Shown here piece by piece: positions 1 through 64,000 of a stretch of DNA of 64,000 nt. Location of the stretch: the IMG/VR virus record IMGVR_UViG_3300048091_000427; one strand, given 5' to 3'. The DNA comes from a virus. A program made the translations under genes and the position numbers. Each line of letters begins with the position of its first letter. Position 1 is the stretch's first letter. The notes beneath the pieces are model-generated. The model worked only from the letters and a program-made list of their open reading frames with translations. It did not search any database and was not told the origin of the DNA.

Positions 1-375
1 ATGCGTTTAACCGTCACACAGGCAGTACCTGCGTTCGATATGGGCCAGGGCGCCGATACCCAGGGCGAGTATTGGCTTATTCATTGGCCATCGACGTTAG
101 GCTACTGCCCATTGAAGAGGGATCTGCACGCCGTGCGGGCCGGCGATGAGCTGATCATTTACGACACCGGGAAAGCTTCTGTCATCGCTTTCCAGGGCTT
201 TGACAACCAAACACTTGGCCTCATGCACGAAGCGAGGCTTTTCCTCACAGAGCGCTTGGGCGAGGCCTTCGTGCACCACCCCGTGCAGTGGCTGACGAGC
301 ACAGATGACTTGGATGTGGTACCTCTGCTACGTAGTCCTGAACAATGGGCTGTGCAAGCAGCTGACAAACAGTGA
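1..375 (+). CDS. hypothetical protein, 3' fragment (5' end outside window)
   Basis: ORF open to window start with stop TGA at 373-375; no recognisable motif; immediately upstream (31 nt) of ADP-ribosylglycohydrolase gene. Confidence 0.45.
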   Translation: MRLTVTQAVPAFDMGQGADTQGEYWLIHWPSTLGYCPLKRDLHAVRAGDELIIYDTGKASVIAFQGFDNQTLGLMHEARLFLTERLGEAFVHHPVQWLTSTDDLDVVPLLRSPEQWAVQAADKQ

Positions 376-405
376 TAATTGCCAAAAACAAGAGGGAACA
401 ACCCC

Positions 406-1269
406 ATGATTGGTGCAATTATTGGCGACATCGCCGGTTCCTACTATGAATTTCGCGACGAGAAAGATCGCAACGCAAATTTTTTCATCCCCGGCCATTC
501 GACGATCACTGACGACTCGGTCTTAAGCCTGGCCACCGCCGATGCGATCATCAATCATCGTTCCTACAGCGAGTTCTACCAGCTCTACGCCCGCACCTAC
601 CCAAACTACGGGTATGGCCCGAGCTTCATGGATTGGGCCCACACGAACTCCAGCTACAGCAAACCGAATTTTTCCTGCGGTAACGGCGCCGGCATGCGGG
701 TATCACCTGTAGGTTGGGCGTTTGAAAGTGTTCAGCGCGTGATGAGCGAGGCGCACATGTCGGCGTGCATCACTCATGCCCATTCCGAGGGCACAAAAGG
801 CGCGCAAGCGGTTGCGCTGGCGATCTTCTTGTTCCGCAACGGAGTAGAGGCGGCTGTAGTCGAAGAGGTCATGTCAGATTGGTTCGATTACGAGACCCGT
901 TTGGATCTCGATGTCCTGAACGAAGAGTACACCTTCAGTCCTACCTGCCAGGGAACGATTCCCCAGGCGCTCTCCTGCGTCTTTCAGGCCAAGTCGTTCG
1001 AGGAAACCATCAGGAATGGTCTCCACGTTGGGGGAGACACCGACACCCTGTGCGCCATTGCGGGATCCATCGCTGAGGCACGCTTTGGTGTACCCGACCG
1101 ATTGCGCCAGCAGGCTGAAGAAATGGTCGACCGTCACAGTGCAAAATTTCTGGGTGTTCTGCGCCAGTTCGAGCGCATGTATGGTAGGAAGGTTGAGCCG
1201 GGTGGTATGGATCTACCTGGGCTGAAGGCCTTGCTTAGTATGATCAAGCTGCACTTGCGGTTGAGGTGA
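406..1269 (+). CDS. ADP-ribosylglycohydrolase family protein
   Basis: N-terminal MIGAIIGDIAGSYYEF...TDDS motif typical of ARH/DraG fold; RBS AAGAGGGAA 7 nt upstream of ATG at 406. Confidence 0.7.
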   Translation: MIGAIIGDIAGSYYEFRDEKDRNANFFIPGHSTITDDSVLSLATADAIINHRSYSEFYQLYARTYPNYGYGPSFMDWAHTNSSYSKPNFSCGNGAGMRVSPVGWAFESVQRVMSEAHMSACITHAHSEGTKGAQAVALAIFLFRNGVEAAVVEEVMSDWFDYETRLDLDVLNEEYTFSPTCQGTIPQALSCVFQAKSFEETIRNGLHVGGDTDTLCAIAGSIAEARFGVPDRLRQQAEEMVDRHSAKFLGVLRQFERMYGRKVEPGGMDLPGLKALLSMIKLHLRLR

Positions 1270-1319
1270 GCTACGCAGGCTGCCAGGCGGTAACCAGGCA
1301 GCCTGCAGCCTCAGTCGAA

Positions 1320-2315
1320 TCAGGACTTGGTGCCGGTCAACGCCTTGTCCAGCTTCTGGTAAGTCATCTTGTGCAGGGCCATTTGAGCCTCTACCTCTGA
1401 CATTTCCGTTAGCTTTGTCGCCGATGGAATGTCGCCCATCAACGCCGCCCGCTTGAGCCAGTAGTAGGCCTCGAATTGCGCCGATTGATCGTAACCCGCC
1501 AGGCTGCCCTGGGCCTTGCCGGCCAGCAGCAGTTGTGCAAATTGGTACATGCTTTCTGGATCGCCTTTCATGGCCTGTCGCTGCAGCGCGTAGGAACGCA
1601 TTAAGTCGGCTGAACGTTGCTCATCCGCCTTCTTGCTGATCCCGCCACCTTTAACAAAGCCTTGCTCGCTGGCCAGAGCGATCAATCGCTTGCCCTCGTC
1701 GTTCCTCCCGGCACGGGCTAGCAATCGACCCAGGTAGAAAGACGATTCACCGTCCCCAAGGTCAGAGGCTTTCTGCAGGTATGAGAGGGCTTTCTGTGGA
1801 TTGTCCAGGTGCGGCTGGCTCAGGTTGCCATACAGGATGCCCAATTGGCGCATGGCTTTGATGCTGTTGGCGGCGGAACCTTCCAGCAAAGCGATGGCTA
1901 AGGCTCGCTGATCCGGGCCTTCCTTCAGCTTCAGAAGACCGAGTACACGCATGGCTTCCGCATTCCCCAATTCAGCGGCCTGGTTCAACAAGACCACAGC
2001 AGCCTGTTTATTCTCGTCGCTGGGGGTACCCTCCATGAGCTGGCGGGCTTTCTCGTAAAGTTCATCGCTCGACAAGGCCGAGTCTACGGAGAGACCTTCC
2101 TCCACATTGAAGGGATCTGGCGTTGTGGTATTCACCTGGATAGGCGTCTCGACCTGAGCTGGAGCGACCCACGGGGTTTCCGGCTGGACAGGCTCACGAA
2201 TTACCGGCGTGGGCCCAACCGGTGCCACAGGCTGCTGAGGCTGGCTTTGACAACCCGCCAGCATCAGCAAAGCGATGTAGCCACAGCGTAAACGAAAGCG
2301 GTTATTAAACATCAC
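1320..2315 (-). CDS. Sel1/TPR-like repeat lipoprotein
   Basis: Lipoprotein signal (LLMLAGC) then Pro-rich linker and repeated A-x-x-Y/W-L-x-x-A-A-x-x-G Sel1-like repeats. Confidence 0.65.
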   Translation of the reverse strand: MMFNNRFRLRCGYIALLMLAGCQSQPQQPVAPVGPTPVIREPVQPETPWVAPAQVETPIQVNTTTPDPFNVEEGLSVDSALSSDELYEKARQLMEGTPSDENKQAAVVLLNQAAELGNAEAMRVLGLLKLKEGPDQRALAIALLEGSAANSIKAMRQLGILYGNLSQPHLDNPQKALSYLQKASDLGDGESSFYLGRLLARAGRNDEGKRLIALASEQGFVKGGGISKKADEQRSADLMRSYALQRQAMKGDPESMYQFAQLLLAGKAQGSLAGYDQSAQFEAYYWLKRAALMGDIPSATKLTEMSEVEAQMALHKMTYQKLDKALTGTKS

Positions 2316-2321
2316 CTAGCC

Positions 2322-3086
2322 CTATTGCGTGAGTTTCTGTTTGGCTTCTTTGTTACCAGCATCAGCGGCGGCTTGTAACCAGCGGCGCGATTGTTTTTTA
2401 TCGCCGGCCTTCAGCAAGCGTTCGCTGTAGAGCAGCATGGCCTTGGGGTGTTTGTTACGGACGGCAAAATCCAGCACCGTGTCCGCTTCTTCAGTGCGTT
2501 GATCCTGGTACAGCAGCTTGGCCAGGTCGTAAGCGGCGTTAACGTCACTTTCGGCGTACAGCAGTGTCAATTTATTGATTTCGTCTTGATGTTGGCTTTT
2601 ACGCAGCCCCGTGACCGATGATTTCGAATTCTTGGCCGGCGCATTCTGCTCTGCCTCCATCGCCAACTCTCGCTCCAAGGACGCCGAGATGTCGTAGGGT
2701 TCAGCTGGGGGCGCTTTGCTTGCAACCGGAGTGCTCTTTACTGCAATCGGGGCAGGGGCTTGAGCAGGGTGCTGGTACGCCGGGGTTTGTGGCGGAACAT
2801 CAACGGTGAAGGTTGAGGTCTGCGCCGGCGCTGCGGTCGGCACGAACACTTCCGCCTGACCTGAATCCTGTGGATCGGCGTCCTGATTCTGCACGATCTG
2901 GGGTGTGACAATGACGTCCTCACGCATGACGACCGTGGGCGCTAGCCGCGAGGTTTGATCGACCACTGGAACTCCCAGGTTGGGTTTGGAAGGATCGAAC
3001 AGGGTGGGTTGGAATTGCACGGGGGCACATCCGGCAGTCAACAGGCTGCCGAGCACCAGGGCTGAAATACGCTGCATGCTAGTCAC
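2322..3086 (-). CDS. lipoprotein with C-terminal Sel1-like repeats
   Basis: Signal LGSLLTAGC lipobox, Pro/Ala-rich linker, C-terminal Sel1-like helices; tandem with preceding lipoprotein; start GTG 3086 or ATG 3077. Confidence 0.5.
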   Translation of the reverse strand: MTSMQRISALVLGSLLTAGCAPVQFQPTLFDPSKPNLGVPVVDQTSRLAPTVVMREDVIVTPQIVQNQDADPQDSGQAEVFVPTAAPAQTSTFTVDVPPQTPAYQHPAQAPAPIAVKSTPVASKAPPAEPYDISASLERELAMEAEQNAPAKNSKSSVTGLRKSQHQDEINKLTLLYAESDVNAAYDLAKLLYQDQRTEEADTVLDFAVRNKHPKAMLLYSERLLKAGDKKQSRRWLQAAADAGNKEAKQKLTQ

Positions 3087-3204
3087 TCACACGAAAACCT
3101 CGATTATCGCAACGCGCCGGGCAATGTCAATCAAGGCCTTGTTCGTTGACCCTGAGAGAGCGGCATCCATACACTTGAGAAAGGATTTATAGAAGGAAAA
3201 CACA

Positions 3205-5007
3205 GTGGCCTCCACCCTCGAAAAGCTGATCAAAGAACAAGTCGACGCCGACAACTTGCCAATGGTCGAGGCTCTGTTGAACTCGATTGTTCCGTTATTA
3301 CCTGAGAAAGAACGGGAAGTACTGGCTGACAGCCAGATGTACGAGGTTTTACTGGAAAGGAAGCCAGCCATCGTCAATCTGTTTTCGCAGCATTTCTCCA
3401 TCACCGATGCAATGGCCGCTGGTTATCTTCTGGATCGCAGTCTCTTCGTGCACAAAGATCGTGACGCATTGCCAATCGCGCTGGACGCGTTGCAAGAAAG
3501 CTTTGGCAATGTGCTGATATCAGCCATTTACCGGGGTGACCTGGCGATGGTGCGAACGCTTCAGGCGAAGTGGCCTGATCGACACATCGAATTGAGTTAC
3601 GACGGTACGAAAGGACACTTGCTGGCAGATGGTCAAAAGGTAAAGCATGAATTTGAAGCCATGCAAAACATGGATGGCGTCCCGGTGTTCCGCGAGCTTA
3701 TGGAAACCTTGCTAAAGATCGTGCAGATAAACGGGATAGATCAGGAGCAATTTCTTTACGACTTTTGTGACAGCGTCAATTTGGATGAGGCCGATGATCT
3801 GACTGAAATTGTTCCTTTTGCCGGTCAGTATCCGTCGATAGCCGCAGGCCAGGTCGAACATCCAGAGCTTATGCTGGCGTTCGCTGAAGCCCAGGAAACA
3901 GTGTTGTTGAAGGCTATGCACAGCCGATTGTTTTGCTGGGTCAAGACCGAGGACGTCGCCGACTTGCCGTTAGGCGTGGCGTATTCCCCAGTGATGAAGG
4001 CCTCGTGCTACGGAGAGCCCTTCGACATCGGGATTCTCTCGACCCCTGCTGCATTTACCCAGCCCTTGCAGTTCACGAAAACGAATGAAGACCGAAAACC
4101 CGAGCCGATCATGGATCAATGGCCTGATATCGAGTTGGGCATCGAGGTAGGTGGGTTGGAACCGTCCAATGCGGTGATTTATGACGACAAGATCCGCCAA
4201 AAAACCCTGCTCGACAGCCATTTCCTAGGCTTGAATCACCGATCAGGGTACACCCTGATGTCGATGGACATCGAGGTATTGAAATCACTTGATATCGGCA
4301 AGGTAGATCCAGAAGCGCTTGTTAAGGCGCGGGAATACGCACAAGGCTTTTACTGCTCGCAACTTCTAAGCCCAAGGTTCCACTCGGGTATGAGCAAAAC
4401 CGGTCGGTTCCGGGAGGGCTGCAAGGAAATGAAGCTGTACAACTTCTTCGATTTTTCGGCTAAGAGTCAGGACAAAGACGCCATTTTTGATAGCTTCAGT
4501 CCGGTTTTTTGGTACAACATTTTCCATGGCTTTTCGGCAGGACTGGGTGCGGAAGGGATTCTAGAGGCGCGTGATCGTTTTGCTTGGACAAACGCGGACA
4601 CTCGTAGAGGCTTCAGCCTCGATGCAGGGAAGATTCACAAACTGTTCGATGCTGGTTATGTGTTTGCGGAATACGGTCGTGGAGTAAAGACGTCATACGG
4701 GGTGTCGTCACCAAGTGAGTGCGAAGTGCTAAACCAGGAAGTCATCTCAATGGGTGGCTGGCCAAGCACCGATCCTCGACCCAATGATGTTGAAGAAGCT
4801 GTAAAAATGGGTATCCGCAAGAAGGATCGTTTGTATGAGATCTACATTCGTACTCATGGGCCAGAGGCGGCTATCGAAGCTAGCAAAACCAGGCCTCAGT
4901 ATGAGTACATCCTGAAGATTTTCACCCAGGATGAAATAAGGCCATACGCCCACAAGCTCCCGATGAAGCAACTCGGCGACGTTTTCTCGCGAGATATGGG
5001 TCTTTAA
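3205..5007 (+). CDS. hypothetical protein (600 aa) ending FSRDMGL; member of C-terminal FSxDLGL family
   Basis: GTG start with GAAGGAAAA RBS; no known domain recognised; extreme C-terminus ...DVFSRDMGL. Confidence 0.55.
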   Translation: MASTLEKLIKEQVDADNLPMVEALLNSIVPLLPEKEREVLADSQMYEVLLERKPAIVNLFSQHFSITDAMAAGYLLDRSLFVHKDRDALPIALDALQESFGNVLISAIYRGDLAMVRTLQAKWPDRHIELSYDGTKGHLLADGQKVKHEFEAMQNMDGVPVFRELMETLLKIVQINGIDQEQFLYDFCDSVNLDEADDLTEIVPFAGQYPSIAAGQVEHPELMLAFAEAQETVLLKAMHSRLFCWVKTEDVADLPLGVAYSPVMKASCYGEPFDIGILSTPAAFTQPLQFTKTNEDRKPEPIMDQWPDIELGIEVGGLEPSNAVIYDDKIRQKTLLDSHFLGLNHRSGYTLMSMDIEVLKSLDIGKVDPEALVKAREYAQGFYCSQLLSPRFHSGMSKTGRFREGCKEMKLYNFFDFSAKSQDKDAIFDSFSPVFWYNIFHGFSAGLGAEGILEARDRFAWTNADTRRGFSLDAGKIHKLFDAGYVFAEYGRGVKTSYGVSSPSECEVLNQEVISMGGWPSTDPRPNDVEEAVKMGIRKKDRLYEIYIRTHGPEAAIEASKTRPQYEYILKIFTQDEIRPYAHKLPMKQLGDVFSRDMGL

Positions 5008-6041
5008 CTGCGCTCGGCACGGGCGTAGAGCGTGCGTACCCATTCCAGTGCTTGCTCCGAGGTCTGTTCGTCGATCAGCGAGTACTGGAAGCCTTTTTTA
5101 CTGCTGCGGGTGCGGACGTGCTCATCGATCTCCAGTTCAGCTGGGGTGCAATAGAATTCCACCATCAGTTTTGGATACTGGGTTTCGGTCACATACAGCC
5201 GGCCCAGAGGGCCGAATAAGCCGAACTCATACGCCTGGCCTTGCTCCTCGACGATTAGGTCACTAGCGATCTCATAGAGCCCATCCACGAACATTAGAAA
5301 CCGCGCCTGGCTTTCCTGTGGAGCTCTTGCGAGGGCCTGGGAGATGCTCAGCGGGTGTCTTCGAGTGGCAGGAGGTCTCTTGGCCTGCAAATAGCCTGGG
5401 CGGCGCTTGGAGGCGACTGTGGAGAGCGACAAAAGGCCGGACTCGAAGAATTTGTAGGTGACCAAGTCGAGGTTGGCCTCGAATTGGTGGATGGCTTCAA
5501 GGTCATACCGGGCGAAGTCCTTGGCGATGCAGATCACCCTGGCCCCTGACCAATCGATCTGCCCGGCCACCGCCGCCCCCAAACGATTCTGCACGAGCAG
5601 TTGAAACTCAGCTTGATGGGTGAGTAGCCAGTTCAGATAGAACAAACCTTGGTTGATGACGGTGCTTTCAACATCTCGTTTGAACTCAACGATGATCGGA
5701 GCGTTGTACTGATCCAGCCCCAAGGTATCGATGCGCCCACGATGTACTTCACCGGTGCTGTACTCACTGGCCAGGAACCGAACCTTGAGCAATGGCTCGA
5801 GGTGGTGTTCAAGCACCTGCTGCAGATCACGCTCGAGGGCGATCTGGGAAGGGTGGAGTTCGTGGCATTCGTTATCACGCAGGGAAAACAGCTGGAAAGA
5901 AGTCACAGGCCACCGGTAATGCTTGTTTGGCAATTGATGGTCATTATTCACTTTTTTGACCGTCAGGAAAACAAAAACCCCAAGCAGGCTTGGGGTTGGG
6001 TGGTCTGTCAGTGGAAACTGTCGTGCTTGGCAAGATCCCAC
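5004..6041 (-). CDS. PD-(D/E)xK nuclease-fold protein (putative)
   Basis: Motif GRIDTLGLD ... IIVEFKRD (D...ExK) consistent with restriction-endonuclease-like fold; start uncertain (overlaps upstream gene). Confidence 0.4.
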   Translation of the reverse strand: MGSCQARQFPLTDHPTPSLLGVFVFLTVKKVNNDHQLPNKHYRWPVTSFQLFSLRDNECHELHPSQIALERDLQQVLEHHLEPLLKVRFLASEYSTGEVHRGRIDTLGLDQYNAPIIVEFKRDVESTVINQGLFYLNWLLTHQAEFQLLVQNRLGAAVAGQIDWSGARVICIAKDFARYDLEAIHQFEANLDLVTYKFFESGLLSLSTVASKRRPGYLQAKRPPATRRHPLSISQALARAPQESQARFLMFVDGLYEIASDLIVEEQGQAYEFGLFGPLGRLYVTETQYPKLMVEFYCTPAELEIDEHVRTRSSKKGFQYSLIDEQTSEQALEWVRTLYARAERS

Positions 6042-7603
6042 AACGTTCGGTACTCGGCGTTTGTACCGCGTCCGGAGAGCAGCTCACCTTCCAGCAGGAA
6101 ATGGTACAAGGAAGTGTAGTTCATGATCCGGGTGTCGGAAACGCGTCGCATCATACGGGCCGGACTCAGTTCTTCCGTCGACGCCATCCCGGCAGCGCCC
6201 AGGATATCGGCGACCGAGATCAAGGTGTTCTTATGGAAGTTGAAGACCATCTCGCCTTTGTTTTTGACGTTCAGTGCTTTTTGGCGAATAGGATCCTGAG
6301 TGGTAATACCCACCGGGCAGGTGCCGAGGTGACAGGTCTGACTGCCAATACACCCGAGCGCGAACATAAAGCCCCGAGCGATGTTGATTCCGTCGGCGCC
6401 GAGCGAGAGGACGCGAACGATATCGAAGCCGCTGATGATCTTGCCGCTGGCGATGATCTTCACTTTGTCGCGAAGGCCGGCGCCTCTCAACAGGTTGTGC
6501 ACCACGACCAGGCCATCACGCAGTGGCATGCCCATATGGTCGGAGAACTCTTCAGGGGCGGCACCGGTACCGCCCTCAGAACCGTCGACCACGATGAAGT
6601 CCGGGGTGATGCCAGTGTGCAGCATGGCTTTGACGAGCGCCGCCACTTCCACCAGGTGACCCACGCAGAGTTTGAAGCCAACAGGCTTGCCACCTGAGAG
6701 TTCACGCATCTGCTGGAGGAAGTTGATCAAGCCATCCGGGCCGCTAAAGGCGGAGTGTTTGGAAGGCGAAATGCAGTCCTGGCCCTGGGGTACGCCGCGT
6801 GCTTCAGCGATCTCTTTACTGACCTTTGCACCGGGCAACATCCCGCCTTTCGAGGGCTTGGCGCCCTGGCTGACCTTCAAAAGTGTCATTTTGACATTAG
6901 GCTTTTTTGCCTGGGCTGCGAACTTTTCAGGATCGAAAGTTCCATCATCTTTGCGGCAACCAAAGTAGCCAGTACCGATCTCAAAGATGGTGTCGTTGCC
7001 ATTTTCCTGGTGGTAGCGCGACATGCCGCCCTCACCAGTGTCCAGCGCAAAATTACCTGCTTTGGCGCCACGGCCCAGGGCGCGAATGGCATTAGCCGAC
7101 AGGGCGCCAAAGCTCATGGCGCTGATGTTCAGCAACGAGGCAGAGTAGGGCTGAGTGCAGGCCGGGCCACCGATGGTGATGCGCAGGGACTTAGGGTCGA
7201 CCTTCACCGGCTCAATCGAGTGGCTGATGAATTCATGCGCTTCATCGTAAAGGTTGTCCAGGGTGCCAAAACTCTTGTCCGCGTTGATACCGCGTGCACG
7301 GCGGTAGACCATGGAGCGCGCCGAACGACTGTATGGCACCTCCTCATGGTCGGCCTCCCAGAAGTACTGCCTCAATTCTGGTCGGATGGCCTCCAGGAGA
7401 AAGCGAATGTGTCCGGTGATGGGATAGTTCTTGAGGACGGCGTGCTTGCTCTGCACGATGTCATAGATTCCCAGCAGGGTCAGGGCTGCGAAGGGCAGCA
7501 TCCAACCGAAGCTCAGGTAGTCGTAGTAGGCGCCAAGACTGCCCGCGACTGAAAGCCCGAGGCAGAACAGAAACACTAGGTGACGCTGGAACAGACTTAT
7601 CAT
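6008..7603 (-). CDS. FMN-binding glutamate synthase (GltS domain 2) family protein, membrane anchored
   Basis: N-terminal TM helices followed by GltS FMN-binding TIM-barrel signature (GGTGAAP..., Cys cluster CxxGxC...C); 531 aa. Confidence 0.7.
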   Translation of the reverse strand: MISLFQRHLVFLFCLGLSVAGSLGAYYDYLSFGWMLPFAALTLLGIYDIVQSKHAVLKNYPITGHIRFLLEAIRPELRQYFWEADHEEVPYSRSARSMVYRRARGINADKSFGTLDNLYDEAHEFISHSIEPVKVDPKSLRITIGGPACTQPYSASLLNISAMSFGALSANAIRALGRGAKAGNFALDTGEGGMSRYHQENGNDTIFEIGTGYFGCRKDDGTFDPEKFAAQAKKPNVKMTLLKVSQGAKPSKGGMLPGAKVSKEIAEARGVPQGQDCISPSKHSAFSGPDGLINFLQQMRELSGGKPVGFKLCVGHLVEVAALVKAMLHTGITPDFIVVDGSEGGTGAAPEEFSDHMGMPLRDGLVVVHNLLRGAGLRDKVKIIASGKIISGFDIVRVLSLGADGINIARGFMFALGCIGSQTCHLGTCPVGITTQDPIRQKALNVKNKGEMVFNFHKNTLISVADILGAAGMASTEELSPARMMRRVSDTRIMNYTSLYHFLLEGELLSGRGTNAEYRTLWDLAKHDSFH

Positions 7604-7612
7604 GCTACTTAC

Positions 7613-9085
7613 TCACAAGCCAAGGTCGATAGAGAAAACGACACCCCTGAGTATCAGGGGCAATGTAGCGATTTGTGCCGGCGACAAGCTGCAGATAGAG
7701 GCCAGTCGCTCGGTGGGTTTTTTATTGATCAAGGTCGGGAGAATCCGGTCGATCAGCGTCGGGTATTGCGCAAGAGCGGCTTTTGCCCGGTCAGCGTTGG
7801 CATTGCCACCGTCGTCGAGGAAAGTCATAACGTTTTTGAAACAGTTGTCTTCACTCATCAAGTCGATGGTCACAGTGCCCTGCATCGCATGATGATAGAA
7901 ATCTATGCTGGCCAGTTCATTGAGCACGGAGGAGGCTGCCTTGTAATCAGGAACTTTCTTTGACCATACGGTTGTGCGGCTACCGAAACGTTGCACATTC
8001 AGCGGATCGAGCAGCGCTGGGTAGGCATTGATCAGCGTTTTGGTGACGGCTTTCTGTACATCGATACCAAAGCGTCGACTTACAAAACCATCGAACAGCC
8101 CAGCAAAGCTGCTCTCTTCCTTGTTCCAGTGCGCCTGGTACTCAAGGATCGGAGGGCCCAGGAGCTCTTTGGCCTCAAAGTGGAACCCCGGCCAGCAGTC
8201 AGGGTAATGCACCAGCACATGGCCGATGAAGTTTCGAATTTGTAGGGCGTGGATCTTGGCGTCAAGGTTCGGGAACAAGACGGGGAGGATCACGGCCAGG
8301 CGCCGCTCCAGTTCGAGGGTGGTCTGCACCACATCACCACCCGCCAGTGTCCAGAAATAGCTGGCATTGACCAGGGACATTACGAAGTCGTGCTCGAAGT
8401 CGCGAGAAACACTTCGATCACGACTCTTGATCAGCGCTTTGAAAGTCATCACGGTTTTGGCGCCGGCTACCAGTGTGGCCGCCGACGGTAGTCCATTCAG
8501 AGCGAATGTCTCAGCACATTCCCTATCCAGCCCTTCACGGGTAGTGGACAACAGATCCCCCAGGCAATCATGAACTCCCTGCGTGTAGGTCAGGCTGCGA
8601 AGAACATGGAGGTGTCTCTCATGCTCGAAACTGAATTTGGTGGAGTCGGGGAGGTTGTCCAGTCGCTTGACGGCGTGACGATGCAACTCAATTGCGCACG
8701 GCTGGAGGATACTGACGATCTTGCACCCAGGATGCAGCATGAGTACGTGAGCCAAATCCATTTCCAGGATTGTCGGCAACAACTGTACGGTGCCTTCGAG
8801 ATAGTGACGGTCATGGACGTGCGCGGACGGATCAAAGCCTGACCTCACCAAGGCCAGGGCAAACAGGCCAAAGCCGAGCCGAGGCTGTAGTTTTTCGTGG
8901 AAGTCGGCTAGCGCCTGCTGAAGTTTGGAATACTTATTGAACGGGGCAGCATTGATGCGTCGATAGTCTTCGAGCGAAAAGTCGTATTTCTCGAAAAACT
9001 TCGACACGTGTTTGGCCAACCCCATGTCAAAAGACTTGGGGTCAAGGTGTTCAAACGGCCAATAAACAGGGTAGTTGGAACCCAT
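7613..9085 (-). CDS. hypothetical protein ending FSIDLGL; FSxDLGL family
   Basis: Start set at ATG 9085 (AGGAGG 9 nt upstream); C-terminus ...RGVVFSIDLGL. Confidence 0.5.
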   Translation of the reverse strand: MGSNYPVYWPFEHLDPKSFDMGLAKHVSKFFEKYDFSLEDYRRINAAPFNKYSKLQQALADFHEKLQPRLGFGLFALALVRSGFDPSAHVHDRHYLEGTVQLLPTILEMDLAHVLMLHPGCKIVSILQPCAIELHRHAVKRLDNLPDSTKFSFEHERHLHVLRSLTYTQGVHDCLGDLLSTTREGLDRECAETFALNGLPSAATLVAGAKTVMTFKALIKSRDRSVSRDFEHDFVMSLVNASYFWTLAGGDVVQTTLELERRLAVILPVLFPNLDAKIHALQIRNFIGHVLVHYPDCWPGFHFEAKELLGPPILEYQAHWNKEESSFAGLFDGFVSRRFGIDVQKAVTKTLINAYPALLDPLNVQRFGSRTTVWSKKVPDYKAASSVLNELASIDFYHHAMQGTVTIDLMSEDNCFKNVMTFLDDGGNANADRAKAALAQYPTLIDRILPTLINKKPTERLASICSLSPAQIATLPLILRGVVFSIDLGL

Positions 9086-9149
9086 CCTGAGCATCCTCCT
9101 GGTTGGTGGGGTTGACGCTAAAAGGGGCCAAGGGCCCCTTAAGTGCGGA

Positions 9150-10073
9150 TCATCGATCCCCGAGGAACTCTCTGACCGTGGGGCCGACTTCTTCGTCTGC
9201 CAGGATTTCGTCGAGCAGATCCTCGGGAATCTCACGGTCTTCATGCAGGATCAGCGGGAACTGCTTGAGCGCCACCAGAAAGGGTTCCTTCTCGGTCATC
9301 TCGTTATCGAAGGGGATACTCGGATCAATTTTGATCATCAACGACAGCAGTTCCGGGGCTGTGTCCCAGGACAGGTTCGGGTGAAGCGGCAGGGCGTCTT
9401 CGAACATCGCTCGCTCGCCACAGGAATCGAATAGGTCGCCACGCTGGCCGACCTTTGTAGGCAGTGCGCCAACCAGCGGGCCATAGCCGGTGTTGAACAC
9501 GTATACATCACCATCCGCCAACAGGCTGCGGTAAAGGCCATCACCACGACCGTCGAAGACATTGTCCGCACCAGTGATCACGATGACATCTTCAATGCAG
9601 CGCGCTTTGTGCACGGTCAAGCCGTCGCAGGCCATCACCTGGGTTTCAAGCAGGCATTCGTGCAGATCGAGCATCTTCAGGAATTTCTTGGAAGCATTGA
9701 AGCGGGTGGCCCGATGGGGAATCAAAGCCTGTTCCAGCTCGTGCACGGAGCCGTAGACAAAAATGTCACGTTGCTCCAGCGGCAGGCGTTGCTTGACGCC
9801 ATGGAATTCAGCCAGGAGGTTGCCGACCCAGTTGTTACCCTGGGCAGAGTTTTTAAGTTCTTCGATCAGAACTTTAGGGTTGCGATGCAGCCGGGTCATC
9901 AGCCACTTGGTGTAGATGCAGTCAGGCGTCGGGTCAAAGCTGGAGACGTACTGGATCACACTGAGGTCGTCGCCAAAGGACGCAATTGCGTCTGGAAGGC
10001 GGCCCTTCATTGCAGTCAGACGTTTGAGGGAACGGTCGAAAACCAGCTTATCTACAAGGGCAAGATCCAGCAT
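9150..10073 (-). CDS. hypothetical protein (307 aa)
   Basis: Long ORF in minus-strand gene block, no recognised motif. Confidence 0.45.
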   Translation of the reverse strand: MLDLALVDKLVFDRSLKRLTAMKGRLPDAIASFGDDLSVIQYVSSFDPTPDCIYTKWLMTRLHRNPKVLIEELKNSAQGNNWVGNLLAEFHGVKQRLPLEQRDIFVYGSVHELEQALIPHRATRFNASKKFLKMLDLHECLLETQVMACDGLTVHKARCIEDVIVITGADNVFDGRGDGLYRSLLADGDVYVFNTGYGPLVGALPTKVGQRGDLFDSCGERAMFEDALPLHPNLSWDTAPELLSLMIKIDPSIPFDNEMTEKEPFLVALKQFPLILHEDREIPEDLLDEILADEEVGPTVREFLGDR

Positions 10074-10200
10074 GAGAGGGGTCTCAGGGAGAAAGATGCG
10101 CGATGGTAGCCTGGCTTGTCAATTGACGCAATAAAATGGAGATATTTTGTCAATACATGCCATATCTCCATACAGGAAAGGGCTAAATCAGATTCTGACC

Positions 10201-10926
10201 CTAATCCTTTCGCGACTTTCTGGGGTGTACGCCCTGGCGAAAACTGTGTTCATCGAAGCCGTGCGCAACGATGCGGTCTTTATCCTGGAGCTCGATCATC
10301 GGGCTGCTTGGAGCGCCCAATACCCCAGAGATGAACATCGAGATTTCCTGGAAGGCCTCCACTGCGCCAACCACCCGTTGGAATTCGAAATCTTTCAGGC
10401 ATGGGTTAATGATCGCACGGCCCGGCGAATAGACGAACGTGGCCATCTGATGCTTGGTGAACAGGTCAACGTCGTCGAAACTGCGTATGTGTTTATCGTC
10501 AAACCAGTCTTTGATGGTTTTCAGGGAGCCGTCACGCAGAAACCGTTGCACCAGCTCGATGTCAAGCAGGCGCTCTGGGACGTCTTTCAAGCGCCACATC
10601 AGGCAGTCCGTCATAGCGATGTCACGGTATTGCGTTTGATGCAGGTTGCCGGTCTTGGTATCGATATGGGTGAGCAGTCCCTGGTAGACCTTGCCGCAAA
10701 ATCCGATGTAGATCGAGCAGACCTTGGAGCTGCGACGAGTAATATCGCCTTTGAGGTCTTCAAAGCGACGCAGGGACTTCTCGATGTCCGCAACTACTTG
10801 GGCATCGTCGCCGGACTTGGCGTAGTAGTCCAGCTCACGCCGGGTGCGATTGAACACCACGGTGTTATCGATACCGAAACCAACGCTGGAGTCGTAGTAA
10901 TCCCGGAACGGGCTATTAATCCGCAT
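10201..10926 (-). CDS. hypothetical protein (241 aa)
   Basis: Long ORF, no recognised motif. Confidence 0.45.
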   Translation of the reverse strand: MRINSPFRDYYDSSVGFGIDNTVVFNRTRRELDYYAKSGDDAQVVADIEKSLRRFEDLKGDITRRSSKVCSIYIGFCGKVYQGLLTHIDTKTGNLHQTQYRDIAMTDCLMWRLKDVPERLLDIELVQRFLRDGSLKTIKDWFDDKHIRSFDDVDLFTKHQMATFVYSPGRAIINPCLKDFEFQRVVGAVEAFQEISMFISGVLGAPSSPMIELQDKDRIVAHGFDEHSFRQGVHPRKSRKD

Positions 10927-10932
10927 GACACC

Positions 10933-11217
10933 TCACTTGAGGATGAGAAAATTGAACTGGCCAGCGGTGAAACCGATCACCAAGCCGCACATCAGTCCTG
11001 AGACCTTGCTGGTTTTGGGGATCAGGTCGAAGGTGGCGCAGGTTAAGCCAACGATGCCGACCACAAACCAGGCAATCGGCATGGGAAAAAGTTTGTTCAG
11101 GATCAGCATGAGGATCAGGGTGCCGGCCAACAGCACCATGGTTTCGACCATGTCCGGCTTGTGCACCTGAAGCCCGAATACGACGGAGTGCAATTCTTTT
11201 TGCTTGAATAGGGGCAT
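10933..11217 (-). CDS. small integral membrane protein
   Basis: Two to three hydrophobic helices; start chosen at MPLFKQ. Confidence 0.35.
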   Translation of the reverse strand: MPLFKQKELHSVVFGLQVHKPDMVETMVLLAGTLILMLILNKLFPMPIAWFVVGIVGLTCATFDLIPKTSKVSGLMCGLVIGFTAGQFNFLILK

Positions 11218-11392
11218 ACGGCGCGATCTTATTGTCGGAATGTGAAAAACCGCACCGAAGTGCGGTAAGTGCGGTCTCACCCTACGCCGATGTCCAACCA
11301 TCGCCGGGGTACCATCACCATCTCTTGCGGTTGGACGCAGATGGGTCAGCGCGCACTGCCACTCTAAGCGAACAGCTCAGCCTCAACAAGCC

Positions 11393-11791
11393 CTAAACGC
11401 GTTGCATGCCCTTCAGAAAACGTTCAGGCGCCTTACCCCAGAACTGTTTCGTGCGCAGGTCGCGGTACAACACCAATACAGGGTGTTTCCCATCGGCCAT
11501 GCCCTCGTTGGCGAGCCCTATGCAGTAATAGTCATTACCGTTTTCGTGGTGCCAGGCGGTATCGGGTTCGATGGGGCGGTGCTCGTCGATCCGGGGTGGC
11601 GAAATGGCTGGGTCGGTGACCACATCCGTCGCAGGATCGACAGCCAGCAGGGCGCCTGTTTGGCGGTGCTGGAGGACAAGGAGTAGTGGATAGGCCGAAC
11701 GCGACGCGGCGTCGGCCTCTTCATTGATCAGCCCGAGCGTGAAGTAACGTTCGGGACACAGCGACTTAGCGTTCGTTTGAGACATCAGCAT
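11393..11791 (-). CDS. hypothetical protein (~133 aa)
   Basis: C-terminal part of 229-aa ORF in frame from MLMSQTNAK; overlaps stop of next gene by 26 nt. Confidence 0.35.
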   Translation of the reverse strand: MLMSQTNAKSLCPERYFTLGLINEEADAASRSAYPLLLVLQHRQTGALLAVDPATDVVTDPAISPPRIDEHRPIEPDTAWHHENGNDYYCIGLANEGMADGKHPVLVLYRDLRTKQFWGKAPERFLKGMQRV

Positions 11792-12173
11792 CGGCCTGTC
11801 TGCGTTGTTCGCGACGAATGTCGGCGCCCAGGGAGCTGTTGAAGTCGGCGGCGAGCTGGTTTGCGACGGCCACGAAGTTGGCGTCCTTGCTGCCGGCCAT
11901 GAAGCCTTCACGCTTAGCGACTTTGCGCACGTGCGGTACCAGGAACTCGGAGAGCTTGATTTCCGGGTAGCGGTTGTCGGCGATGATCTTGGAAACGGCG
12001 GCGTGCACCGGCTGGTCGTTGAGGAATTCGTCGTTGGCGAATTCGTAAACGCAGTCGATTTCATCCAGAGCGTCGGAGTCACCGCGCATAACGATGACTT
12101 CCAGGTTGTTTCGAGTGGTTCTCATCGGTTTCATGGACATTCCCCTGAAGTAAGTGATGACCGTTTCATTCAT
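11766..12173 (-). CDS. hypothetical protein (135 aa)
   Basis: ORF with plausible coding composition, no motif. Confidence 0.45.
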   Translation of the reverse strand: MNETVITYFRGMSMKPMRTTRNNLEVIVMRGDSDALDEIDCVYEFANDEFLNDQPVHAAVSKIIADNRYPEIKLSEFLVPHVRKVAKREGFMAGSKDANFVAVANQLAADFNSSLGADIRREQRRQADADVSNER

Positions 12174-12225
12174 CCTAGCAAATGAGTGATTTCAGGGGGA
12201 AGACCGTGATCGCGTCAATTGATGG

Positions 12226-13239
12226 CTAACGTTTAAGGCCTCTGGTCAACCGCTCAGGCTTGTTCCCGTTGTCATAGTTGATCAACTTCTTGACCACCAG
12301 AACCCGCTGCTCATCCATCGTACCAAACTCGCACTCCATCACCGGAATGCCGTCGACCCCGGCAGAAATGACGTCAGGAAAGTCGGTTTTAAGGACGTCC
12401 CCTACCTTCAGATTCATGAACTGTTCGACGGTGAGACCAATGTCGAGCAGTTTCGCCTGGATCTCCACGGAGGTTTCCTTAAGCTCCATGGCCATAAGCT
12501 CTTTCCAGAGGCGCTCTTCCTCGGGGTTGCTCTCGGTCAGCGGCCCGCTGAGCTTGCCGTGTACGGGCTCAACCATGAGGTAGGGAAAGGCAATATTGAA
12601 GTAGGTATCCAGCACGCCCTGAGACTCCAGGCGGAAGGTGGTGTTCACCACGACTTCGTTTGATGAGCTGGTGATGTTGGCAAAGCGGGGCATCATCTCG
12701 GAGCGAACCACACCGATTTCAAGCGGGTAAAGGTCTTTCCAGGCTTCTTGGTAGCTGTTGATGGCGTGATTAAGCAGGCGGCTGATCACGAGATGTTCGG
12801 TGGGCGTGAAATCGCGACCCTCGGTCTTCATGATTTGCTTGCCTTCGCCACCGAAGAGGGTTTCAACCGCCCAGAAGATCAAGGCAGCTGGGAATACGAT
12901 CAACCCATTTCCTCGTAGCGGCTTCATCGCCACGATGTTGAGGTTCGTTGGCGCCGGCATCTTTTGAGAAAATTCGCTGTAGCTTTGGTAATCGACCGAG
13001 ACGACGCTCACGTCAGCTGTGCGACGCAACAAAAGGAACATTGCGGCCCTGAAACTTCGGGCGAAGCGCTCGTTGATGATCTCAAGCGCGTGTAAGTTGT
13101 CGGTGACAACCCGGTGCTGAGTGGCGGCGTTGTAGGGCCTGACACCACCACTATCTGGAGCCGCTTTGGCTTCAGCCTTTGGGCTGTCACCGCCCATGAA
13201 TAGGGCGTCGATCTCGTCCTGTGAGAGCATATTTGTCAT
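12226..13239 (-). CDS. fliM: flagellar motor switch protein FliM homologue (orphan paralogue)
   Basis: N-terminal LSQDEIDALF CheY-binding peptide, LEIINERFAR, MKPLRG, FGGEG, EGRDFTPTE middle (CheC-like) domain and C-terminal FliN/SpoA-like domain; no other flagellar genes nearby. Confidence 0.8.
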   Translation of the reverse strand: MTNMLSQDEIDALFMGGDSPKAEAKAAPDSGGVRPYNAATQHRVVTDNLHALEIINERFARSFRAAMFLLLRRTADVSVVSVDYQSYSEFSQKMPAPTNLNIVAMKPLRGNGLIVFPAALIFWAVETLFGGEGKQIMKTEGRDFTPTEHLVISRLLNHAINSYQEAWKDLYPLEIGVVRSEMMPRFANITSSSNEVVVNTTFRLESQGVLDTYFNIAFPYLMVEPVHGKLSGPLTESNPEEERLWKELMAMELKETSVEIQAKLLDIGLTVEQFMNLKVGDVLKTDFPDVISAGVDGIPVMECEFGTMDEQRVLVVKKLINYDNGNKPERLTRGLKR

Positions 13240-13459
13240 CTTGTTGCACCACCGATAAGGTCAATGTTCCTGTTGGATGCCTGGGCAACCCTCGACAGAC
13301 GCCAGGCAGCCTGAAAACACTCATGTCTTCAAAGGCGCCTATGGATAGCGAGTAGTTACGACAAGCTCCGTAGATCTTCAGTCGGCCACTTTATCGTAAA
13401 GCTTGCGGTGCAGCGACTGTTTTTACATTGTAAGGGCGCCCGGTTGGGCGCCCATCCGA

Positions 13460-14272
13460 CTAGACGCTGAAGGTACTGTATTGCGGATTGAGGTCGGGGC
13501 GACGGTTTAATAATTGCGGGGCTGTTTTGGCTTTGAAGCCAGGCGTCAAACACTGACCCTCGGTGTTCTGATCCAGCGCCGCGAGAGCGACAACCACCTT
13601 GAAGGCCACCCATTGAATCGACAATTCGCGGTCGTCGAGTTCAAGCGCGTTTTCAGTTGGCAAACCCACGATTTCTCGAAATTCGTCGAGCGACTGCGAT
13701 TGCAGGATGGCTGGAAAGTTGTCCTCAACGATCAGCGCTCGTACATAACCACGGTCGATGTCCCGGTAGCAGATACTCACGCAGCGCGCATTATCGCTGG
13801 CTTCATCGGTGATAATGCCAAGGGGCCGCGTCAGGTTGACGTAGTCATAGAAGGGCGCCAGGGAGTAATGCAAGGCCTTGGCATATGGCATGAGTGTCAC
13901 AAGGAATCCAGGCATCTCAACGCCTTCGAACGAATAGCGCTTGGGGGCTGCTACCGTAAAGCTTTCATGGGGGAGAGCAAACCTGCCGGTGGGGATTGAA
14001 ATATCACCCTTGAGCAAGGTATTCAGCGTCGCCGCGTTTTCAGGCACCAGGATATGACTGCCTTGGCGCCGCCAGAAATACTCCTCCGCCATGATTTTGA
14101 AGTCCATGGTTTTCACGAACTCTGGGATCATTTCGAAGGTCTTGGTCAAAACCTCCTTGGTGGACATGCTCTTTGCGTTTTTATCATCGCTGTGTTTCTT
14201 GTACTCATCCACGAGAAAGTCAGTCATTCTCGGGTAGAGGGTGTATTTGGCCTGTTCGTGTTTGGTGGCCAT
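13460..14272 (-). CDS. hypothetical protein (270 aa)
   Basis: Long ORF downstream of FliM-like gene. Confidence 0.45.
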   Translation of the reverse strand: MATKHEQAKYTLYPRMTDFLVDEYKKHSDDKNAKSMSTKEVLTKTFEMIPEFVKTMDFKIMAEEYFWRRQGSHILVPENAATLNTLLKGDISIPTGRFALPHESFTVAAPKRYSFEGVEMPGFLVTLMPYAKALHYSLAPFYDYVNLTRPLGIITDEASDNARCVSICYRDIDRGYVRALIVEDNFPAILQSQSLDEFREIVGLPTENALELDDRELSIQWVAFKVVVALAALDQNTEGQCLTPGFKAKTAPQLLNRRPDLNPQYSTFSV

Positions 14273-14344
14273 GTTTCGTCCTTGTGTTTCATGCGATTTA
14301 TAAGATGTCGATTGCCGCTACTTTGCCATATTTGAAAAGCCCTG

Positions 14345-14375
14345 TCGAAAAATGCAAAAACGGCCCGTAGGCCGT
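14345..14375 (-). terminator. terminator after FtsH-like gene
   Basis: AAAAACGGCCCGTAGGCCGTTTGG hairpin, T-run on minus strand. Confidence 0.6.
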
Positions 14376-14394
14376 TTGGATGCGTGCAGCGTGA

Positions 14395-16419
14395 TCAGGC
14401 GTGTACGACCTGGCCCTCGATCACGGTTGGGCCGTAACCCGCCAGCTGCGCGGGATTAGCCTGGAAGAACTCATCAATGATGACCAGCAATTGAGCATGG
14501 GTCAGCACATAGTCATTGATCAGACGATCCGCGATGATCCACGTCAGATCTTGGTAGCTTTCCAGAAGCTGGATGGCGTGAGAGTACAGGTACGCCGACT
14601 GGTCGTTCATATCCGCCAGGCGGGAAGCCCCTGCATCAACACCAATTTGCTGAAGCTTTTTGTAGCTCAGTTTTGCGCCATTCTGGAACCCGATTTCGTT
14701 GTACATCAGGTCGAGCAAATCAGTGGCACGGGAGATATCGTCACGACCACCGGATGTCACGTTGCCAGAACCGAACATAATTTCTTCGTTGGCCATTCCG
14801 CCATACAGTTCGATGATGGCTTCCTTGTAGTCGTTGAAGCTGCTCAGCGGAACGTCTTTCTGTTTGTTGAGCACAAACCCGAGCGCACCGATCTTCGACA
14901 CGGCCTCGGTGGAAATCTTCAGCGTATCAAGGGTGTCGGGCAGGGTCAGCAGGTTACCTTGGCTTTTGATCAGGGCGTGGTGCATCTTGATGATGAAGTG
15001 CCCGGCCTCGTGGACAGCGATAGTGCGCCGAGCCACATCCATACCCTTGGTAGTAGCCCTGTCAGTCAAGCCGACCGCTTCACGCTCATAGGCACGAATC
15101 AATACGTCCTGGGAGATCTGCACCTTTTCCTGGATCGCGATGAGGCTTGCACGGGTCATCAGGGTGTTGAGGTCAGCCGGGCTCATCCCGCCACTGATCA
15201 TGGCCAGCTGGTTGAGGTTGACGTCATGAGAGATGTTCTTGCTCTCGCATTTGCCGATCAGGCGGTGCAGAAGTTCGAGCCTTTCCTCTTCATTAGGTAG
15301 GCGGAAGTTGATCTTGTGCTGAAAGCGCCGGAGCATCGCTTTGTCCATTGGCGTCTTGGTTTCGTCGAAGTTACTGGCGAGAATCCAGATCACCTTGCCT
15401 GACTTTTTGGAGTTCACGCCATCGGTCATGCTCAGTAGGGCATTGCTGGTATCGTTTTCGGATCTGTGCCTATTCCCCTTGTCACGGGCGCCCAGCAAGC
15501 CTTCGGCCTCGTCCAGGAAAATGATTGCACCGTTCTTATGCTTCTTCGCGCTGTTCAGCAGGCGGCGTAGTGTCTTCGGGCCACCACCCACATACGACGT
15601 CTCAAGTGAGGCGCCAGAAGCGTAATAAAGCGGCATATCAAGGCGTTTGGCGATGCAGCGAACGAGCACCGTCTTACCGCAGCCAGGTGGGCCGGTGAAC
15701 AGCATGTTGTGTGGCTTGACGATCCCGTGCTCTGCAAAGAGCTTCTTGTCGAGGATCATCTGCTCGACCTGCAGAACCTCGGATTTAATGTCGGCCAGGC
15801 CTACAAGGTCATCAAGATCATCCTGGATGTCCTTGGGTTCGGTCATCTCTTGTTTGTTACTGGTCATGGAGCCAGTCAGCCAGACAAACGCACCCACGAA
15901 CAGAAGTACCGAGAGGATGGTACCGAGCAGTGTGTAAGCGTACTTGCCGGCACTCTTGGCCGTTTGTGTGGCTATCAAGGCGTTTGGATCGTGACTCACG
16001 CCCAGCATCTTGCCGACACCGGACAATGAGTTGGTTACCCGGTAGTCAACTTCAGGGTGATCCTTCAGAAACTGGGACAGCACCAGCTCTTCGTACTGGT
16101 TGAAACCATCATAGTTAAGGGAAGGGTAGAGCAGGATCAGCGGGTTTGAGGATCGGCGCATCAAGATCTGACGCTCGCCAAACACTTCACCACTGACAAG
16201 GATGATCTGCTGTACGTCTTTGAGTTTATCCCCCTTCATCTGGAAGATTTCATCAGACGTGTGTACTTCGTACGCGTTGGTAGGCTTTTCGGCAGCACCG
16301 TCCGCAGGAGTTTCGACCACTGGCGCAGGGTAAAAAGTATCGACTGCCACGTAAGCCGACATCCCCAGGACGATGCCGAGGGTGACGCCAAGGAGCAGTT
16401 TTTTCATCAACGGTGACAT
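14395..16419 (-). CDS. FtsH-family membrane AAA+ zinc metalloprotease (accessory paralogue)
   Basis: Two TM helices flanking periplasmic domain, Walker A GPPGCGKT, Walker B IIFLDEAE, SRH region, HEAGH zinc motif. Confidence 0.8.
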   Translation of the reverse strand: MSPLMKKLLLGVTLGIVLGMSAYVAVDTFYPAPVVETPADGAAEKPTNAYEVHTSDEIFQMKGDKLKDVQQIILVSGEVFGERQILMRRSSNPLILLYPSLNYDGFNQYEELVLSQFLKDHPEVDYRVTNSLSGVGKMLGVSHDPNALIATQTAKSAGKYAYTLLGTILSVLLFVGAFVWLTGSMTSNKQEMTEPKDIQDDLDDLVGLADIKSEVLQVEQMILDKKLFAEHGIVKPHNMLFTGPPGCGKTVLVRCIAKRLDMPLYYASGASLETSYVGGGPKTLRRLLNSAKKHKNGAIIFLDEAEGLLGARDKGNRHRSENDTSNALLSMTDGVNSKKSGKVIWILASNFDETKTPMDKAMLRRFQHKINFRLPNEEERLELLHRLIGKCESKNISHDVNLNQLAMISGGMSPADLNTLMTRASLIAIQEKVQISQDVLIRAYEREAVGLTDRATTKGMDVARRTIAVHEAGHFIIKMHHALIKSQGNLLTLPDTLDTLKISTEAVSKIGALGFVLNKQKDVPLSSFNDYKEAIIELYGGMANEEIMFGSGNVTSGGRDDISRATDLLDLMYNEIGFQNGAKLSYKKLQQIGVDAGASRLADMNDQSAYLYSHAIQLLESYQDLTWIIADRLINDYVLTHAQLLVIIDEFFQANPAQLAGYGPTVIEGQVVHA

Positions 16420-16601
16420 AAAACCTCCGGAATGTCGGGGGATTATTTCATCGTTCCATCAATTGTCAATAGATAGTAAACGTTTGAAACCCCTGTTTTT
16501 AAAGGGGTTTCGCGGGGATGAAACAGGTTGACAATTTAACCTTAAAAAGCAGTTCCATTCGCTAGATTGTTTCAGACATACTGAGTGTAGGGGTGATAAA
16601 T

Positions 16602-17453
16602 ATGCATACAAATAGAACATTCCGGCTCGACGATGACGAAGTCAAAGCGGTTTTCGTCGGCCTGCAAGCTCATCGGTTGCATGAAGTCTACGACAACAGC
16701 TCGATGAAAGACCTGCACGAGGTGCTGGTTGACGTTTTCCAGTCTGAAGTCTGGAAAAATCCAAAGTATTACGATCAGCGCAACGTATTCATTGAAACAA
16801 TCAAGGGATTGAACGCTGATCCGGCTGACCACCGTCGGGCTTTCCTGGCGATGGCCGAGGCCGCGAACCCCCACGCCGTGGTGGCTTACATGCGCTTGTT
16901 CGGCGGTAAGGATCGGGTGTTCCTTAAAGACCACTCCGCCTTGATCACCACCGACGAGCTCACACAGATGTTCAGGGACAGGGGTTCGAACATAGCGCCT
17001 GTCAGCCATTTCCTGTGCCGCGCAGCCACTTCCGGGTTGCCGGGGAGCATTCCGCAACTGTGGAAGGCGGTCTCGAAAGCGTATGACCCAAATAACCGAC
17101 TCAAAGAGCGCATGCAGGAAGGCATGTCAGCGTTGGTCAGGCGTTTTGGGCTCAAATCCCTAGGTATCGGAAAGACAGACCAAGACCATGCGCCCTGGGT
17201 GGACAAGTTCTTCAATACTGAACTGGTCGATGTTCAGGAGGTAGCCAGCTCGATCCTCGCCGGCCAGTTGATGAGTCGACGCCTGAGCAAGGAAGACCTG
17301 CTGGAGACACGCCCAGACTTCGTCGGGAAGATGCGCATGGTCAATCAACTGGGCTTTGACATGAAGGACTTTGACGTCAAGCATGTCATCCGCACAGAAG
17401 ACTCGAAGCATCGTGCCTACCAGATGCGCATTGAGGAACAATTGACGCGATAA
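16602..17453 (+). CDS. hypothetical protein
   Basis: ATG 16602 with AGGGGTGA RBS; no motif. Confidence 0.45.
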   Translation: MHTNRTFRLDDDEVKAVFVGLQAHRLHEVYDNSSMKDLHEVLVDVFQSEVWKNPKYYDQRNVFIETIKGLNADPADHRRAFLAMAEAANPHAVVAYMRLFGGKDRVFLKDHSALITTDELTQMFRDRGSNIAPVSHFLCRAATSGLPGSIPQLWKAVSKAYDPNNRLKERMQEGMSALVRRFGLKSLGIGKTDQDHAPWVDKFFNTELVDVQEVASSILAGQLMSRRLSKEDLLETRPDFVGKMRMVNQLGFDMKDFDVKHVIRTEDSKHRAYQMRIEEQLTR

Positions 17454-17504
17454 AACGCCGCGTCAATACTAGCCCCTTTTCAAGCAGTGAAAGGGGCTCG
17501 GCCA

Positions 17505-18422
17505 ATGCGACCAATGCTGAAAAAGACTCTAATGTTGACGAGTCTTCTTTTTGTTATCCATTCTTCGGCCAGTGCCGCCGATGCCGCCAAACCTGCAGAA
17601 ACGCCACCGGATCCGCGAGCCCCGTTTTCTGCGGCCATGTTCCCCCTGATTGAGAAAACCCAGCAGGCTATGGCTGAGTCGATGGCCCCTATCGAATCGC
17701 CGCTGGCGGATGTATTGGTCGATAAGACCAAAAAGCTCCTGGCCGATAAAGTGGTGTATCAGCACCTCGTGGATATGGCGTATGAGCGCAGCAAGATCGA
17801 CGATGTCAGTGAGGAGCCAGAGCACTACGCCAAGCAGGCGTTGGCAGCCTTCAATGCTTCGCTGCGCCTAACGCCGGGTGTGATGGGCCGCGCAGCGTTG
17901 ATGAACAGGGCCAAATTGCTGTCGCAGGTCTCCGACTACTACAGCAAAAACAAACCCTCGATGTGCCGTTACATTCCGGCTGATTTCTCCATGGTTATGT
18001 CAGTCGATTCCCCTTGGGTCGCCGGCGTAGAAGAGGACGTATTTAATCAGGCACTCGACGACGAGACCGATGCGATCAAGCGCATGCTGGCCGGCACGCT
18101 GCCATACGGTGTGAATGATTCCGACGCCCAGATGGTCTTCGCGAAATTCGCTGGGGAGTGGCTTGGCGGCCTGGACGCTGACACTCGTTATCGCATCGGC
18201 CTGGCTAAAACGAATGGAAACTATTGCCTGTTGTGGAAGTACATGTTCAAGGATTTCGCGAACATGTCCGAAGCCTACCCTCGCTCCAGCGATAAAGTAC
18301 TGCGCCCCGTACTTACGATGATGAGCCGTGGGTGGTTGGATTCAGGCCTGTGGTCGTACGAAGTCGCCCCTACTCGACCACAATCTTCAGAGGCTGAGCC
18401 AGACGAAGAGGGGGCGCCATAG
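17505..18422 (+). CDS. secreted hypothetical protein
   Basis: Sec signal MRPMLKKTLMLTSLLFVIHSSASA/AD; AAAGGGG RBS. Confidence 0.5.
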   Translation: MRPMLKKTLMLTSLLFVIHSSASAADAAKPAETPPDPRAPFSAAMFPLIEKTQQAMAESMAPIESPLADVLVDKTKKLLADKVVYQHLVDMAYERSKIDDVSEEPEHYAKQALAAFNASLRLTPGVMGRAALMNRAKLLSQVSDYYSKNKPSMCRYIPADFSMVMSVDSPWVAGVEEDVFNQALDDETDAIKRMLAGTLPYGVNDSDAQMVFAKFAGEWLGGLDADTRYRIGLAKTNGNYCLLWKYMFKDFANMSEAYPRSSDKVLRPVLTMMSRGWLDSGLWSYEVAPTRPQSSEAEPDEEGAP

Positions 18423-18481
18423 GCGCAGTTGTGAGGGCCGCTACGCCTATGCTGTAATGAAAAGAAAAGTGGAGAATTGTC

Positions 18482-19066
18482 ATGAGCACTTCCGCAGAAC
18501 CATCACCTTCTAGCCTGGACACCGTGGGCGCAGCCGCCACTCCAAGCGTGCCAAGCCCAACCCCTGCCGCTGTCAAAGCCGGCCTGGATGGGGATCCGCT
18601 GGCCGATGAAATGAACAACGCTCACGATGCGCTCACGGCAGCAGCAAAAGATATCGCTCCGGATGACGACAACAATCCCCCTGACCCTGAAAAAGAGGCG
18701 AAGGCTTTGGATACGGCCCAGAGAGAATCTGATCGTCTACGTGACTACATGATGCGCCAGAATGGGCCCATGAAAATGACGGTTCCTATTGTTGAAGAGG
18801 CGATCAAGGCATTCATGAAGTTGCTGAAGGATATCTATAATCTTCTCAGGGGGAAGAAAAGTGATCCTTCGCTCTCGTCCGACAGTCCTGGGTTGATCGC
18901 CAAGCGTGACTCAGTGTGCAAGTCCATTGAGGATACTCAAGACGTGGTGCAGGGTGCTCAAAACGAAGCGTCCAAAATCAAGCAAGCCGAACTCGACAAG
19001 TCCGACATCGAGAACGACGGGCCGTCGCCAGACTCCCCTGGTGCAAAAGCCATGGCGCCGAAGTAA
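18482..19066 (+). CDS. hypothetical protein, Pro/Ala-rich N-terminus
   Basis: ORF followed by rho-independent terminator at 19081-19105. Confidence 0.45.
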   Translation: MSTSAEPSPSSLDTVGAAATPSVPSPTPAAVKAGLDGDPLADEMNNAHDALTAAAKDIAPDDDNNPPDPEKEAKALDTAQRESDRLRDYMMRQNGPMKMTVPIVEEAIKAFMKLLKDIYNLLRGKKSDPSLSSDSPGLIAKRDSVCKSIEDTQDVVQGAQNEASKIKQAELDKSDIENDGPSPDSPGAKAMAPK

Positions 19067-19080
19067 CCTCCGTACAAAAC

Positions 19081-19105
19081 GGCCCCCCGAGTGGGGGCTT
19101 TTTCA
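19081..19105 (+). terminator. rho-independent terminator
   Basis: GGCCCCCCGAGTGGGGGCTTTTTCATTTT. Confidence 0.7.
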
Positions 19106-19136
19106 TTTTCGTTGAAAGTTGAGTTAGGTGGTTAGC

Positions 19137-19397
19137 ATGCTGGTGTTGATTCTTGAATGGTCGGGTACCTTCACCGGCATTGCCGGTGCCTTGCTGGTGG
19201 CTAGTAATACGCGCCACAGCGCCTGGGGCTGGGTCAGCTTCCTGATCAGCAGTTCGTGCATAGCGGGCTTTGCCTGGCTCACTCAAGCCGACGGGCTGTT
19301 GCTCCTGGAAAGCTGCTTTATTCTGACCAACCTGCTTGGCTTGTGGCGCTGGTTGCTGAAACCGTATATTGGTAGGAGGAAGGGCCAACAACAGTAA
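19137..19397 (+). CDS. small membrane protein
   Basis: Three hydrophobic segments; RBS TAGGTGG; stop overlaps region upstream of next gene. Confidence 0.35.
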   Translation: MLVLILEWSGTFTGIAGALLVASNTRHSAWGWVSFLISSSCIAGFAWLTQADGLLLLESCFILTNLLGLWRWLLKPYIGRRKGQQQ

Positions 19398-19406
19398 GGC
19401 TGCACC

Positions 19407-20555
19407 ATGTCTTGGAACATTACCCACGATCCCCTTTATCATGTCGAACTGGATTGCCAGTTTACGGAAAGGATGAAAGGCCTTCGGTTTCGACGTGAGC
19501 AGCTTGAAATGCTCACGCGCAGCACTGATATCGAGAGTGGGTTTGCCAAGCAGGCACCCATCTGGCTGTCAGAAGGAAAGTCACTCGACGTGGTAGAGGC
19601 GTTCCTCCAGGGCCTGGCAGAAGCGGGGCGGAATCTGGATCATCACGCCTGTTTCAGCACCTGGGCCGAACTGGTACATGCCGATCCGATGCGATTTTTC
19701 GAGAACCTGAATTTTGCCAATTATCCGTTGGACTTGGCCAAAACGCCGAACCCCTTGTTCAGCAAGGACGACAGCTTTGCAACACTGAACGCTCTTCTAG
19801 CCCTTGATCCTGTTCGTTGCCTGCAGATTCCAGGCTTGTTGTCTGGCGCCTGGAAAGCTGGCGCGATGAACCCAGAAACCCGCGACCTGGCTTTGATTGG
19901 CATTTTTTCAGCCTTCACCCGTTACACTCGCTATCAAGAGAAGCACCGACATCGGGACAACTATGAAATCCCGTTGGAAACACATGCCAAGAATGTGTTC
20001 AGTCAACTTGGAAAAGTGATTGATCTGAATTTCAGCGGTTTCCTTGAGCAGTTGCCGGACAGTCCGCAGGAAATGACTCCTGTCTTACATCGCTACTACG
20101 GTAAGTTAGCTGGGGAGATGAAGAATGCTGAACATCTGCTGCCACCCCTGCCTATACCGCGTCAAATGGACTCTAACGGTCACCCGTATGCCTTGCTATG
20201 CCTAGGACTTAAAGCCAAGCTGGTGAGTACGCCTGGGCATATCAAATATCTTGACCGCGTGCGAAGCAAAAATGAGAAAAGGCGATTCTCACCCAATTGG
20301 GAGCAGGACGTCTTCTCGCGGGTAATTCAGAACGATTACAGCGATTTGAAGCAGATACGCGCTGCCGTGCGCTCGTACTCGCTGGAAGCACATCATATTG
20401 AAATGCTTGAAGAGCGCGGTCTGGTTAAACAATACCTAAAAGGCCTGCCGGCAGAAGAACGTGAATTCCTTATTGCCAAGGATGTCGTACCGGTTCGATT
20501 AATTGTCAAAGTAAAGGAACTGGGCAATAAATTCGGTCAAGACTTGGGTTTGTAG
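19407..20555 (+). CDS. hypothetical protein ending GQDLGL; FSxDLGL family
   Basis: 382-aa ORF; C-terminus ...NKFGQDLGL. Confidence 0.5.
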   Translation: MSWNITHDPLYHVELDCQFTERMKGLRFRREQLEMLTRSTDIESGFAKQAPIWLSEGKSLDVVEAFLQGLAEAGRNLDHHACFSTWAELVHADPMRFFENLNFANYPLDLAKTPNPLFSKDDSFATLNALLALDPVRCLQIPGLLSGAWKAGAMNPETRDLALIGIFSAFTRYTRYQEKHRHRDNYEIPLETHAKNVFSQLGKVIDLNFSGFLEQLPDSPQEMTPVLHRYYGKLAGEMKNAEHLLPPLPIPRQMDSNGHPYALLCLGLKAKLVSTPGHIKYLDRVRSKNEKRRFSPNWEQDVFSRVIQNDYSDLKQIRAAVRSYSLEAHHIEMLEERGLVKQYLKGLPAEEREFLIAKDVVPVRLIVKVKELGNKFGQDLGL

Positions 20556-20613
20556 TGTTGACACTGAATGGCCATCTTCCTATGCTCAGGTAACGGATTT
20601 CCGAGATCACTTC

Positions 20614-21348
20614 ATGCTCATCGACCCAAAACCTCTGTTGGCGTTCAGTGATTTGGATAAGCGCGAGCAATCAGTGTTCATGCATCGGTTTATTTCAACT
20701 CTGACCGCTGAGCATGCCTACCAGGCGGTGCTGTTGACCTGCGCTCAAAACGGCGCCTGGGCCTTCATGAGCCGGTTTCTGAAGTTACCGCATGCTCGTG
20801 ATGGCTTGTGGGAGATCATTGACACCCTGCAAAGCTACGCCTACAACGCGCAAACCATTCCCCAGTTGATGGCAGCTTTGCCAAAAAAGTTTCGGCACAA
20901 TGAAGGCATGCGGGCTCTGGTGTACCCTTTTGAAATTAAAAACTGGGAACTGGCCGAGGTAGCTTTTGAGCATGGTGCGGCGCCGGGTGAACAACTGTTT
21001 TGCAAGGTCTGCCACGACTATACGTTTGAGCCGAATGACTTCTCCAAGCAGTTCATTTCTCGTGCGATCAAGACGGGTAAGGTTAACTGGAAGTCTATGT
21101 TGGCTTTCAATGACTATGCCGACGGTTTTGATCTAATCAGCAGGGCAGCCCAGAACGACACCCGAAGCCTGTACGTCGTGGCGTCTGCTGTCATGTCCAA
21201 TGGGGAAAAGCGCCGGCTGCTTCATGCTGTGACGGAAAAGGCCACCTTGAATCATTACTTGCAACACATGGAGTTTCCAGAGAACTGGCGCACTTATTTG
21301 AATTTGCCTATGAGGGCACTGATCTTTTCAGAAGATCTAGGGGTTTGA
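20614..21348 (+). CDS. hypothetical protein ending FSEDLGV; FSxDLGL family
   Basis: 244-aa ORF; C-terminus ...LIFSEDLGV. Confidence 0.5.
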   Translation: MLIDPKPLLAFSDLDKREQSVFMHRFISTLTAEHAYQAVLLTCAQNGAWAFMSRFLKLPHARDGLWEIIDTLQSYAYNAQTIPQLMAALPKKFRHNEGMRALVYPFEIKNWELAEVAFEHGAAPGEQLFCKVCHDYTFEPNDFSKQFISRAIKTGKVNWKSMLAFNDYADGFDLISRAAQNDTRSLYVVASAVMSNGEKRRLLHAVTEKATLNHYLQHMEFPENWRTYLNLPMRALIFSEDLGV

Positions 21349-21405
21349 AGAAATTGGCTGCTATTCCTCTTCCTGGCAAATGCCGTTACAATGGATTAAC
21401 GGTTA

Positions 21406-21711
21406 GTGCAGCATAAAGGGACGCGGTCAATGGTTGAAGACATTGAAGAGTGCATTCAAGATCTAATGACACTCTGCTCACAACATAAAGTCCCCATGTT
21501 GTTGGCCATCCAGGACACCCCAAGTAGTTATCGAGCCCTCGGTGCGAATGAGAACCTCGCAATGGGTCAGCAACTTCGCCACATGCGCATGTTGATCCGC
21601 GCCGGCGATATCGACTCTTTCCTACGTAACCTGATTCGCGAGGCCGAGCAGAACGGCCACCGCAGTATCCTCCTGCGTGCTATGGGCATCGCGGAAGAGC
21701 CGAAGAACTAA
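21406..21711 (+). CDS. small hypothetical protein
   Basis: ORF followed by bidirectional terminator 21714-21745. Confidence 0.35.
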   Translation: MQHKGTRSMVEDIEECIQDLMTLCSQHKVPMLLAIQDTPSSYRALGANENLAMGQQLRHMRMLIRAGDIDSFLRNLIREAEQNGHRSILLRAMGIAEEPKN

Positions 21712-21713
21712 CA

Positions 21714-21745
21714 AAAACCCGTCCGAAGACGGGTTTTTGTAATAT
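21714..21745. terminator. bidirectional rho-independent terminator
   Basis: AAAAACCCGTCCGAAGACGGGTTTTTGT hairpin between convergent genes. Confidence 0.75.
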
Positions 21746-21750
21746 CTCAT

Positions 21751-23061
21751 TTACCAGACTGGCTGCGTTTCCGCTTCAGGCATTGGTTCCTTCGGACGTC
21801 GTTTGGCTTTCGGGTTTTTACCCTTTTCGATGAGTTCGTCGATTTCCTCAAGTGAGTGGAATTTGCAACGCTTGAGGGTGTTTTTGTACATGATTTTCTC
21901 GTACTTTTTCGACTCGAAAGTTTCAGGTTTACCCAAGGTGCCGACCAGGTGGACGATGTCACCAGGCTTAACCTCGAAACGGCCTGATGCTTTCCACTCA
22001 AACAGCCGGTTTTTCTCATCGTACATCGTGATCTTGGTCGTATAGCCCCATTCACCTTCATCCACGTATGCAGAGGCTACTTGCATGTTCTTGAGGGGAA
22101 GGCGCTCGCCTTCCTTCCCGAAGTGCTCATTAGCCAGAGAGGCGCCTTCCAAAGGCTTCGCCATCTTGCTCAAGTGTGTCTCGTAGGACTTGATGGAGCT
22201 GCACAGTAGGCTCGATTGACGCATGGTCAGGTGGCCATACTTGACCAGGCTCAACAGGTTGCACCAGTAGTCCTTATCGCGCCGCTCAGGGTCAGCCTCA
22301 GCTTTGAGGATGTGGTCTCGAACAGCTTTCGCTTTCTCAACGACCTCAGCAGGGTAGGTTGGGGAATCACCCTCGGCGTCGAGCCTGTCACCCAGGGCTT
22401 GGAAGGCTTCGTAACCAGAGGAGCGACCGGATTCGTTGAACGTCAGGTAGCCGTGTTCTTTGGTATGCATGACAGCTTCTTTGAGGAAGTCCATCACCGG
22501 CACCACCGAATGGTCATCGACGACCGAAAAATCCACATCACTGTATTTTTCGATGGATTCGACCGCTTTTTCGTAGGCCGCCTGCCAGCTGCGGATCGAA
22601 AGCCCGGCGAATTCGTCCACGCAGCCACTGCCCACGCGCTTGATCTCATTGTTGATTTCAAGGGTGTACATGTAGACGCGGATGCGGTTGGTGCCGCAGT
22701 GATCACACAAGCATGGCGTGTCGGTCAGGCGTACCTGGACATCCTGCTCGGGCGTCAGTTTGGTAAAGGTCTTGTGCTCCATCCACTGCGTTGTCTTGTC
22801 GACCGTGGACAGCGCCAGCATCTTGACCTCGCCCTTGGGCCCATCGAGTTCACGATTGAGCTCGACCTTCATCACAGGCAGCAAGCGGCTGTAGAGGCCG
22901 AAGTGTATGCGGCGGATCATAGGCCCAGTGATGTTCATCTCAATGAGCGGCGCCTTCGATGCGCGAAGCTTTTCGTTGATCGCATCAATTCGCTGCTGAA
23001 GTAACGGCATACGGGTCTCAAGGACGTAACGTTCTTGCTGATGTCTGATCTGCATGCTCAT
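21751..23061 (-). CDS. hypothetical protein with Cys-rich (zinc-ribbon-like) segment
   Basis: CLCDHCG...GSGC motif; 4-nt start/stop overlap with upstream gene. Confidence 0.45.
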   Translation of the reverse strand: MSMQIRHQQERYVLETRMPLLQQRIDAINEKLRASKAPLIEMNITGPMIRRIHFGLYSRLLPVMKVELNRELDGPKGEVKMLALSTVDKTTQWMEHKTFTKLTPEQDVQVRLTDTPCLCDHCGTNRIRVYMYTLEINNEIKRVGSGCVDEFAGLSIRSWQAAYEKAVESIEKYSDVDFSVVDDHSVVPVMDFLKEAVMHTKEHGYLTFNESGRSSGYEAFQALGDRLDAEGDSPTYPAEVVEKAKAVRDHILKAEADPERRDKDYWCNLLSLVKYGHLTMRQSSLLCSSIKSYETHLSKMAKPLEGASLANEHFGKEGERLPLKNMQVASAYVDEGEWGYTTKITMYDEKNRLFEWKASGRFEVKPGDIVHLVGTLGKPETFESKKYEKIMYKNTLKRCKFHSLEEIDELIEKGKNPKAKRRPKEPMPEAETQPVW

Positions 23062-23705
23062 AACTCCATGGAGGAAGTGCGATCAAGGTCGCGGCGGCTT
23101 TTAGGCAGGCAGCGATCAACGAAAAGACCGAAAGTCGACTTGATATGACCCAGGTGATGATCGTCACTGTCAATTTCAGTGCTTTGTTTGGTAACCTTCG
23201 CCACGCGTTTTTCCGCGTTGAAGGAAATAGACATTGCCCCGTGAGCCAAAGTTACAACGCCTCGACCTTCCTGGCAGACCTGATCGATCTGGCGGCGAAG
23301 CTCACGGCGCTCGGTTGGAGTACCGGCAAAGCCCTTTAATTTGTCCTGCAGGTCGAACAAGCCGTCGCTGAACGTATGGCGATAAATGTCGTTTGGGTTG
23401 ACCTGGTAGGTACCAGCGCGATCCAGCCAAGCTTGCTGCTGGCCGGGATCGAAGGTGTTGTTCCCAACACAGGTCTCATAGGCCATGTCGGCAAGACTCA
23501 AGGGCCCCAGAGCATCCAGACGCCGACGATAGTCGGCCAGGTAGTTCTCCTGACCACCAATGCCATCCAGCTCCAGGCGCTTGCGCTCATCTGCCACCAG
23601 CGCGTTGATGATGTCATCGCGGGGCATGGATTTTGGAATGGTCAGGTAGAGCTCTTCAAAGATCTCCTGAGGCAGGGCGGTAAGGGCGGACATGGTCGTT
23701 TCCAA
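23058..23705 (-). CDS. hypothetical protein (215 aa)
   Basis: Co-oriented, overlapping next gene (operon-like). Confidence 0.45.
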   Translation of the reverse strand: METTMSALTALPQEIFEELYLTIPKSMPRDDIINALVADERKRLELDGIGGQENYLADYRRRLDALGPLSLADMAYETCVGNNTFDPGQQQAWLDRAGTYQVNPNDIYRHTFSDGLFDLQDKLKGFAGTPTERRELRRQIDQVCQEGRGVVTLAHGAMSISFNAEKRVAKVTKQSTEIDSDDHHLGHIKSTFGLFVDRCLPKSRRDLDRTSSMEL

Positions 23706-23811
23706 TTTTATCGATTTCTTTCAGTTTAGGGATGTATTGACAGTCGCTGCAATAACTATTGATGAATATTATCGGTAAATCGCATACTGAATAAAAATTG
23801 AGGAAAAAGAC

Positions 23812-24960
23812 ATGACCACAGCACTCGAGCTGGACTTCAAAAATGACTCCATTGAGATTGAAGATCCGAGCGATCAGGACAGCTGGCTTAAGGCTTTTGA
23901 GCCTCTGATGCAAAAATGGGCACAGTCAGAATATGGCCTGAAGTATGAGCAACGCGATGATGACTTTGATGCTAAAAAATCGAAGTCTCTTAGCGAGTGC
24001 GTTGGCATTGCAATGAGTAATTACCGCAAGGAAGTGGCTGATAGTCTGGTGAGTGATGAGCCATTTACCGAATGGCAATACATACTTGGCGATGCGATTA
24101 GTCGTGAATTATATGGCGAGATGGGCAACGACCACGATGCTAATGATTATTTCCTGCATGGTGAAACCTTCACTGCCCTGTATGAATGCATCAGTGAAGC
24201 CATGGAAGAGCATGACGGCCCTGTCTGCGACCTTGACGAATTGATCGATAAGATTCGCCACCAAACTCGCTACAAGATGGAGGACTTGGATTACACAACG
24301 ATTTTCGATGAGGTCGGAAAGCAGACTATTAAGCTGATGTACGTCCCAGGGTTTGATCCCAACACCCAAAACGTCGATAATTTTGACATCAACCCCTCTG
24401 AAATAAGTACCAGAGCGCCGGGCCTTGGCCATCAGGCCCTGCTGAACCTGGCGCGAGTCTCGATCCCTGAGCTGATGGAGATGGTGGAGGTTGACCAAGA
24501 TGACAGTGAGCTTATTGATGCTTGGCTGGAGCTGGAAGACCCGGTTGCTAAAGCAGAGGCGGCTGGCCAGCCGCTAACACCGCTCTTTACGTCGAGTGAT
24601 GACCTACAGTCGTTGTTTGAAAATACCAATGGGAATAGTTACGTGTTGCCATGCTGGGTGGGATCACTGACCTTCAATGATCTTAAAAAAATCGATCCAA
24701 CTAAACCTCTAGAACTTAGTGGTGGGATTGTATTTTTCAATGATTATTCAAACGGATCCGGCTTCGACGTACATCTGGATGATTCAGCAAAAATCATTGT
24801 TCCGCCTGATCACTTTCTTGGAAAGGAATATGGCCACAGTGTAGAGGAGACATTCGGCTTAACAAGAAGGAGTCTTGCGGCAAATATCAAGAATCATGAG
24901 CCAATTGTTCTTTTGGACAAGGTTGTTGAAACTGGCCATATGGAGCCGGAATTCTCCTGA
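23812..24960 (+). CDS. acidic hypothetical protein (382 aa)
   Basis: Lower-GC ORF; upstream promoter-like ATTGACAGTCGCT. Confidence 0.45.
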   Translation: MTTALELDFKNDSIEIEDPSDQDSWLKAFEPLMQKWAQSEYGLKYEQRDDDFDAKKSKSLSECVGIAMSNYRKEVADSLVSDEPFTEWQYILGDAISRELYGEMGNDHDANDYFLHGETFTALYECISEAMEEHDGPVCDLDELIDKIRHQTRYKMEDLDYTTIFDEVGKQTIKLMYVPGFDPNTQNVDNFDINPSEISTRAPGLGHQALLNLARVSIPELMEMVEVDQDDSELIDAWLELEDPVAKAEAAGQPLTPLFTSSDDLQSLFENTNGNSYVLPCWVGSLTFNDLKKIDPTKPLELSGGIVFFNDYSNGSGFDVHLDDSAKIIVPPDHFLGKEYGHSVEETFGLTRRSLAANIKNHEPIVLLDKVVETGHMEPEFS

Positions 24961-25065
24961 TCGTGACAATTCTTGATCTATGTGGAAAATGATCTAGAAT
25001 GGAGGAAGGTAAATGGGTTGGCCATCGTCGGTGACAAGGCCAACCCTCAGGATAAAGGCGTTTTT

Positions 25066-25746
25066 ATGTCGGATTTCCAATTGCTTGATCGCATGTTGTC
25101 CAAGATGTTCCAGCCCAACGATGACATCGTCCTGGATCGTCCCGCGTTCGATGCGTTGATTGAGCCCATACTTCACAAGCGAAGTGTGAGGGAAAATATC
25201 CATTCCTACCTGTCGAGCAACAGCACGTCCCCTCGAATCATCGCCGCCCTGGTGTACAGCGCCTCGGGGAATGAGTTGCTGCGCGAGATGATTGAAGAGA
25301 AGGGGATGCCGGCCAGGCTGCTGTACGGCCCCCTGATGTTCGAGGGCTCAAGCTGGAGTGTTTTGAAGGCGCCGCTGCCACCACGGCTGTACGACATGAT
25401 CGTCAATGGCGATGAGCGATGGGATGTTCCGGCAGAGACGTTAGATCACTACGAACCGATCAATGCGTTCCCAGGCGTGGTGAATGCACTCGTCGAGCGT
25501 TTCAGAAAGTTGGGGCGTATCGATCAACCTCTGCGCCATCTTCGCCTGGCGGATTTGTCTTTGCTGCTGGAAACCGATCAGAGTTTGTTCGCTCCGGAAG
25601 TCGACGCCATGAGTGATGACATCAAGGCACTGATCAATCCGGACTTCTACTACGACCATTTGGCAAAGTGCCTTCTGCGGGAGTACCTTCCTCGCGTGGA
25701 TGCCATCGCCAAGGTGTTGGGCAGTGGCATGGTGACCAGGCCGTAA
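25066..25746 (+). CDS. hypothetical protein
   Basis: Start at MSDFQLL with AAAGG RBS; ORF extends to 24973. Confidence 0.4.
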   Translation: MSDFQLLDRMLSKMFQPNDDIVLDRPAFDALIEPILHKRSVRENIHSYLSSNSTSPRIIAALVYSASGNELLREMIEEKGMPARLLYGPLMFEGSSWSVLKAPLPPRLYDMIVNGDERWDVPAETLDHYEPINAFPGVVNALVERFRKLGRIDQPLRHLRLADLSLLLETDQSLFAPEVDAMSDDIKALINPDFYYDHLAKCLLREYLPRVDAIAKVLGSGMVTRP

Positions 25747-25867
25747 TGTTGGCTACGCTGCATGGCTAGGGCTCCAAAAAGCGAGCCGCTCCAGGAGGAG
25801 CGGAGGACTCGACTCCCTCCACCCTCATGCCGCCCCACCCATCAATTAGCAAATTTAATAAAGAGTA

Positions 25868-25896
25868 TTGACATGCCAGGCGGAGTTGCCTAGAAT
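25868..25896 (+). promoter_or_regulatory. sigma70 promoter of ssrA
   Basis: TTGACA (25868-25873) - 17 bp - TAGAAT (25891-25896), about 9 nt before tmRNA 5' end. Confidence 0.8.
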
Positions 25897-25905
25897 TCAA
25901 TTCAA

Positions 25906-26299
25906 GGGGCCGATTAGGATTCGACGCCGGTAACAAAACTTTAGGTGCGTGCCGAGTTGGTAACAGAACTCGTAAATCCACTGTTGCAACTTTCTATAGT
26001 TGCCAATGACAATGCCTTCGAGGGCGCTCGTCTCGCTGCCTAACCGCAGCTGACACGCCCTTCTGGTTACTTCGGTACCAGCGATCACTAGGGGATGCCT
26101 GTAAACCCGAAGTGATTGTCATGCAGAACAGGATCGCCACCCGAGTACGTTGCGGACAACGGGGCTAAAACTTACGTAACTCGTCCAAAGCACCCTGCCA
26201 ATCGGGCGGCTGCGGATTAACTCAGTAGATATGGCTACGCATGTAGTACCGACAGCGGAGTACTGGCGGACGGGGGTTCAAATCCCCCCGGCTCCACCA
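25906..26299 (+). ncRNA. ssrA: tmRNA (transfer-messenger RNA, SsrA)
   Basis: 5' GGGGCCGATTAGGATTCGACG acceptor/TLD, tag reading frame GCC AAT GAC AAT GCC TTC GAG GGC GCT CGT CTC GCT GCC TAA (ANDNAFEGARLAA), 3' GGACGGGGGTTCAAATCCCCCCGGCTCCACCA. Confidence 0.9.
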
Positions 26300-26304
26300 A
26301 CTTA

Positions 26305-26342
26305 AATCAAACTAGGCGTCCGTTGGGCGCCTTTTTTGTTTC
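26305..26342 (+). terminator. ssrA terminator
   Basis: AGGCGTCCGTTGGGCGCC hairpin followed by TTTTTTGTTT. Confidence 0.75.
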
Positions 26343-26374
26343 AGCGCCGAGTGATTTGGCCACTGTAAAGAGAA

Positions 26375-26848
26375 TTGATGATGAGCAAGGACAAGCAGAA
26401 TACGCTAATCGCTCAGAACCGTAAGGCACGTCACGACTACTTCATCGAAGACTCCGTTGAAGCTGGCGTGGCGCTGCTCGGCTGGGAAGTAAAAAGTTTG
26501 CGGGCAGGCAAGGGTCAATTGGTTGATTGCTACGTGGTCTTCAAGGACAACGAAGCCTTTTTGCTGGGTAGTCATATCCAGCCATTGATCAGTGCCGGTA
26601 CCCATGTGGAAACCGATCCTGAGCGCACCCGGAAATTGCTGTTGAACCGTCGTGAACTGGATCGCCTGAAAGAAGCCTGCGACCAGAAGGGTTTCACCTG
26701 TGTCGCCTTGTCACTTCAATGGAAAGCGCACATGGTGAAATGCACCATCGGCCTGGCCAAGGGTAAGAAAAACCACGACAAACGTGACACCGAAAAAGCC
26801 AGGGATGCCCAGCGGCAGATCCAGCAAGCGACAAAATCTTCCCGTTGA
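26375..26848 (+). CDS. smpB: SsrA-binding protein SmpB
   Basis: [10 protein letters not shown]...GWEVKSLR...LLGSHI..ELDRLK signature of SmpB. Confidence 0.85.
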
Positions 26849-26861
26849 TCAGGAGCTTCGC

Positions 26862-28244
26862 ATGAGCGTTACGCCAAGCTCCTTGAGCGATGTGCTGAGC
26901 CTGGTCGGTGACGCGGTTAAGCTCCTGTTTACAGACGCCCTGTGGATGACTGCCGAAGTCCTCCAGGTCAGTAATGGTCGTCACAAATACCTCGAGTTGG
27001 TTGAGTACGACGCCAACCGCAAAGAGGTGGCGAAGGGGCGGGGCACCATCTGGGCGGATGATGTTGGCATCCTGGCCAATTTCCAGAAAGTGACGGGCAA
27101 CCCACTTGCCAGTGGCATGAAGATCCTCTTCAGGGCTAAACCCTCATTCAACCCCGTGTATGGTCTCTCTCTGGCTATCAAGGAGATCGACCCGGTGTTC
27201 ACCGTGGGCTTGATGACAGCTCAGCTGAACGAGTATCGGGCACAGCTAAAAAAGCAAAACCTGTGGGACAAGAATCGGCATCTGCGTAAGCCTGGTGAGT
27301 TTTGCCGTCTCGCGGTGATCTCGCCTGCAGAAGCGGCTGGATTGGGCGACTTTCGTGTCGTGGCGGATCGGCTTGATGCTCGGGGATTGTGCACGTTCGA
27401 ATACTTCCCGGCTGTTTTCCAAGGGCCCGGCGCCGGCGACCGGATCTTTGAGCAGATGGTCAAGGTCAACGAACGTCACAAGATTGAAAATTTCGACGCC
27501 TTAGTGATAATTCGCGGGGGTGGTGACAAGGCGGGCCTTTATCACCTCAATCACTGGCTCCTGGCTAAGGCCGTTTGCCGTTTCCCGATACCTGTCATGG
27601 TGGGTATTGGGCATGATCGTGATGAGGTGTTGATCGATGAGGTGGCGAACCAATCCTTCTCCACACCGAGTCTGTTGGTCTCGCATATTCGCTCAACCAT
27701 CATCAAAAACGCCCAGAAAGCCCAGGCCGACGCCGAACGTATCGTACACCTCGTCGACAAGATCCTGAACCGGGCCGAAAATCAGTGTGAATCGCTGAAA
27801 ATCCGCTTGTTTTCGACAGCTGAACAGCAACTGGATAAGGCCGAAAGCACCCTTAAAACAAGGCAGATGGAGCTTCTGCACAGTGCAACCACGAAAATCG
27901 CGGCTGCCGAGCAGGAGTTTGAGCACAAAAAGGCTGCGTTGGTTCGAGCGTTCGAGGCGAACATGAAGTTTCACGAAGAGTTTCAAGCTCGCCTGCGTGC
28001 TGACTTGTTTATTCACGCTGAGCGCAGCATCCAGGCGGCGCAACAGGATTTGGATACCAAGCTGGCATTCATCACCTCCATCAACCCTGTGGCCATCTTG
28101 GCGAGGGGGTATGGCTATTTACGCAAGGGTGATGGGTATGTGCGCAGCGTCAATCAAGTTAAAGCCGGCGACGCCCTGGAGATTCAACTGCAGGACGGCG
28201 CCGTATCAGTGGAAGTGAAGGGGGTCTGCAATGAGTCAAAGTGA
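26862..28244 (+). CDS. xseA: exodeoxyribonuclease VII large subunit
   Basis: N-terminal OB-fold, central catalytic region (RGGGS..., GIGH) and long C-terminal coiled coil; CAGGAGC RBS. Confidence 0.8.
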   Translation: MSVTPSSLSDVLSLVGDAVKLLFTDALWMTAEVLQVSNGRHKYLELVEYDANRKEVAKGRGTIWADDVGILANFQKVTGNPLASGMKILFRAKPSFNPVYGLSLAIKEIDPVFTVGLMTAQLNEYRAQLKKQNLWDKNRHLRKPGEFCRLAVISPAEAAGLGDFRVVADRLDARGLCTFEYFPAVFQGPGAGDRIFEQMVKVNERHKIENFDALVIIRGGGDKAGLYHLNHWLLAKAVCRFPIPVMVGIGHDRDEVLIDEVANQSFSTPSLLVSHIRSTIIKNAQKAQADAERIVHLVDKILNRAENQCESLKIRLFSTAEQQLDKAESTLKTRQMELLHSATTKIAAAEQEFEHKKAALVRAFEANMKFHEEFQARLRADLFIHAERSIQAAQQDLDTKLAFITSINPVAILARGYGYLRKGDGYVRSVNQVKAGDALEIQLQDGAVSVEVKGVCNESK

Positions 28245-28422
28245 AGAGTACATGGGCCACATGGAGAACCTGTCCCAGACGGTTGCACGCCTGGAGGCGA
28301 TAGAGCAGGACGTGGATCAGATTACGCCGCTGGTGCGCAGTGGCCTGGAGTCATCCAAAGTGCTTGCTGAGCGCCTGGCCAAGGTGAGGGAAGAATGTGC
28401 TGAGCTAAAAAAACTGATCTGA
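28231..28422 (+). CDS. small coiled-coil protein, possibly XseB-like
   Basis: 63-aa helical ORF overlapping xseA end by 14 nt; weak resemblance to Exo VII small subunit. Confidence 0.3.
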   Translation: MSQSEEYMGHMENLSQTVARLEAIEQDVDQITPLVRSGLESSKVLAERLAKVREECAELKKLI

Positions 28423-28441
28423 CTTTGCTCGTCACGGGCTC

Positions 28442-28819
28442 TCAGCCAAGGGCGGGATTGACTTCCCGCCCGAGCAACTTCGATATCTTGTCGGCAGCAG
28501 TTTGGGCAGATCGCTTGTGGGCAGCACTTTTCTGCCGTGTCTGCAAACCGTCCCGGATGGCGTATTCATCGTCACCAAAGTAAGTGCTCCCCTCCAGCGC
28601 CTCAGCGAGGATGAGAAGGTCGCTAGGCTCGCGGATAATGACCACGTAGTTTTTTGCCTGAAACTGCTTTGACAGCGTACTGGCAAATTCAGAGGCCTGC
28701 GCCAGGTTGATATCTTCCTCTTCGAATAACTCTACCAATTCATCTTCTTCAGATAATTGCCCCAGGCGATGGGCGATGATCTCGGCTTCAGTCGGTGTAA
28801 AGGTGATTTGCTTGGTCAT
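28442..28819 (-). CDS. hypothetical protein (125 aa)
   Basis: ORF convergent with xseA. Confidence 0.45.
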   Translation of the reverse strand: MTKQITFTPTEAEIIAHRLGQLSEEDELVELFEEEDINLAQASEFASTLSKQFQAKNYVVIIREPSDLLILAEALEGSTYFGDDEYAIRDGLQTRQKSAAHKRSAQTAADKISKLLGREVNPALG

Positions 28820-28996
28820 GGGGGCACCTTGTTAATGATGGTGATTTGCTAGTCGCCTTATAAATATAGACTATATTGACAATATATCAAATAGCCATCC
28901 GCATCCGTATTTTTCGGTAACATACCCATGTTGATTCAGCTTTGATTCAGTTTTAGACTGAAATCAGAGATCCTTCGTGTGAGGTATATGTCAATA

Positions 28997-29677
28997 ATGG
29001 CTATCAATTTCGGAAAGCTTCGCAATACCGCGCCGAGCCATTCGCTCGATGAAGCAGGTATGTCGAAACTGTTGCAGCAGACTTACATGCTGCTGTCGAT
29101 CACCCTCGGCGTCACGGCCATTGTGGCCCTGATATCCCAGCAGTTGGGTTGGCCGGCGCCAGGCATTCTGATCTCCCTGGTCGGCTTCTACGGCTTGATG
29201 TTTCTCATCCACAAGACGCAAGACAGCGGCAAGTCGATCTTCTTCACCCTGATGCTGGCCGCCTTTATGGGTTACACCTTGGGGCCGATCCTGAACAAGG
29301 TCTTGAACCTGCAGAACGGCGGTACATTGATCGCCAACGCTTTCTTGATGACAGCGTTTGCCTTCGTCGCACTGTCAGCTTATGTAACCCGAACCGGTAA
29401 GGACATGAGCTTCCTGGGCGGCTTCCTGGTTGCCGGCTTTGTCGTGCTGCTAGTGGGTGTGGTGCTGTCGATGATCTTCAACATTTCTGGCTTGGGCCTG
29501 GCACTGTCCGTAGGCTTCGTCCTGTTCTCCTGTGCGGCGATCTTGTTCGAGACCAGCGCTATCATCCACGGCGGGCAGACCAACTACGTGTTGGCCACCG
29601 TGGGTCTTTACGTGTCGATCTACAACCTGTTCCTGAGCCTGCTGAACCTCTTGCAAGCCTTCTCTGGCAACAAGTGA
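28997..29677 (+). CDS. Bax inhibitor-1/YccA family inner membrane protein
   Basis: Seven hydrophobic helices, BI-1-like length and C-terminal motif region; terminator at 29686-29720. Confidence 0.7.
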   Translation: MAINFGKLRNTAPSHSLDEAGMSKLLQQTYMLLSITLGVTAIVALISQQLGWPAPGILISLVGFYGLMFLIHKTQDSGKSIFFTLMLAAFMGYTLGPILNKVLNLQNGGTLIANAFLMTAFAFVALSAYVTRTGKDMSFLGGFLVAGFVVLLVGVVLSMIFNISGLGLALSVGFVLFSCAAILFETSAIIHGGQTNYVLATVGLYVSIYNLFLSLLNLLQAFSGNK

Positions 29678-29685
29678 CCTGGGCA

Positions 29686-29720
29686 GAAACACCGAAGGCG
29701 CCGAAAGGCGCCTTTTTGCT
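29686..29720 (+). terminator. rho-independent terminator (bidirectional)
   Basis: GAAGGCGCCGAAAGGCGCCTTTTTGCTG. Confidence 0.7.
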
Positions 29721-29729
29721 GTCCGCTGA

Positions 29730-30263
29730 TTATCGCAGGCACTTGTTCAGGCGCTCCTGCTCCTTGAGATTAGCCAGACGCAGTAAGCGGTTGATGTAGC
29801 CATTTTTGGCTTCACGCTCGGTTGGTAAGACGCGCCCCTGTTGCAGAGCATCCAAGAACTGCGCGGTGGTCACAGACCGGCTTTTGCCGTATTCGCAGCT
29901 GATCGTCAATTCCTTGCAATTGTTGACATGAAGGTGGTCAAAGAACTTGAGGATGGCCATCGCCTCGGGCAGCGTCATCGGGCAGTTAGGGTACTCACCG
30001 GCGCGTATAGCACGACGCAGGGCGTAGCCCTTGGCCCAGTAGGCCACTCGAGGCCCGCGTAGTAGCAACAGGGCGTACCACGCGTCAGAGACGACCTGGG
30101 TATCCAGATCCGAGGCCGTAATGACCAGAAGCTTCCCAGGGACGCTTACCGGGTGAGGCCGGCTGGTGCTGCTCGGTTCCACAAAGGCGATACGAGGGTG
30201 CGGCAATTCGCTGGCATCAAAGGACGGAGCGCAGCCATGACTTTCAGTGGTGATGGTGATCAT
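29730..30263 (-). CDS. protein-tyrosine/dual-specificity phosphatase-like protein (CX5R)
   Basis: Sequence LTISCEYGKSRSVT matches (I/V)HCxxGxxR(S/T) P-loop. Confidence 0.45.
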   Translation of the reverse strand: MITITTESHGCAPSFDASELPHPRIAFVEPSSTSRPHPVSVPGKLLVITASDLDTQVVSDAWYALLLLRGPRVAYWAKGYALRRAIRAGEYPNCPMTLPEAMAILKFFDHLHVNNCKELTISCEYGKSRSVTTAQFLDALQQGRVLPTEREAKNGYINRLLRLANLKEQERLNKCLR

Positions 30264-30539
30264 GCGGTTCCCACGGGTAATCTTAAGCCTGTTTCTCAGG
30301 CTCGTGCCTCAACATTGGCGAAGTATTGCACGCATCCCGTGGTGATACGAGCCAAGGATGAAGCTATTCGTCGCCTCCACCGAGCCTTGGCGACAGTGGC
30401 TTGCTTGTCCATTGCGCTCGATATCGCAGGTACTGGTTTGACTGCCATTTCATAGGTAGCGGGGGGATTGGCGCTGTCGGGCGTTGGCCGCCCATTAAAA
30501 AACCCAGGCAAGGCCTGGGTTCTTGGTGCTACCGATGAA

Positions 30540-31904
30540 TCACTGCTTAACGGACACGTCCAGCGAGAGATCTTTCAGCGACTTGGCTGCGATCACTTGC
30601 ATGTAGGTGTTCAGATCAGCCTGGCGGGAGCCGGCGCCATTGCCGTCGCCGCCACCGCCGAGCATTACACCCGGTACCGGCGCTTTAGCTGAGGCGTCAG
30701 CCCATGCACGGTTGGTCTCAACCCAGGCGTCGAGCTTCTGCTTCAACGCGCCGTCAGCAAGCAGGAGCGCTTTCTTGGCATAGGCTTCAGCATCGGCACG
30801 TTCTTTGGTGGTTTTCGCTTCGATCTGCGCTTTGTCAAAAGTGATCTGCGCAGTTTGTTTCTCGATCTCAGCGCGTTCTTTTTCACGACCGGCTTCAATC
30901 AGCACCAATTGACGCTTGGTTTCAGCCTGAGTGGTCATCTCAACCTGTTCCTTCAAACTCCCTTGGCGCTTTTCTTCCACTTCACGCTCACCGCGTGCTG
31001 TCACCAGGCGCTTCTGCTCTTCTTCTTTGGAGCGGTCGAGGCGAGCCAGCGACAGGTCGGCTTGAGATTTCTGAGCATTAACCATCCGGTCACGGAATTG
31101 CTGGTTCGGCGAAATATCCGTAATGGACGCCTCTGCCACTGACACGCCGAGTTTGCGGAACTGCTGATCCAGACGCACCGGAACACCATCGCGCATGACC
31201 TTTTCGGTAACGAATTTGGTCGTCACGTTGTCACCGTATTCGCCCTGCTCGGTACCAGCTTGGAGGATGGCGGTTTTGGTGGCACGCGGGTTGTTCTTTG
31301 TGATTTCGTTGCGGTTGACCAGGAAGATACCGTCCGAAATCTGGTCGCGGAAGTTGCTCGCAAATTCAGAGCGACCGCCCGAATAGAATTCGTCTGCCGT
31401 CATCATCTGAGCGGTGGACTGCAACGTATTCTTCATACTCGGAATCAAGGCCATCTGGATGAAGTTTTCTGGGTTCCGATAGCCACGTGCGATGGCTAAG
31501 AACTGATCACCTTTTGGCAAAACGATTCGCACGTTTGAGTCGACCGTCGCGGTCACGCCGCCCAGGAAAGTCACCGGGAACGAGGTGATCAGGGAGGCGC
31601 CAAGGCCGTCGAAGTCGCCCTTCAAGCGTAACGTTGATGGATCAGAAACGGATTGTGCCGTCATCTCCCTTGGCCAGGCGGTAGTTGACCCGAAGCCCTT
31701 GACTGCGTATCCAAGGGTGTCGACGACTTTCTCGGTACCCCAGATGGTACGGATGTGGGATTGGTATCCGGCTTCGTTGTAGTAGAGAAAGCCATCAAAA
31801 ATGGTGAAATAGCTGGCAACTGCCAGGACGCCAATGCCGGCCCACTTCAGGGTTTTCTTCTTGACACTCGGATCAACAGACTGAAATTCGCTCTTATCAA
31901 ACAT
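30540..31904 (-). CDS. SPFH/band-7 domain membrane protein with C-terminal coiled coil
   Basis: N-terminal TM, SPFH-like core, long E/K/R/Q-rich coiled coil. Confidence 0.55.
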   Translation of the reverse strand: MFDKSEFQSVDPSVKKKTLKWAGIGVLAVASYFTIFDGFLYYNEAGYQSHIRTIWGTEKVVDTLGYAVKGFGSTTAWPREMTAQSVSDPSTLRLKGDFDGLGASLITSFPVTFLGGVTATVDSNVRIVLPKGDQFLAIARGYRNPENFIQMALIPSMKNTLQSTAQMMTADEFYSGGRSEFASNFRDQISDGIFLVNRNEITKNNPRATKTAILQAGTEQGEYGDNVTTKFVTEKVMRDGVPVRLDQQFRKLGVSVAEASITDISPNQQFRDRMVNAQKSQADLSLARLDRSKEEEQKRLVTARGEREVEEKRQGSLKEQVEMTTQAETKRQLVLIEAGREKERAEIEKQTAQITFDKAQIEAKTTKERADAEAYAKKALLLADGALKQKLDAWVETNRAWADASAKAPVPGVMLGGGGDGNGAGSRQADLNTYMQVIAAKSLKDLSLDVSVKQ

Positions 31905-32246
31905 GCTTGTCTTACCCTCAGCGGACTGTAATAAACCATCAACTGGTAGTTCGTGCGCACAGAGGCGCCCGGTCTAACCAAGTTATTGCTTTCGTCAAAT
32001 CTGATGGCGGGATCATAGGCCAAGCGGAAACTGAAAGGAATACAAACAATACATAAAAATTGACAATCTATTGATTTAACAAATTAGGTTAAGTTGTTAA
32101 TCGGATGATGGAGCAGGGCGATATTAATATCGTTTTGATATCTTTAGTTTGCTCTAATGGATGATGGCTTACTAATATAAAAACTGGCGCTTTCTCACGA
32201 AAACACCAGTAATTAAAGGGATTGCGGATGAGTGTGGATCTGGCGT

Positions 32247-32639
32247 TTATTGCATGCCGAGACGGGTGAAGATGGCGTTAAGTTTTTCCTCCAGCACGGC
32301 AGCGGTGAAGGGCTTGACCACGTAACCGCTCACGCCGGCCTGGGCGGCTTCAATGATCTGCTCGCGCTTCGCTTCAGCCGTCACGAGCAAAACAGGTAGA
32401 TCTTTTAACCCTTCTGTAGCGCGTACCGCCTTCAGAAGTTCTAACCCAGTCATTACAGGCATGTTCCAGTCGGTTACCAGAAAGTCGAACTTGCCGGCCT
32501 TCAGTTTGGCGAGGGCCTCGCTACCGTCCTCAGCTTCTTCGATATTGTTGAAGCCGATGTCTCGCAGGAGAGATCGAACGATTCGGCGCATGGTAGAAAA
32601 GTCATCGACCACGAGAAAACGCATGTTCTTATCTACCAT
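32247..32639 (-). CDS. cheY: chemotaxis response regulator CheY homologue (stand-alone)
   Basis: Near-complete identity of motifs with E. coli CheY: [42 protein letters not shown]. Confidence 0.85.
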
Positions 32640-32740
32640 GAACCGCCCCAACTTGCTGATAATTAGAATCCGCTCAATGTATGATAATTTTATCCGCGTT
32701 TCCAGCCGCTTTATCCTTGCAGCGACGGTTGGAGATGTTT

Positions 32741-32757
32741 TTGTCAATTGTTGACAA
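32741..32757. promoter_or_regulatory. perfect 7-3-7 palindrome TTGTCAATTGTTGACAA in cheY / divergent-gene intergenic region
   Basis: Inverted repeat seen directly; overlaps -35-like TTGACA elements for both divergent genes. Confidence 0.4.
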
Positions 32758-32777
32758 ACAGTCAACGGAGTTAGTGC

Positions 32778-33254
32778 GTGGAACCCTTATCCAAATCCGA
32801 CGTAAGTGCGGTCTACCCACCGCGTTACGAGCTTAATCAAGAAACGTTCTCTATCGCGCAGGGTCTGATTCGTGACCTCTGGAATGAGCGCCGCCTGGAA
32901 CATGGCCTGCCACCGACGGATGATCGCTCAAGCAGCTGCAAATTTGCCTCATTGATCGCCAGGGAGCTCTTTGGCGGGCGCCTTGCAGGAAATGAGATGC
33001 ACGTTTTTGTGCTGAGAGATGGGGCAGTGCTCGATCTAAATGAGGAGCAGACGGATGTCCTGCTCTTGGCGGAGCAGGCTCATCATGAGATACCTAAGTG
33101 CATTCAGCACCGCGATTACCGGGCATCACTCGGCACTTGCATGCCCCGTGTGAGGCATTGGATTAAGGTGGCGGAGGAGCGCATGCCGGCGACAGCGCGA
33201 TTAGATCGCGCCCTGGTAGTGGGGCTTGATGAGTGCGAAGGCCTAATTATCTGA
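32778..33254 (+). CDS. hypothetical protein, possible Cys-His-Asp hydrolase
   Basis: Conserved-looking SSSCKFASL ... NEMHVFVL ... D arrangement; speculative. Confidence 0.35.
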
Positions 33255-33301
33255 TCAATTGCCAAAGTGCGCCGTCATAGTCGCCGACCATCACCCCGGC
33301 A

Positions 33302-34180
33302 TCAACCGGAAAACACGAAAAGACTGATGATCATCAGGCCCAGGAGCACGGCATCCCTCAGATTGTGCGTTTTCTGTTTTTCAACGATCCAGGAATAGGC
33401 GTAGCTCACGAAGATGAAGCCAACACTCCTGATGATCGTGTAGGTCTCAATCGTGGAGTGCTTGATGACATAGCTGCTGATGTAGAGCGAGACCACAAAG
33501 CAAAAAACGATTTCAGAGATCGGCCTAATCTGCAGGTTGGCGTCTCTGATACGCTTATGCTCACCGTTGAACAAGGCCAGGCCCAAGAACGAGATGGCGC
33601 TGAACACACTGGCGGCAATCAGGTAGTTAATTGCGTTGTATTCCTGAACCAGCCGGCCACCCAGGATGATCGCAACGGAACCGAACACGATGTTGGCCAC
33701 CAACAGATCCGGACGATGGCAGGTCTTGTTTCTGAGCTTTCTGGCGTAGAAAAGGAAGCTCAGTACCAGCATGCAGCCGACCAGGGCGTACTTGGAATAT
33801 GGGCTGCTGTACGTTTCCACTACCGCATATTTGAAATTAAATACATCGGTGAGCAACGGGGTCAGAATCGGTATCGCAGAGATTATCAGGAAGCTGGAGA
33901 AGTAGAAAACCTCCATGTTTTTCTCGTTCTGTTTCCGGCCTTCGACCTGAACCATCAGCATCACGATGTTAAAGACTTGCGCCAGATAAAATCGGTAGTC
34001 GGTGAGGAAATCAAACGAGTCAGTGGTGATCTCGCTGCCATTCACGGCCAGCAGGATGAGAGAGCCACACAAGCAAATGATGACAGAGCAGGTGTATTTG
34101 ACCGTATAGAACTTGTTCTGAATTTTTTGAAGGTGTAGGGCCAGGGCCAGCCCCACAAAAAGCATGGTGTAGATGAGCAT
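33302..34180 (-). CDS. polytopic membrane protein (low-GC)
   Basis: About 9-10 hydrophobic helices, AT-rich codon usage. Confidence 0.5.
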   Translation of the reverse strand: MLIYTMLFVGLALALHLQKIQNKFYTVKYTCSVIICLCGSLILLAVNGSEITTDSFDFLTDYRFYLAQVFNIVMLMVQVEGRKQNEKNMEVFYFSSFLIISAIPILTPLLTDVFNFKYAVVETYSSPYSKYALVGCMLVLSFLFYARKLRNKTCHRPDLLVANIVFGSVAIILGGRLVQEYNAINYLIAASVFSAISFLGLALFNGEHKRIRDANLQIRPISEIVFCFVVSLYISSYVIKHSTIETYTIIRSVGFIFVSYAYSWIVEKQKTHNLRDAVLLGLMIISLFVFSG

Positions 34181-34330
34181 TCTTCTACCTGCGGTTCAGT
34201 ATGAGCCTCGCGTCTTTGTCGTGCCCAGCTCATGATACCAGCCCAAAGGTTAACGCCACCATTCAGCTGATTGGTATTTTCCATGATATCTTTCTGCCCT
34301 ATTAGTCGGTAACGCAGGAGCGCCTGACCC

Positions 34331-34993
34331 GTGATAAGTCCGTCCGAAAGTATGTTCGTTTTCGCTGCTGTCCTCTTTGTTTTTTCGGTCATCATCAGTC
34401 TAGCGCCAGTCATGGAAACCAGCGGGGTCGGCCTATTGGGCGCAATATCCTCGCTGTGTTTTCTAAGTTTTGCGTCATTGGCTGATCCGCAGGGGTTAAT
34501 GAGTTCGGCGGGCATCGTCGGGTCACTGCTCCTTATTGGCATTGGCATCTTCACGTTGGACTCCTGGAATCCGGTCGAGCGCCATCGAGCGAAAGTTGCA
34601 GCTCGTGAGCGCTTTCCCTTGGCCTCCACGAAACAGATCAAGGCGGTTGTCGCCAAAGTGCTCAGTGGCACGTCTGTGTCGATGTTCAGCCTGCTGGATG
34701 GGCGGATTCTGCACAATCGTGGTCAGCACTCGACTTGGTGCGCCGAAGACGGTCGTTGGCACCCAGCGTCCACGCGGGCTGCGAATTACTACGAGGTCGA
34801 GCAGCAGCTCATCGCGAAGGTAATCGCCCTAGCGCCGTCGAGACTGCCACAAGAGGCCATGCGTGAGCTCTGCGTCAACCTGTACTTTAACTGGACAATT
34901 GCCGACCACGAGTTTGATGGTGGCCTGTTGACAGTGATTCTTGCCCGTCGCAGGGAAAAGAAGATGAAGCAATACACGTGCATCCAGAGTTAA
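34331..34993 (+). CDS. membrane-anchored hypothetical protein
   Basis: Three N-terminal TM helices plus soluble C-terminal domain. Confidence 0.4.
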   Translation: MISPSESMFVFAAVLFVFSVIISLAPVMETSGVGLLGAISSLCFLSFASLADPQGLMSSAGIVGSLLLIGIGIFTLDSWNPVERHRAKVAARERFPLASTKQIKAVVAKVLSGTSVSMFSLLDGRILHNRGQHSTWCAEDGRWHPASTRAANYYEVEQQLIAKVIALAPSRLPQEAMRELCVNLYFNWTIADHEFDGGLLTVILARRREKKMKQYTCIQS

Positions 34994-35102
34994 CTGTCCT
35001 AGCAGCCCGCTCCAAGGCGCGGGTGCTGTGATCAAGACCTGGCGAGGGCAATGCACCGGTTGTGGTGCGGCACCTCCCAAAAGCGACCATAGGAATTTGT
35101 GA

Positions 35103-35396
35103 ATGATCTCTGAACTGAACTCCGGCAGTCCATGCGAACCGGACACTCACGATAAAGCTAAGGCATTGAGGAAACTCGAGCATGGGGCTGCCTTCCCATA
35201 CGATGGTGACAGCGATAACCCGACGCCAGCGACGGACTGGGCGCATGCGGCTGCACGTGGCGTTCTGGCCAACCTGCTTGACCGGGGAGGGGTCGGTAAT
35301 GCTCTGGAGGATCTGGATGAAGAGCTGCGTGACGAAATTGTCAGCGAGCTTTCGCTGATCATCCGTCTGGCGCCTTCACAGCCAAAGGGGGAATAA
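35103..35396 (+). CDS. small acidic hypothetical protein
   Basis: ORF whose stop abuts next start (35396/35399). Confidence 0.35.
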   Translation: MISELNSGSPCEPDTHDKAKALRKLEHGAAFPYDGDSDNPTPATDWAHAAARGVLANLLDRGGVGNALEDLDEELRDEIVSELSLIIRLAPSQPKGE

Positions 35397-35398
35397 TT

Positions 35399-35944
35399 TT
35401 GGGAACCTACATCACTACGGTCGCGGAAGTGCGGAGCCCCGACGGCTGGAAGGCGAACGCCAAGAGCATATTCGCCAACGAAGTTCTTGTGGATTCACCC
35501 CCGCGTTTGACGCACAAGCCATTCATTTGCCAGAACTATACTTTCTACTCGTTGTTGGCCGGCGTTCGTGTTCGGGATCATGGGATCACATCCATCGCAC
35601 CAGGCCGAAACCTGCCAGCAGATGCGGATGACGATTCCCTGGTCGAATTGCTGGGCAGCTGGGATACAGGCAATCATTGGTTCGAGCCCGATCTCGAAAC
35701 GGAGATGACTGTGTATGACAAGCAACGAAACCGAGCTGATTGCGAGCAGTATGGATTTTCCTGGGTCACCGCCGCCGAGTTGATGGCTGTCGACTACGAC
35801 GCTTTGATAACTTCCATTGACGAGCCGACCATCGTCCGCTCGCTGCGCAGCCAGCTTGGGAAGAGTTATTTTCAGCACCTTGAACTACTGAGCGCGCTTG
35901 GGCCCCCTGAAGACGTCAGAGTTTTGTTCGGGTTCACTGGCTGA
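35399..35944 (+). CDS. hypothetical protein (181 aa)
   Basis: Translationally coupled with preceding ORF. Confidence 0.4.
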   Translation: MGTYITTVAEVRSPDGWKANAKSIFANEVLVDSPPRLTHKPFICQNYTFYSLLAGVRVRDHGITSIAPGRNLPADADDDSLVELLGSWDTGNHWFEPDLETEMTVYDKQRNRADCEQYGFSWVTAAELMAVDYDALITSIDEPTIVRSLRSQLGKSYFQHLELLSALGPPEDVRVLFGFTG

Positions 35945-36183
35945 ATATGCGTGCGCCAGCCCCAATGGGGTCGGCAGCACGCATCCAAATGCACACCCAT
36001 CAAAAGCCCGGTCTGGAGGGGTCTAACCTTCCGTCGCCAATCCTCAATGCCGTATACCAGAAAGTCAGGAAACGGCACCATTTGCCTTGCTTCTTTGCAT
36101 TATAATCGTGATGATGGCTTCGGGACATTAAGTCCCTTTTTTGCCCGCTTTTTCCTTTATTTTCAGAGCCATAAGGACAATTC

Positions 36184-38247
36184 ATGTTTGACGACAAGGA
36201 AATGCTGTACCAGATAGCCCTCGAGCACCCGGTGCACCGCTGCATGCTCCCGGACAGATTTCTGCTCGACGCGACCCGTGATCGCGTATGGTCAGCGCTA
36301 CTCGGGGGCAAGGCCGCCATTCGAGACCTGGCTCAGCGCCTACGCAAATCGTCCCACATTGAGGCAGTGCCACGGGAAGCCCGTAGACGCATGGCTGACG
36401 AAGCGATCATTGCGATGCTGATGGTTTCTCACGAGGCTCGAACGATGCTCACCCAGACCGGTACTCTAAACCCGGAAGAGTGGCATGACATCATCTTCAA
36501 CGGTCAGACCAAAGCGCTTTCAGGAAAGACCCCGAAGACGAAAAATTGGGCACTTAAGCTGGAAAACTACGACTTCGAGGTGACCAGAGGGTCGGTTGAG
36601 AAGGCCATGCTGGAGTTACTTCACCCCTATACCGATGTCGATTTTTACCGGGGTCTGGGCCAAACGGAAAAAGACTGCGCAGATTTTGTTATCAACGTCT
36701 CGCTCTGCAATCTGATGAGCATCGATCTCAATTTCGTCAGTGATTTCCTCGAGCAATACCAATTTCTGATGGAACGCCAGACGGCATTTGCCATGGGCGT
36801 CACGCGTGCGGTGGTGGAGGGCGGCTCCCCAGGTGCCCAGTTCGACATCCTTACGCCTCCTACTGATATGCCTTATCCGCTTTACTGGCGCGGTTGCTTA
36901 AAAGTTATGCACGACATGACGCCCAGCAAGGGGCAGGAAATGTCGTTCAGAAACCTTATTCTCAATGCCGATGTGCTACTCAGCCTAACCACCAACGAGA
37001 GTCATGGTATTTGCTCGGTCATTCGCAATCGGATGGAAAGCGAAGAGCAATTGCTGCTCAAGGGGCTTTCTCGGCTGGGTGCCGAGGTGGAAGAGTCCGG
37101 GCTTCAAGTGGCTCAGGAAACCTGGAAATATGCCATTGATACCCTTGAAAGCCTTCCGCCGCTCCCAGCCTTTCCACCCTTATCCAAAAAGCTCCTGAAT
37201 GCATTGGAGCGCTACACGCTTGAACGATCCGACATTTGCCGTAAAGCCGATCCTGATCCAGATGCCTTTATCAGCTCCCTGTATGCAATCAAGGATATCA
37301 AGGTAGCCATTACCGAAGAGATCTCGAAGTCCAATACTGACGTTAGCAAGATAACCGAACTGACGACGCAACTGTCGGAACAGACAACCATGTTCCAAAC
37401 ATCGGCGGCGCAGTTTGGGGACATGTACACCGGCGTACTCAAGGTCTGCCTGGACTTGCGCGAAAAGCTAAAGGAGTTCGCTGAGAACAAAGCGCCTGAG
37501 GCCGCGACAGTTCCAACGCCTGAGCCCGAGGCGACACCTGAAGCCCAAGAGCCAGCGTATCCGGATCTTCGTGAAGAGCTTAAACAGTCCGAGCAGGAAA
37601 AGCTGACACTCAATGACAAACTGTCATCCCAAGTGCAGCTGAACGTGTCCAACAGCACGCTGATCGATAAACTTACGTCAGAACTGACCGAGTGCCGGGG
37701 CAACAACCACAAGCTCAAGCAGCGTCTGAATTTTCTTCCCAAAGTCGTGGAAGAGCCCGAGATCGAGGCACCTCTTCCGCTCGACCTCTTCAAGAAGATC
37801 ATTACCGGTGGCAAGCCAAGTCCCTTGGAAGTCCTCACGTTTTTCGAGATGGAAGCCCAGGATCGGGTTGTTGTGCTCCCCAGTGCCAAGGTGTCGGCAG
37901 ACGAAGCGAATGACTACAAGCACGGCTATCGCCTGGCCGGCCTGGTTCAGCGTTTGATCTACCCTTACTTTGATGCCATTCAGTCGGGTAACGCGGATTC
38001 CGTGGCACGTAAGATTTTGGGCGATAACTACGCGGCTAAGGAGTCCCAAGGCGTTGAACAAAGCCGTAGTCTCAGGTCTCAGCGCGAGTTTTATTACAAC
38101 GGCGAACCGCACTATTTCGAGCGCCATCTGACCTTGGGCCGTAACTACGGAACGGCGGACTCGGTTCGACTTTACTTCGATATCATCGACGGTAAGGTCG
38201 TTATCGCCTACTGTGGTAAGCACCTGGATTCAGTGCAGACCAACTGA
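36184..38247 (+). CDS. large coiled-coil hypothetical protein (687 aa)
   Basis: Central E/K/Q-rich coiled coil, Pro-rich linker; TATAAT at 36101-36106; terminator 38270-38297. Confidence 0.5.
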   Translation: MFDDKEMLYQIALEHPVHRCMLPDRFLLDATRDRVWSALLGGKAAIRDLAQRLRKSSHIEAVPREARRRMADEAIIAMLMVSHEARTMLTQTGTLNPEEWHDIIFNGQTKALSGKTPKTKNWALKLENYDFEVTRGSVEKAMLELLHPYTDVDFYRGLGQTEKDCADFVINVSLCNLMSIDLNFVSDFLEQYQFLMERQTAFAMGVTRAVVEGGSPGAQFDILTPPTDMPYPLYWRGCLKVMHDMTPSKGQEMSFRNLILNADVLLSLTTNESHGICSVIRNRMESEEQLLLKGLSRLGAEVEESGLQVAQETWKYAIDTLESLPPLPAFPPLSKKLLNALERYTLERSDICRKADPDPDAFISSLYAIKDIKVAITEEISKSNTDVSKITELTTQLSEQTTMFQTSAAQFGDMYTGVLKVCLDLREKLKEFAENKAPEAATVPTPEPEATPEAQEPAYPDLREELKQSEQEKLTLNDKLSSQVQLNVSNSTLIDKLTSELTECRGNNHKLKQRLNFLPKVVEEPEIEAPLPLDLFKKIITGGKPSPLEVLTFFEMEAQDRVVVLPSAKVSADEANDYKHGYRLAGLVQRLIYPYFDAIQSGNADSVARKILGDNYAAKESQGVEQSRSLRSQREFYYNGEPHYFERHLTLGRNYGTADSVRLYFDIIDGKVVIAYCGKHLDSVQTN

Positions 38248-38471
38248 TCCCCGCAATGTTATGCAAACCACAAGAGGCGCTTCGGCGCCTCTTTCTGTCT
38301 GAACCGATAGCATGGAAGTTAGTGCTTTAGGCGCAAGTAGCTATGCGGCCCTTCTTTACCCTGTTGCTCCACAGCAATAATGGAAAGAAATTGTGCATGT
38401 ACAGCATGAGTGTCATTCAAGTTTTCAGCACTTGAAGCCAAGACACGCTGTACTGAGCCAAGGGGGTTTCG

Positions 38472-39410
38472 GTGCAGCCAGGTGCGTCATGGTCTTCGAC
38501 CATTTTACAAAGACTAGGCGTCTCACAAGCCACCGTAATTGATGTTGGTCAAACGTTCAGGGCCATTGGCGTTGCATGTTTTTTGACGGCATCACTGGCC
38601 ATGAGCGGCATTCCATCGACCGCCCATGCTGGAACAGTCGACAAAGCGTGGACGGATTCTGAGCTTGATTACATTGGTAGCCAGGCCGAGCCTGCCAGTA
38701 TTGGCCGGCAAGGTTTTCACACCTATGGTCGATACCGTACGGCAGAAACTGCACGCAAAGGTGCTTTTGATGCAATGATCGCCGGCGCCGGCAGGCTTTC
38801 TACTAGCCAGAAGTTAGAAACGGTAAACAATTTCTTCAATGAGCGGGTGCTGTACCAGCGCGACGCTGAAGCCTGGGGTAAAAATGATTACTGGGCCACG
38901 TTGGGGGAGACTCTGACGAAGGGCGCCGGGGATTGTGAGGACTTTGCAATTGCCAAGTACTACACCCTGCAGAAACTGGGGATCGAGCAGAGTCATCTCA
39001 GGATGGTTTACGTTAAATCCAGTCAGTTTCCCGAGCCACACATGGTGCTGTCCTATGCCGAAAAGCGAGGCAGCGACCCTTTGATTCTGGATAACATCGA
39101 GAAAAGCATCAGCCGGCTCTCAAGTCGTACTGACCTTTTTCAGGTGTACTCGTTTAATGATGCAGGCGTCTACCTGCCAGGCAAGGAAACCAGCCTTGCC
39201 GGCCCCGAGCGACTGTCAAAGTGGGTGGCCGTGATGAATAGAGCCGCCAGTGAGGTACCAAAAAAAATTCAGGTCGCAGCAGAGCAGAGCAAGCCAATGG
39301 ATCTGACGATGCTTACGACGGATGACATCAAGCAGTCGGCCACAATCGGAAGCCACCTGAAGTCTAGAAACAAGCGTTCATTGGAAACTGACGAGCCTGA
39401 CCTCAAATGA
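38472..39410 (+). CDS. transglutaminase-like cysteine peptidase (BTLCP-type), exported
   Basis: N-terminal hydrophobic signal, GAGDCEDFAIAKYY ... HMVL catalytic Cys/His arrangement. Confidence 0.6.
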   Translation: MQPGASWSSTILQRLGVSQATVIDVGQTFRAIGVACFLTASLAMSGIPSTAHAGTVDKAWTDSELDYIGSQAEPASIGRQGFHTYGRYRTAETARKGAFDAMIAGAGRLSTSQKLETVNNFFNERVLYQRDAEAWGKNDYWATLGETLTKGAGDCEDFAIAKYYTLQKLGIEQSHLRMVYVKSSQFPEPHMVLSYAEKRGSDPLILDNIEKSISRLSSRTDLFQVYSFNDAGVYLPGKETSLAGPERLSKWVAVMNRAASEVPKKIQVAAEQSKPMDLTMLTTDDIKQSATIGSHLKSRNKRSLETDEPDLK

Positions 39411-39435
39411 CATCAGACCCAACGGTGCGGAACCA

Positions 39436-39834
39436 CTAGTTGCGCTCGAAAAAGCAGCTTGTGAGTGAAGCCGCTTGCCGTAGCACGCCTATCCGGCTTT
39501 CGCTAAGCCCGTTGCGCAGCTCGCCGAGGTAGACACCGCTGAGCGGCGATTTGAAGTTGTCCAGGTGTCCGGACTGGCCCTGACGAAGCGCAGAATCAAC
39601 CACCAGGTTGATCATGCTGGACATGCCGATTCCAGCTTTTCCAAACAAAGCCCGCAGGCGCGACGGACTTAAAGTCTTTAGGGCATCACAACCATCCTGA
39701 TCAAAAGCAATCACTGCGACCGTCATACGTTCGCCGGAGCCCATGACGGGCTCCATGTAGATTGCCCGCCATTGCGCTTCATGAGAAGGCAGGGGCGGTA
39801 GCTGATCAAGAATCGATTGATGAATGGTGTCCAA
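39436..39834 (-). CDS. hypothetical protein (132 aa)
   Basis: ORF only. Confidence 0.35.
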   Translation of the reverse strand: MDTIHQSILDQLPPLPSHEAQWRAIYMEPVMGSGERMTVAVIAFDQDGCDALKTLSPSRLRALFGKAGIGMSSMINLVVDSALRQGQSGHLDNFKSPLSGVYLGELRNGLSESRIGVLRQAASLTSCFFERN

Positions 39835-39856
39835 GGTCGCGGCCTGCGGTCAGTGA

Positions 39857-40120
39857 TTACTTGGTAGCGGGCGCGTCGGATTCGTTACCTTCGAGTTTCA
39901 GCTTTTCGGTAACAGCGGTAGCCTGCGTCTGCGCCGCAGGAGCTTCGACTGGTTCTGCCACGGCGCCTTCTGGCGCTGCGGCCACTGGGCTTTGGGTTTC
40001 GGCAGCAGGGCTAACTTCGCTCTGCTTTTCCTGCTCGGAGGCGCGGTGAAGGTAGCAGGCAGCCGAACCGATCAGACCAACAACGGCGACCGACAACAGA
40101 ACAACAATAGACTTACGCAT
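39857..40120 (-). CDS. small exported Ala/Pro/Glu-rich protein
   Basis: Signal MRKSIVVLLSVAVVGLIGSAA then low-complexity region. Confidence 0.35.
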   Translation of the reverse strand: MRKSIVVLLSVAVVGLIGSAACYLHRASEQEKQSEVSPAAETQSPVAAAPEGAVAEPVEAPAAQTQATAVTEKLKLEGNESDAPATK

Positions 40121-40210
40121 GCGAAAATATACCCGTGAATGACTGAAGTGTTGCTCTGGCAATTAACGCATAATCTTTTCGGCACCTCAAGTGTTGGTTT
40201 TGACAGCAAG

Positions 40211-40240
40211 AAAGCGCCAGAAGGCGCTTTTTTGATTTTT
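40211..40240. terminator. bidirectional terminator downstream of nadE operon
   Basis: AAAGCGCCAGAAGGCGCTTTTTTGATTTTT. Confidence 0.65.
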
Positions 40241-40292
40241 GATCACTCTTGGAGGAGTTTTCTACCCCCCAAAAAAGTGCACAAAGGTGGTT

Positions 40293-41141
40293 TTACGGAG
40301 CGTAAGGCAGGGCGCGTTTGTGAGCGGTTCTGGCGTATGCGTCGATGATCACCTTGGCGACTTCATCAGAGACAGGCCTGCCGAGCAGGAAGTTGTCGAT
40401 GTCATCGTAGGTGCAGCCGTAAGCCAATTCATCTGGCTTTCCTGGGGCGAGATCTTCAAGGTCGGCGGTCGGGGTCTTCAGCACCAGGTCAGTTGGTGCA
40501 CCCAGCGCCAGCGCGATCTGACGAACCTGACCTTTGACCAAACCTGACAGTGGAGTCAGGTCTGCCGCGCCGTCGCCGAACTTGGTAAAGAAACCAAATA
40601 CAGCCTCGCATGCATGATCCGTGCCAACAACCAGACATCCTTTGTCGCCAGCAATTGCGTATTGGGCGATCATGCGGGCACGTGCTTTGACGTTACCTTT
40701 CACGAAGTCGATCTGGTGCTCGTCCCCGGCTTGTTGGCCGCTCAGGGCACCCATCATGGCATCGACGGACTGGCCGATATCGACGGTCAGGATTTCGTCC
40801 GGTTTGATGAAGCGCAGGGCCGCTTGAGCATCTTCTTCGTCGCGTTGAACGTAGTAGGGCAGGCGTACGGCGTAGAACTTGGCGTCGTAGCCTTCGGCAC
40901 GCAGCTGTTCAACCGCTTCCTGGCACATCTTGCCTGCCGTGGTGGAGTCAACGCCGCCGCTGATACCCAGTACCAGGCCTTTGGTGTTACTGGCCCGTAC
41001 GTAGTCTTTCAGGAAGGCCACGCGGGTTTCGAGTTCTGCTACCGCGTCGCTGGCTCGATGAACCCACTGTTTGACGTTGAGTTCGCCGGCAATGCGAGCG
41101 GCGATGTCGGTTGTGATGTCGGTTTTCAGGATGTCGTTCAT
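40293..41141 (-). CDS. nadE: NH3-dependent NAD+ synthetase
   Basis: SGGVDS PP-loop, full-length similarity pattern to NadE. Confidence 0.85.
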   Translation of the reverse strand: MNDILKTDITTDIAARIAGELNVKQWVHRASDAVAELETRVAFLKDYVRASNTKGLVLGISGGVDSTTAGKMCQEAVEQLRAEGYDAKFYAVRLPYYVQRDEEDAQAALRFIKPDEILTVDIGQSVDAMMGALSGQQAGDEHQIDFVKGNVKARARMIAQYAIAGDKGCLVVGTDHACEAVFGFFTKFGDGAADLTPLSGLVKGQVRQIALALGAPTDLVLKTPTADLEDLAPGKPDELAYGCTYDDIDNFLLGRPVSDEVAKVIIDAYARTAHKRALPYAP

Positions 41142-42418
41142 TACTGGGCCACCTTGTCGTTGAATTCTTTGATGCCGAACACACTCGCGGCGTATTGCAG
41201 GAAGCTCGGGTCTTCACAGACGTTCTTCACCGGGTCGTCGGAGAACTTCACAACCGCCGCACCGTTAACACGCACCAGTTTCATCACGATGCTCAAAGGC
41301 TCAACGCCTTCGACGTCGCAGGCCAGGCTGGTACCGATGCCGAAGCCTACTCGAGCTCGGCCACCGACGTGACGGTGGATGGCCAGCGCTTTCTCGAAGT
41401 TCAGGCTGTCGGAGAACATCAGTTCCTTGCCCTTCGGATCGATGCGCAGATCTTCGTAACGCTTGATGCATTTGTCAGCCCAGGCGAATGGGCAGCCGGA
41501 ATCATGGCGAAGGCCGTCATACAACTTCGCGAAATACAGATCGAAGTCCTTGTTCAGGAAGTAGTCGCTCGAGATGACATCGGTCAGGGCAATACCCAGG
41601 CGACCACGATATTCATGAACCCAGTTTTCCAGCGCGGCCTTTTCGCTATTGACCAGGCGGACATCGGTCTGCTGGTGAAGCATCAACCATTCGTGAGCCA
41701 TCGTGCCGATCAACGGCAGGTCGAACTCGTAGGCCAGCATCGGGTTACTGGTGCCGACAAATTGGCCGGGGAAGTCACGGCGCATGATATCGACCACTTC
41801 ACGCTGTACCTCTTGCGACAGACGACGGCGCGTCGAAAAGTCCGAGACGCGGAAGTCGGCAAGCTCTTCTTTCGTGGCGTTCTTTTCCAGCCATTCGAAT
41901 TTCTGGTAGAGGCGGTCACGCACTTGGGACAGTTGCACATCCGGGTACTTGGTGCGGTTGCGCAGCTCGCTTACGATGGCCAAAACGGCGATTTCGAAGA
42001 GCATGGTGTGCACCATCGGCCCACGAACGCGGATCGAAATCTGACCGTCTACCTCGGACACATGCACGTAACGCAGGTTAAAGCGAAACAGCGCCAGGAA
42101 GCGGCGGAAGTCGTCGGTCAGGTACTCGCGGAAGCGCTGATCAAAGACAAACCGCAGTTCGTCATCACGCACTTGCAGATTCGCCAGGTGTTCGAGTTGC
42201 TCACGAACTTCAGGGATCAAGTGCGATAAGTTTTCCTTCGACCTGCAAATAAAGGCGTATTCGACGTCAACGTTAGCATGCTGGTGGTGCACTGCCTGCA
42301 GCATCGTTAGCTTATAAAAGTCGGTATCCAGCACGCTGGAAAGGAGCGGCTGATTCCATTTGTAGATGCTTTCCGTCTTCCCGATGACCGGGGTATTCCA
42401 TGCGCGATTGCTTTCCAT
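41141..42418 (-). CDS. pncB: nicotinate phosphoribosyltransferase
   Basis: DFYKLTM N-terminal signature, about 400 aa PncB architecture. Confidence 0.85.
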   Translation of the reverse strand: MESNRAWNTPVIGKTESIYKWNQPLLSSVLDTDFYKLTMLQAVHHQHANVDVEYAFICRSKENLSHLIPEVREQLEHLANLQVRDDELRFVFDQRFREYLTDDFRRFLALFRFNLRYVHVSEVDGQISIRVRGPMVHTMLFEIAVLAIVSELRNRTKYPDVQLSQVRDRLYQKFEWLEKNATKEELADFRVSDFSTRRRLSQEVQREVVDIMRRDFPGQFVGTSNPMLAYEFDLPLIGTMAHEWLMLHQQTDVRLVNSEKAALENWVHEYRGRLGIALTDVISSDYFLNKDFDLYFAKLYDGLRHDSGCPFAWADKCIKRYEDLRIDPKGKELMFSDSLNFEKALAIHRHVGGRARVGFGIGTSLACDVEGVEPLSIVMKLVRVNGAAVVKFSDDPVKNVCEDPSFLQYAASVFGIKEFNDKVAQ

Positions 42419-42419
42419 C

Positions 42420-43073
42420 TCAATTCCCCTCTTTAGCGAATTTTGTCAATTCATCTTGATTGTGAGCGATCACCGCACCGGCAGCGACCATTTCGAGCAA
42501 TGCTTCTAGTGCGCCTTCGGCACTGATTGCTCGGCAGGCCGGCAAGTGGAGCACGACGATGAAGTCTGCGGCCAGCAGTTGCAGGACGGTGGTTTTGACG
42601 CAGTAGTCCAGAGCCAGACCGCCCACCAGGACTTTTTCGATGCCATTGCAGCGCAGGACTTCGATGGCGCCGGTGGTCAGCTTGTTGTGCAGATCGTGGT
42701 AGCAGGCGCCGTAGGGGTGCAGGTCGGTCGATACACCCTTGTAGACCATGTAGCCGTAGTCGGTCTCGGCGGGCAGCGTGTCGAGGAGCTCGTAGCCCAA
42801 GGTACCGGGTACGCAGTGCACAGGCCAGAACAGGTCAGCATTTGGCAGGCCGGTAGGCTGGGCGATCTTTTCGCCGGTCTCGTCGATCCATGGGGCTTGC
42901 GGAGAGTGAGCGTCTTTGCTGCCGACGCGAAAACCAGCCAGGGAAGCCATGAAGTTCAGCTCAGGGGTAATCTGGTCACCGCCAACGACAGGCAGTTCAT
43001 TTGGGCAGATCGGGGTGAACCCCTTTTGGGCGTCTACGTCAAAGCTTGCGATTTTGTTCTTGGGGAAGCTCAT
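42420..43073 (-). CDS. pncA: nicotinamidase / isochorismatase-family hydrolase
   Basis: Isochorismatase fold with D...K...C triad region; position in pncA-pncB-nadE operon. Confidence 0.7.
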   Translation of the reverse strand: MSFPKNKIASFDVDAQKGFTPICPNELPVVGGDQITPELNFMASLAGFRVGSKDAHSPQAPWIDETGEKIAQPTGLPNADLFWPVHCVPGTLGYELLDTLPAETDYGYMVYKGVSTDLHPYGACYHDLHNKLTTGAIEVLRCNGIEKVLVGGLALDYCVKTTVLQLLAADFIVVLHLPACRAISAEGALEALLEMVAAGAVIAHNQDELTKFAKEGN

Positions 43074-43309
43074 GTGAGGTGCTCCTTGTTTGCCGATGAT
43101 TAGATATTACGCCACACGTCATAAGTCGTCAACAACCCGAAATGAAAATTTCTAAAAATCTTCCATCAATCGAAAAACAGTCGCTCATTTGCCTATAAAT
43201 AGTGGTACTGGCTGAAATTATTGCTGAGCCATAATTTCATATAATTGACCTGTTGCGATTGACTAGATACGACGTGACACGTATTATGTTGAAAAAGAAG
43301 GAGCAAAAC

Positions 43310-43882
43310 ATGAGCAAGATCCCATTGGCCGTATACGGCGGCGCATTCAACCCACCTCACCCAGGGCACGCCCAAGTGATGAAGGGTCTGCTTGAGAAGG
43401 CTGAAAAAGTGCTGGTGGTACCCTCTTATGCTCACCCGTTTGGCAAGCACATGGTGGCTTTCGAAACGCGGGTAGGGTGGCTGACCAAGATCGTGACCCA
43501 GCTGCAAGATGAGCGCATTCAGGTAGATGCCTGTGAGGAAGATCTAGCCGCCATCAAGACCCCGATCTTCAGCATCGATCTGTTGCGGTTCATCGCCGAC
43601 CGGTTCGGCCTCGATAGCAAGTCGGTGGCGTTGGTGATGGGCGCGGACAACGCAAAGGTTTTCCCAACCTTCTTTGGCTACCAGGCCATCGTGGATGAGT
43701 TCTCGGTGATCACCATGCCTGAGGTGTACCAGATCCACAGCACGATGCTGCGCAGTGCCCTGGCTGATACGGGTGAAATTCCGCAGGACTGGGTTGCCCC
43801 CGGCCTGACGCAACATGATTACCAGGTGTACAGCCAAGACCCGGCTGGCCAAGCCAACTTGAATTCACGCAAAATCGCCTGA
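43310..43882 (+). CDS. nicotinamide/nicotinate-nucleotide adenylyltransferase-like cytidylyltransferase
   Basis: GGAFNPPHPGH (H/T)xGH nucleotidyltransferase motif. Confidence 0.65.
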   Translation: MSKIPLAVYGGAFNPPHPGHAQVMKGLLEKAEKVLVVPSYAHPFGKHMVAFETRVGWLTKIVTQLQDERIQVDACEEDLAAIKTPIFSIDLLRFIADRFGLDSKSVALVMGADNAKVFPTFFGYQAIVDEFSVITMPEVYQIHSTMLRSALADTGEIPQDWVAPGLTQHDYQVYSQDPAGQANLNSRKIA

Positions 43883-43914
43883 ATCACCAATTTATCTTTC
43901 AAGGGGACTCCAGG

Positions 43915-44625
43915 ATGACCACTCAACAAAGACCTTACCTCCACTCCGTCGACATCGGTGTGCTGCGCTTCAACCAGGCGAGTGAGGTGATCGAGGTCAT
44001 GCTGCAGAAGCGCCTCGACCCTGATCAACCTTACTTTGGTCAGTGGGCGCTGCCCGGCATCGTGATCAATGGTGACATGATCGACCAGGACATCAACGCC
44101 GCACTGGCCCGCCTACTGGCGTCGCCCAAGGTCGGCATCCCGGTAAAGTACACCGAACAAGTGGGAACCGAAGGCAACGGCGTGCGTGATCCGCGCTGCT
44201 GGTCGAGCACCACCGTCTACCTTGGTCTCGTGGATGACGCCATTGCCCTGGAAGGGGACAAGCAGTGGGTGCCGCTGGCCGGCGTTCTGTCCTCCGAGAT
44301 CCTGCTCGCATTTGACCACAACCTCTTGGCTGGCATGATTTATGAGCGGCTTGCGTCGAAGTGCCTCTACAGCAGCCTGGGCCTGCAACTGCTGCCACAG
44401 GAATTTACCATCACCGGCGCGATCAGCGTGTTCGCCTCGATCCTCAATTATCCGGTGGCCCGGACGAGCATGGTGCAACGCATCAACAAGATGACGGAAG
44501 CCGGCCTGGTGCTGAAGACTGACCGCAAAAACCAACCGCTGATGGGCCGGGCCCAAACCATCTACGAAAACCTTCAACCAGAAAAAGTCTTCTTTTTCGA
44601 CCGTACTCTCTCTGCCTCTGAATAA
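43915..44625 (+). CDS. nrtR: NrtR-like Nudix-related transcriptional regulator
   Basis: Degenerate Nudix N-terminal domain plus C-terminal wHTH; genomic context next to NAD salvage genes. Confidence 0.6.
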   Translation: MTTQQRPYLHSVDIGVLRFNQASEVIEVMLQKRLDPDQPYFGQWALPGIVINGDMIDQDINAALARLLASPKVGIPVKYTEQVGTEGNGVRDPRCWSSTTVYLGLVDDAIALEGDKQWVPLAGVLSSEILLAFDHNLLAGMIYERLASKCLYSSLGLQLLPQEFTITGAISVFASILNYPVARTSMVQRINKMTEAGLVLKTDRKNQPLMGRAQTIYENLQPEKVFFFDRTLSASE

Positions 44626-44635
44626 GGAAATCGAC

Positions 44636-45127
44636 ATGAACGCACCCGTCAAACCGTTTGAACTCCTGCATGAAACCCCGTATTTCAACGTGATCAAGCG
44701 TGGGAAGTATTACCTCGTGAGTGAAGAGTACGAGGTTAACGCTGCGGTGATCCTCGCCAGAACCACTGATGGCAAGTACCTGATGGTCAACCACTACCGT
44801 GGCGCTATTGATCAGGATTCCCTGGAACTGCCGCGTGGTGGCCGCAAGCCGAACGAAACTCTGCTGGAAACTGCCCAGCGTGAGTTGAAGGAGGAGACTG
44901 GTTACGTGTCTGAGGCCTGGTCGTTCCTCGGGAAGATCCACACCAACACCTCGATCATCGTCAGTGCGGTCGAAATCTACCTGGCGCTCGACGCGGTACA
45001 AGTGACCACCGTCACTGACGGAGAAACCAAAGGTAACCTGCTGTACACCGAGGACGAATTTAACGTCCTGATTCGCACCGGCAAGATCACTGACGCGCAC
45101 ACCCTGTCGGCCTGGGCAATGCGATAA
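44636..45127 (+). CDS. Nudix hydrolase (ADP-ribose pyrophosphatase-like)
   Basis: Nudix box GGRKPNETLLETAQRELKEETGY. Confidence 0.7.
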   Translation: MNAPVKPFELLHETPYFNVIKRGKYYLVSEEYEVNAAVILARTTDGKYLMVNHYRGAIDQDSLELPRGGRKPNETLLETAQRELKEETGYVSEAWSFLGKIHTNTSIIVSAVEIYLALDAVQVTTVTDGETKGNLLYTEDEFNVLIRTGKITDAHTLSAWAMR

Positions 45128-45180
45128 TCGCACCTTCAGCCAAAGGCTGCCTGCTCGGGTGGCTTTTGCAGGCTGTACCG

Positions 45181-45531
45181 TTAAAGGCCTGGGGCTGATT
45201 CTGGTGATAGGCGTTTCACTGGCAGCGGTATTCCTGACGCCTCATGGATGACCGTTTCCACTGCGGCGACCGGGTCGAGTTCGGTGATCTGGAATCTTCC
45301 ACCGGCAATCTCACCAAGCACCTGGTCGTACTCATCATTCGATGCTAAGCGCACTTTCGTGTCTTCCATCACCACCGCAAAGAGCGGAATGTCATCCCAC
45401 GCCTCGAAAATGAACTGCGTTCCTGAAGCGTTTTTACCGACCACGTTGTCCGGAAGTGCTTGCTTTGACAGGATCTTGGCTGCCCATGCGTCCATGACCT
45501 GGTGTGCAGTGTTGGCAAGTAGGATAGGCAT
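45181..45531 (-). CDS. small hypothetical protein, paralogue of 46061..46423
   Basis: Shared architecture (W..K..S/KQ-LP-D-VVGK ... YD-V) with the other small protein. Confidence 0.4.
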   Translation of the reverse strand: MPILLANTAHQVMDAWAAKILSKQALPDNVVGKNASGTQFIFEAWDDIPLFAVVMEDTKVRLASNDEYDQVLGEIAGGRFQITELDPVAAVETVIHEASGIPLPVKRLSPESAPGL

Positions 45532-45608
45532 GTTCGCAAGTTCTCCAAGGGATTGATCGTGTACTGCAAGTGCGGGATGGTTCGGTTAAAACGATTCGTC
45601 ACCGGGCC

Positions 45609-46064
45609 CTACAATCCAAGGTCGTGGCTGAAGACGTCTTTTCGAAACTCCTCGAACTGCGGTGATTGTAGGAGGAGGTTCTTGATGGCAACGCTGGGCT
45701 GGGTGAAGCCAACTATCAGGAACTCAGCCTTCGCGGCCCTGCGCAGTTCGTCTGGATAAGCCACCGTTGCCCCGTTCAGCGCATCCTCAACCAGTTTGAT
45801 TGCTCGAGCGTTAAAGTCATCGGCCAGTGGCGTTGTTGGGTCTTTTGCACTTCTCGCTAAGGCTTTACCTATTCCGCCCCTGACATTGGCGAAGAGCTGA
45901 TAGCGCGTCATGTCAGCCATCCCGAGGTTAAACACTGCGGGATCGTATAAAGGGCCCTGGCCTGTGCCATGCAGGGCCCGTTCAACAAGCGCGTGCCACT
46001 TGTTCGCAGGCCCCTGGCCTGTGCCGTGAAGAATCTTTTCAATAAACTCGTACGACTTGTTCAA
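45609..46064 (-). CDS. hypothetical protein ending FSHDLGL with internal HGTGQGP repeat; FSxDLGL family
   Basis: 151-aa ORF; two copies of ..HGTGQGP..; C-terminus DVFSHDLGL. Confidence 0.5.
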   Translation of the reverse strand: MNKSYEFIEKILHGTGQGPANKWHALVERALHGTGQGPLYDPAVFNLGMADMTRYQLFANVRGGIGKALARSAKDPTTPLADDFNARAIKLVEDALNGATVAYPDELRRAAKAEFLIVGFTQPSVAIKNLLLQSPQFEEFRKDVFSHDLGL

Positions 46065-46423
46065 AACGTCAGTCCGCCGCTGTCATATTCGCGGCGAATT
46101 TTTTCTGGCTGCAAGGGGTTTCCGGTCGCGCTGTGCAGAACAGCCGATACCTCGCCGAAGCGGTCGTAAGCGGTGATACTGAATTGACCTTTGGCGATGG
46201 CGTCGATGACCTCGTCATACTGTTCCTGAGATGCTTCCATAATGCCTATGCCATCTTGGATGGCCAAGGTAGGCTTGCCAGTGTGGTACTCCCAGACGTA
46301 GCGATCACCGGGTTCCATTTTTCCAACGACGTCATCTGGAGGAAGCCCTTTGGACGTGATGTATTTGTTCCAGGCGGTCAAAACGGCTTCTGGGGTAGAG
46401 GCCAGGGTAGGGGCCTTGTTCAT
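46061..46423 (-). CDS. small acidic hypothetical protein (chaperone/immunity-like)
   Basis: Paralogue of 45181..45531; stop overlaps next gene start by 4 nt. Confidence 0.4.
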   Translation of the reverse strand: MNKAPTLASTPEAVLTAWNKYITSKGLPPDDVVGKMEPGDRYVWEYHTGKPTLAIQDGIGIMEASQEQYDEVIDAIAKGQFSITAYDRFGEVSAVLHSATGNPLQPEKIRREYDSGGLTF

Positions 46424-46641
46424 GGGATGTTCCTCTTGTGGCAATACTTCATCTTAGTTCTGGATCGGGAGCTCCTGCAACTCCGCATTGTGAAACTGGT
46501 CGTGTTATATCTGAGGCTGCACGTATCATAAGTGGTTAATTTACTTGAGAATGTTATGTTGTTGAATAAAGTTTGTTGAACAATTGACAGTCGCTTGATA
46601 TCAATATAGTATCATGATAAACAACGCCAGGAGTGCCAGAT

Positions 46642-47694
46642 ATGGAATCGTGTTTGACTACAGAGCAGGAAGCCCTTCAGAGCAAAATCGTGTACTACAG
46701 GTGCGGTTGGTTTCTGTTCATGGTCATGGTGTTCGCGCCAGCCTGGTTGTTCGCGTCGAGTGTTGAAGGTGTACCATTCGAAATGGCGGTTGACATTATC
46801 AGGCAGGAACTTGGCTACCTGTTTTTTCCTGATTTTCTATCCAGCGTGCTGAGCTATCCCGTCACCGCGCTGGCGACATTAATTCCTGGTTCTAGCGCAT
46901 TTATTATCATGCCCATTTACATGTGGGTGGGTGGCTTTTCCGTTGTGGTCGCTATGTTGTATTTCGCGTTTGTTCAGCCACCATACTTCAAAGAATTGTT
47001 GTTTAAGCTAGACCCGATGTGGCAAGTCAAGGAAAATGCTAAGTGGGTAATTAAATCAAAAGCCCAACCAATACCGTTTTCCAAGATGATTGCTTTGATC
47101 CTTCTTACTGCACTCGTAGGCGAGATCATCTACGGTTACAACCGGCCAGTCATTGCTGATAATTATGAAGGCAGTGTTTACTTGGTGAATCGAAAAGGCC
47201 AAAAAATACCCCTGGCCGTTACGCTAAAACTCGACCTTCTATCGCCTGGAGTGGTGTTCGATAAAAAACCAGGCGTCGACTCCAGGTCGCTGCACATAAG
47301 GTTCGATGGCAACGATGTCGCAGTATTGAAAAAGTTGGGGATTGACGAAAAACTGATTGGCGAGAACGTCGACAAAAATGGTTATGGCAGCGTCGTCTGC
47401 GGCGCCGATGGTACTCGTGAATTCAATGTGGCTGGCTACGCACCGGGTTACCGGCTTCTGGTTAGTGAACATTACATCAACAAGCCAATCTTCCAGAAGA
47501 ACGTCAAATGCCCATTGAATATGTTTTTCGGCCTTGAATCGTTCGATGAGGGACAGTTTGCAATCTCAGACATCTCCCCTGATTACCTCATTGTGGCTGA
47601 CGTCACACGTAATTCACGTTTTAGCCCGCTACAGCGCTGGATCATGAAGTATCGTTACAGCAAAGATTCATACAGATTCTTTAAGTCAGAGTAA
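46642..47694 (+). CDS. membrane-anchored hypothetical protein (low GC)
   Basis: Four N-terminal TM helices; promoter-like ATTGACAGTCGCT...TATAGT upstream; terminator 47706-47735. Confidence 0.45.
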   Translation: MESCLTTEQEALQSKIVYYRCGWFLFMVMVFAPAWLFASSVEGVPFEMAVDIIRQELGYLFFPDFLSSVLSYPVTALATLIPGSSAFIIMPIYMWVGGFSVVVAMLYFAFVQPPYFKELLFKLDPMWQVKENAKWVIKSKAQPIPFSKMIALILLTALVGEIIYGYNRPVIADNYEGSVYLVNRKGQKIPLAVTLKLDLLSPGVVFDKKPGVDSRSLHIRFDGNDVAVLKKLGIDEKLIGENVDKNGYGSVVCGADGTREFNVAGYAPGYRLLVSEHYINKPIFQKNVKCPLNMFFGLESFDEGQFAISDISPDYLIVADVTRNSRFSPLQRWIMKYRYSKDSYRFFKSE

Positions 47695-47750
47695 ATATTT
47701 AACGAGAATGCAAAAGCCCGCACAAGATGCGGGCTTTTATATATCAAGAC

Positions 47751-48149
47751 TTAGATAGTTTCAGTCTGAGCTCCTACAATCCACGGAATAATCATCAAGG
47801 CTGTCGCCAATATCATCAACCCCAGATCCCTCCAGCCGGCGTCCGGGTCGTTTCTTGTCCTGAACATACCTACAAGTGCCAAAAAGAAGATTACCATCCC
47901 CTGGAAGCCACAAAGTAAGTTTGCGAAGGCATGCGACTGTATCTGAAAGCACCATGCAAGCAGCGGTGATACGGTCAGCGGCACAGATAATAAGAGAGCG
48001 AGCGTGCTCAACACCAGGTCAAGCGTAAGGTTTTGCCTCCAACCTGCTTTGAGTGTCTTTAGGTTAAAGAGTGTGCAAAACAAGCCTGTGATGAAGAATG
48101 TGATCGAAAATCCTAAGGAAGGCAGAATTGGATAATAGGAAAAGTACAT
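47751..48149 (-). CDS. small polytopic membrane protein
   Basis: Four hydrophobic helices. Confidence 0.4.
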   Translation of the reverse strand: MYFSYYPILPSLGFSITFFITGLFCTLFNLKTLKAGWRQNLTLDLVLSTLALLLSVPLTVSPLLAWCFQIQSHAFANLLCGFQGMVIFFLALVGMFRTRNDPDAGWRDLGLMILATALMIIPWIVGAQTETI

Positions 48150-48223
48150 AGTGGTCTCGTCCAGGGTCTTTGGCGGGAATACAGGCCTGCAGAGTTAGTC
48201 CTGCAGACCCCGGTGTTCGATTT

Positions 48224-48859
48224 TTATGATGCGGTTGAAGGCTCTGCCGCTTCAGTGGAATGCGCCCACGTTGTGAACGGATGCTTGGCCAGGTACGAGT
48301 TGTAGTAACGCTTGTCGCCGGTCACTTCTTCGCCCAGCCAGACGGGACGTTCAAACTCTTCATCTTCGCTGGACAGCTCGATCTCTGCCAGGACGAGGCC
48401 GGCATTCGCGCCACCAAACACATCAACCTCAAAGGTGTGGCCTACACGTATAAGGTGGCGGAGTTTTTCGATCAAACCAGGCAGGCAGAGAGGCATGAGC
48501 ATCTTTGCCTCCGCGCCGGCGATGTTTTTTTCCCATTCAAATCGCGACATGCCAGAGGCGCTACCAATCCCTTTGATGGTTAATACGCCATTGTCGTTGT
48601 GCAGCCTTACCCGAACGGTTCGGCCAGGATCGTCGTTCAGGTATCCCTGGGCGATAGTGTCGACCTTGCTGGCGCTGGCAAGGAGCTCCTTCAGGTACTC
48701 TGGCTTAACCAGAAATTTTCGTTCGATTTCGACTTTTGGCTTCTCGTGTCGACGGAGAAGGACAGCAAAAAGCACCCAAGCGGCAAATACAATGGTCAGC
48801 CATATGAGCAGAGTATTCAGTGCGGAGTGGTACGTGTCATACAGATGAAGAAACATGTG
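48224..48859 (-). CDS. CYTH-domain (triphosphate tunnel) protein with N-terminal TM anchor
   Basis: EIERKFLV signature of CYTH/CyaB-ThTPase family. Confidence 0.55.
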   Translation of the reverse strand, partial: HMFLHLYDTYHSALNTLLIWLTIVFAAWVLFAVLLRRHEKPKVEIERKFLVKPEYLKELLASASKVDTIAQGYLNDDPGRTVRVRLHNDNGVLTIKGIGSASGMSRFEWEKNIAGAEAKMLMPLCLPGLIEKLRHLIRVGHTFEVDVFGGANAGLVLAEIELSSEDEEFERPVWLGEEVTGDKRYYNSYLAKHPFTTWAHSTEAAEPSTAS

Positions 48860-48992
48860 CGAAGACCTCTGACGGCGAGCAAAAGGTTGAGAATCGACGA
48901 ATATACCCGCGCCCGACTCGAAGTCAATATATGGCATATGTTATCGTAGGCCTTGATATTTCTGCTTTCTAAACCTTGAAATTGGAGCATCC

Positions 48993-49850
48993 ATGCGTAT
49001 TGCTATGGGCATTCATGCCCTTATTTTGTCCTCAGTTGTTGCCTCCAGTTTGGCTAACGCACAATCGCCTTTAACCCCCGCTCACCGGCCTTGTGGTGTG
49101 GCGGCAGTGTGCAAGGTGACCGACAATGGCAACGAGGCCAAGGTCAATCTGATCAACCTTTCTGTCAAAGTCGAGCAGGTGATCAACAACGACACGATGG
49201 AAATCAAGCTGTTCCATGAGGCTGAGGGGGCAACCGCCGAGCAAGCTTTTGCCCGCAACTCAGAAGCCCTGGACAAAGTCATGAAGCGGGTCGACAAAGT
49301 GGCTGGCATCAAGGTCTTCACCGGCAACCGTAGGGCCACCCCGATCTACGTCGAAAGGGTGGTCGAGGATCCAACCGGTTCCTTTACAACCAGACATCCG
49401 TCTGACAAGCCGGATATCAAGCCAGTACCTGCTGAGGGGACTATCGCTTCCTGGCGCGAGCGAGTAGACATCACGCTACAGAGTCAGGACTTCAAGCTGC
49501 TCTCGACTGTTCTGACTGACCTGTCGGGTGACATGCAGATCGACAGAATGACTTTTAAGGTGTCCGATCAGGCCCGCAAGGCCCAGGAAGGGGCCATGCT
49601 CGACAAGGCACTGGCGGAGTTTAAAGATAAGGCGACGTTGACCAGTACCGCTTTTGGCGCCTCTAGCTATGGACTGGTGAATGTTTCTGTCGGCGAGGTG
49701 ATGCCGAGTTATGACAACCAGGTGGGTGGTATGCAGATGATGGCGTACAAGGCCTCTCGCAGTGTGTCTGTGCCTGAAGTCGCCGGTGGTGAATCCAAGT
49801 TCAACCTAAGCGTGAATGGTTCTATCCAGCTCTTTAATGAGGTGCGATGA
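48993..49850 (+). CDS. SIMPL-domain (DUF541) periplasmic protein
   Basis: Signal peptide, overall SIMPL-like pattern. Confidence 0.5.
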   Translation: MRIAMGIHALILSSVVASSLANAQSPLTPAHRPCGVAAVCKVTDNGNEAKVNLINLSVKVEQVINNDTMEIKLFHEAEGATAEQAFARNSEALDKVMKRVDKVAGIKVFTGNRRATPIYVERVVEDPTGSFTTRHPSDKPDIKPVPAEGTIASWRERVDITLQSQDFKLLSTVLTDLSGDMQIDRMTFKVSDQARKAQEGAMLDKALAEFKDKATLTSTAFGASSYGLVNVSVGEVMPSYDNQVGGMQMMAYKASRSVSVPEVAGGESKFNLSVNGSIQLFNEVR

Positions 49851-50360
49851 ATGAAGCTGACGCGTGTTGTTAAAATTGGCAAGGCGCCTTACGACGAATA
49901 CATTGGCCGTCCTAAGCAGCCCAATATGATGCATTGGGGAAACCCGTTTGGTTTGTCCGGGGACAAGTGCGCAGTACGGGTCAGTAGCCGCACCGAGGCC
50001 ATGAACCGCTTCTGGTACTGGCTGGAGGGGACTGCTGATCAAAACGTAGAGCCAGAACGCCGGCAGTGGATCCTGGACAACCTGGAGAGTTTGCGCGGCA
50101 AGCGGCTGGGCTGCTTCTGTATGCCCCAACCATGTCACGGCCTAATCTACCGTGCCTTCCTGGGTGAAATCACCAAAGAGCAGGCGCTGAGCACTCAACC
50201 GTGGCAAGAGGTTCAGAATGACATTTTCGCTGGAGCCGTTGCGCCCACTACAGAGGTGAAGGTTGCCGTAGCCAGCGAAGTGGATGTGGAAGATCCACCG
50301 CTCAAGACGGCGACACGTGCTCGTGTCATGGAAGAAGATCAGCTGGATCTGTTTGGCTGA
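49851..50360 (+). CDS. DUF4326-family protein
   Basis: RLGCFCMPQPCHG motif; start ATG directly abuts previous stop (TGAATG). Confidence 0.5.
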   Translation: MKLTRVVKIGKAPYDEYIGRPKQPNMMHWGNPFGLSGDKCAVRVSSRTEAMNRFWYWLEGTADQNVEPERRQWILDNLESLRGKRLGCFCMPQPCHGLIYRAFLGEITKEQALSTQPWQEVQNDIFAGAVAPTTEVKVAVASEVDVEDPPLKTATRARVMEEDQLDLFG

Positions 50361-50387
50361 TCGGGTGAAGAGAAAAAACAAGGCGGC

Positions 50388-50873
50388 CTAAGCCGCCTTT
50401 TTGTTGTCCCCGTTTTCAGTCTCTTCGCAATATCTCAGGTATGGATCTACCCAACCATCACTACGCATTTTCTTGGAAACGGATGGCTCGACCTTTACGA
50501 CAGGCTCCGCCGATTTTTTGCGTCGCCATCTTGCACTGATGCGCAGAGGCTTTGGTTTGAAACGTGCCAGTGAAACGATGGGTCGGTTAAGGCGACCCTT
50601 CAACGTTTTACCCCATTGTCCAAGTCTGGAAACCTTGAGTGCTTCGCTCATCTCGGGTTGCTGATCGATGATGATCGTGGACTCTTTATTGGCTTTCCTG
50701 GCCTGGTACCGCGCATAGCCCTTGTCAAACATCGTGACGTCTTGGCGAGGCGCAAACAACGTCGCCAGCACCACAATGTCCAATAAGACAAACATGCCCA
50801 AGGGCATGCGTTGCCAGACGATAAGGCCAAACGTGGCGGAAATGAGGATAGCCATCAGTGACTTTCCCAACAT
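50388..50873 (-). CDS. membrane hypothetical protein
   Basis: Two N-terminal TM helices, basic tail. Confidence 0.4.
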   Translation of the reverse strand: MLGKSLMAILISATFGLIVWQRMPLGMFVLLDIVVLATLFAPRQDVTMFDKGYARYQARKANKESTIIIDQQPEMSEALKVSRLGQWGKTLKGRLNRPIVSLARFKPKPLRISARWRRKKSAEPVVKVEPSVSKKMRSDGWVDPYLRYCEETENGDNKKAA

Positions 50874-51269
50874 GAAACCTCCTGTCCTCGTGGTTAATCA
50901 TGCAGCAATAGCACTGTATATTCATCCACGAAAAGGTGCAACCCTGAATGACCGGTCATTGAAGTGCTAACAAGCACTCGTAAATGTCAAGAAACAGGCA
51001 TAGAATAATCACCAATAATTGACGGAATGAATGTAAATTGGGAGCCGGGGATGGAAAACGTTCCTCGCAGTTCTGAGTACGACCGCCTTGAGGTCGATCT
51101 TCGGCTTATTGACGCCAATTTGAGTGACGTCATGCGTCACCTGTTTTACAGCGAGCAGGCTTCTTCTGAAGAGGGTAGACTCGCCGGCGTGGCTGACGCA
51201 AAGCGCCAGCTTAACAAGGCAATGGACAGGATTGGGCAAGTCAGGCGCGGTGTAAAGGCCAAGGCCTGA

Positions 51270-52715
51270 TCAAAGGCCAAGGTCTTTACTGAAAGAGTCC
51301 GCCCGGAATCTCATCGACCGGGTGAGTTTGCACTTATTCAGAAAGGCGTCTTTAAGATCCAAATCAAGTGCCTTCCTAAATCCCTCACCATCGACTGATT
51401 TGAACAATATGTTGATGGTCTTGTCGTGAGCTCCTGCAATTTCGCCCGGCTTGTCCTTGGTAACCAGTTGTTTTGCGTGCTCCAGCAAAATTTCACGGGC
51501 GCCTTCAAAACTATTGGCCGCAAGTTTAATTGACGCGTCGAAATTCAGTGAAGCTACGCATTTTTTAAGCTCTGTGTTGAAGCCATCATGATCCGTAATG
51601 GTTGGGGTGATTCCCCGCTGGTAGTATCTGATGAGGTTCATCATGTGTTTGGGGTCACTGGTCAGTATGTCTACCCCTGCGGTCAGAGCCACCTCAAACA
51701 AACGCTCCTTCAAGTGGGGTTCATCTTTTCGTGGACTCGATTGAGCGATGGCAGTAAGCAAGCGTAGTGGGGTGAAGTCCGTACCACGTCCCATGATGAT
51801 TTCTGTCGGTGTTCTTTCGAGTGGCGTCATCTCATGCAAGCTCGAGCAAATTGCACGCAGGTTGGTCGTATCTCGAAGGTACGTGATCTCTTCTGGTACT
51901 CCATTTTTGAGCGCCCGTAAAAATCGGCAAAAGACCAGGGCCGGATCAAAATCACGAACGCCTCTTTTTGCTTCGGCGTTCATGGCGTAGTCGAGGATCG
52001 GATTATGGAGCCAGGGCTTTTTCTCGAGACGTGAGATAATCGCGAGACACTTGGTGATTGACTGATCGTAGGGCAATTCAGAGTCCACATCGCGTGAAAG
52101 CGAAACGCCGCCACTTTCAAGAAAGTGATCCATGGCTTCCACCATTTTATCCTTGTTGCTATGGCCCACGAACTGGTTCAAGTACATGTCCTTGAACATC
52201 ATTGCTACGTACTGGGGTTCGGAGATATAGCGGTGACCGCCCATGCTCCTGAGAACATTCATCGTTTCGACAAAATCCTCTTTACTGACCAGGGGCTCCT
52301 TATCGGATTTTGGGAATTTCCGACCAAATCCGAGAATGGCCGATCCCAATGGCTTGAGGGGATTTGGAAAGCTTACCTTACTGTAAAGGATGGTCTGCGG
52401 GCTGGAATCGAACAGGGCAGGGTCGTCAAGGTAGCAATCGTAGCGTTCGAAAATCGCCAGGGGCACGCCATGATCGCGGAAAATGGCTAAGGCCTCATGA
52501 TTACCCTCCATGGCGCATTCGCAGATGTGCTGTTCCACGTCCCTGCGCAAGGATTGTGGGGTCATGTATCTCGGACTTGCACGGTCAGGGGACATAGGCG
52601 CCGGCAAGTAGCCTGCAGCTTCTGGCATCTTCTCCAGGTGCTCGCAGTAGATCCTGGCGTTGCTCACGGCTCTCTCGGACGCTGTAAGCCATGTACGGCG
52701 GTGATCGAATGTCAT
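51270..52715 (-). CDS. hypothetical protein (481 aa) ending SFSKDLGL; FSxDLGL family, tandem paralogue B
   Basis: Shares EKMPEAxGYLPAP, HEALxIxRxHGVxLxIFERYD, KxGVRDFDPxxVF, TNLRAI, C-terminal RADSFSKDLGL with upstream paralogue. Confidence 0.55.
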   Translation of the reverse strand: MTFDHRRTWLTASERAVSNARIYCEHLEKMPEAAGYLPAPMSPDRASPRYMTPQSLRRDVEQHICECAMEGNHEALAIFRDHGVPLAIFERYDCYLDDPALFDSSPQTILYSKVSFPNPLKPLGSAILGFGRKFPKSDKEPLVSKEDFVETMNVLRSMGGHRYISEPQYVAMMFKDMYLNQFVGHSNKDKMVEAMDHFLESGGVSLSRDVDSELPYDQSITKCLAIISRLEKKPWLHNPILDYAMNAEAKRGVRDFDPALVFCRFLRALKNGVPEEITYLRDTTNLRAICSSLHEMTPLERTPTEIIMGRGTDFTPLRLLTAIAQSSPRKDEPHLKERLFEVALTAGVDILTSDPKHMMNLIRYYQRGITPTITDHDGFNTELKKCVASLNFDASIKLAANSFEGAREILLEHAKQLVTKDKPGEIAGAHDKTINILFKSVDGEGFRKALDLDLKDAFLNKCKLTRSMRFRADSFSKDLGL

Positions 52716-52791
52716 GGAAGCTCTCGGGTAGATTTGAATGGTTGATCAGTCGGGCGATGCAGGGGAGGGCTCAGTACTTGAGCCCTGTGCC

Positions 52792-54237
52792 TCAAAGGCC
52801 GAGGTCTTTTGAAAAGGACTCAGCGCGAAATTGTAGCGACTGGGTGGTCTTACCTTTGTAGGCAAAGGCGTCACCCATGCTCAGGCCAAGCTTTATCCGG
52901 TAGCTTTCGCTGGTAGGGTCGGTAAACAGCCGCTGGATGGTCGCTTCATCGGCGCCGGCGATGGCATTCACCTTGTCGTCGGTAAGCATCTGCTTTATCC
53001 GTGCCAAGGCAGCTGGATTGGCCTTGAGCACATGGCCTTTGCACAGCTTCATCGCGGCAGTGAGGTTGAGCACCTCAGTGTGCTTCCCGAGTTCATCATT
53101 GAACTCTTCCAACTTATCCAGATCCAGGCAGCCTTTACGTTCGTACTTGGAGATCAAGGTGAAGAGATGGCCTTTGTCATTGATCAACGTGTCCATGCCC
53201 GCTGACATGCAAGCGTTGAACAACGCTGGGATGCGCGCAGGCTCTACTTTGGCAGTCTTTGATTCATCTATCGCACGCAGCAACATCAGCGGAGTGAAGC
53301 GCTTCTGGTTGCCGAGGATGATCGCATTCGGATCTTTGTTGATCGGGTAGAGTTCGTGCATGCGCTGGAAGATGGCCCGAAGGTTGGTGTTCTCCCCCAG
53401 CCAACTCACCACCTTGTCTTGCCCGCGACTCAAGGCATTCATAAACGATTGAAAGACGATGACCGGGTCAAAATCACGCACGCCGGCTTTCACTTCGCTC
53501 TCTAGCGCGAAAGGCAGCATCACGTTCTGGGTTTCTGGGTTGAAATCCATGTTCCGGATCTTTTTGATGATTTTCAGCACCGAGTCATCGAAGCTTAGAT
53601 CGGAGTCATAGTCCCGGCACAGGGAGATACCACCCTCGGCGAGGAATTTATCGCTGGCGTAGCTCAAGCGACGGCTGTTATTGAGGTTCATGAACAGGAA
53701 GCCCATGTCACGAAACATTTTCGAGACGTACTGGGGATCGTTCTTGTAGTGATTTCCACCCATGATCATGAGAACCGACAGGGTCTCGTCGAAGTCGGCC
53801 TCGGTGATGCAGGCAGCTTCATAGAGATCGCTTCTCGAATACCCGGATATTAACGTGCCGACGGCTTCCAGAGGATTCGGAAAAACTGTACCGCGATTCA
53901 AGATATCGCGAGCGTGGGGTGAGTACAGTTCCTGGTTTTCCAAGAAACTGTCATAGCGCTCGAAGATCACGAGGCCTACCCCGTGCTCACGATAGATCTT
54001 CAATGCTTCATGGTTGACGGTTTCAGCGCACCGGGCGATGTTGACTTCAATTGCCCGGCGCAGCGTGGATGGCGTCCAATTATCTTTGCTCTCGCCGCTA
54101 CCATTACTGGGTGCGGGCAGGTAACCGATAGCTTCCGGCATTTTCTCTAGGGCACGGCAGAAACGAGTCGCTAACGTGACGCCCCATGCAACCTGGTCGG
54201 CTCTGCGGCGTTGGTAAGTTGCGTCTAGATCGCTCAT
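52792..54237 (-). CDS. hypothetical protein (481 aa) ending SFSKDLGL; tandem paralogue A
   Basis: See paralogue B; identical length, identical last 8 residues. Confidence 0.55.
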   Translation of the reverse strand: MSDLDATYQRRRADQVAWGVTLATRFCRALEKMPEAIGYLPAPSNGSGESKDNWTPSTLRRAIEVNIARCAETVNHEALKIYREHGVGLVIFERYDSFLENQELYSPHARDILNRGTVFPNPLEAVGTLISGYSRSDLYEAACITEADFDETLSVLMIMGGNHYKNDPQYVSKMFRDMGFLFMNLNNSRRLSYASDKFLAEGGISLCRDYDSDLSFDDSVLKIIKKIRNMDFNPETQNVMLPFALESEVKAGVRDFDPVIVFQSFMNALSRGQDKVVSWLGENTNLRAIFQRMHELYPINKDPNAIILGNQKRFTPLMLLRAIDESKTAKVEPARIPALFNACMSAGMDTLINDKGHLFTLISKYERKGCLDLDKLEEFNDELGKHTEVLNLTAAMKLCKGHVLKANPAALARIKQMLTDDKVNAIAGADEATIQRLFTDPTSESYRIKLGLSMGDAFAYKGKTTQSLQFRAESFSKDLGL

Positions 54238-54307
54238 GGAAAAGCCCCAATGTTTTTTCTCAGTATGGGGCTTGCGCTAACGCGGGCGCAACGCGACGAA
54301 CCGGGAC

Positions 54308-54784
54308 TCAGGCCTCGGGTGTACGGTCGTCTGTGATCAACAGTGGGGGTGCTTCCGGTTCCTCTTTGGGAGCAAAATGGGCCTTGGTCGCCTGATAGGC
54401 TTTCTGCCCGGCAACTCCCAGGCAATACGCGGCGCCAGCGGACACAGAGGCCGTCACGATCAAACCCCCGCCTACAGCCCCTGCCGCAGCGATCCCGAGG
54501 GCGGCCCCGACGGAAGCCCCGCCGATTTCAGCAGTTTTCTCCCCAAGGGTGTCGGCGGCTTGTAGCAGGGTCTTTTCCTTGCGCATGACCGCAATGGACT
54601 CCTTACCGACGGTCAAGGCCGTTTCCACGATCAGCGCAGCAGGCAGGCGCTTGAGCAAACCCGAGGAACTTGCGGTAAGGACACGTGACAAGCCTTTAGA
54701 GGCGCCCATTTCCAGAGCCTTGCCTGCGGCTGCTTTGAGAATCCCCATGAATAACGGCTCCTGATACAGCGACAATAAGCCCAC
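54308..54784 (-). CDS. glycine-zipper membrane protein (Gly/Ala-rich)
   Basis: GAALGIAAAGAVGGG GxxxG repeats; first gene of three-gene minus-strand block. Confidence 0.35.
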   Translation of the reverse strand: MGLLSLYQEPLFMGILKAAAGKALEMGASKGLSRVLTASSSGLLKRLPAALIVETALTVGKESIAVMRKEKTLLQAADTLGEKTAEIGGASVGAALGIAAAGAVGGGLIVTASVSAGAAYCLGVAGQKAYQATKAHFAPKEEPEAPPLLITDDRTPEA

Positions 54785-54967
54785 CTGGCGGTGGAAGTGT
54801 GCTCCTGTATTCTACAGCTTATTCTCGGTGTTGGTGACCCAAAACCCTGATTCGAGTTATTGCCAAAAAGCGAGCCGGCTTCGCCGGATGTGCGATCTCT
54901 CGAGAACTGTCCGCTGGCAATGCATGCTCTATGTTGTGTACCCTTTCGGCATTGAACTGGAGGTGAC

Positions 54968-55723
54968 ATGAAAATCCTGGTGCTGTCTGACCTGCATATT
55001 GAGTTTTCGCCGTTCGAGCCCTCATTGACCGACGTCGACGTCGTGATCCTGGCCGGTGATATCGGACTGAAAACCCGTGGCATCGAGTGGGCGGCCAGCG
55101 CATTCAGCTGCCCGGTGCTGTACATCCCCGGCAATCATGAGTACTACGGGGGCGAGCTGGGCCGCAACCTGGTGAAAATGCGCGAAGCTGCCGGCAGGAC
55201 GCCCAACGTCAAAGTGCTCGATTGCGACGAGGTCATCATCGATGACGTGCGCTTCCTCGGTGCGACCGCCTGGACGGATTACACCGCTTCGGGTAACGAA
55301 CCCATGGCGAAGCTGGCGGCGACAGCTCTGACTGATTTTAAAAAGATTCGGACGGCGTTGTTCAAGCGGGTTAATCCGGATCATTTTGCCTATGAATGCC
55401 GAAAGGCCAAGGCCTGGTTCATGCGCAAGCTCGAAGAACCGTTCCACGGTCACACCGTGGGCATTACGCACCATGCGCCGTCAGTGGAGTCCCTTCGTGG
55501 CCACCCTGAAGCAGGCACTGACCTGGATGCGTCGTTTGCCAACCGCTGGGAAGACATTCTGAGCGGATTCGACCTCTTCGTGCACGGTCACAATCATCAG
55601 CGGGCTGACTACGACGTCTACGGGTGCCGGGTTGTGTCGAATCAGCGAGGGTATCCCGGCGAAGTCATCGACTTCGATCCGGCCTTCGTGATCGACACGG
55701 ACAACTTTCGAAGGAAAGGTTGA
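54968..55723 (+). CDS. calcineurin-like metallophosphoesterase
   Basis: MKILVLSDLHIE...AGDIG...GNHEYY motifs. Confidence 0.75.
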   Translation: MKILVLSDLHIEFSPFEPSLTDVDVVILAGDIGLKTRGIEWAASAFSCPVLYIPGNHEYYGGELGRNLVKMREAAGRTPNVKVLDCDEVIIDDVRFLGATAWTDYTASGNEPMAKLAATALTDFKKIRTALFKRVNPDHFAYECRKAKAWFMRKLEEPFHGHTVGITHHAPSVESLRGHPEAGTDLDASFANRWEDILSGFDLFVHGHNHQRADYDVYGCRVVSNQRGYPGEVIDFDPAFVIDTDNFRRKG

Positions 55724-56043
55724 GCTTAACCGCGAGGGCCTTTTGGAGGCCCTTTCGGATCAGCAAGAATGACTGACGTACGGTACTTTGGCATCCCTAC
55801 GGCGCCACCACTGCCAGCGCTTGGGTGCCGTCCAGCCTTCCTGGGTCGCGAGGAGGGTGCACATTTCCTGGGCCGTATCGCTAGTCGGGCCAAACGCTGC
55901 AATATTCCGTCGCTTCGCGAAAGGAAAGTCGGTGACAGTCAGGCAGGCGCTGTATTGGTCTGGGGTGTCTCGAAGAGTCATAAGCTTCCTTGTGCGGGGT
56001 GCTGGGAAAGCCCCTGAGAGGCGTCAGGGGCGCCGGTGTGCGC

Positions 56044-57297
56044 TTAAGCTCTGAGTCGGTCGAAATCAGATCGCAACGACCTGAGATCAACTCCGGAGGG
56101 CTGCTGGTGCACGCTCAAGCCAAATTCAGGTAGGATCGAAATCACGTGATCGAAGATATCGCCCTGGATTCGCTCATAATCGACCCAGACCGTGGTGTTG
56201 GCAAATACGTAGATTTCAACTGGTATCCCGGTCGGGGTCGGATCGAGCAGGCGAACCATCAGGGTCATGTCCTGGTGCACGCCGGGGTGGTTGCGCAGGT
56301 ACTGTTCGAGGTACGCCCGGAATGTACCCAAGTTGGTCAGTCGACGCTGGTTGACCTCATCTTTGCCGGCTTCTGGCAGTTTCTCGTTCCAGGCATTGAT
56401 CTCCCGATCCTTCTCAATGAGGTAATCGCGCAGCAGGCTGAAGCGGGAGAGGGCAGTCTTTTCCTCGGGGCTTAAAAAACCGACGGTATTTTGATCGATG
56501 AAGAGTGAACGCATAATCCGTCTCCCCCCTGCCTCCCTCATACCACGCATATTACGGAATGCGCCTTCAACTATCGCTCGGGTCGGCACTGTAGATAACG
56601 TAAAGTCATGATTTCTGACGAGAATTTGGTGAAGCGCGATGTCAATCACGTCGCCGTTGGCATTGAACTGAGGAACCTCGATCCAGTCGCCCAGGCGGAC
56701 GATCTCGCTGGAAGAAATCTGGATACTGGCGACCAGGCTATGCAGGGTTGACTGAAAGACCAGTACCGCAACCGCCGCCAGCGCACCGAGGCCGGAGAAC
56801 ATGATCAATGGAGACTTGTCGACCAGGGCGGCAATGCACAGGATGGTGGTCAGGCAGTAAACGACGATTTTACAGATCTGAATGTAGCTTTTGATCGTCC
56901 GCTGCGTGGCCCGTGGTCGGCTTTGGTAGGCCGTATTGATCATGTCTAATACGCCGCACAGCGCAAGGGCCAGTGTCATGACGATAAAGGCGCTGCAAAG
57001 GTTTGCAATGATCGTGCTGATGGTTTTGGAAATTTCCGGGATGTAGGGAACCCCGTACATGATCGACAAAGCCGGCACCACGTGAAGGATGCGTGAAATC
57101 ACCTTGGTCGGCAGCTGCTGGAAGGTCTGAACCAGCGGGGACTGACTGAACAAACGGTAGATACCGTTGATGAAAATGACTTTAAGCAAGAAGGTGATGA
57201 GGGCTGCAAAAATCAACAAGGCCGCGCCCATGCCGGCTGAGTAGGCGTCAGGGTAGCCTTTCAGCCAGGCAATTGCCTGGTACACATGGTCAAACAT
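56044..57297 (-). CDS. MscS-family mechanosensitive channel
   Basis: TM helices followed by MscS beta-domain pattern (ISSSEIVRLGDWIEV...). Confidence 0.7.
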   Translation of the reverse strand: MFDHVYQAIAWLKGYPDAYSAGMGAALLIFAALITFLLKVIFINGIYRLFSQSPLVQTFQQLPTKVISRILHVVPALSIMYGVPYIPEISKTISTIIANLCSAFIVMTLALALCGVLDMINTAYQSRPRATQRTIKSYIQICKIVVYCLTTILCIAALVDKSPLIMFSGLGALAAVAVLVFQSTLHSLVASIQISSSEIVRLGDWIEVPQFNANGDVIDIALHQILVRNHDFTLSTVPTRAIVEGAFRNMRGMREAGGRRIMRSLFIDQNTVGFLSPEEKTALSRFSLLRDYLIEKDREINAWNEKLPEAGKDEVNQRRLTNLGTFRAYLEQYLRNHPGVHQDMTLMVRLLDPTPTGIPVEIYVFANTTVWVDYERIQGDIFDHVISILPEFGLSVHQQPSGVDLRSLRSDFDRLRA

Positions 57298-57443
57298 GGA
57301 AAATGAATCCTACGAAGACACGCTGCCGCTCTTGGCAGAGTAAGCCGTCAATTTATCATATATGCCTAGCTGGAAAGGAGAGGGTGTCGACCACTCAGTC
57401 AAAAAATAAAAGCCCGGCCACCTTGCGGCGGTCGGGCTCGTTA

Positions 57444-57824
57444 TCACCAGTAATCCCAGCTATTGAATTTCTGCAGCGCAGAAAGGCATACATCGAAATC
57501 ACCGGTGCTCAGTGCCTTGCGAATGGCCTGGAAGTGCTGGGCCTTTTGCATGTCGCGATCACGCCTGCGGTAATCACGCGGCACACTGTTGAACCTGTAA
57601 GTACGGTAGTCCGTATGAAACACCCGGATGGTTTCGGCGACGTACTCAGCGTAGGTTTTCCCTTTGCCGTCGTCCCAGGAATGGATAAATACTCCATCAC
57701 GTTTGAAGCAGTACCCATGGTTTTCGTGATCGATTACGCCGAGCCGAATGTAGTAGGCGAAATTACGCGAGGGTTTCCCGCGTCGGAAGGTTCTGGACAT
57801 CTTGACTCCTCGATTGGACTGCAC
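57444..57824 (-). CDS. small basic hypothetical protein (tandem paralogue 1)
   Basis: MSRTFRRGKPSRNFA N-terminus; about 55-60% identical to 57979..58335. Confidence 0.45.
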   Translation of the reverse strand: MQSNRGVKMSRTFRRGKPSRNFAYYIRLGVIDHENHGYCFKRDGVFIHSWDDGKGKTYAEYVAETIRVFHTDYRTYRFNSVPRDYRRRDRDMQKAQHFQAIRKALSTGDFDVCLSALQKFNSWDYW

Positions 57825-57978
57825 AATCGGGAGTACCTGTCGTGGATGTATTTCACCGTCATAATTTCTTCCTCAAGTCTGTATTTCAGGCTAACAGCGC
57901 CCATCCAGAGGGCCTTGCCTGGACGTGCCAAGGTTTGGCAACAAAGGGCCCGACCAAGCGCCGTGGTCGGGCTTTGCA

Positions 57979-58335
57979 TCAAAAATAACGCCAGCTATAA
58001 AACTTCTCCAGCGCCGACAAGCATACATCGTAGTCGCCGGTGCTGATTGCTACACGGAGCGCTTGAAGGTGCTTGGCCTTTTGCGCATCGTTATCAAGCT
58101 TGCGGTAGACGCGTGGTACGTTGCCGTACCTGCGACTATGAAAGTCCGCATGGAACACGCGAATTTCTTCGGAGGCGTACTCGTCGTAGGACTTGCCGTC
58201 ACCCTCACACCAATTAAGCCGAAACTCGGCAGTCCTGTACGAAAAGTAGCCCCGGTTCTCGTGATCGATGACGCCGATCCGATTGTAGCGGGCGAAATTA
58301 CGCGAGGGTTTCCCGCGACGGATAGTTCTGGACAT
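57979..58335 (-). CDS. small basic hypothetical protein (tandem paralogue 2)
   Basis: MSRTIRRGKPSRNFA N-terminus; upstream leader and downstream hairpin also duplicated. Confidence 0.45.
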   Translation of the reverse strand: MSRTIRRGKPSRNFARYNRIGVIDHENRGYFSYRTAEFRLNWCEGDGKSYDEYASEEIRVFHADFHSRRYGNVPRVYRKLDNDAQKAKHLQALRVAISTGDYDVCLSALEKFYSWRYF

Positions 58336-58475
58336 GTTGATTCCTCGATTGACTGCACAATCGGGAATACCTGTCGTGGATGTCTTTCTGCTTCATATCT
58401 GCCCCCTTAAATCAGCATTCCAGGTTAACAGCATGAATCAGGAAGGCAAGCAATTTCTGTAGGCAGCCTTGGTGG

Positions 58476-58793
58476 TCAACCGAGTGATGGAGTCGGCAGG
58501 GGCGTCCAGTGGGTGTGATCGCCGGGCCAGCGGTCGTCCCTGGGCGTGCCCAGGTAAGGAGGCTCGGAGACCGGCAACTTCCACCACAGTACGGGGCCAT
58601 CGCTAAGCGCCCAGGCCGCTTGCGGGCGAACCACCGTCATCTCATCGAGCGCAATGGATTCTGAGATTGCAGCGTCGATGACGTCGGCTAGCTCGTCCTT
58701 GGTGTAGATACCGCCGTGGAACAGAGTGCCCTGCCGGGTCGTCTTGGCAATGACCCGCATCAGCCGGCGCACTTCCTTTTTGCTAGGCATCAT
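58476..58793 (-). CDS. hypothetical protein (105 aa)
   Basis: ORF only. Confidence 0.3.
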   Translation of the reverse strand: MMPSKKEVRRLMRVIAKTTRQGTLFHGGIYTKDELADVIDAAISESIALDEMTVVRPQAAWALSDGPVLWWKLPVSEPPYLGTPRDDRWPGDHTHWTPLPTPSLG

Positions 58794-58888
58794 GGGTGAT
58801 CACCTCGGAGGCCATCCAAGGTAGCATTCCACGCAAGGTCATGGTCTGAAATGCCATTCTGTTTCATGTTTCACTCCTCTGCTGAGCA

Positions 58889-59497
58889 TTACAGGAGACC
58901 AAGGCCTCTGAAGACATCAATCGCTTTCTGCCTGTCACGCTCATCTTGTCCGATCTCATGGGCCTGCAAGAGCCCTCGGAAGGTCAAGCTGACACGCGGG
59001 CCGCATGAGGCGCTGTGCTTTGGAATGCGGTGCAGATGCGTCAGCTGCATGCCGGCAGGCATCACAAACAACGAGCCTGATTCCAACATTTGCTTATGAA
59101 CGATGCCGTCCATGCCTTTGTACCAGATCTCGCGTTTCGCGCCGAAGCTGAACACCAGAATTGGCCGTTTGTGATCAATGACTTCGCTGTCGTCGGCATG
59201 CCAGTTCAACGAATCGTGCTCATCGTTGTAGCCGTTGCAAAAGCAGGCCTCAAATTTGACACCAAAGTCGGCTTCGGCTTTTTGCTTGATCTCAGCAATC
59301 AGATCGTCCCAGGCTTCAACCGGGTAATAGGTCTTGGCACCGAGGCCGCGTCCGTAGGTGTAGGGTTTCCCGTTGTCGCTGAAAAAACACTCGCGCCGGG
59401 GCACATCGCGCTGCTCCCAAGGCAGGTTGTTCCAGAAGTGCTCAAAGCACGCTGCTGGATTGGGTACCGCCTCGGCAATGTAAGTGATCTTGACCAT
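58889..59497 (-). CDS. AlkB-family 2OG-Fe(II) dioxygenase
   Basis: NWHADD (HxD) ... HLH ... RVSLTFR motif arrangement. Confidence 0.65.
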   Translation of the reverse strand: MVKITYIAEAVPNPAACFEHFWNNLPWEQRDVPRRECFFSDNGKPYTYGRGLGAKTYYPVEAWDDLIAEIKQKAEADFGVKFEACFCNGYNDEHDSLNWHADDSEVIDHKRPILVFSFGAKREIWYKGMDGIVHKQMLESGSLFVMPAGMQLTHLHRIPKHSASCGPRVSLTFRGLLQAHEIGQDERDRQKAIDVFRGLGLL

Positions 59498-59562
59498 TGA
59501 AAAGAGCTCCTTCCCTTCAAATGTATGACGGCCCTTTCGGGCCGTCGGTGATGCAGTGGGGG

Positions 59563-61008
59563 TTATCGAATCAAGGACTGGATAATGTTAAACAGACCCA
59601 GGTTGGATTCGATGGCCAGCTTGGCCGCCACCTTGCCCTTGGCGATGTTTTGACCTTCGTAGTAAACATGAGGGCCGCTCATGTACAGAATGTCCTTCTC
59701 CATGGCCTTGTCGAACCACGACTTTTGATCACCGGTGGTTGGTGCTGCTCCATCGGTCACCGGGGTGATGACTGGGGTGATGACCTCAACCGAAGGCGAC
59801 GTGTCGGAGCTCAACAGGGTACTGATCGGCTGCGCGAAGTACTCGTCATCGTCCAGGGGCTCCCGGTGAGCCGGGCGTTCACCGTCGGCCAGTTCATCGA
59901 ACTCTTCTTCCTCATCTACCTGCGGTTTGATTACAGGGGCAGGGATCTCGGCAGCTGGGCGCAACTTCTCGGCAGCCTCAGCCGGCACCACCTTCGGTTT
60001 GACCGCCTCGATCACACCGTTGTTGCCCAACAGCTTGTCGCGCAGTTGCTTCTCGAGCGCTGCCGCGACCTTCGGGTTATCCGCCAGGTATTTTGCCGAG
60101 TTAGCCTTACCCTGGCCGATTTTGGTGCCGTTGTAGGCGTACCAGGCACCGGATTTTTCGACGAACCCGTGCAGAACACCCTGGTCGATCATCTCGCCGT
60201 GCAGGTAGATACCCTTACCGTAAAGGATCTGGAACTCAGCTTGCTTGAATGGCGAAGCGACCTTGTTCTTCACAACCTTGACGCGGGTTTCGCTGCCGAT
60301 CACTTCTTCGCCATCCTTCACCGAGCCAGTACGGCGGATATCGAGACGAACCGACGCGTAGAACTTCAGCGCGTTACCACCGGTGGTCGTTTCCGGGCTG
60401 CCGAACATCACGCCGATCTTCATGCGGATCTGGTTGATGAAGATTACCAGGCAGTTGGCGTTCTTGATGTTACCGGTGATTTTACGCAACGCCTGGGACA
60501 TTAGACGGGCCTGCAGGCCGACGTGCATGTCACCCATTTCGCCTTCGATCTCAGCCTTTGGCACCAGCGCCGCCACAGAGTCGACAATCAGGACATCGAC
60601 AGCGTTCGAACGCACCAGCATGTCGGTGATTTCCAGCGCTTGCTCACCAGTGTCGGGTTGGGAGACCAGGAGGTTGTCGACGTTTACACCCAGCTTGGCG
60701 GCGTACTCAGGGTCGAGAGCGTGTTCGGCGTCGACGAAAGCACAGGTCGCACCGGCTTTTTGAGCCTGGGCGATCACGGACAGGGTCAGGGTGGTTTTAC
60801 CAGACGATTCCGGGCCGTAAATTTCGATGATGCGACCACGCGGCAGGCCGCCGATGCCCAGTGCCACGTCCAGACCCAGGGAGCCGGTAGAAAAAGAGTC
60901 GATAGGCGCACGCTCGCTATCGCCCATGCGCCTGATAGAGCCATCGCCGAACTGCTTGTTGATCTGCGACAACGCTGTTTGGAGCGCCTTATTCTTTTCA
61001 ATAGACAT
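59563..61008 (-). CDS. recA: recombinase RecA with non-canonical ~130-aa C-terminal extension
   Basis: Complete RecA core (GPESSGKTT Walker A, L1/L2 loops, acidic tail [13 protein letters not shown]) starting MSIEKNK with GGAGA RBS; ORF continues about 100 aa beyond usual stop. Confidence 0.9.
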
Positions 61009-61049
61009 ATGAATCTCCGATGAATCTGGTGTAGGTGTGAATGTAATTA

Positions 61050-61064
61050 TTGTATTCAATTGAC
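61050..61064. promoter_or_regulatory. TTGACAGGCTGTCAA palindrome in recA promoter region
   Basis: 7-1-7 inverted repeat containing -35-like TTGACA; no canonical CTGT-N8-ACAG LexA box found. Confidence 0.35.
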
Positions 61065-61109
61065 AGGCTGTCAACAAGATTGATGGTAAATTGATATGAT
61101 ATTTTTACA

Positions 61110-61691
61110 TCAATCTTCGTTCTGATAACGGCCTGTCCAAGGGGCTACCAGGTCAACTTTAACGGTGAGGTAGGGCAGTTGGTTGACCACGGCATCGAAT
61201 GCAAATTTGCGAGCTGACACGGGGTCTTTGGTACCGGCTTTGTCCATGGCTGAAAGGGACTGACCTACGCCATCCACCCGAATGATTGGGTCGATGCCAA
61301 AGCCTGGTGTGTCATAAGGGCATATGGTGCCATAGGTCTCGCCGAGGTAGGCGTACACCACACCCTCGTGCAGAATCCCCAAGCGCACCTGCCAGATAGC
61401 TTTGGCGGGATGCTGGATTTCGCCGGCGAGCAGAGCGTCTTTACGCCAGCGAATGTCGATCATGGGCTGACCATCAATGACCATGATGGAGTCTTCGACC
61501 ATGCGGCCTGGCCCTGCGGCTAGAGCTTTGTGAATGATGACTTCATCTGGATTGCCATCGACCTCGTCGAGGTCTTCGCCTGTTTCGATACGCAGTGAAG
61601 CGTTAGAAAATCGTTGGTATTCAGCAATCTTGACCGGGTTTGAAGTAACCAGGGTGAAATCTTGAAGGGTTGGAGCGCCCATTGGTGTCAC
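61110..61691 (-). CDS. Ham1/RdgB-like non-canonical NTP pyrophosphatase family protein
   Basis: LVTSNPVKIAEY, DDS..VDG, GFGIDPI pattern parallels ITPase motifs. Confidence 0.5.
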   Translation of the reverse strand: MTPMGAPTLQDFTLVTSNPVKIAEYQRFSNASLRIETGEDLDEVDGNPDEVIIHKALAAGPGRMVEDSIMVIDGQPMIDIRWRKDALLAGEIQHPAKAIWQVRLGILHEGVVYAYLGETYGTICPYDTPGFGIDPIIRVDGVGQSLSAMDKAGTKDPVSARKFAFDAVVNQLPYLTVKVDLVAPWTGRYQNED

Positions 61692-61849
61692 GTCCTGTCG
61701 TTGATCGCTAGGTTATCAGTATAGTCCTGCTATACCGAAACGTCAATTGATGGGCTTTAATATTGAGTCTATGAGGCATCAGGTGGAGAAGGCCCGGCAT
61801 CGAGAAAAGTCGGGTTCTGCGCCAGCTGGCGCCTATAAAAAAACGGCGC

Positions 61850-61880
61850 CCTAGGCGCCGTTTTTTCACTGCCTGCCGGA
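61850..61880. terminator. bidirectional rho-independent terminator
   Basis: AAAAAACGGCGCCCTAGGCGCCGTTTTTT. Confidence 0.75.
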
Positions 61881-61881
61881 A

Positions 61882-62136
61882 TTACTTGCGGCTGGCTTTT
61901 TCGAGCATGCGCAGAGCGCGCTCGTTGGCTTCGTCAGCGGTCTGCTGCGCCTTTTGGGCGGCGGCCAGGGCTTCGTCAGCTTTCTGCGAAGCCGAATCAG
62001 CGGTCTGCTGAGCTTTGGAGATCGCGTCTTCGTTGGCGGTCAGGCGCGCTTCGGTCTCTTTGGTGAAATGAGACGAGCAGCCGGTGGCCAGCACAGCAGC
62101 GATAGCCAGAGCCGAGAATTGGAGCACACGTTTCAT
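61882..62136 (-). CDS. oprI: major outer membrane lipoprotein OprI
   Basis: [17 protein letters not shown] lipobox and ...[34 protein letters not shown] near-identical to Pseudomonas OprI. Confidence 0.85.
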
Positions 62137-62422
62137 GCGTTTGTATCCCTATGTTGAGTGAGTTCGGTCATGCGACCGGTCGACTGACTTGAAGCAAAAC
62201 CCATTGTTGCAGTGTTCCTATGGAATGTAAATATACCTTTCTGCAAAATATTTTAATTGGAAGAGCTGCTACCGCTGTTACCTGAAACGAATGGTAAAAA
62301 CAGTTTCTATATAGAATTCATGGAGAGCTTCTGGGTAGTTGATCGTCGAGACTGGCATTCAGAAGCGTAATGGCCAATCGATATCTACGATCATAATACC
62401 CAGATCAGTGGTTAGGTCTTGA

Positions 62423-63715
62423 TTACAAATTCAGAGCTTGACCGAACAACACGCCCTTGATTTTTAATTTCCTGAACAATTTGATCAACTCGACGGTGTT
62501 ATATACCCTATTCAGAGCTTGAGCATTACGAACAGATTGCTGGATTTGTGGAACAACTTCATTGGCTTGGAACTGGGAAAGGTAGGCCTTAGCAAATAAT
62601 TCGCATATGCTACATTTGTCTTTGACAAGTTGGCGTACTGCTTCAGTGCCAGTTTCAGGAAACCGGGGGTCAGGATTGATTTGCTGTAGAAGTAAAATGC
62701 TTTGATACAGATGCAGAGTGGACACCCAGGGATGGCTGTCGAGTGTGTTAAGCAATGCGTGAAAACAAATAAGTCTGCTTTGCTCGGCACAGGGGATGAA
62801 CTGTATAGCCCTGCCATCGCGTTTGATGGCCTCTAATCGAATCGTTTCAGTTTGTTCCTGTGGGGGTATCTGACCGAGCATCATCGGGTTTCTGGAAATG
62901 GCAAGAAGACGGAGCTTATCCGTTTGGAAGGAGGACGGAATGTCGTCAAGACAGGCCCCGTGGGGGCATGAACCGATTGCACCCTCGCACAACCTGCCCG
63001 TTAGCAGATGCGGGGGCACGAAGACGATGGCAGCTCCGTTGGAGCGGACGGCAGCGTTAGCCATCTCGGACGTGACGATATTTACAGGGCAGAAACGCAA
63101 CAGGAGGCCATCTTTCCCAAGGGCGGTCAGCCAAATGTCCCTCTTGAGGTGCTGAGCAGGAATTTGATGGATCAGTTGTGCATCCAGGCTTACCGCTTTT
63201 TTGTATAAGGATTTATTCAAAAGATGGTCAGGAAGAAAGAACAACATGGTCGGTTCTTTTTCCATAGCAAGCAGACACAACTCAATTTTTTTCAGAGCGT
63301 CAGGAACATAATAAAAATCTTTTGGGTTGAGTTTTACAGCCACCCAGCACACGCGCTCTGTTCGCTCAAACAAAGGAATGTCCTGGAAGTTACAAAGGAA
63401 ACCTTTCAGCATGGAAATCCAGCGATCTTCTACGTTTTTTGATGCTTTTGCCTGCGACTCAAACAAATCAGGTTCAATCAACGATTTGATATCAATTCGC
63501 AGAGCAACACATAAGTATTTATAAAAGTTAGTAAGCGATGAAGCGCTCATATTAGACAATGGTTCCCCGTGGGAAGAGCGCAGCATGCTCCATACCTCGG
63601 GCGCTATGTTGTTTTGCAAGTGTGCAATCGCAGTGAAATCGAAATAGCCATCTACTATGGATTGTTTGGCCAAGGTTTCTCGTCTTGTTTTCAATCTCAC
63701 AATATTATTCCCCAT
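62423..63715 (-). CDS. DUF4116-repeat protein (low GC)
   Basis: Repeated (W/I)xxALxxDGxxLxFVP units; AT-rich codon usage. Confidence 0.5.
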   Translation of the reverse strand: MGNNIVRLKTRRETLAKQSIVDGYFDFTAIAHLQNNIAPEVWSMLRSSHGEPLSNMSASSLTNFYKYLCVALRIDIKSLIEPDLFESQAKASKNVEDRWISMLKGFLCNFQDIPLFERTERVCWVAVKLNPKDFYYVPDALKKIELCLLAMEKEPTMLFFLPDHLLNKSLYKKAVSLDAQLIHQIPAQHLKRDIWLTALGKDGLLLRFCPVNIVTSEMANAAVRSNGAAIVFVPPHLLTGRLCEGAIGSCPHGACLDDIPSSFQTDKLRLLAISRNPMMLGQIPPQEQTETIRLEAIKRDGRAIQFIPCAEQSRLICFHALLNTLDSHPWVSTLHLYQSILLLQQINPDPRFPETGTEAVRQLVKDKCSICELFAKAYLSQFQANEVVPQIQQSVRNAQALNRVYNTVELIKLFRKLKIKGVLFGQALNL

Positions 63716-63786
63716 TCCATCAAATATTGAATCCCTGTCAAACTTGATTGTTGAAATTAATATGCACTGTTTTGTTTTTATTTCAC

Positions 63787-63999
63787 TTATTTGTTTTTAT
63801 TACATGGGGTTATTGAGTTGGTGGCCATCATTATAGCATCAAAACCAGGAATGTGGTGGCACATTGGCATATGAGCAAGCTCATCAGGAAGTTGGCCCAC
63901 CAGGTCAGGAAAATTGACGAAAATTGCCTGGAAAGCTTGGCGGCTTTTTCTATTTGAGGTAAATTGCCACCATCCTTTCAGCACTAGATTTTTCAGCAA
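63787..63999 (-). CDS. hypothetical protein, 3' fragment (5' end outside window)
   Basis: ORF open at window end. Confidence 0.3.
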   Translation of the reverse strand: MLKNLVLKGWWQFTSNRKSRQAFQAIFVNFPDLVGQLPDELAHMPMCHHIPGFDAIMMATNSITPCNKNK

Positions 64000-64000
64000 T

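Follow-up and report, generated by a model that had tools for sequence, protein, structure and literature searches.

A short tail at the extreme C-terminus marks an undescribed repertoire of proteins, ~100 per megaplasmid and spread over at least 37 sequence-unrelated bodies, on ~1-Mb Pseudomonas megaplasmids of the pMPPla107 type. The tail is neither described in the literature nor covered by any family model. We studied it from the window, that is, the whole 64,000-nucleotide stretch of IMG/VR virus record IMGVR_UViG_3300048091_000427, which runs collinear with pPL1, a 1.17-Mb plasmid of P. silesiensis related to pMPPla107. Our preferred but tentative explanation, to which we give a probability of about 0.4, is that the tail may be a lineage-specific translocation signal of a Dot/Icm-like type IVB system.

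The tail in the window

An earlier sequence-only reading had listed seven proteins sharing a terminal heptapeptide, and each of the seven ORFs was recovered with the C-terminus given there (Table 1). Six-frame translation of the 64 kb gave seven matches to F[SG].D[LM]G[LV], each directly followed by a stop codon; 0.06 matches were expected anywhere in the ~128,000 six-frame codons. For the C-termini of the 68 window genes, the expectation from the window amino-acid composition was 3.4e-5. The shared tail is thus real. No signal-peptide-like N-terminus was found in these proteins, and the motif ends each protein with nothing after it, which supports the claimed lack of a downstream hydrophobic helix and the exclusion of sortase/exosortase-type tags. 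The bodies were also claimed to be unrelated except for one tandem pair. Indeed, HHalign probabilities among the six tail-trimmed window families did not exceed 8.5%, and proteins 6 and 7 are the sole related pair.

Table 1 Tail-bearing proteins of the window (the assignment of member 8 is probable).
Feature	Position	Strand	Length	C-terminus	Heptapeptide codons	Remark
Tail protein 1	3205..5007	+	600 aa	…LPMKQLGDVFSRDMGL	4984-5004	stop 5005-5007
Tail protein 2	7613..9085	-	490 aa (543 aa from start 9244)	…LPLILRGVVFSIDLGL	7616-7636	
Tail protein 3	19407..20555	+	382 aa	…VKELGNKFGQDLGL	20532-20552	
Tail protein 4	20614..21348	+	244 aa	…LPMRALIFSEDLGV	21325-21345	
Tail protein 5	45609..46064	-	151 aa	…EEFRKDVFSHDLGL	45612-45632	
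Tail protein 6	51270..52715	-	481 aa	…MRFRADSFSKDLGL	51273-51293	tandem paralogue of protein 7
Tail protein 7	52792..54237	-	481 aa	…LQFRAESFSKDLGL	52795-52815	tandem paralogue of protein 6
Divergent member 8	62423..63715	-	430 aa	…IKGVLFGQALNL		DUF4116-repeat protein (Pfam)

The DUF4116-repeat protein is probably an eighth member with the divergent tail LFGQALNL, which retains F at -7, G at -6 and L at -3 and -1, with D replaced by A and G by N; its pPL1 orthologue (969633-970910) ends in …GALFGQALNL. Tail protein 1 is part of the largest family of bodies (9 members counting pPL1 paralogues) and is 53-81% identical overall to orthologues P0002-P0006, with the last 16 residues nearly invariant. 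Its AF2 model shows a helical stretch at residues 520-590 (pLDDT 74-86) and a non-helical end of 7-9 residues (pLDDT ~42); an unstructured end beyond a confident helical C-terminal region suggests that the tail should be accessible. The start of tail protein 2 is ambiguous (9085 or 9244), and its 489-aa pPL1 orthologue favours 9085, as in the sequence-only reading; the two share 6/7 of the last residues and 58% of the body. The single-sequence AF2 model of tail protein 4 is all-helical at low confidence (pLDDT 49), and the pPL1 orthologue of this protein ends in IFADDLGV. A protein identical to tail protein 5 is carried by metagenome contigs, and global alignment of tail protein 5 with pPL1 987222-987758 gave 34% identity in the body and a tail retained at 6/7. 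Tail protein 6 matches its pPL1 orthologue at 16/16 of the terminal residues and at 72% of the body. Searches returned no match for tail protein 1 in Pfam, NCBIfam, PADLOC, PHROGs and PDB, for tail protein 2 in family databases and PDB, and for tail protein 7 in PDB.

Tail protein 3 differs in that an N-terminal segment (residues ~14-99) is similar to a single (L)WY unit of PSR2, an RxLR effector of Phytophthora (phmmer against PDB: 5zc3_B, E 1.6e-5, with several repeat units of 5zc3_B matched). The unit is kept in the pPL1 orthologue and absent elsewhere on the plasmid. This likeness in sequence hints at a eukaryotic target.

A tail-defined repertoire on one plasmid lineage

The seven window members stand, but the sequence-only reading had set the scale of the repertoire too low. 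On pPL1, 91-92 ORFs terminate in [DE][LMIV]G[LVIM], and ~14 further ORFs terminate in DLNL or DLSL, i.e., F-x-x-D-L-[NS]-L. Among the 1,178 called proteins, F[SG]xD[LM]G[LV] was terminal in 56 (0.0013 expected) and internal in none (0.36 expected). Conservation continues upstream of the heptapeptide: across 98 tails, the logo has L at -14 (56/98), L/R/Q at -11, G/A at -10, F at -7, S/G/A at -6, D at -4, L at -3, G at -2 and L/M/I/V at -1. The Phe was found in 96/98 tails though its position lay outside the search regex. The region preceding the tail is basic or amphipathic, not acidic, which speaks against a translocation signal. Every synonymous alternative is in use for the tail Ser, Leu and Gly and for the stop codon, and between window proteins and their pPL1 orthologues 43/49 of the last-seven residues are identical vs 34-85% for the bodies. 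On this sequence evidence, the tail is a module strongly selected at the protein level and carried on unrelated bodies.

The bodies formed 45 BLAST clusters, which HMM merging reduced to 37. Pfam searches of the 98 tail proteins (41.7 k residues) gave only three marginal single-member matches (E 3e-4 to 7e-3). Among these proteins, neither eukaryote-like nor toxin domains were detected, and no immunity partners. A signal-like N-terminus was present in 2/89 tail proteins and a TM-like segment in 9%, vs 25% of other proteins; the median pI is 5.6 and the median length 439 aa (range 113-633 aa). The tail genes make up ~8% of megaplasmid genes (about 1/12 of the proteins) and lie in tandem paralogue arrays. 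The small acidic chaperone- or immunity-like neighbours proposed by the sequence-only reading did not hold up: the neighbours had no family hits, a pI <6 is common on the megaplasmid even outside the tail set (40% of proteins), and the tail genes of the pPL1 arrays lie side by side with no small genes between them.

To profile the distribution of the tail, we searched 185,579 species, each represented by one genome, with a 35-bit DNA pattern for FS[KQ]D[LF]GL-stop. Ends of long ORFs were matched only on the 1.06-Mb plasmid of P. serbica (6 hits), and the other 18 matches were in non-coding frames. Among the scanned genomes, the tail is restricted to the pMPPla107-type megaplasmid family. Its form is F-[SG]-x-DLGL on pPL1 and in the window, Φ-x-x-DLGL on pMPPla107 and pBASL58, and, as the drifted version of a marine relative, Φ-x-x-[DE]-[LFM]-[GEDQ]-[LI] on the FeN3W plasmid. 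The tail is uniform inside a plasmid and drifts between plasmids, a pattern that would fit receptor co-evolution.

A type IVB system as candidate reader of the tail

The sequence-only reading had suggested looking for a secretion apparatus that co-occurs with the tail. One is present on pPL1, the closest sequenced relative: its type IVB system is Dot/Icm-like and has DotM, DotN and a DotL-like coupling protein. The window itself has no T4SS gene. The pPL1 system includes DotA/TraY (E 7e-108), DotG/TraO, IcmL/DotI, DotD, a DotB-like ATPase and an IncI-type thin pilus. IcmJ/DotN was detected with E 8e-22, under the NCBIfam curated cut-off (77.8 vs 100 bits), and the coupling protein (854 aa) is directly followed by a DotM_C-domain protein (E 2e-37). 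Both pMPPla107 and pBASL58 were typed MPF_I. A complete Dot/Icm-like system is known from pMPPla107, where 776 of the 1,080 genes are hypothetical, and since 2011 no cargo has been assigned to the megaplasmid machine. The subunit that binds the C-terminal signals of effectors in Legionella is DotM (PMC5802825).

In our proposed model, L-x-x-[LRQ]-[GA]-x-x-F-[SG]-x-D-L-G-L-COOH would be a lineage-specific recognition peptide that needs a free C-terminus. On each pMPPla107-family megaplasmid it would label ~100 acidic, cytosolic orphans, otherwise unrelated, for one shared receptor that the megaplasmid itself encodes. The likeliest receptor would be the T4BSS (MPF_I) coupling complex, with a DotL/TrbC-like ATPase bearing a long C-terminal extension, DotM and DotN. 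The tail proteins would then leave the cell, and their destination may be a recipient bacterium, reached during mating, or a eukaryotic cell of a plant or protozoan. They are substrate-like in being cytosolic, acidic and tandemly arrayed, with few signal-like N-termini and ends predicted to be accessible. If true, they would be the long-sought protein substrates of the megaplasmid Dot/Icm-like system.

Several observations limit how far the apparatus can be read in this way. IncI-type systems have the DotL/DotM homologues TrbC/TrbA and use them in DNA transfer, so the pPL1 homologues are no proof of effector export. The tail-bearing replicons all belong to one monophyletic plasmid lineage, and therefore the co-occurrence of tail and T4BSS counts as a single data point. 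The T4SS genes and the tail genes are not clustered together, and neither IcmS nor IcmW was found among the genes tested. None of the proteins in which a conjugation domain could be recognised carried the tail; relaxase and primase were not among the proteins located.

Alternative readings and known signals

The proteins may instead stay inside the cell, with the tail docking ~100 of them onto one intracellular partner that controls their stability, activity or localisation. This is rather unlikely in our view, though it accounts for several features of the tail. Candidate partners are proteases or unfoldases (e.g., the megaplasmid FtsH paralogue, host ClpXP/Lon or a protease of the PDZ type), chaperones and scaffolds, contacted through the free Φ-x-Φ-COOH end and the invariant Asp. 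A strictly required extreme C-terminus that resembles a class-II PDZ ligand is what degrons and docking peptides (e.g., ssrA-LAA) typically show, the motif is much sharper than any T4SS signal, and a plasmid-encoded adaptor would fit the plasmid-wise uniformity and drift as well. Megaplasmid proteostasis genes are also at hand, with the FtsH paralogue (14395-16419) and a tmRNA (25906-26299) in the window and Hsp20 on its relatives. However, the tag encoded by the tmRNA has the canonical LAA end, and the standard route for C-terminal degrons therefore reads a code other than DLGL. A non-exhaustive search found no PDZ- or adaptor-domain receptor candidate, the rationale for a shared tag that degrades 8% of the plasmid's own gene products is not obvious, and the diverse, orphan, tandem-expanded bodies would be left unexplained. 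We consider it less likely again that the bodies share an ancestor and have diverged past detection, in which case the C-terminal helix and tail would be the structural or oligomerisation element under the strongest constraint (e.g., a subunit-swapped strand or helix, or an amphipathic end that associates with membranes) and no address label. Obvious paralogues in the tandem arrays, the many proteins of 380-480 and 520-630 aa, the merging of some BLAST clusters by profile comparison, the confident helical C-terminal domain of tail protein 1, and hydrophobic periodicity with weak conservation reaching 15-30 residues upstream of the tail all point this way. Yet the 37 superclusters persist after HMM merging, HHalign keeps the window families apart, and lengths spread over the entire 113-633 aa. 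The last residues of tail protein 1 are predicted to be unstructured rather than packed, the tail is also found on the DUF4116-repeat protein and the protein with the WY-like unit, and fold constraints alone explain poorly why the motif is always carboxylate-anchored.

Two further readings borrow known C-terminal peptides. It is very unlikely that the tail is a type I secretion-like signal read by a host ABC/MFP/TolC system, an option that the sequence-only reading had named. Erwinia PrtG ends in DVIV, four residues reportedly required for its ABC-dependent secretion, and D-L-G-L ([DE]-Φ-x-Φ-COOH) resembles this combination of negative charge and hydrophobic residues; acidic proteins without Sec signals would also fit type I substrates. 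The option is weakened by pPL1, where no protein has the ABC signature (LSGGQ plus Walker A), one false positive aside. RTX or other T1SS-substrate domains occur in 0 of the 98 tail proteins, their cysteine content is normal, and a host-encoded exporter would leave the plasmid-specific drift unexplained. Least credible of all is a variant β-sliding-clamp-binding motif, with the tail proteins as clamp clients that manipulate host replication. The clamp-binding hexapeptide at the C-terminus of E. coli Pol IV is QLVLGL-COOH, the tail has the same L-G-L end and its D falls at the S/D position of the QL[SD]LF motif, and pMPPla107 reportedly changes quinolone and DNA-damage-related phenotypes. The defining Gln and Leu (positions 1-2) are, however, S/G and a variable polar residue in the tail, ~100 rival clamp ligands in one cell are implausible, tblastn found no dnaN on pPL1, and DNA-metabolism domains are absent from the bodies.

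The translocation reading itself would require a signal of an unusual kind. Known Dot/Icm signals are degenerate sequences in which Glu and small polar residues abound (E-block), whereas the megaplasmid tail is a near-invariant hydrophobic/Asp/Gly motif in which the E-block is absent; we know of no precedent for a strict terminal heptapeptide in T4SS substrates. A point of likeness is found in the Legionella RalF signal, where a hydrophobic residue at -3 is reportedly critical: a hydrophobic residue at this position is invariant in the megaplasmid tail.

Megaplasmid origin of the window

The window has a GC content of ~53%. Orphan genes are mixed in it with paralogues of housekeeping genes (RecA, an FtsH-like protease, XseA, NAPRTase, an SPFH protein and MscS). 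A megablast search against plasmids returned a single match at 78.5% identity, the 1,168,067-bp plasmid pPL1 of Pseudomonas silesiensis G3 (NZ_CP143488.1), and the entire window was collinear with pPL1 969-1034 kb. One of the tail proteins described below was used for tblastn, which tied the window to the plasmids pMPPla107 and pBASL58 and to the 910-kb plasmid of Pseudomonas sp. FeN3W. Gene content, collinearity and these ties together indicate that the window is part of an ~1-Mb Pseudomonas megaplasmid of the pMPPla107 family. In this family, 776 of 1,080 genes are annotated as hypothetical and a Dot/Icm-like type IV system is complete, with its role in protein export explicitly stated as unknown (PMC3136466, PMC6482414). 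A phage origin was rejected, as megablast against phage records was empty and the seven tail proteins had no PHROGs match; PADLOC likewise detected no defence systems.

The window also carries a complete tmRNA gene. It is unusual for a plasmid to carry an ssrA gene whose tag sequence is not that of the host, and this one fits the habit of these plasmids of carrying paralogues for translation and proteostasis.

Features of the window and of the collinear plasmid pPL1 (window coordinates unless pPL1 is named)
Feature	Coordinates	Strand	Remarks
Tail protein	3205-5007		600 aa
Tail protein	7613-9085		ends FSIDLGL
Internal tail-like sequence of the preceding protein	9017-9028	-	…PKSFDMGLAKH…, non-terminal
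FtsH-like AAA/M41 protease (FtsH paralogue)	14395-16419	-	housekeeping paralogue
Tail protein	19407-20555	+	WY-like segment at residues ~14-99
Tail protein	20614-21348		
tmRNA gene, complete	25906-26299	+	ARAGORN tag peptide ANDNAFEGARLAA*; Rfam RF00023, 175 bits
XseA with probable XseB	26784-28422	+	housekeeping paralogues
NAD-salvage cluster: NAPRTase, NUDIX, NrtR-like	40293-45127		NUDIX and NrtR-like calls from matching metagenome contigs
Tail protein	45609-46064		
Tail protein	51270-52715		
Tail protein	52792-54237		
ORF with loose tail likeness	58889-59497	-	202 aa; ends …KAIDVFRGLGLL
RecA ORF	59563-61077	-	504 aa from first start codon; Pfam RecA domains stop near residue 349
DUF4116 protein, likely divergent tail member	62423-63715	-	ends LFGQALNL
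Remnant of the 600-aa tail protein	pPL1 1027720-1028115		131 aa (227 codons stop-to-stop), tail retained
SecA paralogue, full-length	pPL1 1099975-1102512	+	four of four SecA Pfam domains

The tail, its repertoire and its distribution

Seven window proteins had been described from the sequence as sharing a C-terminus of the F-S-x-D-L-G-L type, and ORF translation reproduced all seven ends exactly. Searching all six translated frames of the 64-kb window with the pattern F[SG].D[LM]G[LV] gave seven matches, each with a stop codon directly after it. Given the amino-acid frequencies of the window, chance would provide ~3e-5 such C-termini among 68 genes and ~0.06 six-frame matches anywhere. All seven proteins had zero matches in Pfam, NCBIfam, PADLOC and PHROGs, and no model for the tail or the bodies exists in these collections. 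The DUF4116 protein, whose orthologue on a related plasmid has the same ending, is likely an eighth, divergent member judging by its terminal residues. The 202-aa ORF has F at -7 (counting from the last residue as -1) and a terminal L-G-L-L without the Asp; this loose likeness was left out of the member count. The internal tail-like sequence of the 7613-9085 protein sits ~20 residues from its N-terminus, assuming a start at 9085.

To count members on a complete replicon, pPL1 was assembled whole from 50-kb pieces. With ORFs read from stop to stop and a minimum of 60 codons, 92 had the ending [DE][LMIV]G[LVIM], 91 of them with a start codon leaving at least 60 aa. A further ~14 ORFs share the upstream Phe but finish in DLNL or DLSL. 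From these ORF counts, the repertoire is estimated at about 100 proteins per plasmid. Among the 1,178 called pPL1 proteins, the strict heptapeptide was C-terminal 56 times (expected 0.0013) and internal 0 times (expected 0.36). A chance origin of the tails was thus rejected, the C-terminal counts being far over expectation in both the window and pPL1.

A logo of 98 tails showed Phe at -7 in 96, though this position was absent from the collecting regular expression, and conservation extending upstream to Gly -10 and Leu -14. L, M or I occupied -3 in all 98, which is partly a consequence of the expression, and K, L, S, Q, R and G predominated from -17 to -9, where a Glu block was absent. All members end in L-G-L/M/I/V-COOH, that is, Φ-x-Φ (Φ, hydrophobic residue) at a free C-terminus, a feature of class II PDZ ligands and C-terminal degrons. 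Every synonymous Ser, Leu and Gly codon and all three stop codons are in use in the tails, and selection therefore acts on the peptide and not on a DNA site; the same variety rules out that a repeat or site in the DNA (REP, att or shufflon-like) creates the shared end. Between the window proteins and their pPL1 orthologues, 43 of 49 residues in the last seven positions were identical, with bodies 34-85% identical. Likewise, the last 16 residues were nearly invariant in orthologues of the 600-aa protein down to 53% overall identity. The pPL1 orthologue of that protein is a C-terminal remnant, probably a pseudogene or a frameshift.

On other plasmids of the family, 11 ORFs end in Φ-x-x-DLGL in the 44 kb of pMPPla107 examined and 9 in 42 kb of pBASL58; annotated 'hypothetical protein' CDSs coincide with every pMPPla107 example and with all pBASL58 examples save one weak one. 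Homologues on the marine FeN3W plasmid (CP136011.1, locus L056 5954-40900) have the drifted ends …STDFEL, …KSDLDI, …AEELGI, …AGDFEL, …AEEMGL and …GAELQL, following the pattern Φ-x-x-[DE]-[LFM]-[GEDQ]-[LI]-COOH. Together these ends define a common core, Φ(-7)…[D/E](-4)-Φ(-3)-x-Φ(-1)-COOH. The tail is uniform inside each plasmid and drifts from plasmid to plasmid, as would be expected if each plasmid encoded its own receptor, and the FeN3W variants provide a natural series usable for finding a co-varying one.

A 35-bit DNA pattern for FS[KQ]D[LF]GL-stop was scanned against one genome per species from 185,579 bacterial and archaeal species. Six of the 24 matches lie on a 1.06-Mb P. serbica plasmid as ends of 227-572-codon ORFs, and the other 18 fall in short non-coding frames. 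Within the reach of this pattern, the tail is confined to the pMPPla107-type plasmid family. The Nostoc and Fortiea matches belong to a short non-coding element that is conserved and recurs in Nostocales genomes; it reads in frame …QKFSKLSKRLFQN…IFSQDFGL, is broken by stops and was rejected as a false positive unrelated to the tail family. A 40-aa tail alignment found nothing in a word-indexed protein database search, and exhaustive HMMER with a seven-tail profile recovered the window's own families and two junk repeat translations; both are silent on wider distribution because, against 1.8 billion sequences, so short a motif has no chance of scoring as significant. When the full-text literature was searched for the motif and for pMPPla107, the tail was nowhere described.

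Tail proteins, secretion genes and the function of the tail

The tail proteins are Leu/Phe-rich, with a median length of 439 aa and a median pI of 5.6. TM-like segments were predicted in 9% (25% of other proteins) and a signal-like N-terminus in 2 of 89; the latter, with the stop directly after the motif in every case, excluded a sortase, exosortase or rhombosortase sorting signal. Scanned against Pfam, the 98 proteins (41.7 k residues) yielded just three marginal single-member matches (E 3e-4 to 7e-3), and toxin and eukaryote-like domains were absent. Many tail genes form head-to-tail paralogue arrays with no small genes between them, which is evidence against toxin-immunity pairs. The small acidic, chaperone- or immunity-like neighbours proposed by the sequence-only reading were thus not borne out, and the window neighbours had no family matches. 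No k-mer enriched upstream of the tail genes, as a shared promoter motif would be, survived multiple testing. For the 600-aa family, homologue searches found only six orthologues, even with a 15-sequence profile.

AlphaFold2 models were poor overall for both proteins modelled (pLDDT 44 and 49), and the best Foldseek match against the PDB (E 2.5) is uninformative at such model quality. In the 600-aa protein, the C-terminal ~70 residues were confidently helical and the last 7-9 non-helical with low confidence; a free docking peptide would have this appearance. The region before the tail was predicted to be helical rather than a flexible linker.

One body matched a PDB sequence. Residues ~14-99 of the 19407-20555 protein (…WLSEGKSLDVVEAFLQGLAEAG…FSTW…) match several (L)WY repeat units of PSR2 (PDB 5zc3_B, E 1.6e-5), an RxLR effector of Phytophthora sojae. 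The orthologue on pPL1 keeps the segment, the rest of pPL1 lacks it, and Pfam did not report it. To our knowledge, no bacterial (L)WY unit has been described. The match hints at a eukaryotic target and is suggestive only.

A co-occurring secretion apparatus, which the sequence-only reading had proposed looking for, is present on the collinear pPL1 as a Dot/Icm-like type IVB secretion system (T4BSS) with a coupling complex. pPL1 encodes DotA/TraY, DotG/TraO, IcmL/DotI, DotD, a DotB-like ATPase and an IncI-type thin pilus, and MOB-suite typed pMPPla107 and pBASL58 as MPF_I. Its TrbC/DotL-like type IV coupling protein (T4CP) is encoded at pPL1 1106851-1109415 and has 854 aa, with an ATPase core that stops near residue 590 and then a long C-terminal extension of ~260 residues; the gene directly after it, at pPL1 1109570-1110934, encodes a protein with the DotM C-terminal domain (DotM_C). 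An IcmJ/DotN match at pPL1 47903-48607 (E 8e-22, 77.8 bits) lies under the NCBIfam curated cut-off of 100 bits. IcmS and IcmW had no match among ten small pPL1 ORFs near the T4SS genes, nor in the best 25 families from 100 ORFs. The full-length SecA paralogue lies ~4 kb from the T4CP and DotM genes, in the same neighbourhood as ParM-like, RecJ and RecD-like genes; as an accessory SecA of a conjugative megaplasmid, it may be of separate interest.

In Legionella, effectors are recruited at the DotL-DotM-DotN platform, where DotM binds C-terminal signals (PMC5802825), and protein injection into bacteria by a Pseudomonas T4BSS is on record (PMC9519443). The DotL-like T4CP, DotM and DotN of pPL1 would be the candidate reader of the tail. 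The best-supported reading, with a probability of roughly 0.4, is that the tail serves as a translocation signal of the plasmid T4BSS, because a large, orphan, paralogue-rich repertoire without signal peptides carries a C-terminal label on a replicon that has a conserved export machine without known cargo. We hold it tentatively because the tail, sharply defined and lacking an E-block, differs from the degenerate, Glu-rich signals known for Dot/Icm; DotL and DotM homologues also occur in IncI conjugation systems; IcmS/IcmW were not found among the ORFs scanned; and Pfam domains of toxin or eukaryote-like type are missing from the tail proteins. The carriers also all belong to one plasmid lineage, making the co-occurrence a single evolutionary observation, and a carboxylate-anchored Φ-x-Φ end is equally typical of degrons and PDZ-type docking.

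That last feature suits a degron or a PDZ-type cytoplasmic docking peptide, and the plasmids themselves encode an FtsH paralogue along with a tmRNA; we regard this as a serious though unlikely competitor. It is also unlikely that the tail labels an undescribed sorting system, in which a dedicated megaplasmid receptor, not necessarily the T4BSS, would read the carboxylate-anchored Φ-x-x-D-Φ-G-Φ and send ~100 orphans per plasmid to a common destination (machine, compartment, vesicles or another cell), with receptor and label co-evolving in each lineage. The tail might instead be a constrained C-terminal element of a single divergent superfamily, which seems quite improbable to us: the bodies, reported from the sequence as unrelated apart from one tandem pair, remained so as far as profile methods reach (HHalign probability at most 8.5% among six tail-trimmed window families), and the 98 bodies formed 45 BLAST clusters, or 37 after merging by hmmsearch. 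A T1SS-like signal read by an ABC exporter is very doubtful, as a signature scan (LSGGQ plus Walker A, not an HMM) of 1,178 pPL1 ORFs gave no credible exporter and Pfam found no RTX/GGxGxD repeats or other T1SS substrate domain in the 98 tail proteins. Least credible is a β-clamp-binding motif (QL[SD]LF or QLxLxL): the Gln and Leu of its positions 1-2 are replaced at -6 and -5 by S/G/A and a variable polar residue, and dnaN was not found on pPL1.

Implications and comparison with known systems

Megaplasmids of the pMPPla107 type give their Pseudomonas hosts ~1,000 extra genes, of which some three quarters are 'hypothetical'. Whether their Dot/Icm-like system conjugates DNA alone or also exports protein has been an open question since 2011, and no effector could be named so far because nothing resembled Legionella effectors. 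The tail turns this question into a list of ~100 candidates per plasmid (7-8 in the window), enumerable by a regular expression and invariant at three positions (D at -4, G at -2 and Φ at the end), and so makes it directly testable. As a true T4BSS signal, the tail would be without precedent among type IVB systems in being a sharply defined motif; it would also offer a tool for sending proteins through such systems and would imply a large effector arsenal mobile by conjugation in plant-associated and soil pseudomonads. A degron or docking tail would still define a regulon-like set with one common fate, which may partly explain the reported fitness costs of megaplasmids.

One of the closest likenesses is to the Dot/Icm effectors of Legionella and Coxiella, which, like the tail proteins, are cytosolic without a Sec signal, carry their signal in the last ~20-30 residues with a hydrophobic residue at -3, and form a chiefly orphan, fast-diverging, paralogue-rich repertoire of ~8-10% of coding capacity. 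These signals are read by the DotL-DotM-DotN-IcmSW coupling complex, and homologues of DotA, DotB, DotD, DotG, DotI, DotL, DotM and DotN are encoded on the tail-bearing replicon of the nearest relative. In contrast, Legionella signals are degenerate and compositional (E-block, small polar residues) and the tail is a near-invariant, protein-terminal motif of 7-14 residues with no E-block; IcmS/IcmW were not found among the ORFs scanned, and the system is encoded by a conjugative megaplasmid whose Pseudomonas hosts are free-living or plant-associated. The VirD4-interacting XVIPCD of antibacterial T4ASS effectors in Xanthomonas and Stenotrophomonas is also a conserved C-terminal element on unrelated bodies whose repertoire is enumerable from sequence, but it is a folded ~120-residue domain of type IVA systems rather than a terminal peptide, and its carriers contain toxin domains that can be recognised and lie next to immunity genes, neither of which is seen here.

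Protease and lipase substrates of T1SS (e.g. DVIV) are likewise acidic proteins without a signal peptide that expose acidic, then hydrophobic residues at a free C-terminus; they have no counterpart of Gly -2 and Phe -7, and here RTX repeats and a plasmid ABC exporter are lacking and tail drift follows the plasmid, not the host. The clamp-binding hexapeptide of Pol IV, QLVLGL-COOH, is C-terminally anchored with an identical L-G-L-COOH, but the tail is without the defining Gln-Leu, and the number and nature of its carriers misfit clamp clients. Encapsulin cargo peptides and class II PDZ ligands (Φ-x-Φ-COOH) similarly place a short C-terminal peptide on unrelated cargo for one receptor, and the T. 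maritima encapsulin cargo ends in …GGDLGIRKL, containing D-L-G-I; unlike the tail, encapsulin peptides are preceded by a flexible linker rich in Gly and Pro, need not stand at the very end of the protein and come with a shell gene. C-terminal labels that define substrate repertoires are thus already known (XVIPCD, the T9SS CTD and encapsulin peptides), and a terminal heptapeptide label on a T4BSS-bearing megaplasmid would be new.

Follow-up and report, generated by a model that had tools for sequence, protein, structure and literature searches.

A full-length orphan FliM with a putative CheY-docking peptide on a megabase-sized Pseudomonas megaplasmid

Described FliM systems and the replicon

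Flagellar C-rings are usually regarded as homo-oligomers of one FliM, whose middle domain is the FliG-contacting part in canonical motors and whose GGXG motif has an established role in FliG binding. A fliL-fliM-fliN(-OPQR) operon is the usual context of the gene, but not a strict requirement. In Shewanella putrefaciens CN-32, FliM2 is said to have been found by Bubendorfer et al. to be without a CheY-binding N-terminus. The lateral (secondary) motors of gamma-proteobacteria are non-chemotactic, their C-ring having lost its chemotactic ability (Ferreira et al. 2021, PMC8042155). With respect to megaplasmids, the interfacing with the host has been framed as a question of the 'complexity hypothesis' (PMC6482414), and motility or chemotaxis changes once pMPPla107 has been acquired (PMC4105467). 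At the locus described here, a genuine full-length FliM is encoded as an extra copy outside any flagellar operon.

The stretch of DNA analysed, hereafter the window (64,000 nt), is part of a ~1-Mb Pseudomonas megaplasmid and not of a chromosome. It was 100% identical to soil-metagenome contigs (JGI, Logan) and shared 97.7% identity with the plasmid of P. serbica IT-P366 (a plasmid-labelled contig of 1,059,468 bp) and ~65-90% identity with P. silesiensis pPL1 (1.168 Mb). The window is therefore not the IT-P366 contig itself, and because identity reaches only 97.7%, statements on the IT-P366 plasmid apply to a sibling replicon. The IT-P366 megaplasmid has been reported before; it is missing from the conspecific strain IT-194P and carries a Dot/Icm T4SS (an MPF_I-like conjugation system) (PMC12817638). 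Apart from ORFans, the window contains 'housekeeping' paralogues (recA, smpB/tmRNA, xseAB and an ftsH-like gene). A phage origin was rejected, with no nucleotide match among phage records; the sole sizeable phage protein match ('Microcystis phage MaAM05') is flanked by murJ, glyS and fabI and looks bacterial.

The orphan FliM, its surroundings and its in-operon counterpart

The sequence-only reading had described the product of the orphan gene as a full-length FliM with a docking peptide, a CheC-like middle domain and a SpoA C-domain, and Pfam, TIGR01397, phmmer and AF2 agreed on this assignment (Table 1). The protein scored 279.5 bits on the NCBIfam equivalog TIGR01397 (fliM_switch; cut-off 219.6; model positions 2-319 of 320), and Pfam searches returned FliM for residues 36-230 (E 1e-54) and FliMN_C for residues 252-320 (E 1e-12). 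Residues 3-321 were matched by phmmer to Salmonella FliM in cryo-EM C-ring structures (E 1.5e-88). The AF2 model (pLDDT 76) superposed on Salmonella C-ring FliM and FliM_M crystal structures with an rmsd of 1.4-2.2 A; in comparisons based on this model, the middle domain reached a TM of 0.87-0.95 against the FliM_M crystal structures, and the fold of the C-domain resembled the SpoA domains of FliN and HrcQb. On the FliY equivalog NF005995, the score was only 23 bits (cut-off 218); we class the protein as a FliM rather than a phosphatase. Universally conserved FliM positions were retained in 66 of 89 cases overall, with most substitutions being conservative, and in 51 of 68 cases in the middle domain, where the changes were again mainly conservative; diagnostic positions showed no deviation from canonical FliM. 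In an alignment of 66 sequences, F129, G130 and G131 were invariant and G133 nearly so, and all orphan lineages carried GG(E/D)G at the GGXG motif. The N-terminus, MTNMLSQDEIDALF, corresponds to the canonical LSQxEIDALL CheY-P docking peptide. In the AF2 model, residues 7-14 form a short helix, and the linker behind it (residues 15-34) is of low confidence and likely disordered.

Table 1. Features of the orphan fliM locus, with positions in the window.
Feature	Position	Strand	Description
Orphan fliM CDS	12226..13239	(-)	337 aa, ATG start; full-length FliM, enteric/Halomonas type
CheY-P docking peptide LSQDEIDALF (putative)	13198..13227	(-)	Codons for residues 5-14
CheC-like FliM middle domain	12550..13134	(-)	Residues 36-230; PF02154 model positions 1-192/192
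GGEG, the GGXG motif of the FliG-binding loop	12841..12852	(-)	Residues 130-133
C-terminal SpoA/FliN-like domain	12280..12486	(-)	Residues 252-320; PF01052 48.2 bits, cut-off 23.8
Two overlapping conserved ORFans directly downstream of fliM	11393..12134	(-)	122 aa (11766-12134) and 130 aa (11393-11785)
Conserved upstream block CTTTACGATAAAGTGGCCG	13383..13401	(-)	~145-160 nt ahead of the fliM ATG
GC-rich hairpin GGGCGCCC-AACC-GGGCGCCC	13434..13453	(-)	Immediately follows the upstream ORF's stop codon
Conserved ORFan directly upstream of fliM	13460..14272	(-)	270 aa, without Pfam match
FtsH-like AAA+/M41 protease paralogue	14395..16419	(-)	674 aa; Pfam AAA + Peptidase_M41; synteny anchor
Stand-alone cheY, enteric type	32247..32639	(-)	130 aa, 19 kb from orphan fliM

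The absence of flagellar genes, originally claimed for ~12 kb, holds for the entire window. In Pfam searches of essentially all ORFs of at least 120 aa, the only flagellar or chemotaxis matches were the orphan FliM and one CheY, and tblastn searches of the window, for which 37 flagellar proteins and 15 of the che/mot/flh type served as queries, returned the same two genes only. The description of the neighbours as hypotheticals and an FtsH-like protease was equally accurate, the latter matching Pfam AAA and Peptidase_M41. This gene was syntenic at 90/77/55% identity. The 270-aa ORFan upstream of fliM was syntenic in all lineages (90/76/52% identity; dN/dS 0.09), with homologues on pMPPla107, pBASL58 and the FeN3W plasmid (26-34% identical). 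The two downstream ORFans gave no match in a Pfam search; they were syntenic in all lineages, showed dN/dS values of 0.12-0.24 and are called in public records. Based on a 91-nt gap and the shared strand, they are possibly co-transcribed with the orphan fliM.

The CTTTACGATAAAGTGGCCG block was present in 4/4 lineages, including that of 59% identity, and the window and the complete pPL1 sequence contained a single copy each, in both cases preceding the orphan fliM. It is a candidate gene-specific promoter or operator, as judged from its conservation and position. Neither a sigma-70 nor a sigma-28 consensus was present at the block, and no shared plasmid promoter motif was found upstream of the orphan fliM. 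The gene is without the sigma-28-like promoter borne by the class-3 flagellar genes of the plasmid, and the block is absent throughout the plasmid flagellar cluster; co-regulation with the flagellar regulon is unsupported for these two reasons. The GGGCGCCC hairpin, conserved in three lineages, probably separates transcription units. It was not called in a terminator scan because it has no T-run, so that we infer rather than observe its role as a terminator.

Both on the IT-P366 plasmid and on pPL1, a flagellar cluster is located ~450-500 kb from the orphan fliM. On pPL1, the replicon on which the full FlhDC/FliA-type set was verified, the cluster is of the enteric type, with flg, fli, flhBA, motAB, flhDC and fliA all seen. 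The earlier view of the orphan as a second copy, with a canonical operon elsewhere, was borne out by a fliL-fliM-fliN-OPQR operon, for which the evidence is direct on the IT-P366 plasmid contig and pPL1 and indirect for the replicon of the window. The case of a sole fliM on a chromosome with scattered flagellar genes was thus ruled out, as the DNA belongs to a megaplasmid on which a canonical flagellar cluster is present. The in-operon protein (FliM-2) was 40-45% identical to the orphan. In 7/7 lineages (64-100% identical), it was without LSQxEIDALL and started ~19 residues before a conserved (I/V)KPYNPATQHR motif, with the fliL stop codon situated 5-6 nt upstream of its start codon. Its match to TIGR01397 began at model position 28, and its vestigial N-terminus showed an omega of ~1.3, indicating neutral evolution. 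FliM-2 fits a CheY-blind FliM of a secondary system, encoded in a flagellar operon and deprived of its docking peptide; the orphan is the only FliM of the plasmid that retains this peptide. Both FliM types were found on 3/3 megabase records checked, namely those of IT-P366, pPL1 and Pseudomonas sp. PLMAX (a record of 948,989 bp); a 1,077,129-bp contig likewise has records of both.

A phylogeny of FliM copies, as proposed in the sequence-only reading, resolved the orphan and FliM-2 as distinct clades (100% bootstrap each), with the orphan clade being long-branched. The two clades showed parallel identity ladders and branching orders that look alike. Their grouping as sisters was weak (59% bootstrap) and could reflect long-branch attraction. 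The orphan was 50-55% identical to FliM proteins of the enteric/Halomonas/secondary type, to which the plasmid cluster also belongs, and only ~33% identical to polar-type Pseudomonas FliM, as calculated on database proteins (an approximate bait sequence served for retrieval only). A duplication of the host's own fliM was ruled out on the basis of the latter value, and the orphan is best described as a xenologue of the enteric/Halomonas type. In PLSDB, FliM matches were limited to one other Pseudomonas plasmid at most.

Relative to its orthologues, the orphan showed dN/dS values of 0.10-0.13 (dS 0.67-0.94). Omega amounted to 0.13 overall, compared with 0.21 for FliM-2, and to 0.106 and 0.137 for the middle and C-terminal SpoA domains, respectively. 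The reading frame was intact in at least six clusters formed at a threshold of 90% identity, which comprise about 36 distinct sequences, the position of the gene was syntenic across lineages down to 59% identity, and its divergence paralleled that of the backbone neighbours. MLSQ(D/E)(D/E)IDAL was retained across all lineages of the orphan clade, again down to 59% identity, and the motifs persisted even though synonymous sites were saturated in comparison with this most distant lineage. An inert, undecayed leftover of an old duplication or transfer, which could be imagined for a gene outside any operon on an ORFan-rich plasmid that gathers paralogues (recA, smpB/tmRNA, xseAB, ftsH-like), is extremely improbable in view of the intact frame, the low dN/dS values, the persistent motifs and the conservation of synteny and of the upstream element. 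The selection analysis effectively refutes it.

The stand-alone CheY noted earlier was verified as such, with 217 bits on the equivalog NF007901 (cut-off 189; model positions 1-129 of 129) and a full-length identity of 70.5% with E. coli CheY. D12, D13, D57, T87, Y106 and K109 were retained, and CheY structures in the PDB matched the protein at 3e-57. An orthologue in collinear position was present on pPL1 (74% identical, dN/dS 0.10). A search of pPL1 for che proteins detected CheW and MCP genes and none for CheA, CheZ, CheR or CheB.

Possible roles of the orphan FliM

With the orphan being the only plasmid FliM that retains the docking peptide, the plasmid may have split the construction of its motor and the reception of the CheY signal between its two fliM genes. 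Our tentative preference, to which we give somewhat less than an even chance, is that the plasmid-borne motor owes its response to CheY to the orphan FliM. The orphan fliM would be a functional, separately transcribed paralogue in a dispersed plasmid motility/chemotaxis gene set, whose product would join the C-ring of the plasmid-encoded motor, alongside or replacing FliM-2, and there capture CheY-P. The latter could be host CheY-P or the enteric-type CheY of the plasmid, whose phosphorylation would be performed by host CheA because the plasmid is without CheA. Through this capture, the otherwise CheY-blind motor would become switchable. Entry of the orphan into the plasmid C-ring, CheY-P binding and expression of the plasmid flagellum are all three steps that we infer.

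A role in the plasmid motor is favoured by the complementary anatomy of the two proteins, with the docking peptide being present in the orphan and absent in FliM-2, by their co-occurrence and co-divergence, and by the constraint spanning the whole orphan protein rather than the peptide alone. It is also favoured by the type of the orphan, which matches that of the plasmid cluster and not the polar Pseudomonas type, and by the cognate-looking CheY encoded 19 kb away and conserved in pPL1. The non-chemotactic lateral motors of gamma-proteobacteria provide a precedent (PMC8042155). Given the identity of only 40-45% between the orphan and FliM-2, the two might not be compatible as lateral neighbours in a mixed ring. 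Counted against a role in the plasmid motor were the distance of ~450-500 kb between the gene and the cluster, its location amid ORFans, the weak sisterhood (59%) and the missing support for co-regulation with the flagellar regulon. A more far-reaching version, which we consider doubtful, is that a mobile flagellum splits the FliM jobs: FliM-2 would build the C-ring, and a distal, independently regulated docking FliM would be dosed in, which together with the orphan CheY could link the motor to the CheA of any host.

Among the functions offered by the sequence-only reading, 'serve a second motor' is the best explanation and 'titrate phospho-CheY' its main rival; for an injectisome-like sorting platform there was no support, with no T3SS genes seen. 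Titration would make the orphan a buffer or sink of CheY-P: cytoplasmic FliM or FliM-FliN-type sub-complexes, together with plasmid CheY, would drain phosphate from host CheA, leaving less CheY-P at the polar motor and retuning swimming and chemotaxis of the host. We hold this to be unlikely. It agrees with the docking peptide being the most strikingly retained feature of the orphan, with the transcriptional separation of the gene from the flagellar regulon (no sigma-28 promoter) and with the orphan CheY nearby; since pPL1 is without CheA and CheZ, any CheY phosphorylation must be host-derived. The near identity of the host-type peptide (LLSQDEIDALL) and that of the orphan (MLSQDEIDALF) makes cross-binding plausible, and acquisition of the distantly related pMPPla107 shifted soft-agar motility or chemotaxis by +27% (PMC4105467). 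However, a peptide decoy needs no middle and C-terminal domains, yet omega is 0.11-0.14 there, tighter than in FliM-2, and the FliG-binding GGXG motif is retained along with most universal FliM positions. Moreover, the orphan is accompanied by FliM-2 on every megabase plasmid record examined, there is no fliM at the pMPPla107 loci compared, and FliM matches in PLSDB extend to no more than one other Pseudomonas plasmid.

Constraint on all three modules would also be explained if the orphan bound host FliG and FliN through the universal GGXG-EHPQR and SpoA interfaces, poisoning or modifying the chromosomal C-ring and thereby interfering with the polar motor or retuning it. Interface positions are among the most conserved ones and are kept by the orphan, and plasmid-host protein interference is known for this megaplasmid family (PMC6482414). 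The benefits of such interference, itself improbable in our view, might for instance lie in a lower motility cost, in surface contact for Dot/Icm-type conjugation, for which the T4SS is at hand (PMC12817638), or in the evasion of flagellotropic phage. What speaks against it is that the orphan shares only ~33% identity with polar-type Pseudomonas FliM, but 50-55% with the type of the plasmid cluster; by phylogeny, its natural partners are therefore the FliG and FliN proteins of the plasmid. Very improbable, finally, is a non-flagellar function, with the FliM scaffold having been taken over by another process of the plasmid, for instance as an adaptor regulated by CheY and acting with neighbouring ORFans or with FliG_M-domain proteins. 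The orphan is canonical at all diagnostic FliM positions, and position is the sole link of the neighbouring ORFans to FliM, even if their block is strictly conserved, the two small downstream ORFs are under purifying selection and the orphan fliM has its own unique upstream element. A hypothetical protein of pPL1 with a C-terminal FliG_M domain and an EHPQR-like motif, encoded distant from the flagellar genes, could point in the same direction; it is a singleton for which no close relatives were found and was ruled out as a conserved orphan partner.

For the preferred role in the plasmid motor, a conserved pair of docking-less and docking-competent FliM proteins on one replicon would represent a natural mixed or exchangeable C-ring. 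If the split-FliM reading were true, a heteromeric C-ring would allow the chemotactic response of a flagellum to be tuned and controlled separately after transfer. The ~1-Mb plasmid, probably self-transmissible given the reported Dot/Icm T4SS, encodes an entire flagellum together with CheY, CheW and MCPs, without CheA, and must therefore interface with the signalling pathway of its host. Shifts in motility upon megaplasmid acquisition may have specific genetic causes, with the orphan fliM being a candidate in the serbica/pPL1/PLMAX sub-family.

Comparison with known systems

The pMPPla107 and pBASL58 megaplasmids (Baltrus lab; PMC6482414, PMC4105467) are similar to the replicon of the window in size (~1 Mb), host genus and a GC content below that of the host, and likewise in that ~90% of their genes are of unknown function, housekeeping paralogues including RecA are scattered over them and a Dot/Icm-type T4SS is reported. 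One ORFan family was compared between the window, pMPPla107, pBASL58 and the FeN3W plasmid; protein identity was 26-34%, local gene order differs, and no fliM was located beside the shared ORFan on any of these three plasmids. Flagellar genes are unmentioned in PMC6482414 and PMC4105467, and the serbica/pPL1/PLMAX sub-family was the only one in which two FliM types were seen together. The replicon is probably a distant relative of pMPPla107, as judged from these comparisons. Direct membership in the pMPPla107 family, with its motility phenotype assigned to the orphan fliM, was rejected on account of this distant relation and of the compared loci being without fliM.

With the FliY/CheC phosphatases, the orphan has the CheC-like middle-domain fold in common, its FliY score being under the cut-off. 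Canonical enteric FliM (Salmonella/E. coli; C-ring structures 8umd, 8wiw and 9n49) shares its three-part architecture, length, motifs and fold, at 45-47% identity over residues 3-321, and has the same docking peptide, matched by a plasmid CheY close to that of E. coli (70.5% identical). Unlike enteric FliM, the orphan is encoded outside fliLMNOPQR, on a megaplasmid and alongside a second, in-operon FliM.

The closest named relatives of both plasmid FliM proteins (49-55% identity) belong to the secondary enteric-type cluster of Pseudomonas ogarae and related species, which we take to be the 'second flagellar apparatus' of strain F113. This cluster and that of the plasmid have a common fliE/fliF-R/flagellin/flgK gene order. 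The P. ogarae cluster is chromosomal, and its in-cluster FliM retains LSQDEIDMLL, unlike FliM-2; we know of no orphan FliM copy associated with it. Dual systems with a CheY-blind secondary motor resemble the plasmid in that FliM-2, too, is encoded in an accessory cluster, is without the peptide and evolves faster, although the plasmid cluster is of the FlhDC/enteric type, unlike the gamma-lateral type. In these known systems, the secondary motor stays non-chemotactic and each FliM is encoded in its own cluster, whereas the replicon described here has, at another site, a third FliM that is docking-competent and broadly of the same type.

The orphan FliM and its replicon

The sequence-only reading had described a full-length FliM without flagellar neighbours, and both parts of this description were borne out. 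In the orphan FliM, residues 36-230 match Pfam FliM (E 1e-54) and residues 252-320 FliMN_C (E 1e-12), and the protein scores 279.5 bits against the NCBIfam FliM equivalog (cut-off 219.6; model positions 2-319 of 320). The Salmonella FliM of cryo-EM C-ring entries was aligned to residues 3-321 by phmmer (E 1.5e-88), and the canonical CheY-P docking peptide is present in the N-terminus (MTNMLSQDEIDALF). In an AlphaFold2 model (input alignment of 66 sequences; mean pLDDT 76), a short helix at the N-terminus (residues 7-14) is followed by a linker of low confidence, probably disordered, and then by the CheC-like middle domain and the SpoA C-domain. Foldseek matches for this model include the FliM of the Salmonella C-ring (E values of 1e-33 to 1e-35) as well as FliM_M crystal structures (TM 0.87-0.95, rmsd 1.4-2.2 Å). 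Nearly all ORFs of appreciable size were scanned against Pfam, and 52 proteins of flagella, motors and chemotaxis served as tblastn queries; neither approach revealed another flagellar gene in the entire 64-kb window.

An identical copy of the orphan FliM protein is found on a contig of 1,059,468 bp that carries the label 'Pseudomonas serbica strain IT-P366 plasmid unnamed1'. The IT-P366 genome (7.60 Mb) includes a megaplasmid with a Dot/Icm T4SS, and the conspecific strain IT-194P (6.94 Mb) is plasmid-free (PMC12817638). In nucleotide sequence, the window matches the IT-P366 contig at 97.7% identity and metagenome contigs from JGI and Logan at 100%, and it therefore represents a sibling plasmid. 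One segment, a local divergence hot-spot or replacement, shows only ~81% identity to the IT-P366 plasmid, the 97.7% holding for the remainder of the region compared. The entire window is also collinear with pPL1, the closed megaplasmid of P. silesiensis G3 (NZ_CP143488.1; 1,168,067 bp, GC 53.3%), at ~65-90%, mostly 74-87%, nucleotide identity. Homologues of an ORFan adjoining fliM occur, at 26-34% identity, on pMPPla107, pBASL58 and two further large plasmids of Pseudomonas. The pMPPla107 family is described as having a size of ~1 Mb, no known function for ~90% of its genes and many housekeeping paralogues, including RecA (PMC6482414), so that the plasmid sampled by the window is a distant relative of this family; on the plasmids with the shared ORFan, fliM does not lie beside it. 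PLSDB contained at most one further Pseudomonas plasmid with any FliM match. An annotated fliM also lies in 'Microcystis phage MaAM05' (MW495066.1, 96.6-121.6 kb) among murJ, glyS, fabI, pomA, mtgA and others, a region that looks like part of a bacterial chromosome submitted under a phage name.

The majority of window ORFs lack a Pfam family, the exceptions being 'housekeeping'-type paralogues (an FtsH-like protease, a Glu_synthase-domain protein, xseA, xseB, an MscS channel, an AlkB-like oxygenase and Ham1, besides the smpB, NAD-salvage block and long RecA of the table). A tmRNA gene (tag peptide ANDNAFEGARLAA) adjoins smpB, giving the plasmid a trans-translation pair of its own; this region is kept in pPL1 at 84% nucleotide identity.

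Positions of the features discussed (- and +, strand)
Feature	Position	Strand	Remarks
Window
Divergent segment	2231-4358		overlaps 600-aa ORFan at 3205-5007
ORFan-130	11393-11785	-
ORFan-122	11766-12134	-	directly downstream of fliM; contains DSDALDEIDCVYEF, faintly like LSQDEIDALL, maybe by coincidence
Orphan fliM	12226-13239	-	337 aa, ATG start
ORFan-270	13460-14272	-
FtsH-like gene	14395-16419	-
tmRNA gene	25906-26299	+	full tmRNA, Rfam 175 bits
smpB	26375-26848	+
cheY	32247-32639		NF007901, 217 bits (cut-off 189)
Region upstream of cheY	32640-32890	-	operator-like element TTGACTGTTTGTCAACAATTGACAA, repeated TTGAC/GTCAA half-sites
NAD-salvage/regulation block	40293-45127		compact, among ORFans; NAD synthase, NAPRTase, isochorismatase (PncA-like), cytidylyltransferase-like NMNAT, NrtR-like winged-helix protein, NUDIX hydrolase
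Tandem ORFs	51270-52715, 52792-54237	-	481 aa each, apparently paralogues; no Pfam family; no exact match on record for the first in a public gene index
Long RecA paralogue	59563-61077	-	504 aa; RecA and RecA_C domains stop near residue 349, tail of ~150 aa without family match
pPL1
FliG_M-domain gene	270908-271951	+	WP_338924648.1
cheW homologue	~299.1-299.6 kb		outside flagellar cluster
MCP-like genes	near 309, 372, 424, 499, 888 kb		four outside flagellar cluster
Flagellar regulon	~500-558 kb		flgNMA, flgB-L, flagellins, fliD, fliS, fliE-R, FlhD, FlhC, motAB, flhB, flhA, FlhF-like gene, fliA, Aer-like MCP
P. serbica plasmid contig
Orphan fliM	~434 kb
Flagellar cluster	1,036-1,057 kb		fliT-S-D, fliE, fliF-K, fliL, FliM-2, fliN-R, flagellin, flgK

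Conservation, affinity and regulation of the orphan gene

The gene order FtsH-like, ORFan-270, fliM, ORFan-122, ORFan-130, ORFan-94, ..., Glu_synthase-domain gene is common to four lineages (the window, one Logan contig, pPL1 and the P0007/PLMAX lineage). Across these, the identity of the orphan FliM (89, 81 and 59%) tracks that of its neighbours (FtsH-like, 90/77/55%; Glu_synthase-domain, 95/85/71%), indicating that fliM diverged together with the backbone. Its Nei-Gojobori dN/dS (omega) is 0.10-0.13 at dS 0.67-0.94; in the comparison with the 59% lineage, synonymous sites are saturated, but MLSQ(D/E)EIDAL and GG(E/D)G are kept. Sixty-six of the 89 positions conserved in enteric-, secondary- and polar-type FliMs are retained by the orphan clade (N-terminal, 8/10; middle domain, 51/68; inter-domain linker, 1/1; C-terminal, 7/10), and substitutions at such positions are mostly conservative. 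The flanking ORFans are real genes, too (omega 0.09-0.24). The orphan fliM is old, fixed in the plasmid backbone and under purifying selection.

The orphan clade shares 50-55% identity with Halomonadaceae FliMs and with 350-aa 'Pseudomonas' FliMs located in enteric-style clusters (fliE/fliF-R/flagellin/flgK), 45-47% with the FliM of E. coli and just ~33% with the polar-type FliM of 322-323 aa. This last value rules out duplication of the host fliM; the gene is a xenologue instead. Given that polar-type FliM is >90% conserved across Pseudomonas, the hosts presumably carry a chromosomal polar fliM of their own.

Class-3 genes of the plasmid (flagellins, flgK, fliD, flgM) are preceded by sigma-28-like promoters (TAAAG-N14-15-[G/T]CCGAT...), none of which was detected at the orphan fliM or cheY at the same stringency; no sigma-70 consensus was found for the orphan fliM. 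Upstream of it lie a GC hairpin, directly 3' of the stop codon of the preceding ORF, and a 19-nt block (CTTTACGATAAAGTGGCCG) that is kept in all four lineages and does not recur in the window or pPL1. With this hairpin, a unique conserved block and no shared promoter, the gene appears to be transcribed separately, under a putative control element of its own.

FliM-2 and the partial chemotaxis kit

The proposal that the orphan is a second copy was supported and sharpened by an in-operon FliM (FliM-2) on the IT-P366 plasmid and pPL1, and the stand-alone CheY noted alongside it proved to be a true CheY (70.5% identity to its E. coli counterpart, with every catalytic and switch residue in place). 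PLSDB yielded two FliM places in pPL1, and a whole-plasmid scan revealed a full flagellar regulon, verified as complete on pPL1 only. FliM-2, of 332 aa, shares 40-45% identity with the orphan. On the P. serbica contig, the two genes are ~450 kb apart round the circle, if the contig is circular. Both FliM types of Pseudomonas sp. PLMAX (949 kb) are each on a 948,989-bp record, the orphan labelled 'plasmid', and a 1,077,129-bp contig is recorded for the exact CheY of the window, the orphan FliM (called there as 334 aa) and the exact FliM-2. Co-residence on one replicon is shown directly for the 97.7%-identical IT-P366 plasmid and pPL1, and indirectly for the window's own replicon.

None of the seven FliM-2 lineages (64-100% identical) has LSQxEIDALL; in each, the protein begins with ~19 variable residues that precede (I/V)KPYNPATQHR. 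The fliL stop codon lies 5-6 nt upstream of the FliM-2 start codon, so a longer N-terminus cannot be encoded, and the FliM model aligns from position 28 only. For the single plasmid pair P. serbica versus pPL1, omega is 0.13 for the orphan (N-terminal docking peptide and linker, 0.26; middle, 0.11; C-terminal, 0.14), 0.21 for FliM-2 (N-terminal vestige, ~1.3; middle, 0.14; C-terminal, 0.27) and 0.10 for CheY; the off-operon FliM is therefore the more canonical and more constrained of the two. The orphan and FliM-2 clades (100% bootstrap support each) are weakly supported sisters (59%) inside the enteric/Halomonas type. Their parallel identity ladders and similar-looking branching orders are the pattern expected of two genes present in the ancestral plasmid.

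In total, pPL1 encodes one CheW, five MCP-like genes and one CheY; searches with E. coli queries recovered no CheA, CheZ, CheR or CheB from it, and this partial toolkit would have to plug into a host pathway. The window and pPL1 both retain the element upstream of cheY. Far from any flagellar gene, pPL1 also encodes a hypothetical protein (WP_338924648.1) with an ORFan N-terminal part and a C-terminal FliG_M domain (Pfam, 47 bits), whose GEHPKVIATIL resembles the EHPQR FliM-binding motif; it forms a singleton cluster, and JGI metagenomes yielded no close relative.

Candidate roles and known systems

The orphan is a complete FliM with intact interface residues and purifying selection on all three modules, fixed in the backbone of a plasmid that also carries a flagellar cluster with a docking-less FliM-2, and with an enteric-type CheY nearby. 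We tentatively favour, at somewhat less than even confidence, a reading in which it would enter the C-ring of the plasmid-encoded motor and make this motor responsive to CheY-P, the CheY being phosphorylated by host CheA. The main rival, in which the protein would buffer CheY-P in the cytoplasm and so affect host chemotaxis, would account for the separate regulation of the gene but does not explain why the domains that bind FliG and FliN are so tightly constrained, and we consider it unlikely. Interference with the host polar motor would explain constraint on all three modules, yet it fits poorly with the phylogenetic affinity and the 33% identity to the host type, making it quite improbable. 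A non-flagellar role, for which little or nothing speaks, is slightly less probable again, and an inert relic, likewise with little or nothing in its favour, is scarcely credible.

Shewanella FliM2 is reportedly a CheY-blind FliM of a secondary system. CheY-blind secondary motors have a precedent in the literature (PMC8042155). We encountered no published case of an orphan FliM with the docking peptide that accompanies an in-operon FliM without it, and a limited literature search returned none of a flagellar cluster borne on a Pseudomonas megaplasmid; two pMPPla107-family papers (PMC6482414, PMC4105467) yielded no mention of flagellar genes. Unlike the plasmid FliM-2, the FliM encoded within the secondary flagellar cluster of P. 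ogarae type has retained the docking peptide. The split into docking-competent and docking-less FliM is not among the arrangements already known, whereas multi-FliM, dual-flagellar ones are.

Follow-up and report, generated by a model that had tools for sequence, protein, structure and literature searches.

The minus-strand block at positions 51270-54784 of the window (the whole 64-kb stretch of DNA that was analysed) raised the question of why two adjacent genes of identical length end in the same eight residues, and what might recognise that ending. The locus contains the following features.

51270-54784, minus strand: three-gene block, glycine-zipper membrane gene followed by paralogues A and B
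54308..54748, minus strand: leading gene of the block, coding for a small membrane protein with a Gly/Ala zipper (146 aa, start codon ATG at 54748)
52792..54237, minus strand: paralogue A, 481 aa, orphan protein modelled as all-alpha, slower-evolving copy
51270..52715, minus strand: 481-aa paralogue B, an allelic mosaic and the copy that has diverged more
51200..52200, minus strand: recombinant patch that takes in the C-terminal ~2/3 of B and the end of a convergent 80-aa ORF

As an earlier note on this DNA had reported, A and B have the same length of exactly 481 aa and share the ending SFSKDLGL, and the blocks that it listed as common to the pair (EKMPEAxGYLPAP, NHEAL…IFERYD, GVRDFDP, TNLRAI) are all present, while its estimate that about a third of positions are shared was too low, BLASTP giving 203/482 identities (42%, E 1e-124). 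A and B are true tandem paralogues from an old duplication. A housekeeping enzyme core, which the same note had raised as a counter-reading, was not found: neither protein had a match in Pfam, NCBIfam, PHROG, PADLOC or PDB sequence searches, and among 1.84 billion proteins the A/B family was represented by only 14. PDB searches by sequence and by profile returned a designed repeat protein as sole match (E 7e-5), and hhalign self-comparison for internal repeats gave the trivial self-match alone. The model of A was confident and all-alpha, with generic repeat-protein matches and a weak predicted similarity to ankyrin-like alpha-solenoids, but Ank models matched none of 19 family members at E<=1. 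A link of the family to DUF4116 was rejected (hhalign probability 0.2%). A DUF4116 repeat protein neighbours the block, and one A/B-family member has a weak DUF4116 match.

The mechanical ORF of the membrane gene reaches a GTG at 54784 (54308..54784, 158 aa); the ATG at 54748 is the more likely true start, because an AGGAG lies 10 nt upstream of it and the 146-aa product is called on metagenome contigs (L002). The ORF encodes 21% Ala and 12% Gly, an acidic, Pro-rich C-terminus, and a ~40-residue hydrophobic small-xxx-small zipper (residues ~73-115; Kyte-Doolittle KD19 peak of 1.84 at residues 82-100; small-xxx-small-xxx-small starts at residues 65-87 and 103), with no evident lipobox or signal peptide and no DLGL tail. 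Small size, Ala/Gly richness and a GxxxG-type run within a hydrophobic segment are shared with Pfam Gly-zipper/YMGG-type families, but unlike the Pfam Gly-zipper_* families the protein has no family HMM match (at E<=0.1, Pfam and NCBIfam gave one spurious TorS fragment and nothing else), and it formed only 7 clusters among 5.8e9 proteins. The gene lies directly upstream of an A/B-family gene in every window-type and PLMAX-type plasmid, and does not adjoin the A/B orthologues of pBASL58 and FeN3W, so that the pairing described in the earlier note is confined to the window-type sublineage. That its product is a membrane tether or co-factor for A and B is a guess.

All three genes are co-oriented, with intergenic gaps of 70 and 76 nt. 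No T-rich terminator was found between them, and a promoter and terminator scan of the block gave 0 promoter-like sites and no convincing intergenic terminator; spacing and synteny suggest that the block is probably co-transcribed. The arrangement recurs across all the related replicons examined, and is thus not a chance feature. A 20-kb comparison put the identity of the window to the plasmid of P. serbica IT-P366 at ~97%; its closest complete relative is pPL1, and it belongs to the pMPPla107/pBASL58 family or a sister lineage. Plasmids of this kind are marked by a size of ~1 Mb, housekeeping paralogues, tmRNA and tRNAs, a T4SS of Dot/Icm-like type and mostly hypothetical genes. An A/B-family orthologue is present on pBASL58, and the tail on both pBASL58 and pMPPla107. 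By its synteny, the block, which sits among housekeeping-type genes, is conserved backbone of pMPPla107-family Pseudomonas megaplasmids and not a variable island. A comparison of copy number, which the earlier note had proposed, showed syntenic loci with 1 or 2 copies, B being missing in L013/L014, where a 45-residue C-terminal remnant is left.

Orthologue dN/dS values of A and B (0.11-0.20) equal those of the adjoining housekeeping-type genes. Both evolve under purifying selection. Positive selection on the block genes was rejected at gene level (dN/dS 0.1-0.26). Within the patch at 51200..52200, nucleotide identity to the P. serbica plasmid falls to 60-76%, against at least 97% in the majority of the remaining 200-bp bins over those 20 kb, and dS in B rises to 0.78 vs ~0.02 in the flanks. 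Gene conversion between A and B was rejected as the source, the patch being 41% identical to A and 85-87% to other B alleles; B is an allelic recombination mosaic, with alleles exchanged between plasmids. Unusual dynamics at the locus are limited to this swapping of the C-terminal two-thirds of B and the loss of B in one lineage. Of the tandem diversification under host or competitor selection that had been proposed, the tandem paralogy stands, and the selection is unsupported, given the dN/dS values, the age of the duplication and the syntenic backbone position. A reading confined to this locus, in which the membrane protein and two diversifying, tail-tagged, effector- or toxin-like paralogues form a competition or defence module, draws on the tight three-gene arrangement, the variable copy number of the A/B family and the mosaicism of B. 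It is highly improbable: dN/dS (0.1-0.2) is that of the neighbours, the block contains no toxin or immunity domain, PADLOC and PHROGs gave no match for the Gly-zipper protein, A or B, the surroundings are a syntenic backbone of housekeeping-type genes, the Gly-zipper partner is missing beside the distant orthologues, and the tail is plasmid-wide.

The first step of the proposed account is that a backbone unit of a ~1-Mb megaplasmid consists of the Gly-zipper gene and two ancient, orphan, soluble, all-alpha and weakly ankyrin-like paralogues. Taken as a whole (conserved three-gene backbone unit, old orphan paralogues, purifying selection, B allele exchange), this step is close to certain.

The idea that A and B carry a tail tag proved stronger than the earlier note had claimed, the tail being common to more than 100 unrelated megaplasmid proteins. 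In the window it is found on the following features, the extents in A and B being taken from a relative-entropy profile of 133 pBASL58 tails, in which information is limited to the last ~14 residues.

52795..52836, minus strand: A tail, last 14 codons, …LQFRAESFSKDLGL
51273..51314, minus strand: B tail, last 14 codons, …MRFRADSFSKDLGL
3205..5007, plus strand: 600-aa ORF, tail …GDVFSRDMGL, no Pfam match, resembling A/B in the tail alone
7613..9244, minus strand: 543-aa ORF, tail …GVVFSIDLGL, unrelated to A/B bar the tail
19407..20555, plus strand: 382-aa ORF, tail …GNKFGQDLGL, own orphan family of 11 clusters
20614..21348, plus strand: 244-aa ORF, tail …ALIFSEDLGV
45609..46064, minus strand: 151-aa ORF, tail …KDVFSHDLGL, tail kept by orthologues in all related loci

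Seven tail-bearing ORFs were thus observed vs 0.11 expected (Poisson P 3e-11). The consensus is acidic and ~14 residues long ([ED]-x3-[E/D/G]-x2-[L/F]-[S/G/E]-x-D-L-G-L-COOH), with E/D enriched at -14, -10, -6 and -4 and L at -7, -3 and -1, and with a D/E content of 20% in the last 20 residues vs 12.5% in the body. In the A/B-family alignment the tail is the 3rd most conserved of 480 4-column windows, and it is retained in members less than 20% identical.

On pBASL58, 135 ORFs (~14% of genes) bear the tail and 83 end exactly in DLGL; permuted motifs gave 0-5, and internal DLGL occurred 17 times per 295,652 aa. One 50-kb sample of pMPPla107 contained 20 tails. FeN3W had 2 in 100 kb, too few to define the motif of that lineage, and no tail was found in the 100 kb sampled from Vibrio megaplasmids, which encode a 46%-identical T4CP. 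The tail codons include every synonymous codon and all three stop codons, and there is no nucleotide conservation downstream, on which grounds a DNA repeat, terminator or recombination site was rejected. The bodies of the pBASL58 tail bearers fell into 104 BLAST components, a jackhmmer search from A recruited, among tail bearers, only its single orthologue, and 121/123 bearers scanned lacked a Pfam domain; a single detectable superfamily is thus unsupported by BLAST clustering or jackhmmer. Proteins with TerD and DUF6685 domains also carry the tail. Bearers are uniformly Leu-rich and Gly-poor and look soluble, 8% having TM-like segments against 26% of untagged ORFs, and many lie in same-strand tandem arrays of ~400-aa genes. 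The tail also changes with plasmid lineage: position -7 is F in all 25 window/pPL1 tails, L in 131 of the 135 from pBASL58, and F/L/I in those of pMPPla107, which have G at -6; the A/B-family tail switches from F to L with lineage, and in the families of the 382-aa and 151-aa ORFs …DLGL becomes …DLGV in the PLMAX type. Term searches of Baltrus et al. 2011 (PMC3136466) and Smith et al. 2019 (PMC6482414) turned up no mention of a tail motif, of tail-tagged proteins as a set or of candidate substrates. A literature search returned no report of a DLGL C-terminal motif on Pseudomonas plasmids.

These data bear on a role in cis, in which all bearers would belong to one hyper-divergent helical-repeat superfamily that grew through tandem duplications while a capping or dimerisation helix, the tail, was retained. 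Both modelled bearers, A and the 382-aa ORF (AF2, pLDDT 65), are predicted to be all-alpha and solenoid-like with generic repeat-protein matches (the 382-aa model gave no fold match, a search of little weight as the model is only moderately confident), the same-strand arrays and the uniform composition fit a common origin, and the last residues of A lie in a confident terminal helix of its model (pLDDT 85-91), a position that also fits an intramolecular role and counts against secretion. A cis role is nevertheless unlikely, since the bodies form 104 components and iterative profile search joins the A family to no other tagged family, a structural element need not stop at the carboxyl terminus (DLGL is terminal in 83 cases vs internal in 17), TerD- and DUF6685-domain proteins share the tail, concerted changes at -7, -6 and -1 across unrelated families are difficult to account for if no partner is shared, and in the 382-aa model the tail is not confidently packed (pLDDT 42-53).

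Recognition in trans by a single receptor is made probable by selection at the protein level, the exact free C-terminus, and concerted lineage change across unrelated families. The SFSKDLGL ending is no property of the paralogue pair; it is the local instance of a plasmid-wide tail, most likely read by one plasmid-encoded receptor. This second step as a whole, a protein-level tail that is directly seen and a trans reader that would give it its function, is very probable.

The likeliest receptor would be the Dot/Icm-type coupling complex of the plasmid (a DotL/IcmO-type T4CP with DotM), with A, B and the other tailed proteins as T4BSS substrates exported into recipients during mating or into other target cells, where their helical-repeat bodies would act as protein-binding modules. 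No secretion apparatus lies within the 64-kb window. pBASL58 encodes DotA, IcmT, DotD, DotG, DotH and DotI together with a T4CP, the gene upstream of which matches DotM_C (E 2e-33), and the T4CP is present full-length on pPL1 (64%), pMPPla107 (79%) and FeN3W (66%), so that by its presence on pPL1 a T4BSS would be predicted on the window's own replicon. Compared with published Dot/Icm signal criteria (PMC5802825), the tails, that of A being FRAESFSKDLGL, have acidic last ~20 residues and a hydrophobic extreme C-terminus, and at the level of the replicon a DotL-type T4CP and DotM are encoded on pBASL58 and a T4CP on pPL1. No homology of A or B to an experimentally validated effector was found in Pfam or PDB. 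According to PMC3136466, no known effectors were found by homology on pMPPla107, and a role of its T4SS beyond conjugation has been a stated open question since 2011.

In Legionella and Coxiella, Glu-rich 'E-block' tails are bound by DotM of the DotL-DotM-DotN complex. Shared with those signals are the C-terminal position, the acidity and the hydrophobic end (essential residue(s) in Dot/Icm); shared with the effectors is a large set of unrelated, mostly orphan, often repeat-containing, soluble proteins; and both systems have a DotL-type T4CP and a DotM_C protein, here with their genes on the same replicon. The tail differs in its near-invariant D-L-G-L and fixed hydrophobic residue at -7, known Dot/Icm signals being degenerate and compositional with no near-invariant tetrapeptide, and the carrier is a self-transmissible plasmid of free-living or plant-associated Pseudomonas, unlike an intracellular pathogen. 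Also against this reader, the tail genes and the T4BSS genes are apart, with no tail gene at 0-100 kb of pBASL58, the tail is missing from the sampled Vibrio megaplasmids despite their related T4CP, IncI-type conjugative T4BSSs are known to move only a few proteins, and more than 100 substrates on a conjugative plasmid would, to our knowledge, be unprecedented. A type I secretion signal was considered because those of T1SS proteases close with an acidic residue and then hydrophobic ones; Pfam scans of the tail bearers found no RTX or transporter domains. On balance, a coupling complex that reads the tail, with the tailed proteins as putative T4BSS substrates, is tentatively favoured as the third step, at somewhat less than an even chance. 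The further claim that the tail is a candidate export signal for more than 100 substrates, A and B included, delivered into recipient bacteria or eukaryotic hosts, is possible and rather doubtful.

The reader could instead be proteolytic, the tail serving as a degron or quality-control tag by which ClpXP with a plasmid SspB, or another tail-specific system, would keep the orphan proteome low or conditional and so limit the cost of carriage. Degrons for ClpX and tail-specific proteases have a free, non-polar C-terminus (e.g. ssrA-type LAA-COOH), and the tail likewise needs a free C-terminus and ends in non-polar residues; we know of no ClpX C-motif resembling DLGL, in which Gly at -2 and Asp at -4 are obligatory. 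The plasmids encode their own tmRNA (25906-26299 in the window), SmpB and an SspB homologue, and megaplasmid carriage is costly (PMC6482414). The annotation of pBASL58 includes neither a Clp nor a Lon protease, so that co-variation with lineage would call for a reader encoded by the plasmid itself; SspB, one such candidate, binds sequences of another kind. With 14% of genes as constitutive protease substrates also seeming wasteful, this possibility appears improbable.

The same arguments for recognition in trans apply to a C-terminal-modifying enzyme (e.g. an ATP-grasp ligase, with chemistry like that of RimK or tubulin-tyrosine ligase), a scaffold, or a cargo-recruiting compartment or assembly (by analogy with encapsulin targeting peptides). 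Several ATP-grasp genes are present on pBASL58, one lies three genes from the A/B-family orthologue in pBASL58 and FeN3W, and encapsulin cargo peptides have similar 'DLGI / SLGIGSL' cores. Adjacency to ATP-grasp genes is loose, however, and among the annotated genes of pBASL58 there is no encapsulin or HK97-like shell, no PDZ protein and no dedicated modifying system; readers of this kind have a low probability.

pMPPla107-type megaplasmids bring about 1,000 extra genes into each Pseudomonas cell, ~three quarters of them 'hypothetical'. A near-invariant C-terminal peptide on ~14% of genes is a first organising principle for this uncharacterised content, and the tail offers a handle, a regular expression yielding candidates and a 15-residue peptide being usable as reporter fusion, as bait or as a target for mutation at four positions. 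Should the reader be a protease, modifying enzyme or assembly, the tail would define a new plasmid-wide system for addressing a proteome. Should it be the T4BSS coupling complex, a sequence-defined signal and a large substrate set would become available in a tractable, non-pathogenic conjugation system, with a bearing on plasmid establishment, fitness costs and inter-bacterial manipulation; and if the tailed proteins are exported, this would be the first case of a large T4BSS 'effector arsenal' in anything but an intracellular pathogen, and its signal the first of any T4BSS to be nearly invariant and easy to search for.

The three minus-strand ORFs that the earlier note had grouped as a block were all present as described:

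51270-52715, minus strand, B, 481 aa
52792-54237, minus strand, A, 481 aa
54308-54784, minus strand, GlyZip, Gly/Ala-zipper membrane protein gene upstream of A

The proposed paralogy of A and B was borne out by an end-to-end alignment (203/482 positions, 42% identity, E 1e-124), and both C-termini read SFSKDLGL, the last 20-30 residues of A including …LQFRAESFSKDLGL. The GlyZip ORF (Ala 21%, Gly 12%) contains a small-xxx-small zipper, about 40 hydrophobic residues with a Kyte-Doolittle peak of 1.84, and a Pro-rich, acidic C-terminus; its start is likely the ATG at 54748, with AGGAG ahead, and the resulting 146-aa product has the length called on metagenome contigs. The genes are separated by 70 and 76 nt, neither gap contains a T-rich terminator, and this layout makes a single GlyZip-A-B operon plausible. 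A hairpin with an 8-bp stem and without a T-tract (AGGGCTCA-agtac-TGAGCCCT, window 52760-52786, minus strand) lies between A and B, directly 3' of the A stop codon, and could be an attenuation or mRNA-stability element inside the operon.

Protein A was matched at 99% on the Pseudomonas serbica IT-P366 plasmid (1.06 Mb) and at 43% on pPLMAXa (949 kb), and where 20 kb of the window was compared with the P. serbica plasmid, identity was ~97%. Relatives were also found on P. silesiensis pPL1 (1.17 Mb, ~80% nucleotide identity), and distant ones, at about 20-30% identity in the aligned part, on pBASL58 (904 kb) and the FeN3W plasmid (910 kb). Because of these matches, the locus was placed in the pMPPla107/pBASL58 megaplasmid family, or else in a lineage sister to it. 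The gene order MscS-(orf73)-metallophosphoesterase-GlyZip-A-(B)-orf80-orf161-DUF4326-SIMPL is conserved. The two-copy form, with A and B, occurs in the window, P. serbica, pPL1 and the compared loci L008/L009 and L011, and a protein identical to A is encoded in this form on two metagenome contigs; the one-copy form, on PLMAX and L010, belongs to a third clade, marked by an insertion of 25 residues. Loci L013 and L014 carry A alone, followed downstream by a 45-residue C-terminal remnant of B including …FRADAFSSDLGL (L013 8213-8374; L014 8217-8378), and B was therefore lost there by deletion. GlyZip, itself an orphan of 7 clusters, always stands directly ahead of the family gene in window-type and PLMAX-type lineages, and is missing ahead of the distantly related orthologues that pBASL58 and FeN3W carry.

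Selection was assessed as dN/dS against orthologues (Nei-Gojobori), with A at 0.105-0.26 and B at ~0.19-0.20, both inside the range of neighbouring genes (0.03-0.36), so the earlier argument for a possible effector role, that the tandem copies diversify under selection, was wrong at the gene-wide level. Between the window and P. serbica, B is 77% identical with dS 0.78, whereas the flanking proteins are 97-100% identical with dS ~0.02. The divergent patch (window 51200-52200; compared locus L003 11493-12959) covers the C-terminal two-thirds of B, the N-terminal third having 91-95% nucleotide identity. The C-terminal part of window B is 85-87% identical to two other B alleles, P0008 and P0009, that of P. 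serbica B is 82% identical to the pPL1 type, and neither resembles A (41%); B is thus an allelic mosaic from recombination between plasmids, and at least two B allele lineages circulate among them. Comparison of plasmid pairs consistently showed B as the more divergent of the two copies, and B was incongruent with its flanks. The genetics of the block is otherwise ordinary, comprising an old tandem duplication, a syntenic backbone and purifying selection.

The 481-aa family was extremely narrow. It made up 10 clusters in a set of 5.8 billion proteins, profile searching of 1.84 billion, carried out exhaustively, yielded 14 representatives, and 19 members scanned against Pfam, NCBIfam, PHROG, PADLOC and PDB sequences gave no match. 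An AlphaFold2 model of A was confident and all-alpha (pLDDT 86.2, pTM 0.79, 29 helices), apart from residues 42-51, a predicted non-helical stretch with pLDDT <50 just past the conserved PExxGY(L/F)P. Foldseek with this model returned generic ARM, HEAT or designed repeats alone (E>=0.015), and for residues ~288-351 (…FTPL…L…aG…) the family profile gave a match to a designed repeat protein derived from ANK (E 7e-5). On these weak repeat matches, the fold was therefore described as an irregular ankyrin-like alpha-solenoid, and the proteins were not filed under the ANK family. A 430-aa DUF4116 repeat protein (window 62423-63715, minus strand), of which FeN3W also has one, was ruled out as kin of the 481-aa family (hhalign probability 0.2%).

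The C-terminal tail is not confined to the 481-aa family. Within the family, even distant members with less than 20% identity keep a [DE]-[LM]-G-[LM] ending, and the last four columns of the family alignment rank third in conservation among 480 four-column windows. Seven ORFs of the window were found to terminate in [DE][LMIV]G[LMIV], against 0.11 expected (Poisson P 3e-11), namely A, B and five more:

Additional tail-bearing ORFs in the window
3205-5007, plus strand, 600 aa, ending …VFSRDMGL
7613-9244, minus strand, 543 aa, ending …VFSIDLGL
19407-20555, plus strand, 382 aa, ending …KFGQDLGL
20614-21348, plus strand, 244 aa, ending …IFSEDLGV
45609-46064, minus strand, 151 aa, ending …VFSHDLGL

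No Pfam domain was found in these five, and their likeness to A and B is confined to the last 9-16 residues. The 382-aa protein, which has a counterpart of 100% identity in P. serbica, forms its own orphan family of 11 clusters; its model was all-alpha (pLDDT 65) with the tail unpacked, and a fold search with it gave no match.

A census was then made of the whole of pBASL58 (904,163 bp; 4,076 stop-to-stop ORFs, minimum length 80 aa). The motif terminates 135 of the 4,076 ORFs, equivalent to ~14% of the 959 annotated features, with an exact DLGL end in 83, and five permuted or substituted control motifs gave 0-5 matches apiece; internal DLGL occurs just 17 times in 295,652 residues. Counting back from the C-terminus, the 135 tails have Leu at -7 in 131, D/E at -4 in 135, L at -3 in 117, G at -2 in 135 and L at -1 in 123, with E/D enriched at -14, -10 and -6, and information at background past -15. 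Acidic and basic residues make up 20% and 7% of the last 20 positions, against 12.5% and 10% of the bodies. Bearers range from 77 to 641 aa (median 396 aa), are acidic, Leu-rich and Gly-poor in composition, and have TM-like segments in 8%, compared with 26% of untagged long ORFs. Many stand in same-strand tandem arrays; those at 256753-269247 and 394857-415505 (L020, L023) comprise 9-17 consecutive same-strand hypothetical genes of ~400 aa, most with the DLGL tail and mostly without BLAST kinship. The first 100 kb, holding the par, rep and T4BSS region, contains no bearer.

With tails removed, BLAST grouped the bodies into 104 components of at most 6 members; jackhmmer from A on the pBASL58 bearers recruited its one orthologue alone, and a Pfam scan of 123 bearers gave no match for 121. 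Given this scatter, a hidden superfamily in which the tail serves as a structural helix in cis is unlikely. The two Pfam exceptions, one of the TerD family and one with DUF6685 (at 740462-741535 and 617026-617997), may be a clue to activities in the tagged set.

Tail codons include all six for Leu, all four for Gly, both for Asp and all three stops, and no nucleotide conservation was found in the 40 nt downstream; this rules out a DNA repeat and marks the tail as a signal at the peptide level. The D-L-G-L core is common to all lineages, and the flanking flavour differs by lineage:

Tail flavour by plasmid lineage
Window and pPL1: "…G-x-x-F-S-x-D-L-G-L", with F at -7 in all 25 tails and S at -6 in 19 of them
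pBASL58: 131 of the 135 tails with L at -7
pMPPla107: "R-D-x-x-[F/L/I]-G-x-D-L-G-L", 20 bearers in one 50-kb sample
PLMAX type: …LGV ends

The A/B family has F at -7 in the window and L in distant members, the pBASL58 orthologue among them, and the 382-aa family ends …FSQDLGL versus …FRVDLGV; orthologues change flavour along with their plasmid. Since the change occurs in concert across unrelated families, one shared plasmid-encoded reader was argued.

A candidate is available on pBASL58, which encodes Dot/Icm-type T4BSS genes (DotA/TraY, IcmT, DotD, DotG, DotH, DotI and a TraI-like protein), a type IVb pilus and a DotL/IcmO-type coupling protein, with a DotM_C domain (E 2e-33) in the gene directly upstream of the latter. 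The full-length coupling protein is matched on pMPPla107 (79%), FeN3W (66%) and pPL1 (64%). In Legionella, acidic effector C-terminal tails are bound by DotM, which the authors of that work proposed to co-evolve with each species' tails (PMC5802825). The tail would accordingly be a T4BSS substrate signal read by the DotL/DotM coupling complex, a reading ranked first in our analysis, tentatively and at somewhat under even chances. The closest non-Pseudomonas DotL-type homologues (46-47% identity) are on ~0.9-Mb megaplasmids of Vibrio parahaemolyticus and V. vulnificus (NZ_CP062152.1, NZ_CP097357.1, NZ_CP015514.1, CP099927.1; sampled loci L040, L041), whose cargo is likewise housekeeping-type (Bax inhibitor, metallophosphoesterase, StiP); 100 kb sampled from a Vibrio megaplasmid with a 46% identical coupling protein showed neither the tail nor any enriched C-terminal peptide.

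Two other trans readings were weighed against the coupling complex. A degron is improbable, its favouring evidence being that these plasmids carry SspB, SmpB and tmRNA. The tmRNA gene lies at window 25906-26299 (plus strand; tag peptide ANDNAFEGARLAA), on what is clearly a megaplasmid, and with the SmpB and the SspB homologue that pBASL58 also encodes, the family supplies trans-translation and tagging components of its own. Recognition by another partner, such as a C-terminal ligase of the ATP-grasp type or an assembly that recruits cargo, is given similarly low odds. An ATP-grasp gene stands three genes downstream of the family orthologue on both pBASL58 and FeN3W (L006 9536-10393; L007 9930-10769), at least six are present on pBASL58, and a link to C-terminal modification of tails is possible from this gene context.

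The surroundings of the block are of housekeeping type (NadE, PncB, nicotinamidase-like, NMNAT-like, NrtR, NUDIX, CYTH, SIMPL, DUF4326, metallophosphoesterase, MscS, AlkB-like, RecA, Ham1, ExoVII, Bax inhibitor-1, SPFH), and domain and PADLOC searches of the neighbourhood found no toxin, secretion or defence genes. An NAD salvage/regulation cluster at 40293-45127 (NadE, PncB, isochorismatase/nicotinamidase-like, cytidylyltransferase-like NMNAT, NrtR-type regulator, NUDIX) is kept in related plasmid contigs. The plasmid-borne RecA (59563-61077, minus strand, 504 aa; 507 aa in orthologues on related contigs) extends ~150 residues beyond canonical RecA, past the end of the RecA_C domain at residue 349.

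A literature search for the tail motif gave no match, and term searches of PMC3136466 and the 2019 family paper (PMC6482414) found no mention of a C-terminal motif; the tag, near-invariant and carried by over 100 orphan proteins of each megaplasmid, is apparently undescribed. Baltrus et al. 2011 (PMC3136466) report for pMPPla107 a complete Dot/Icm-like system, 776 of 1,080 genes as hypothetical and no detectable known effectors, and call effector secretion by this system unknown. What matters in the block is the identical tails of A and B, which exposed a plasmid-wide tag, and the tail makes the 2011 question of effector secretion by pMPPla107 directly testable.
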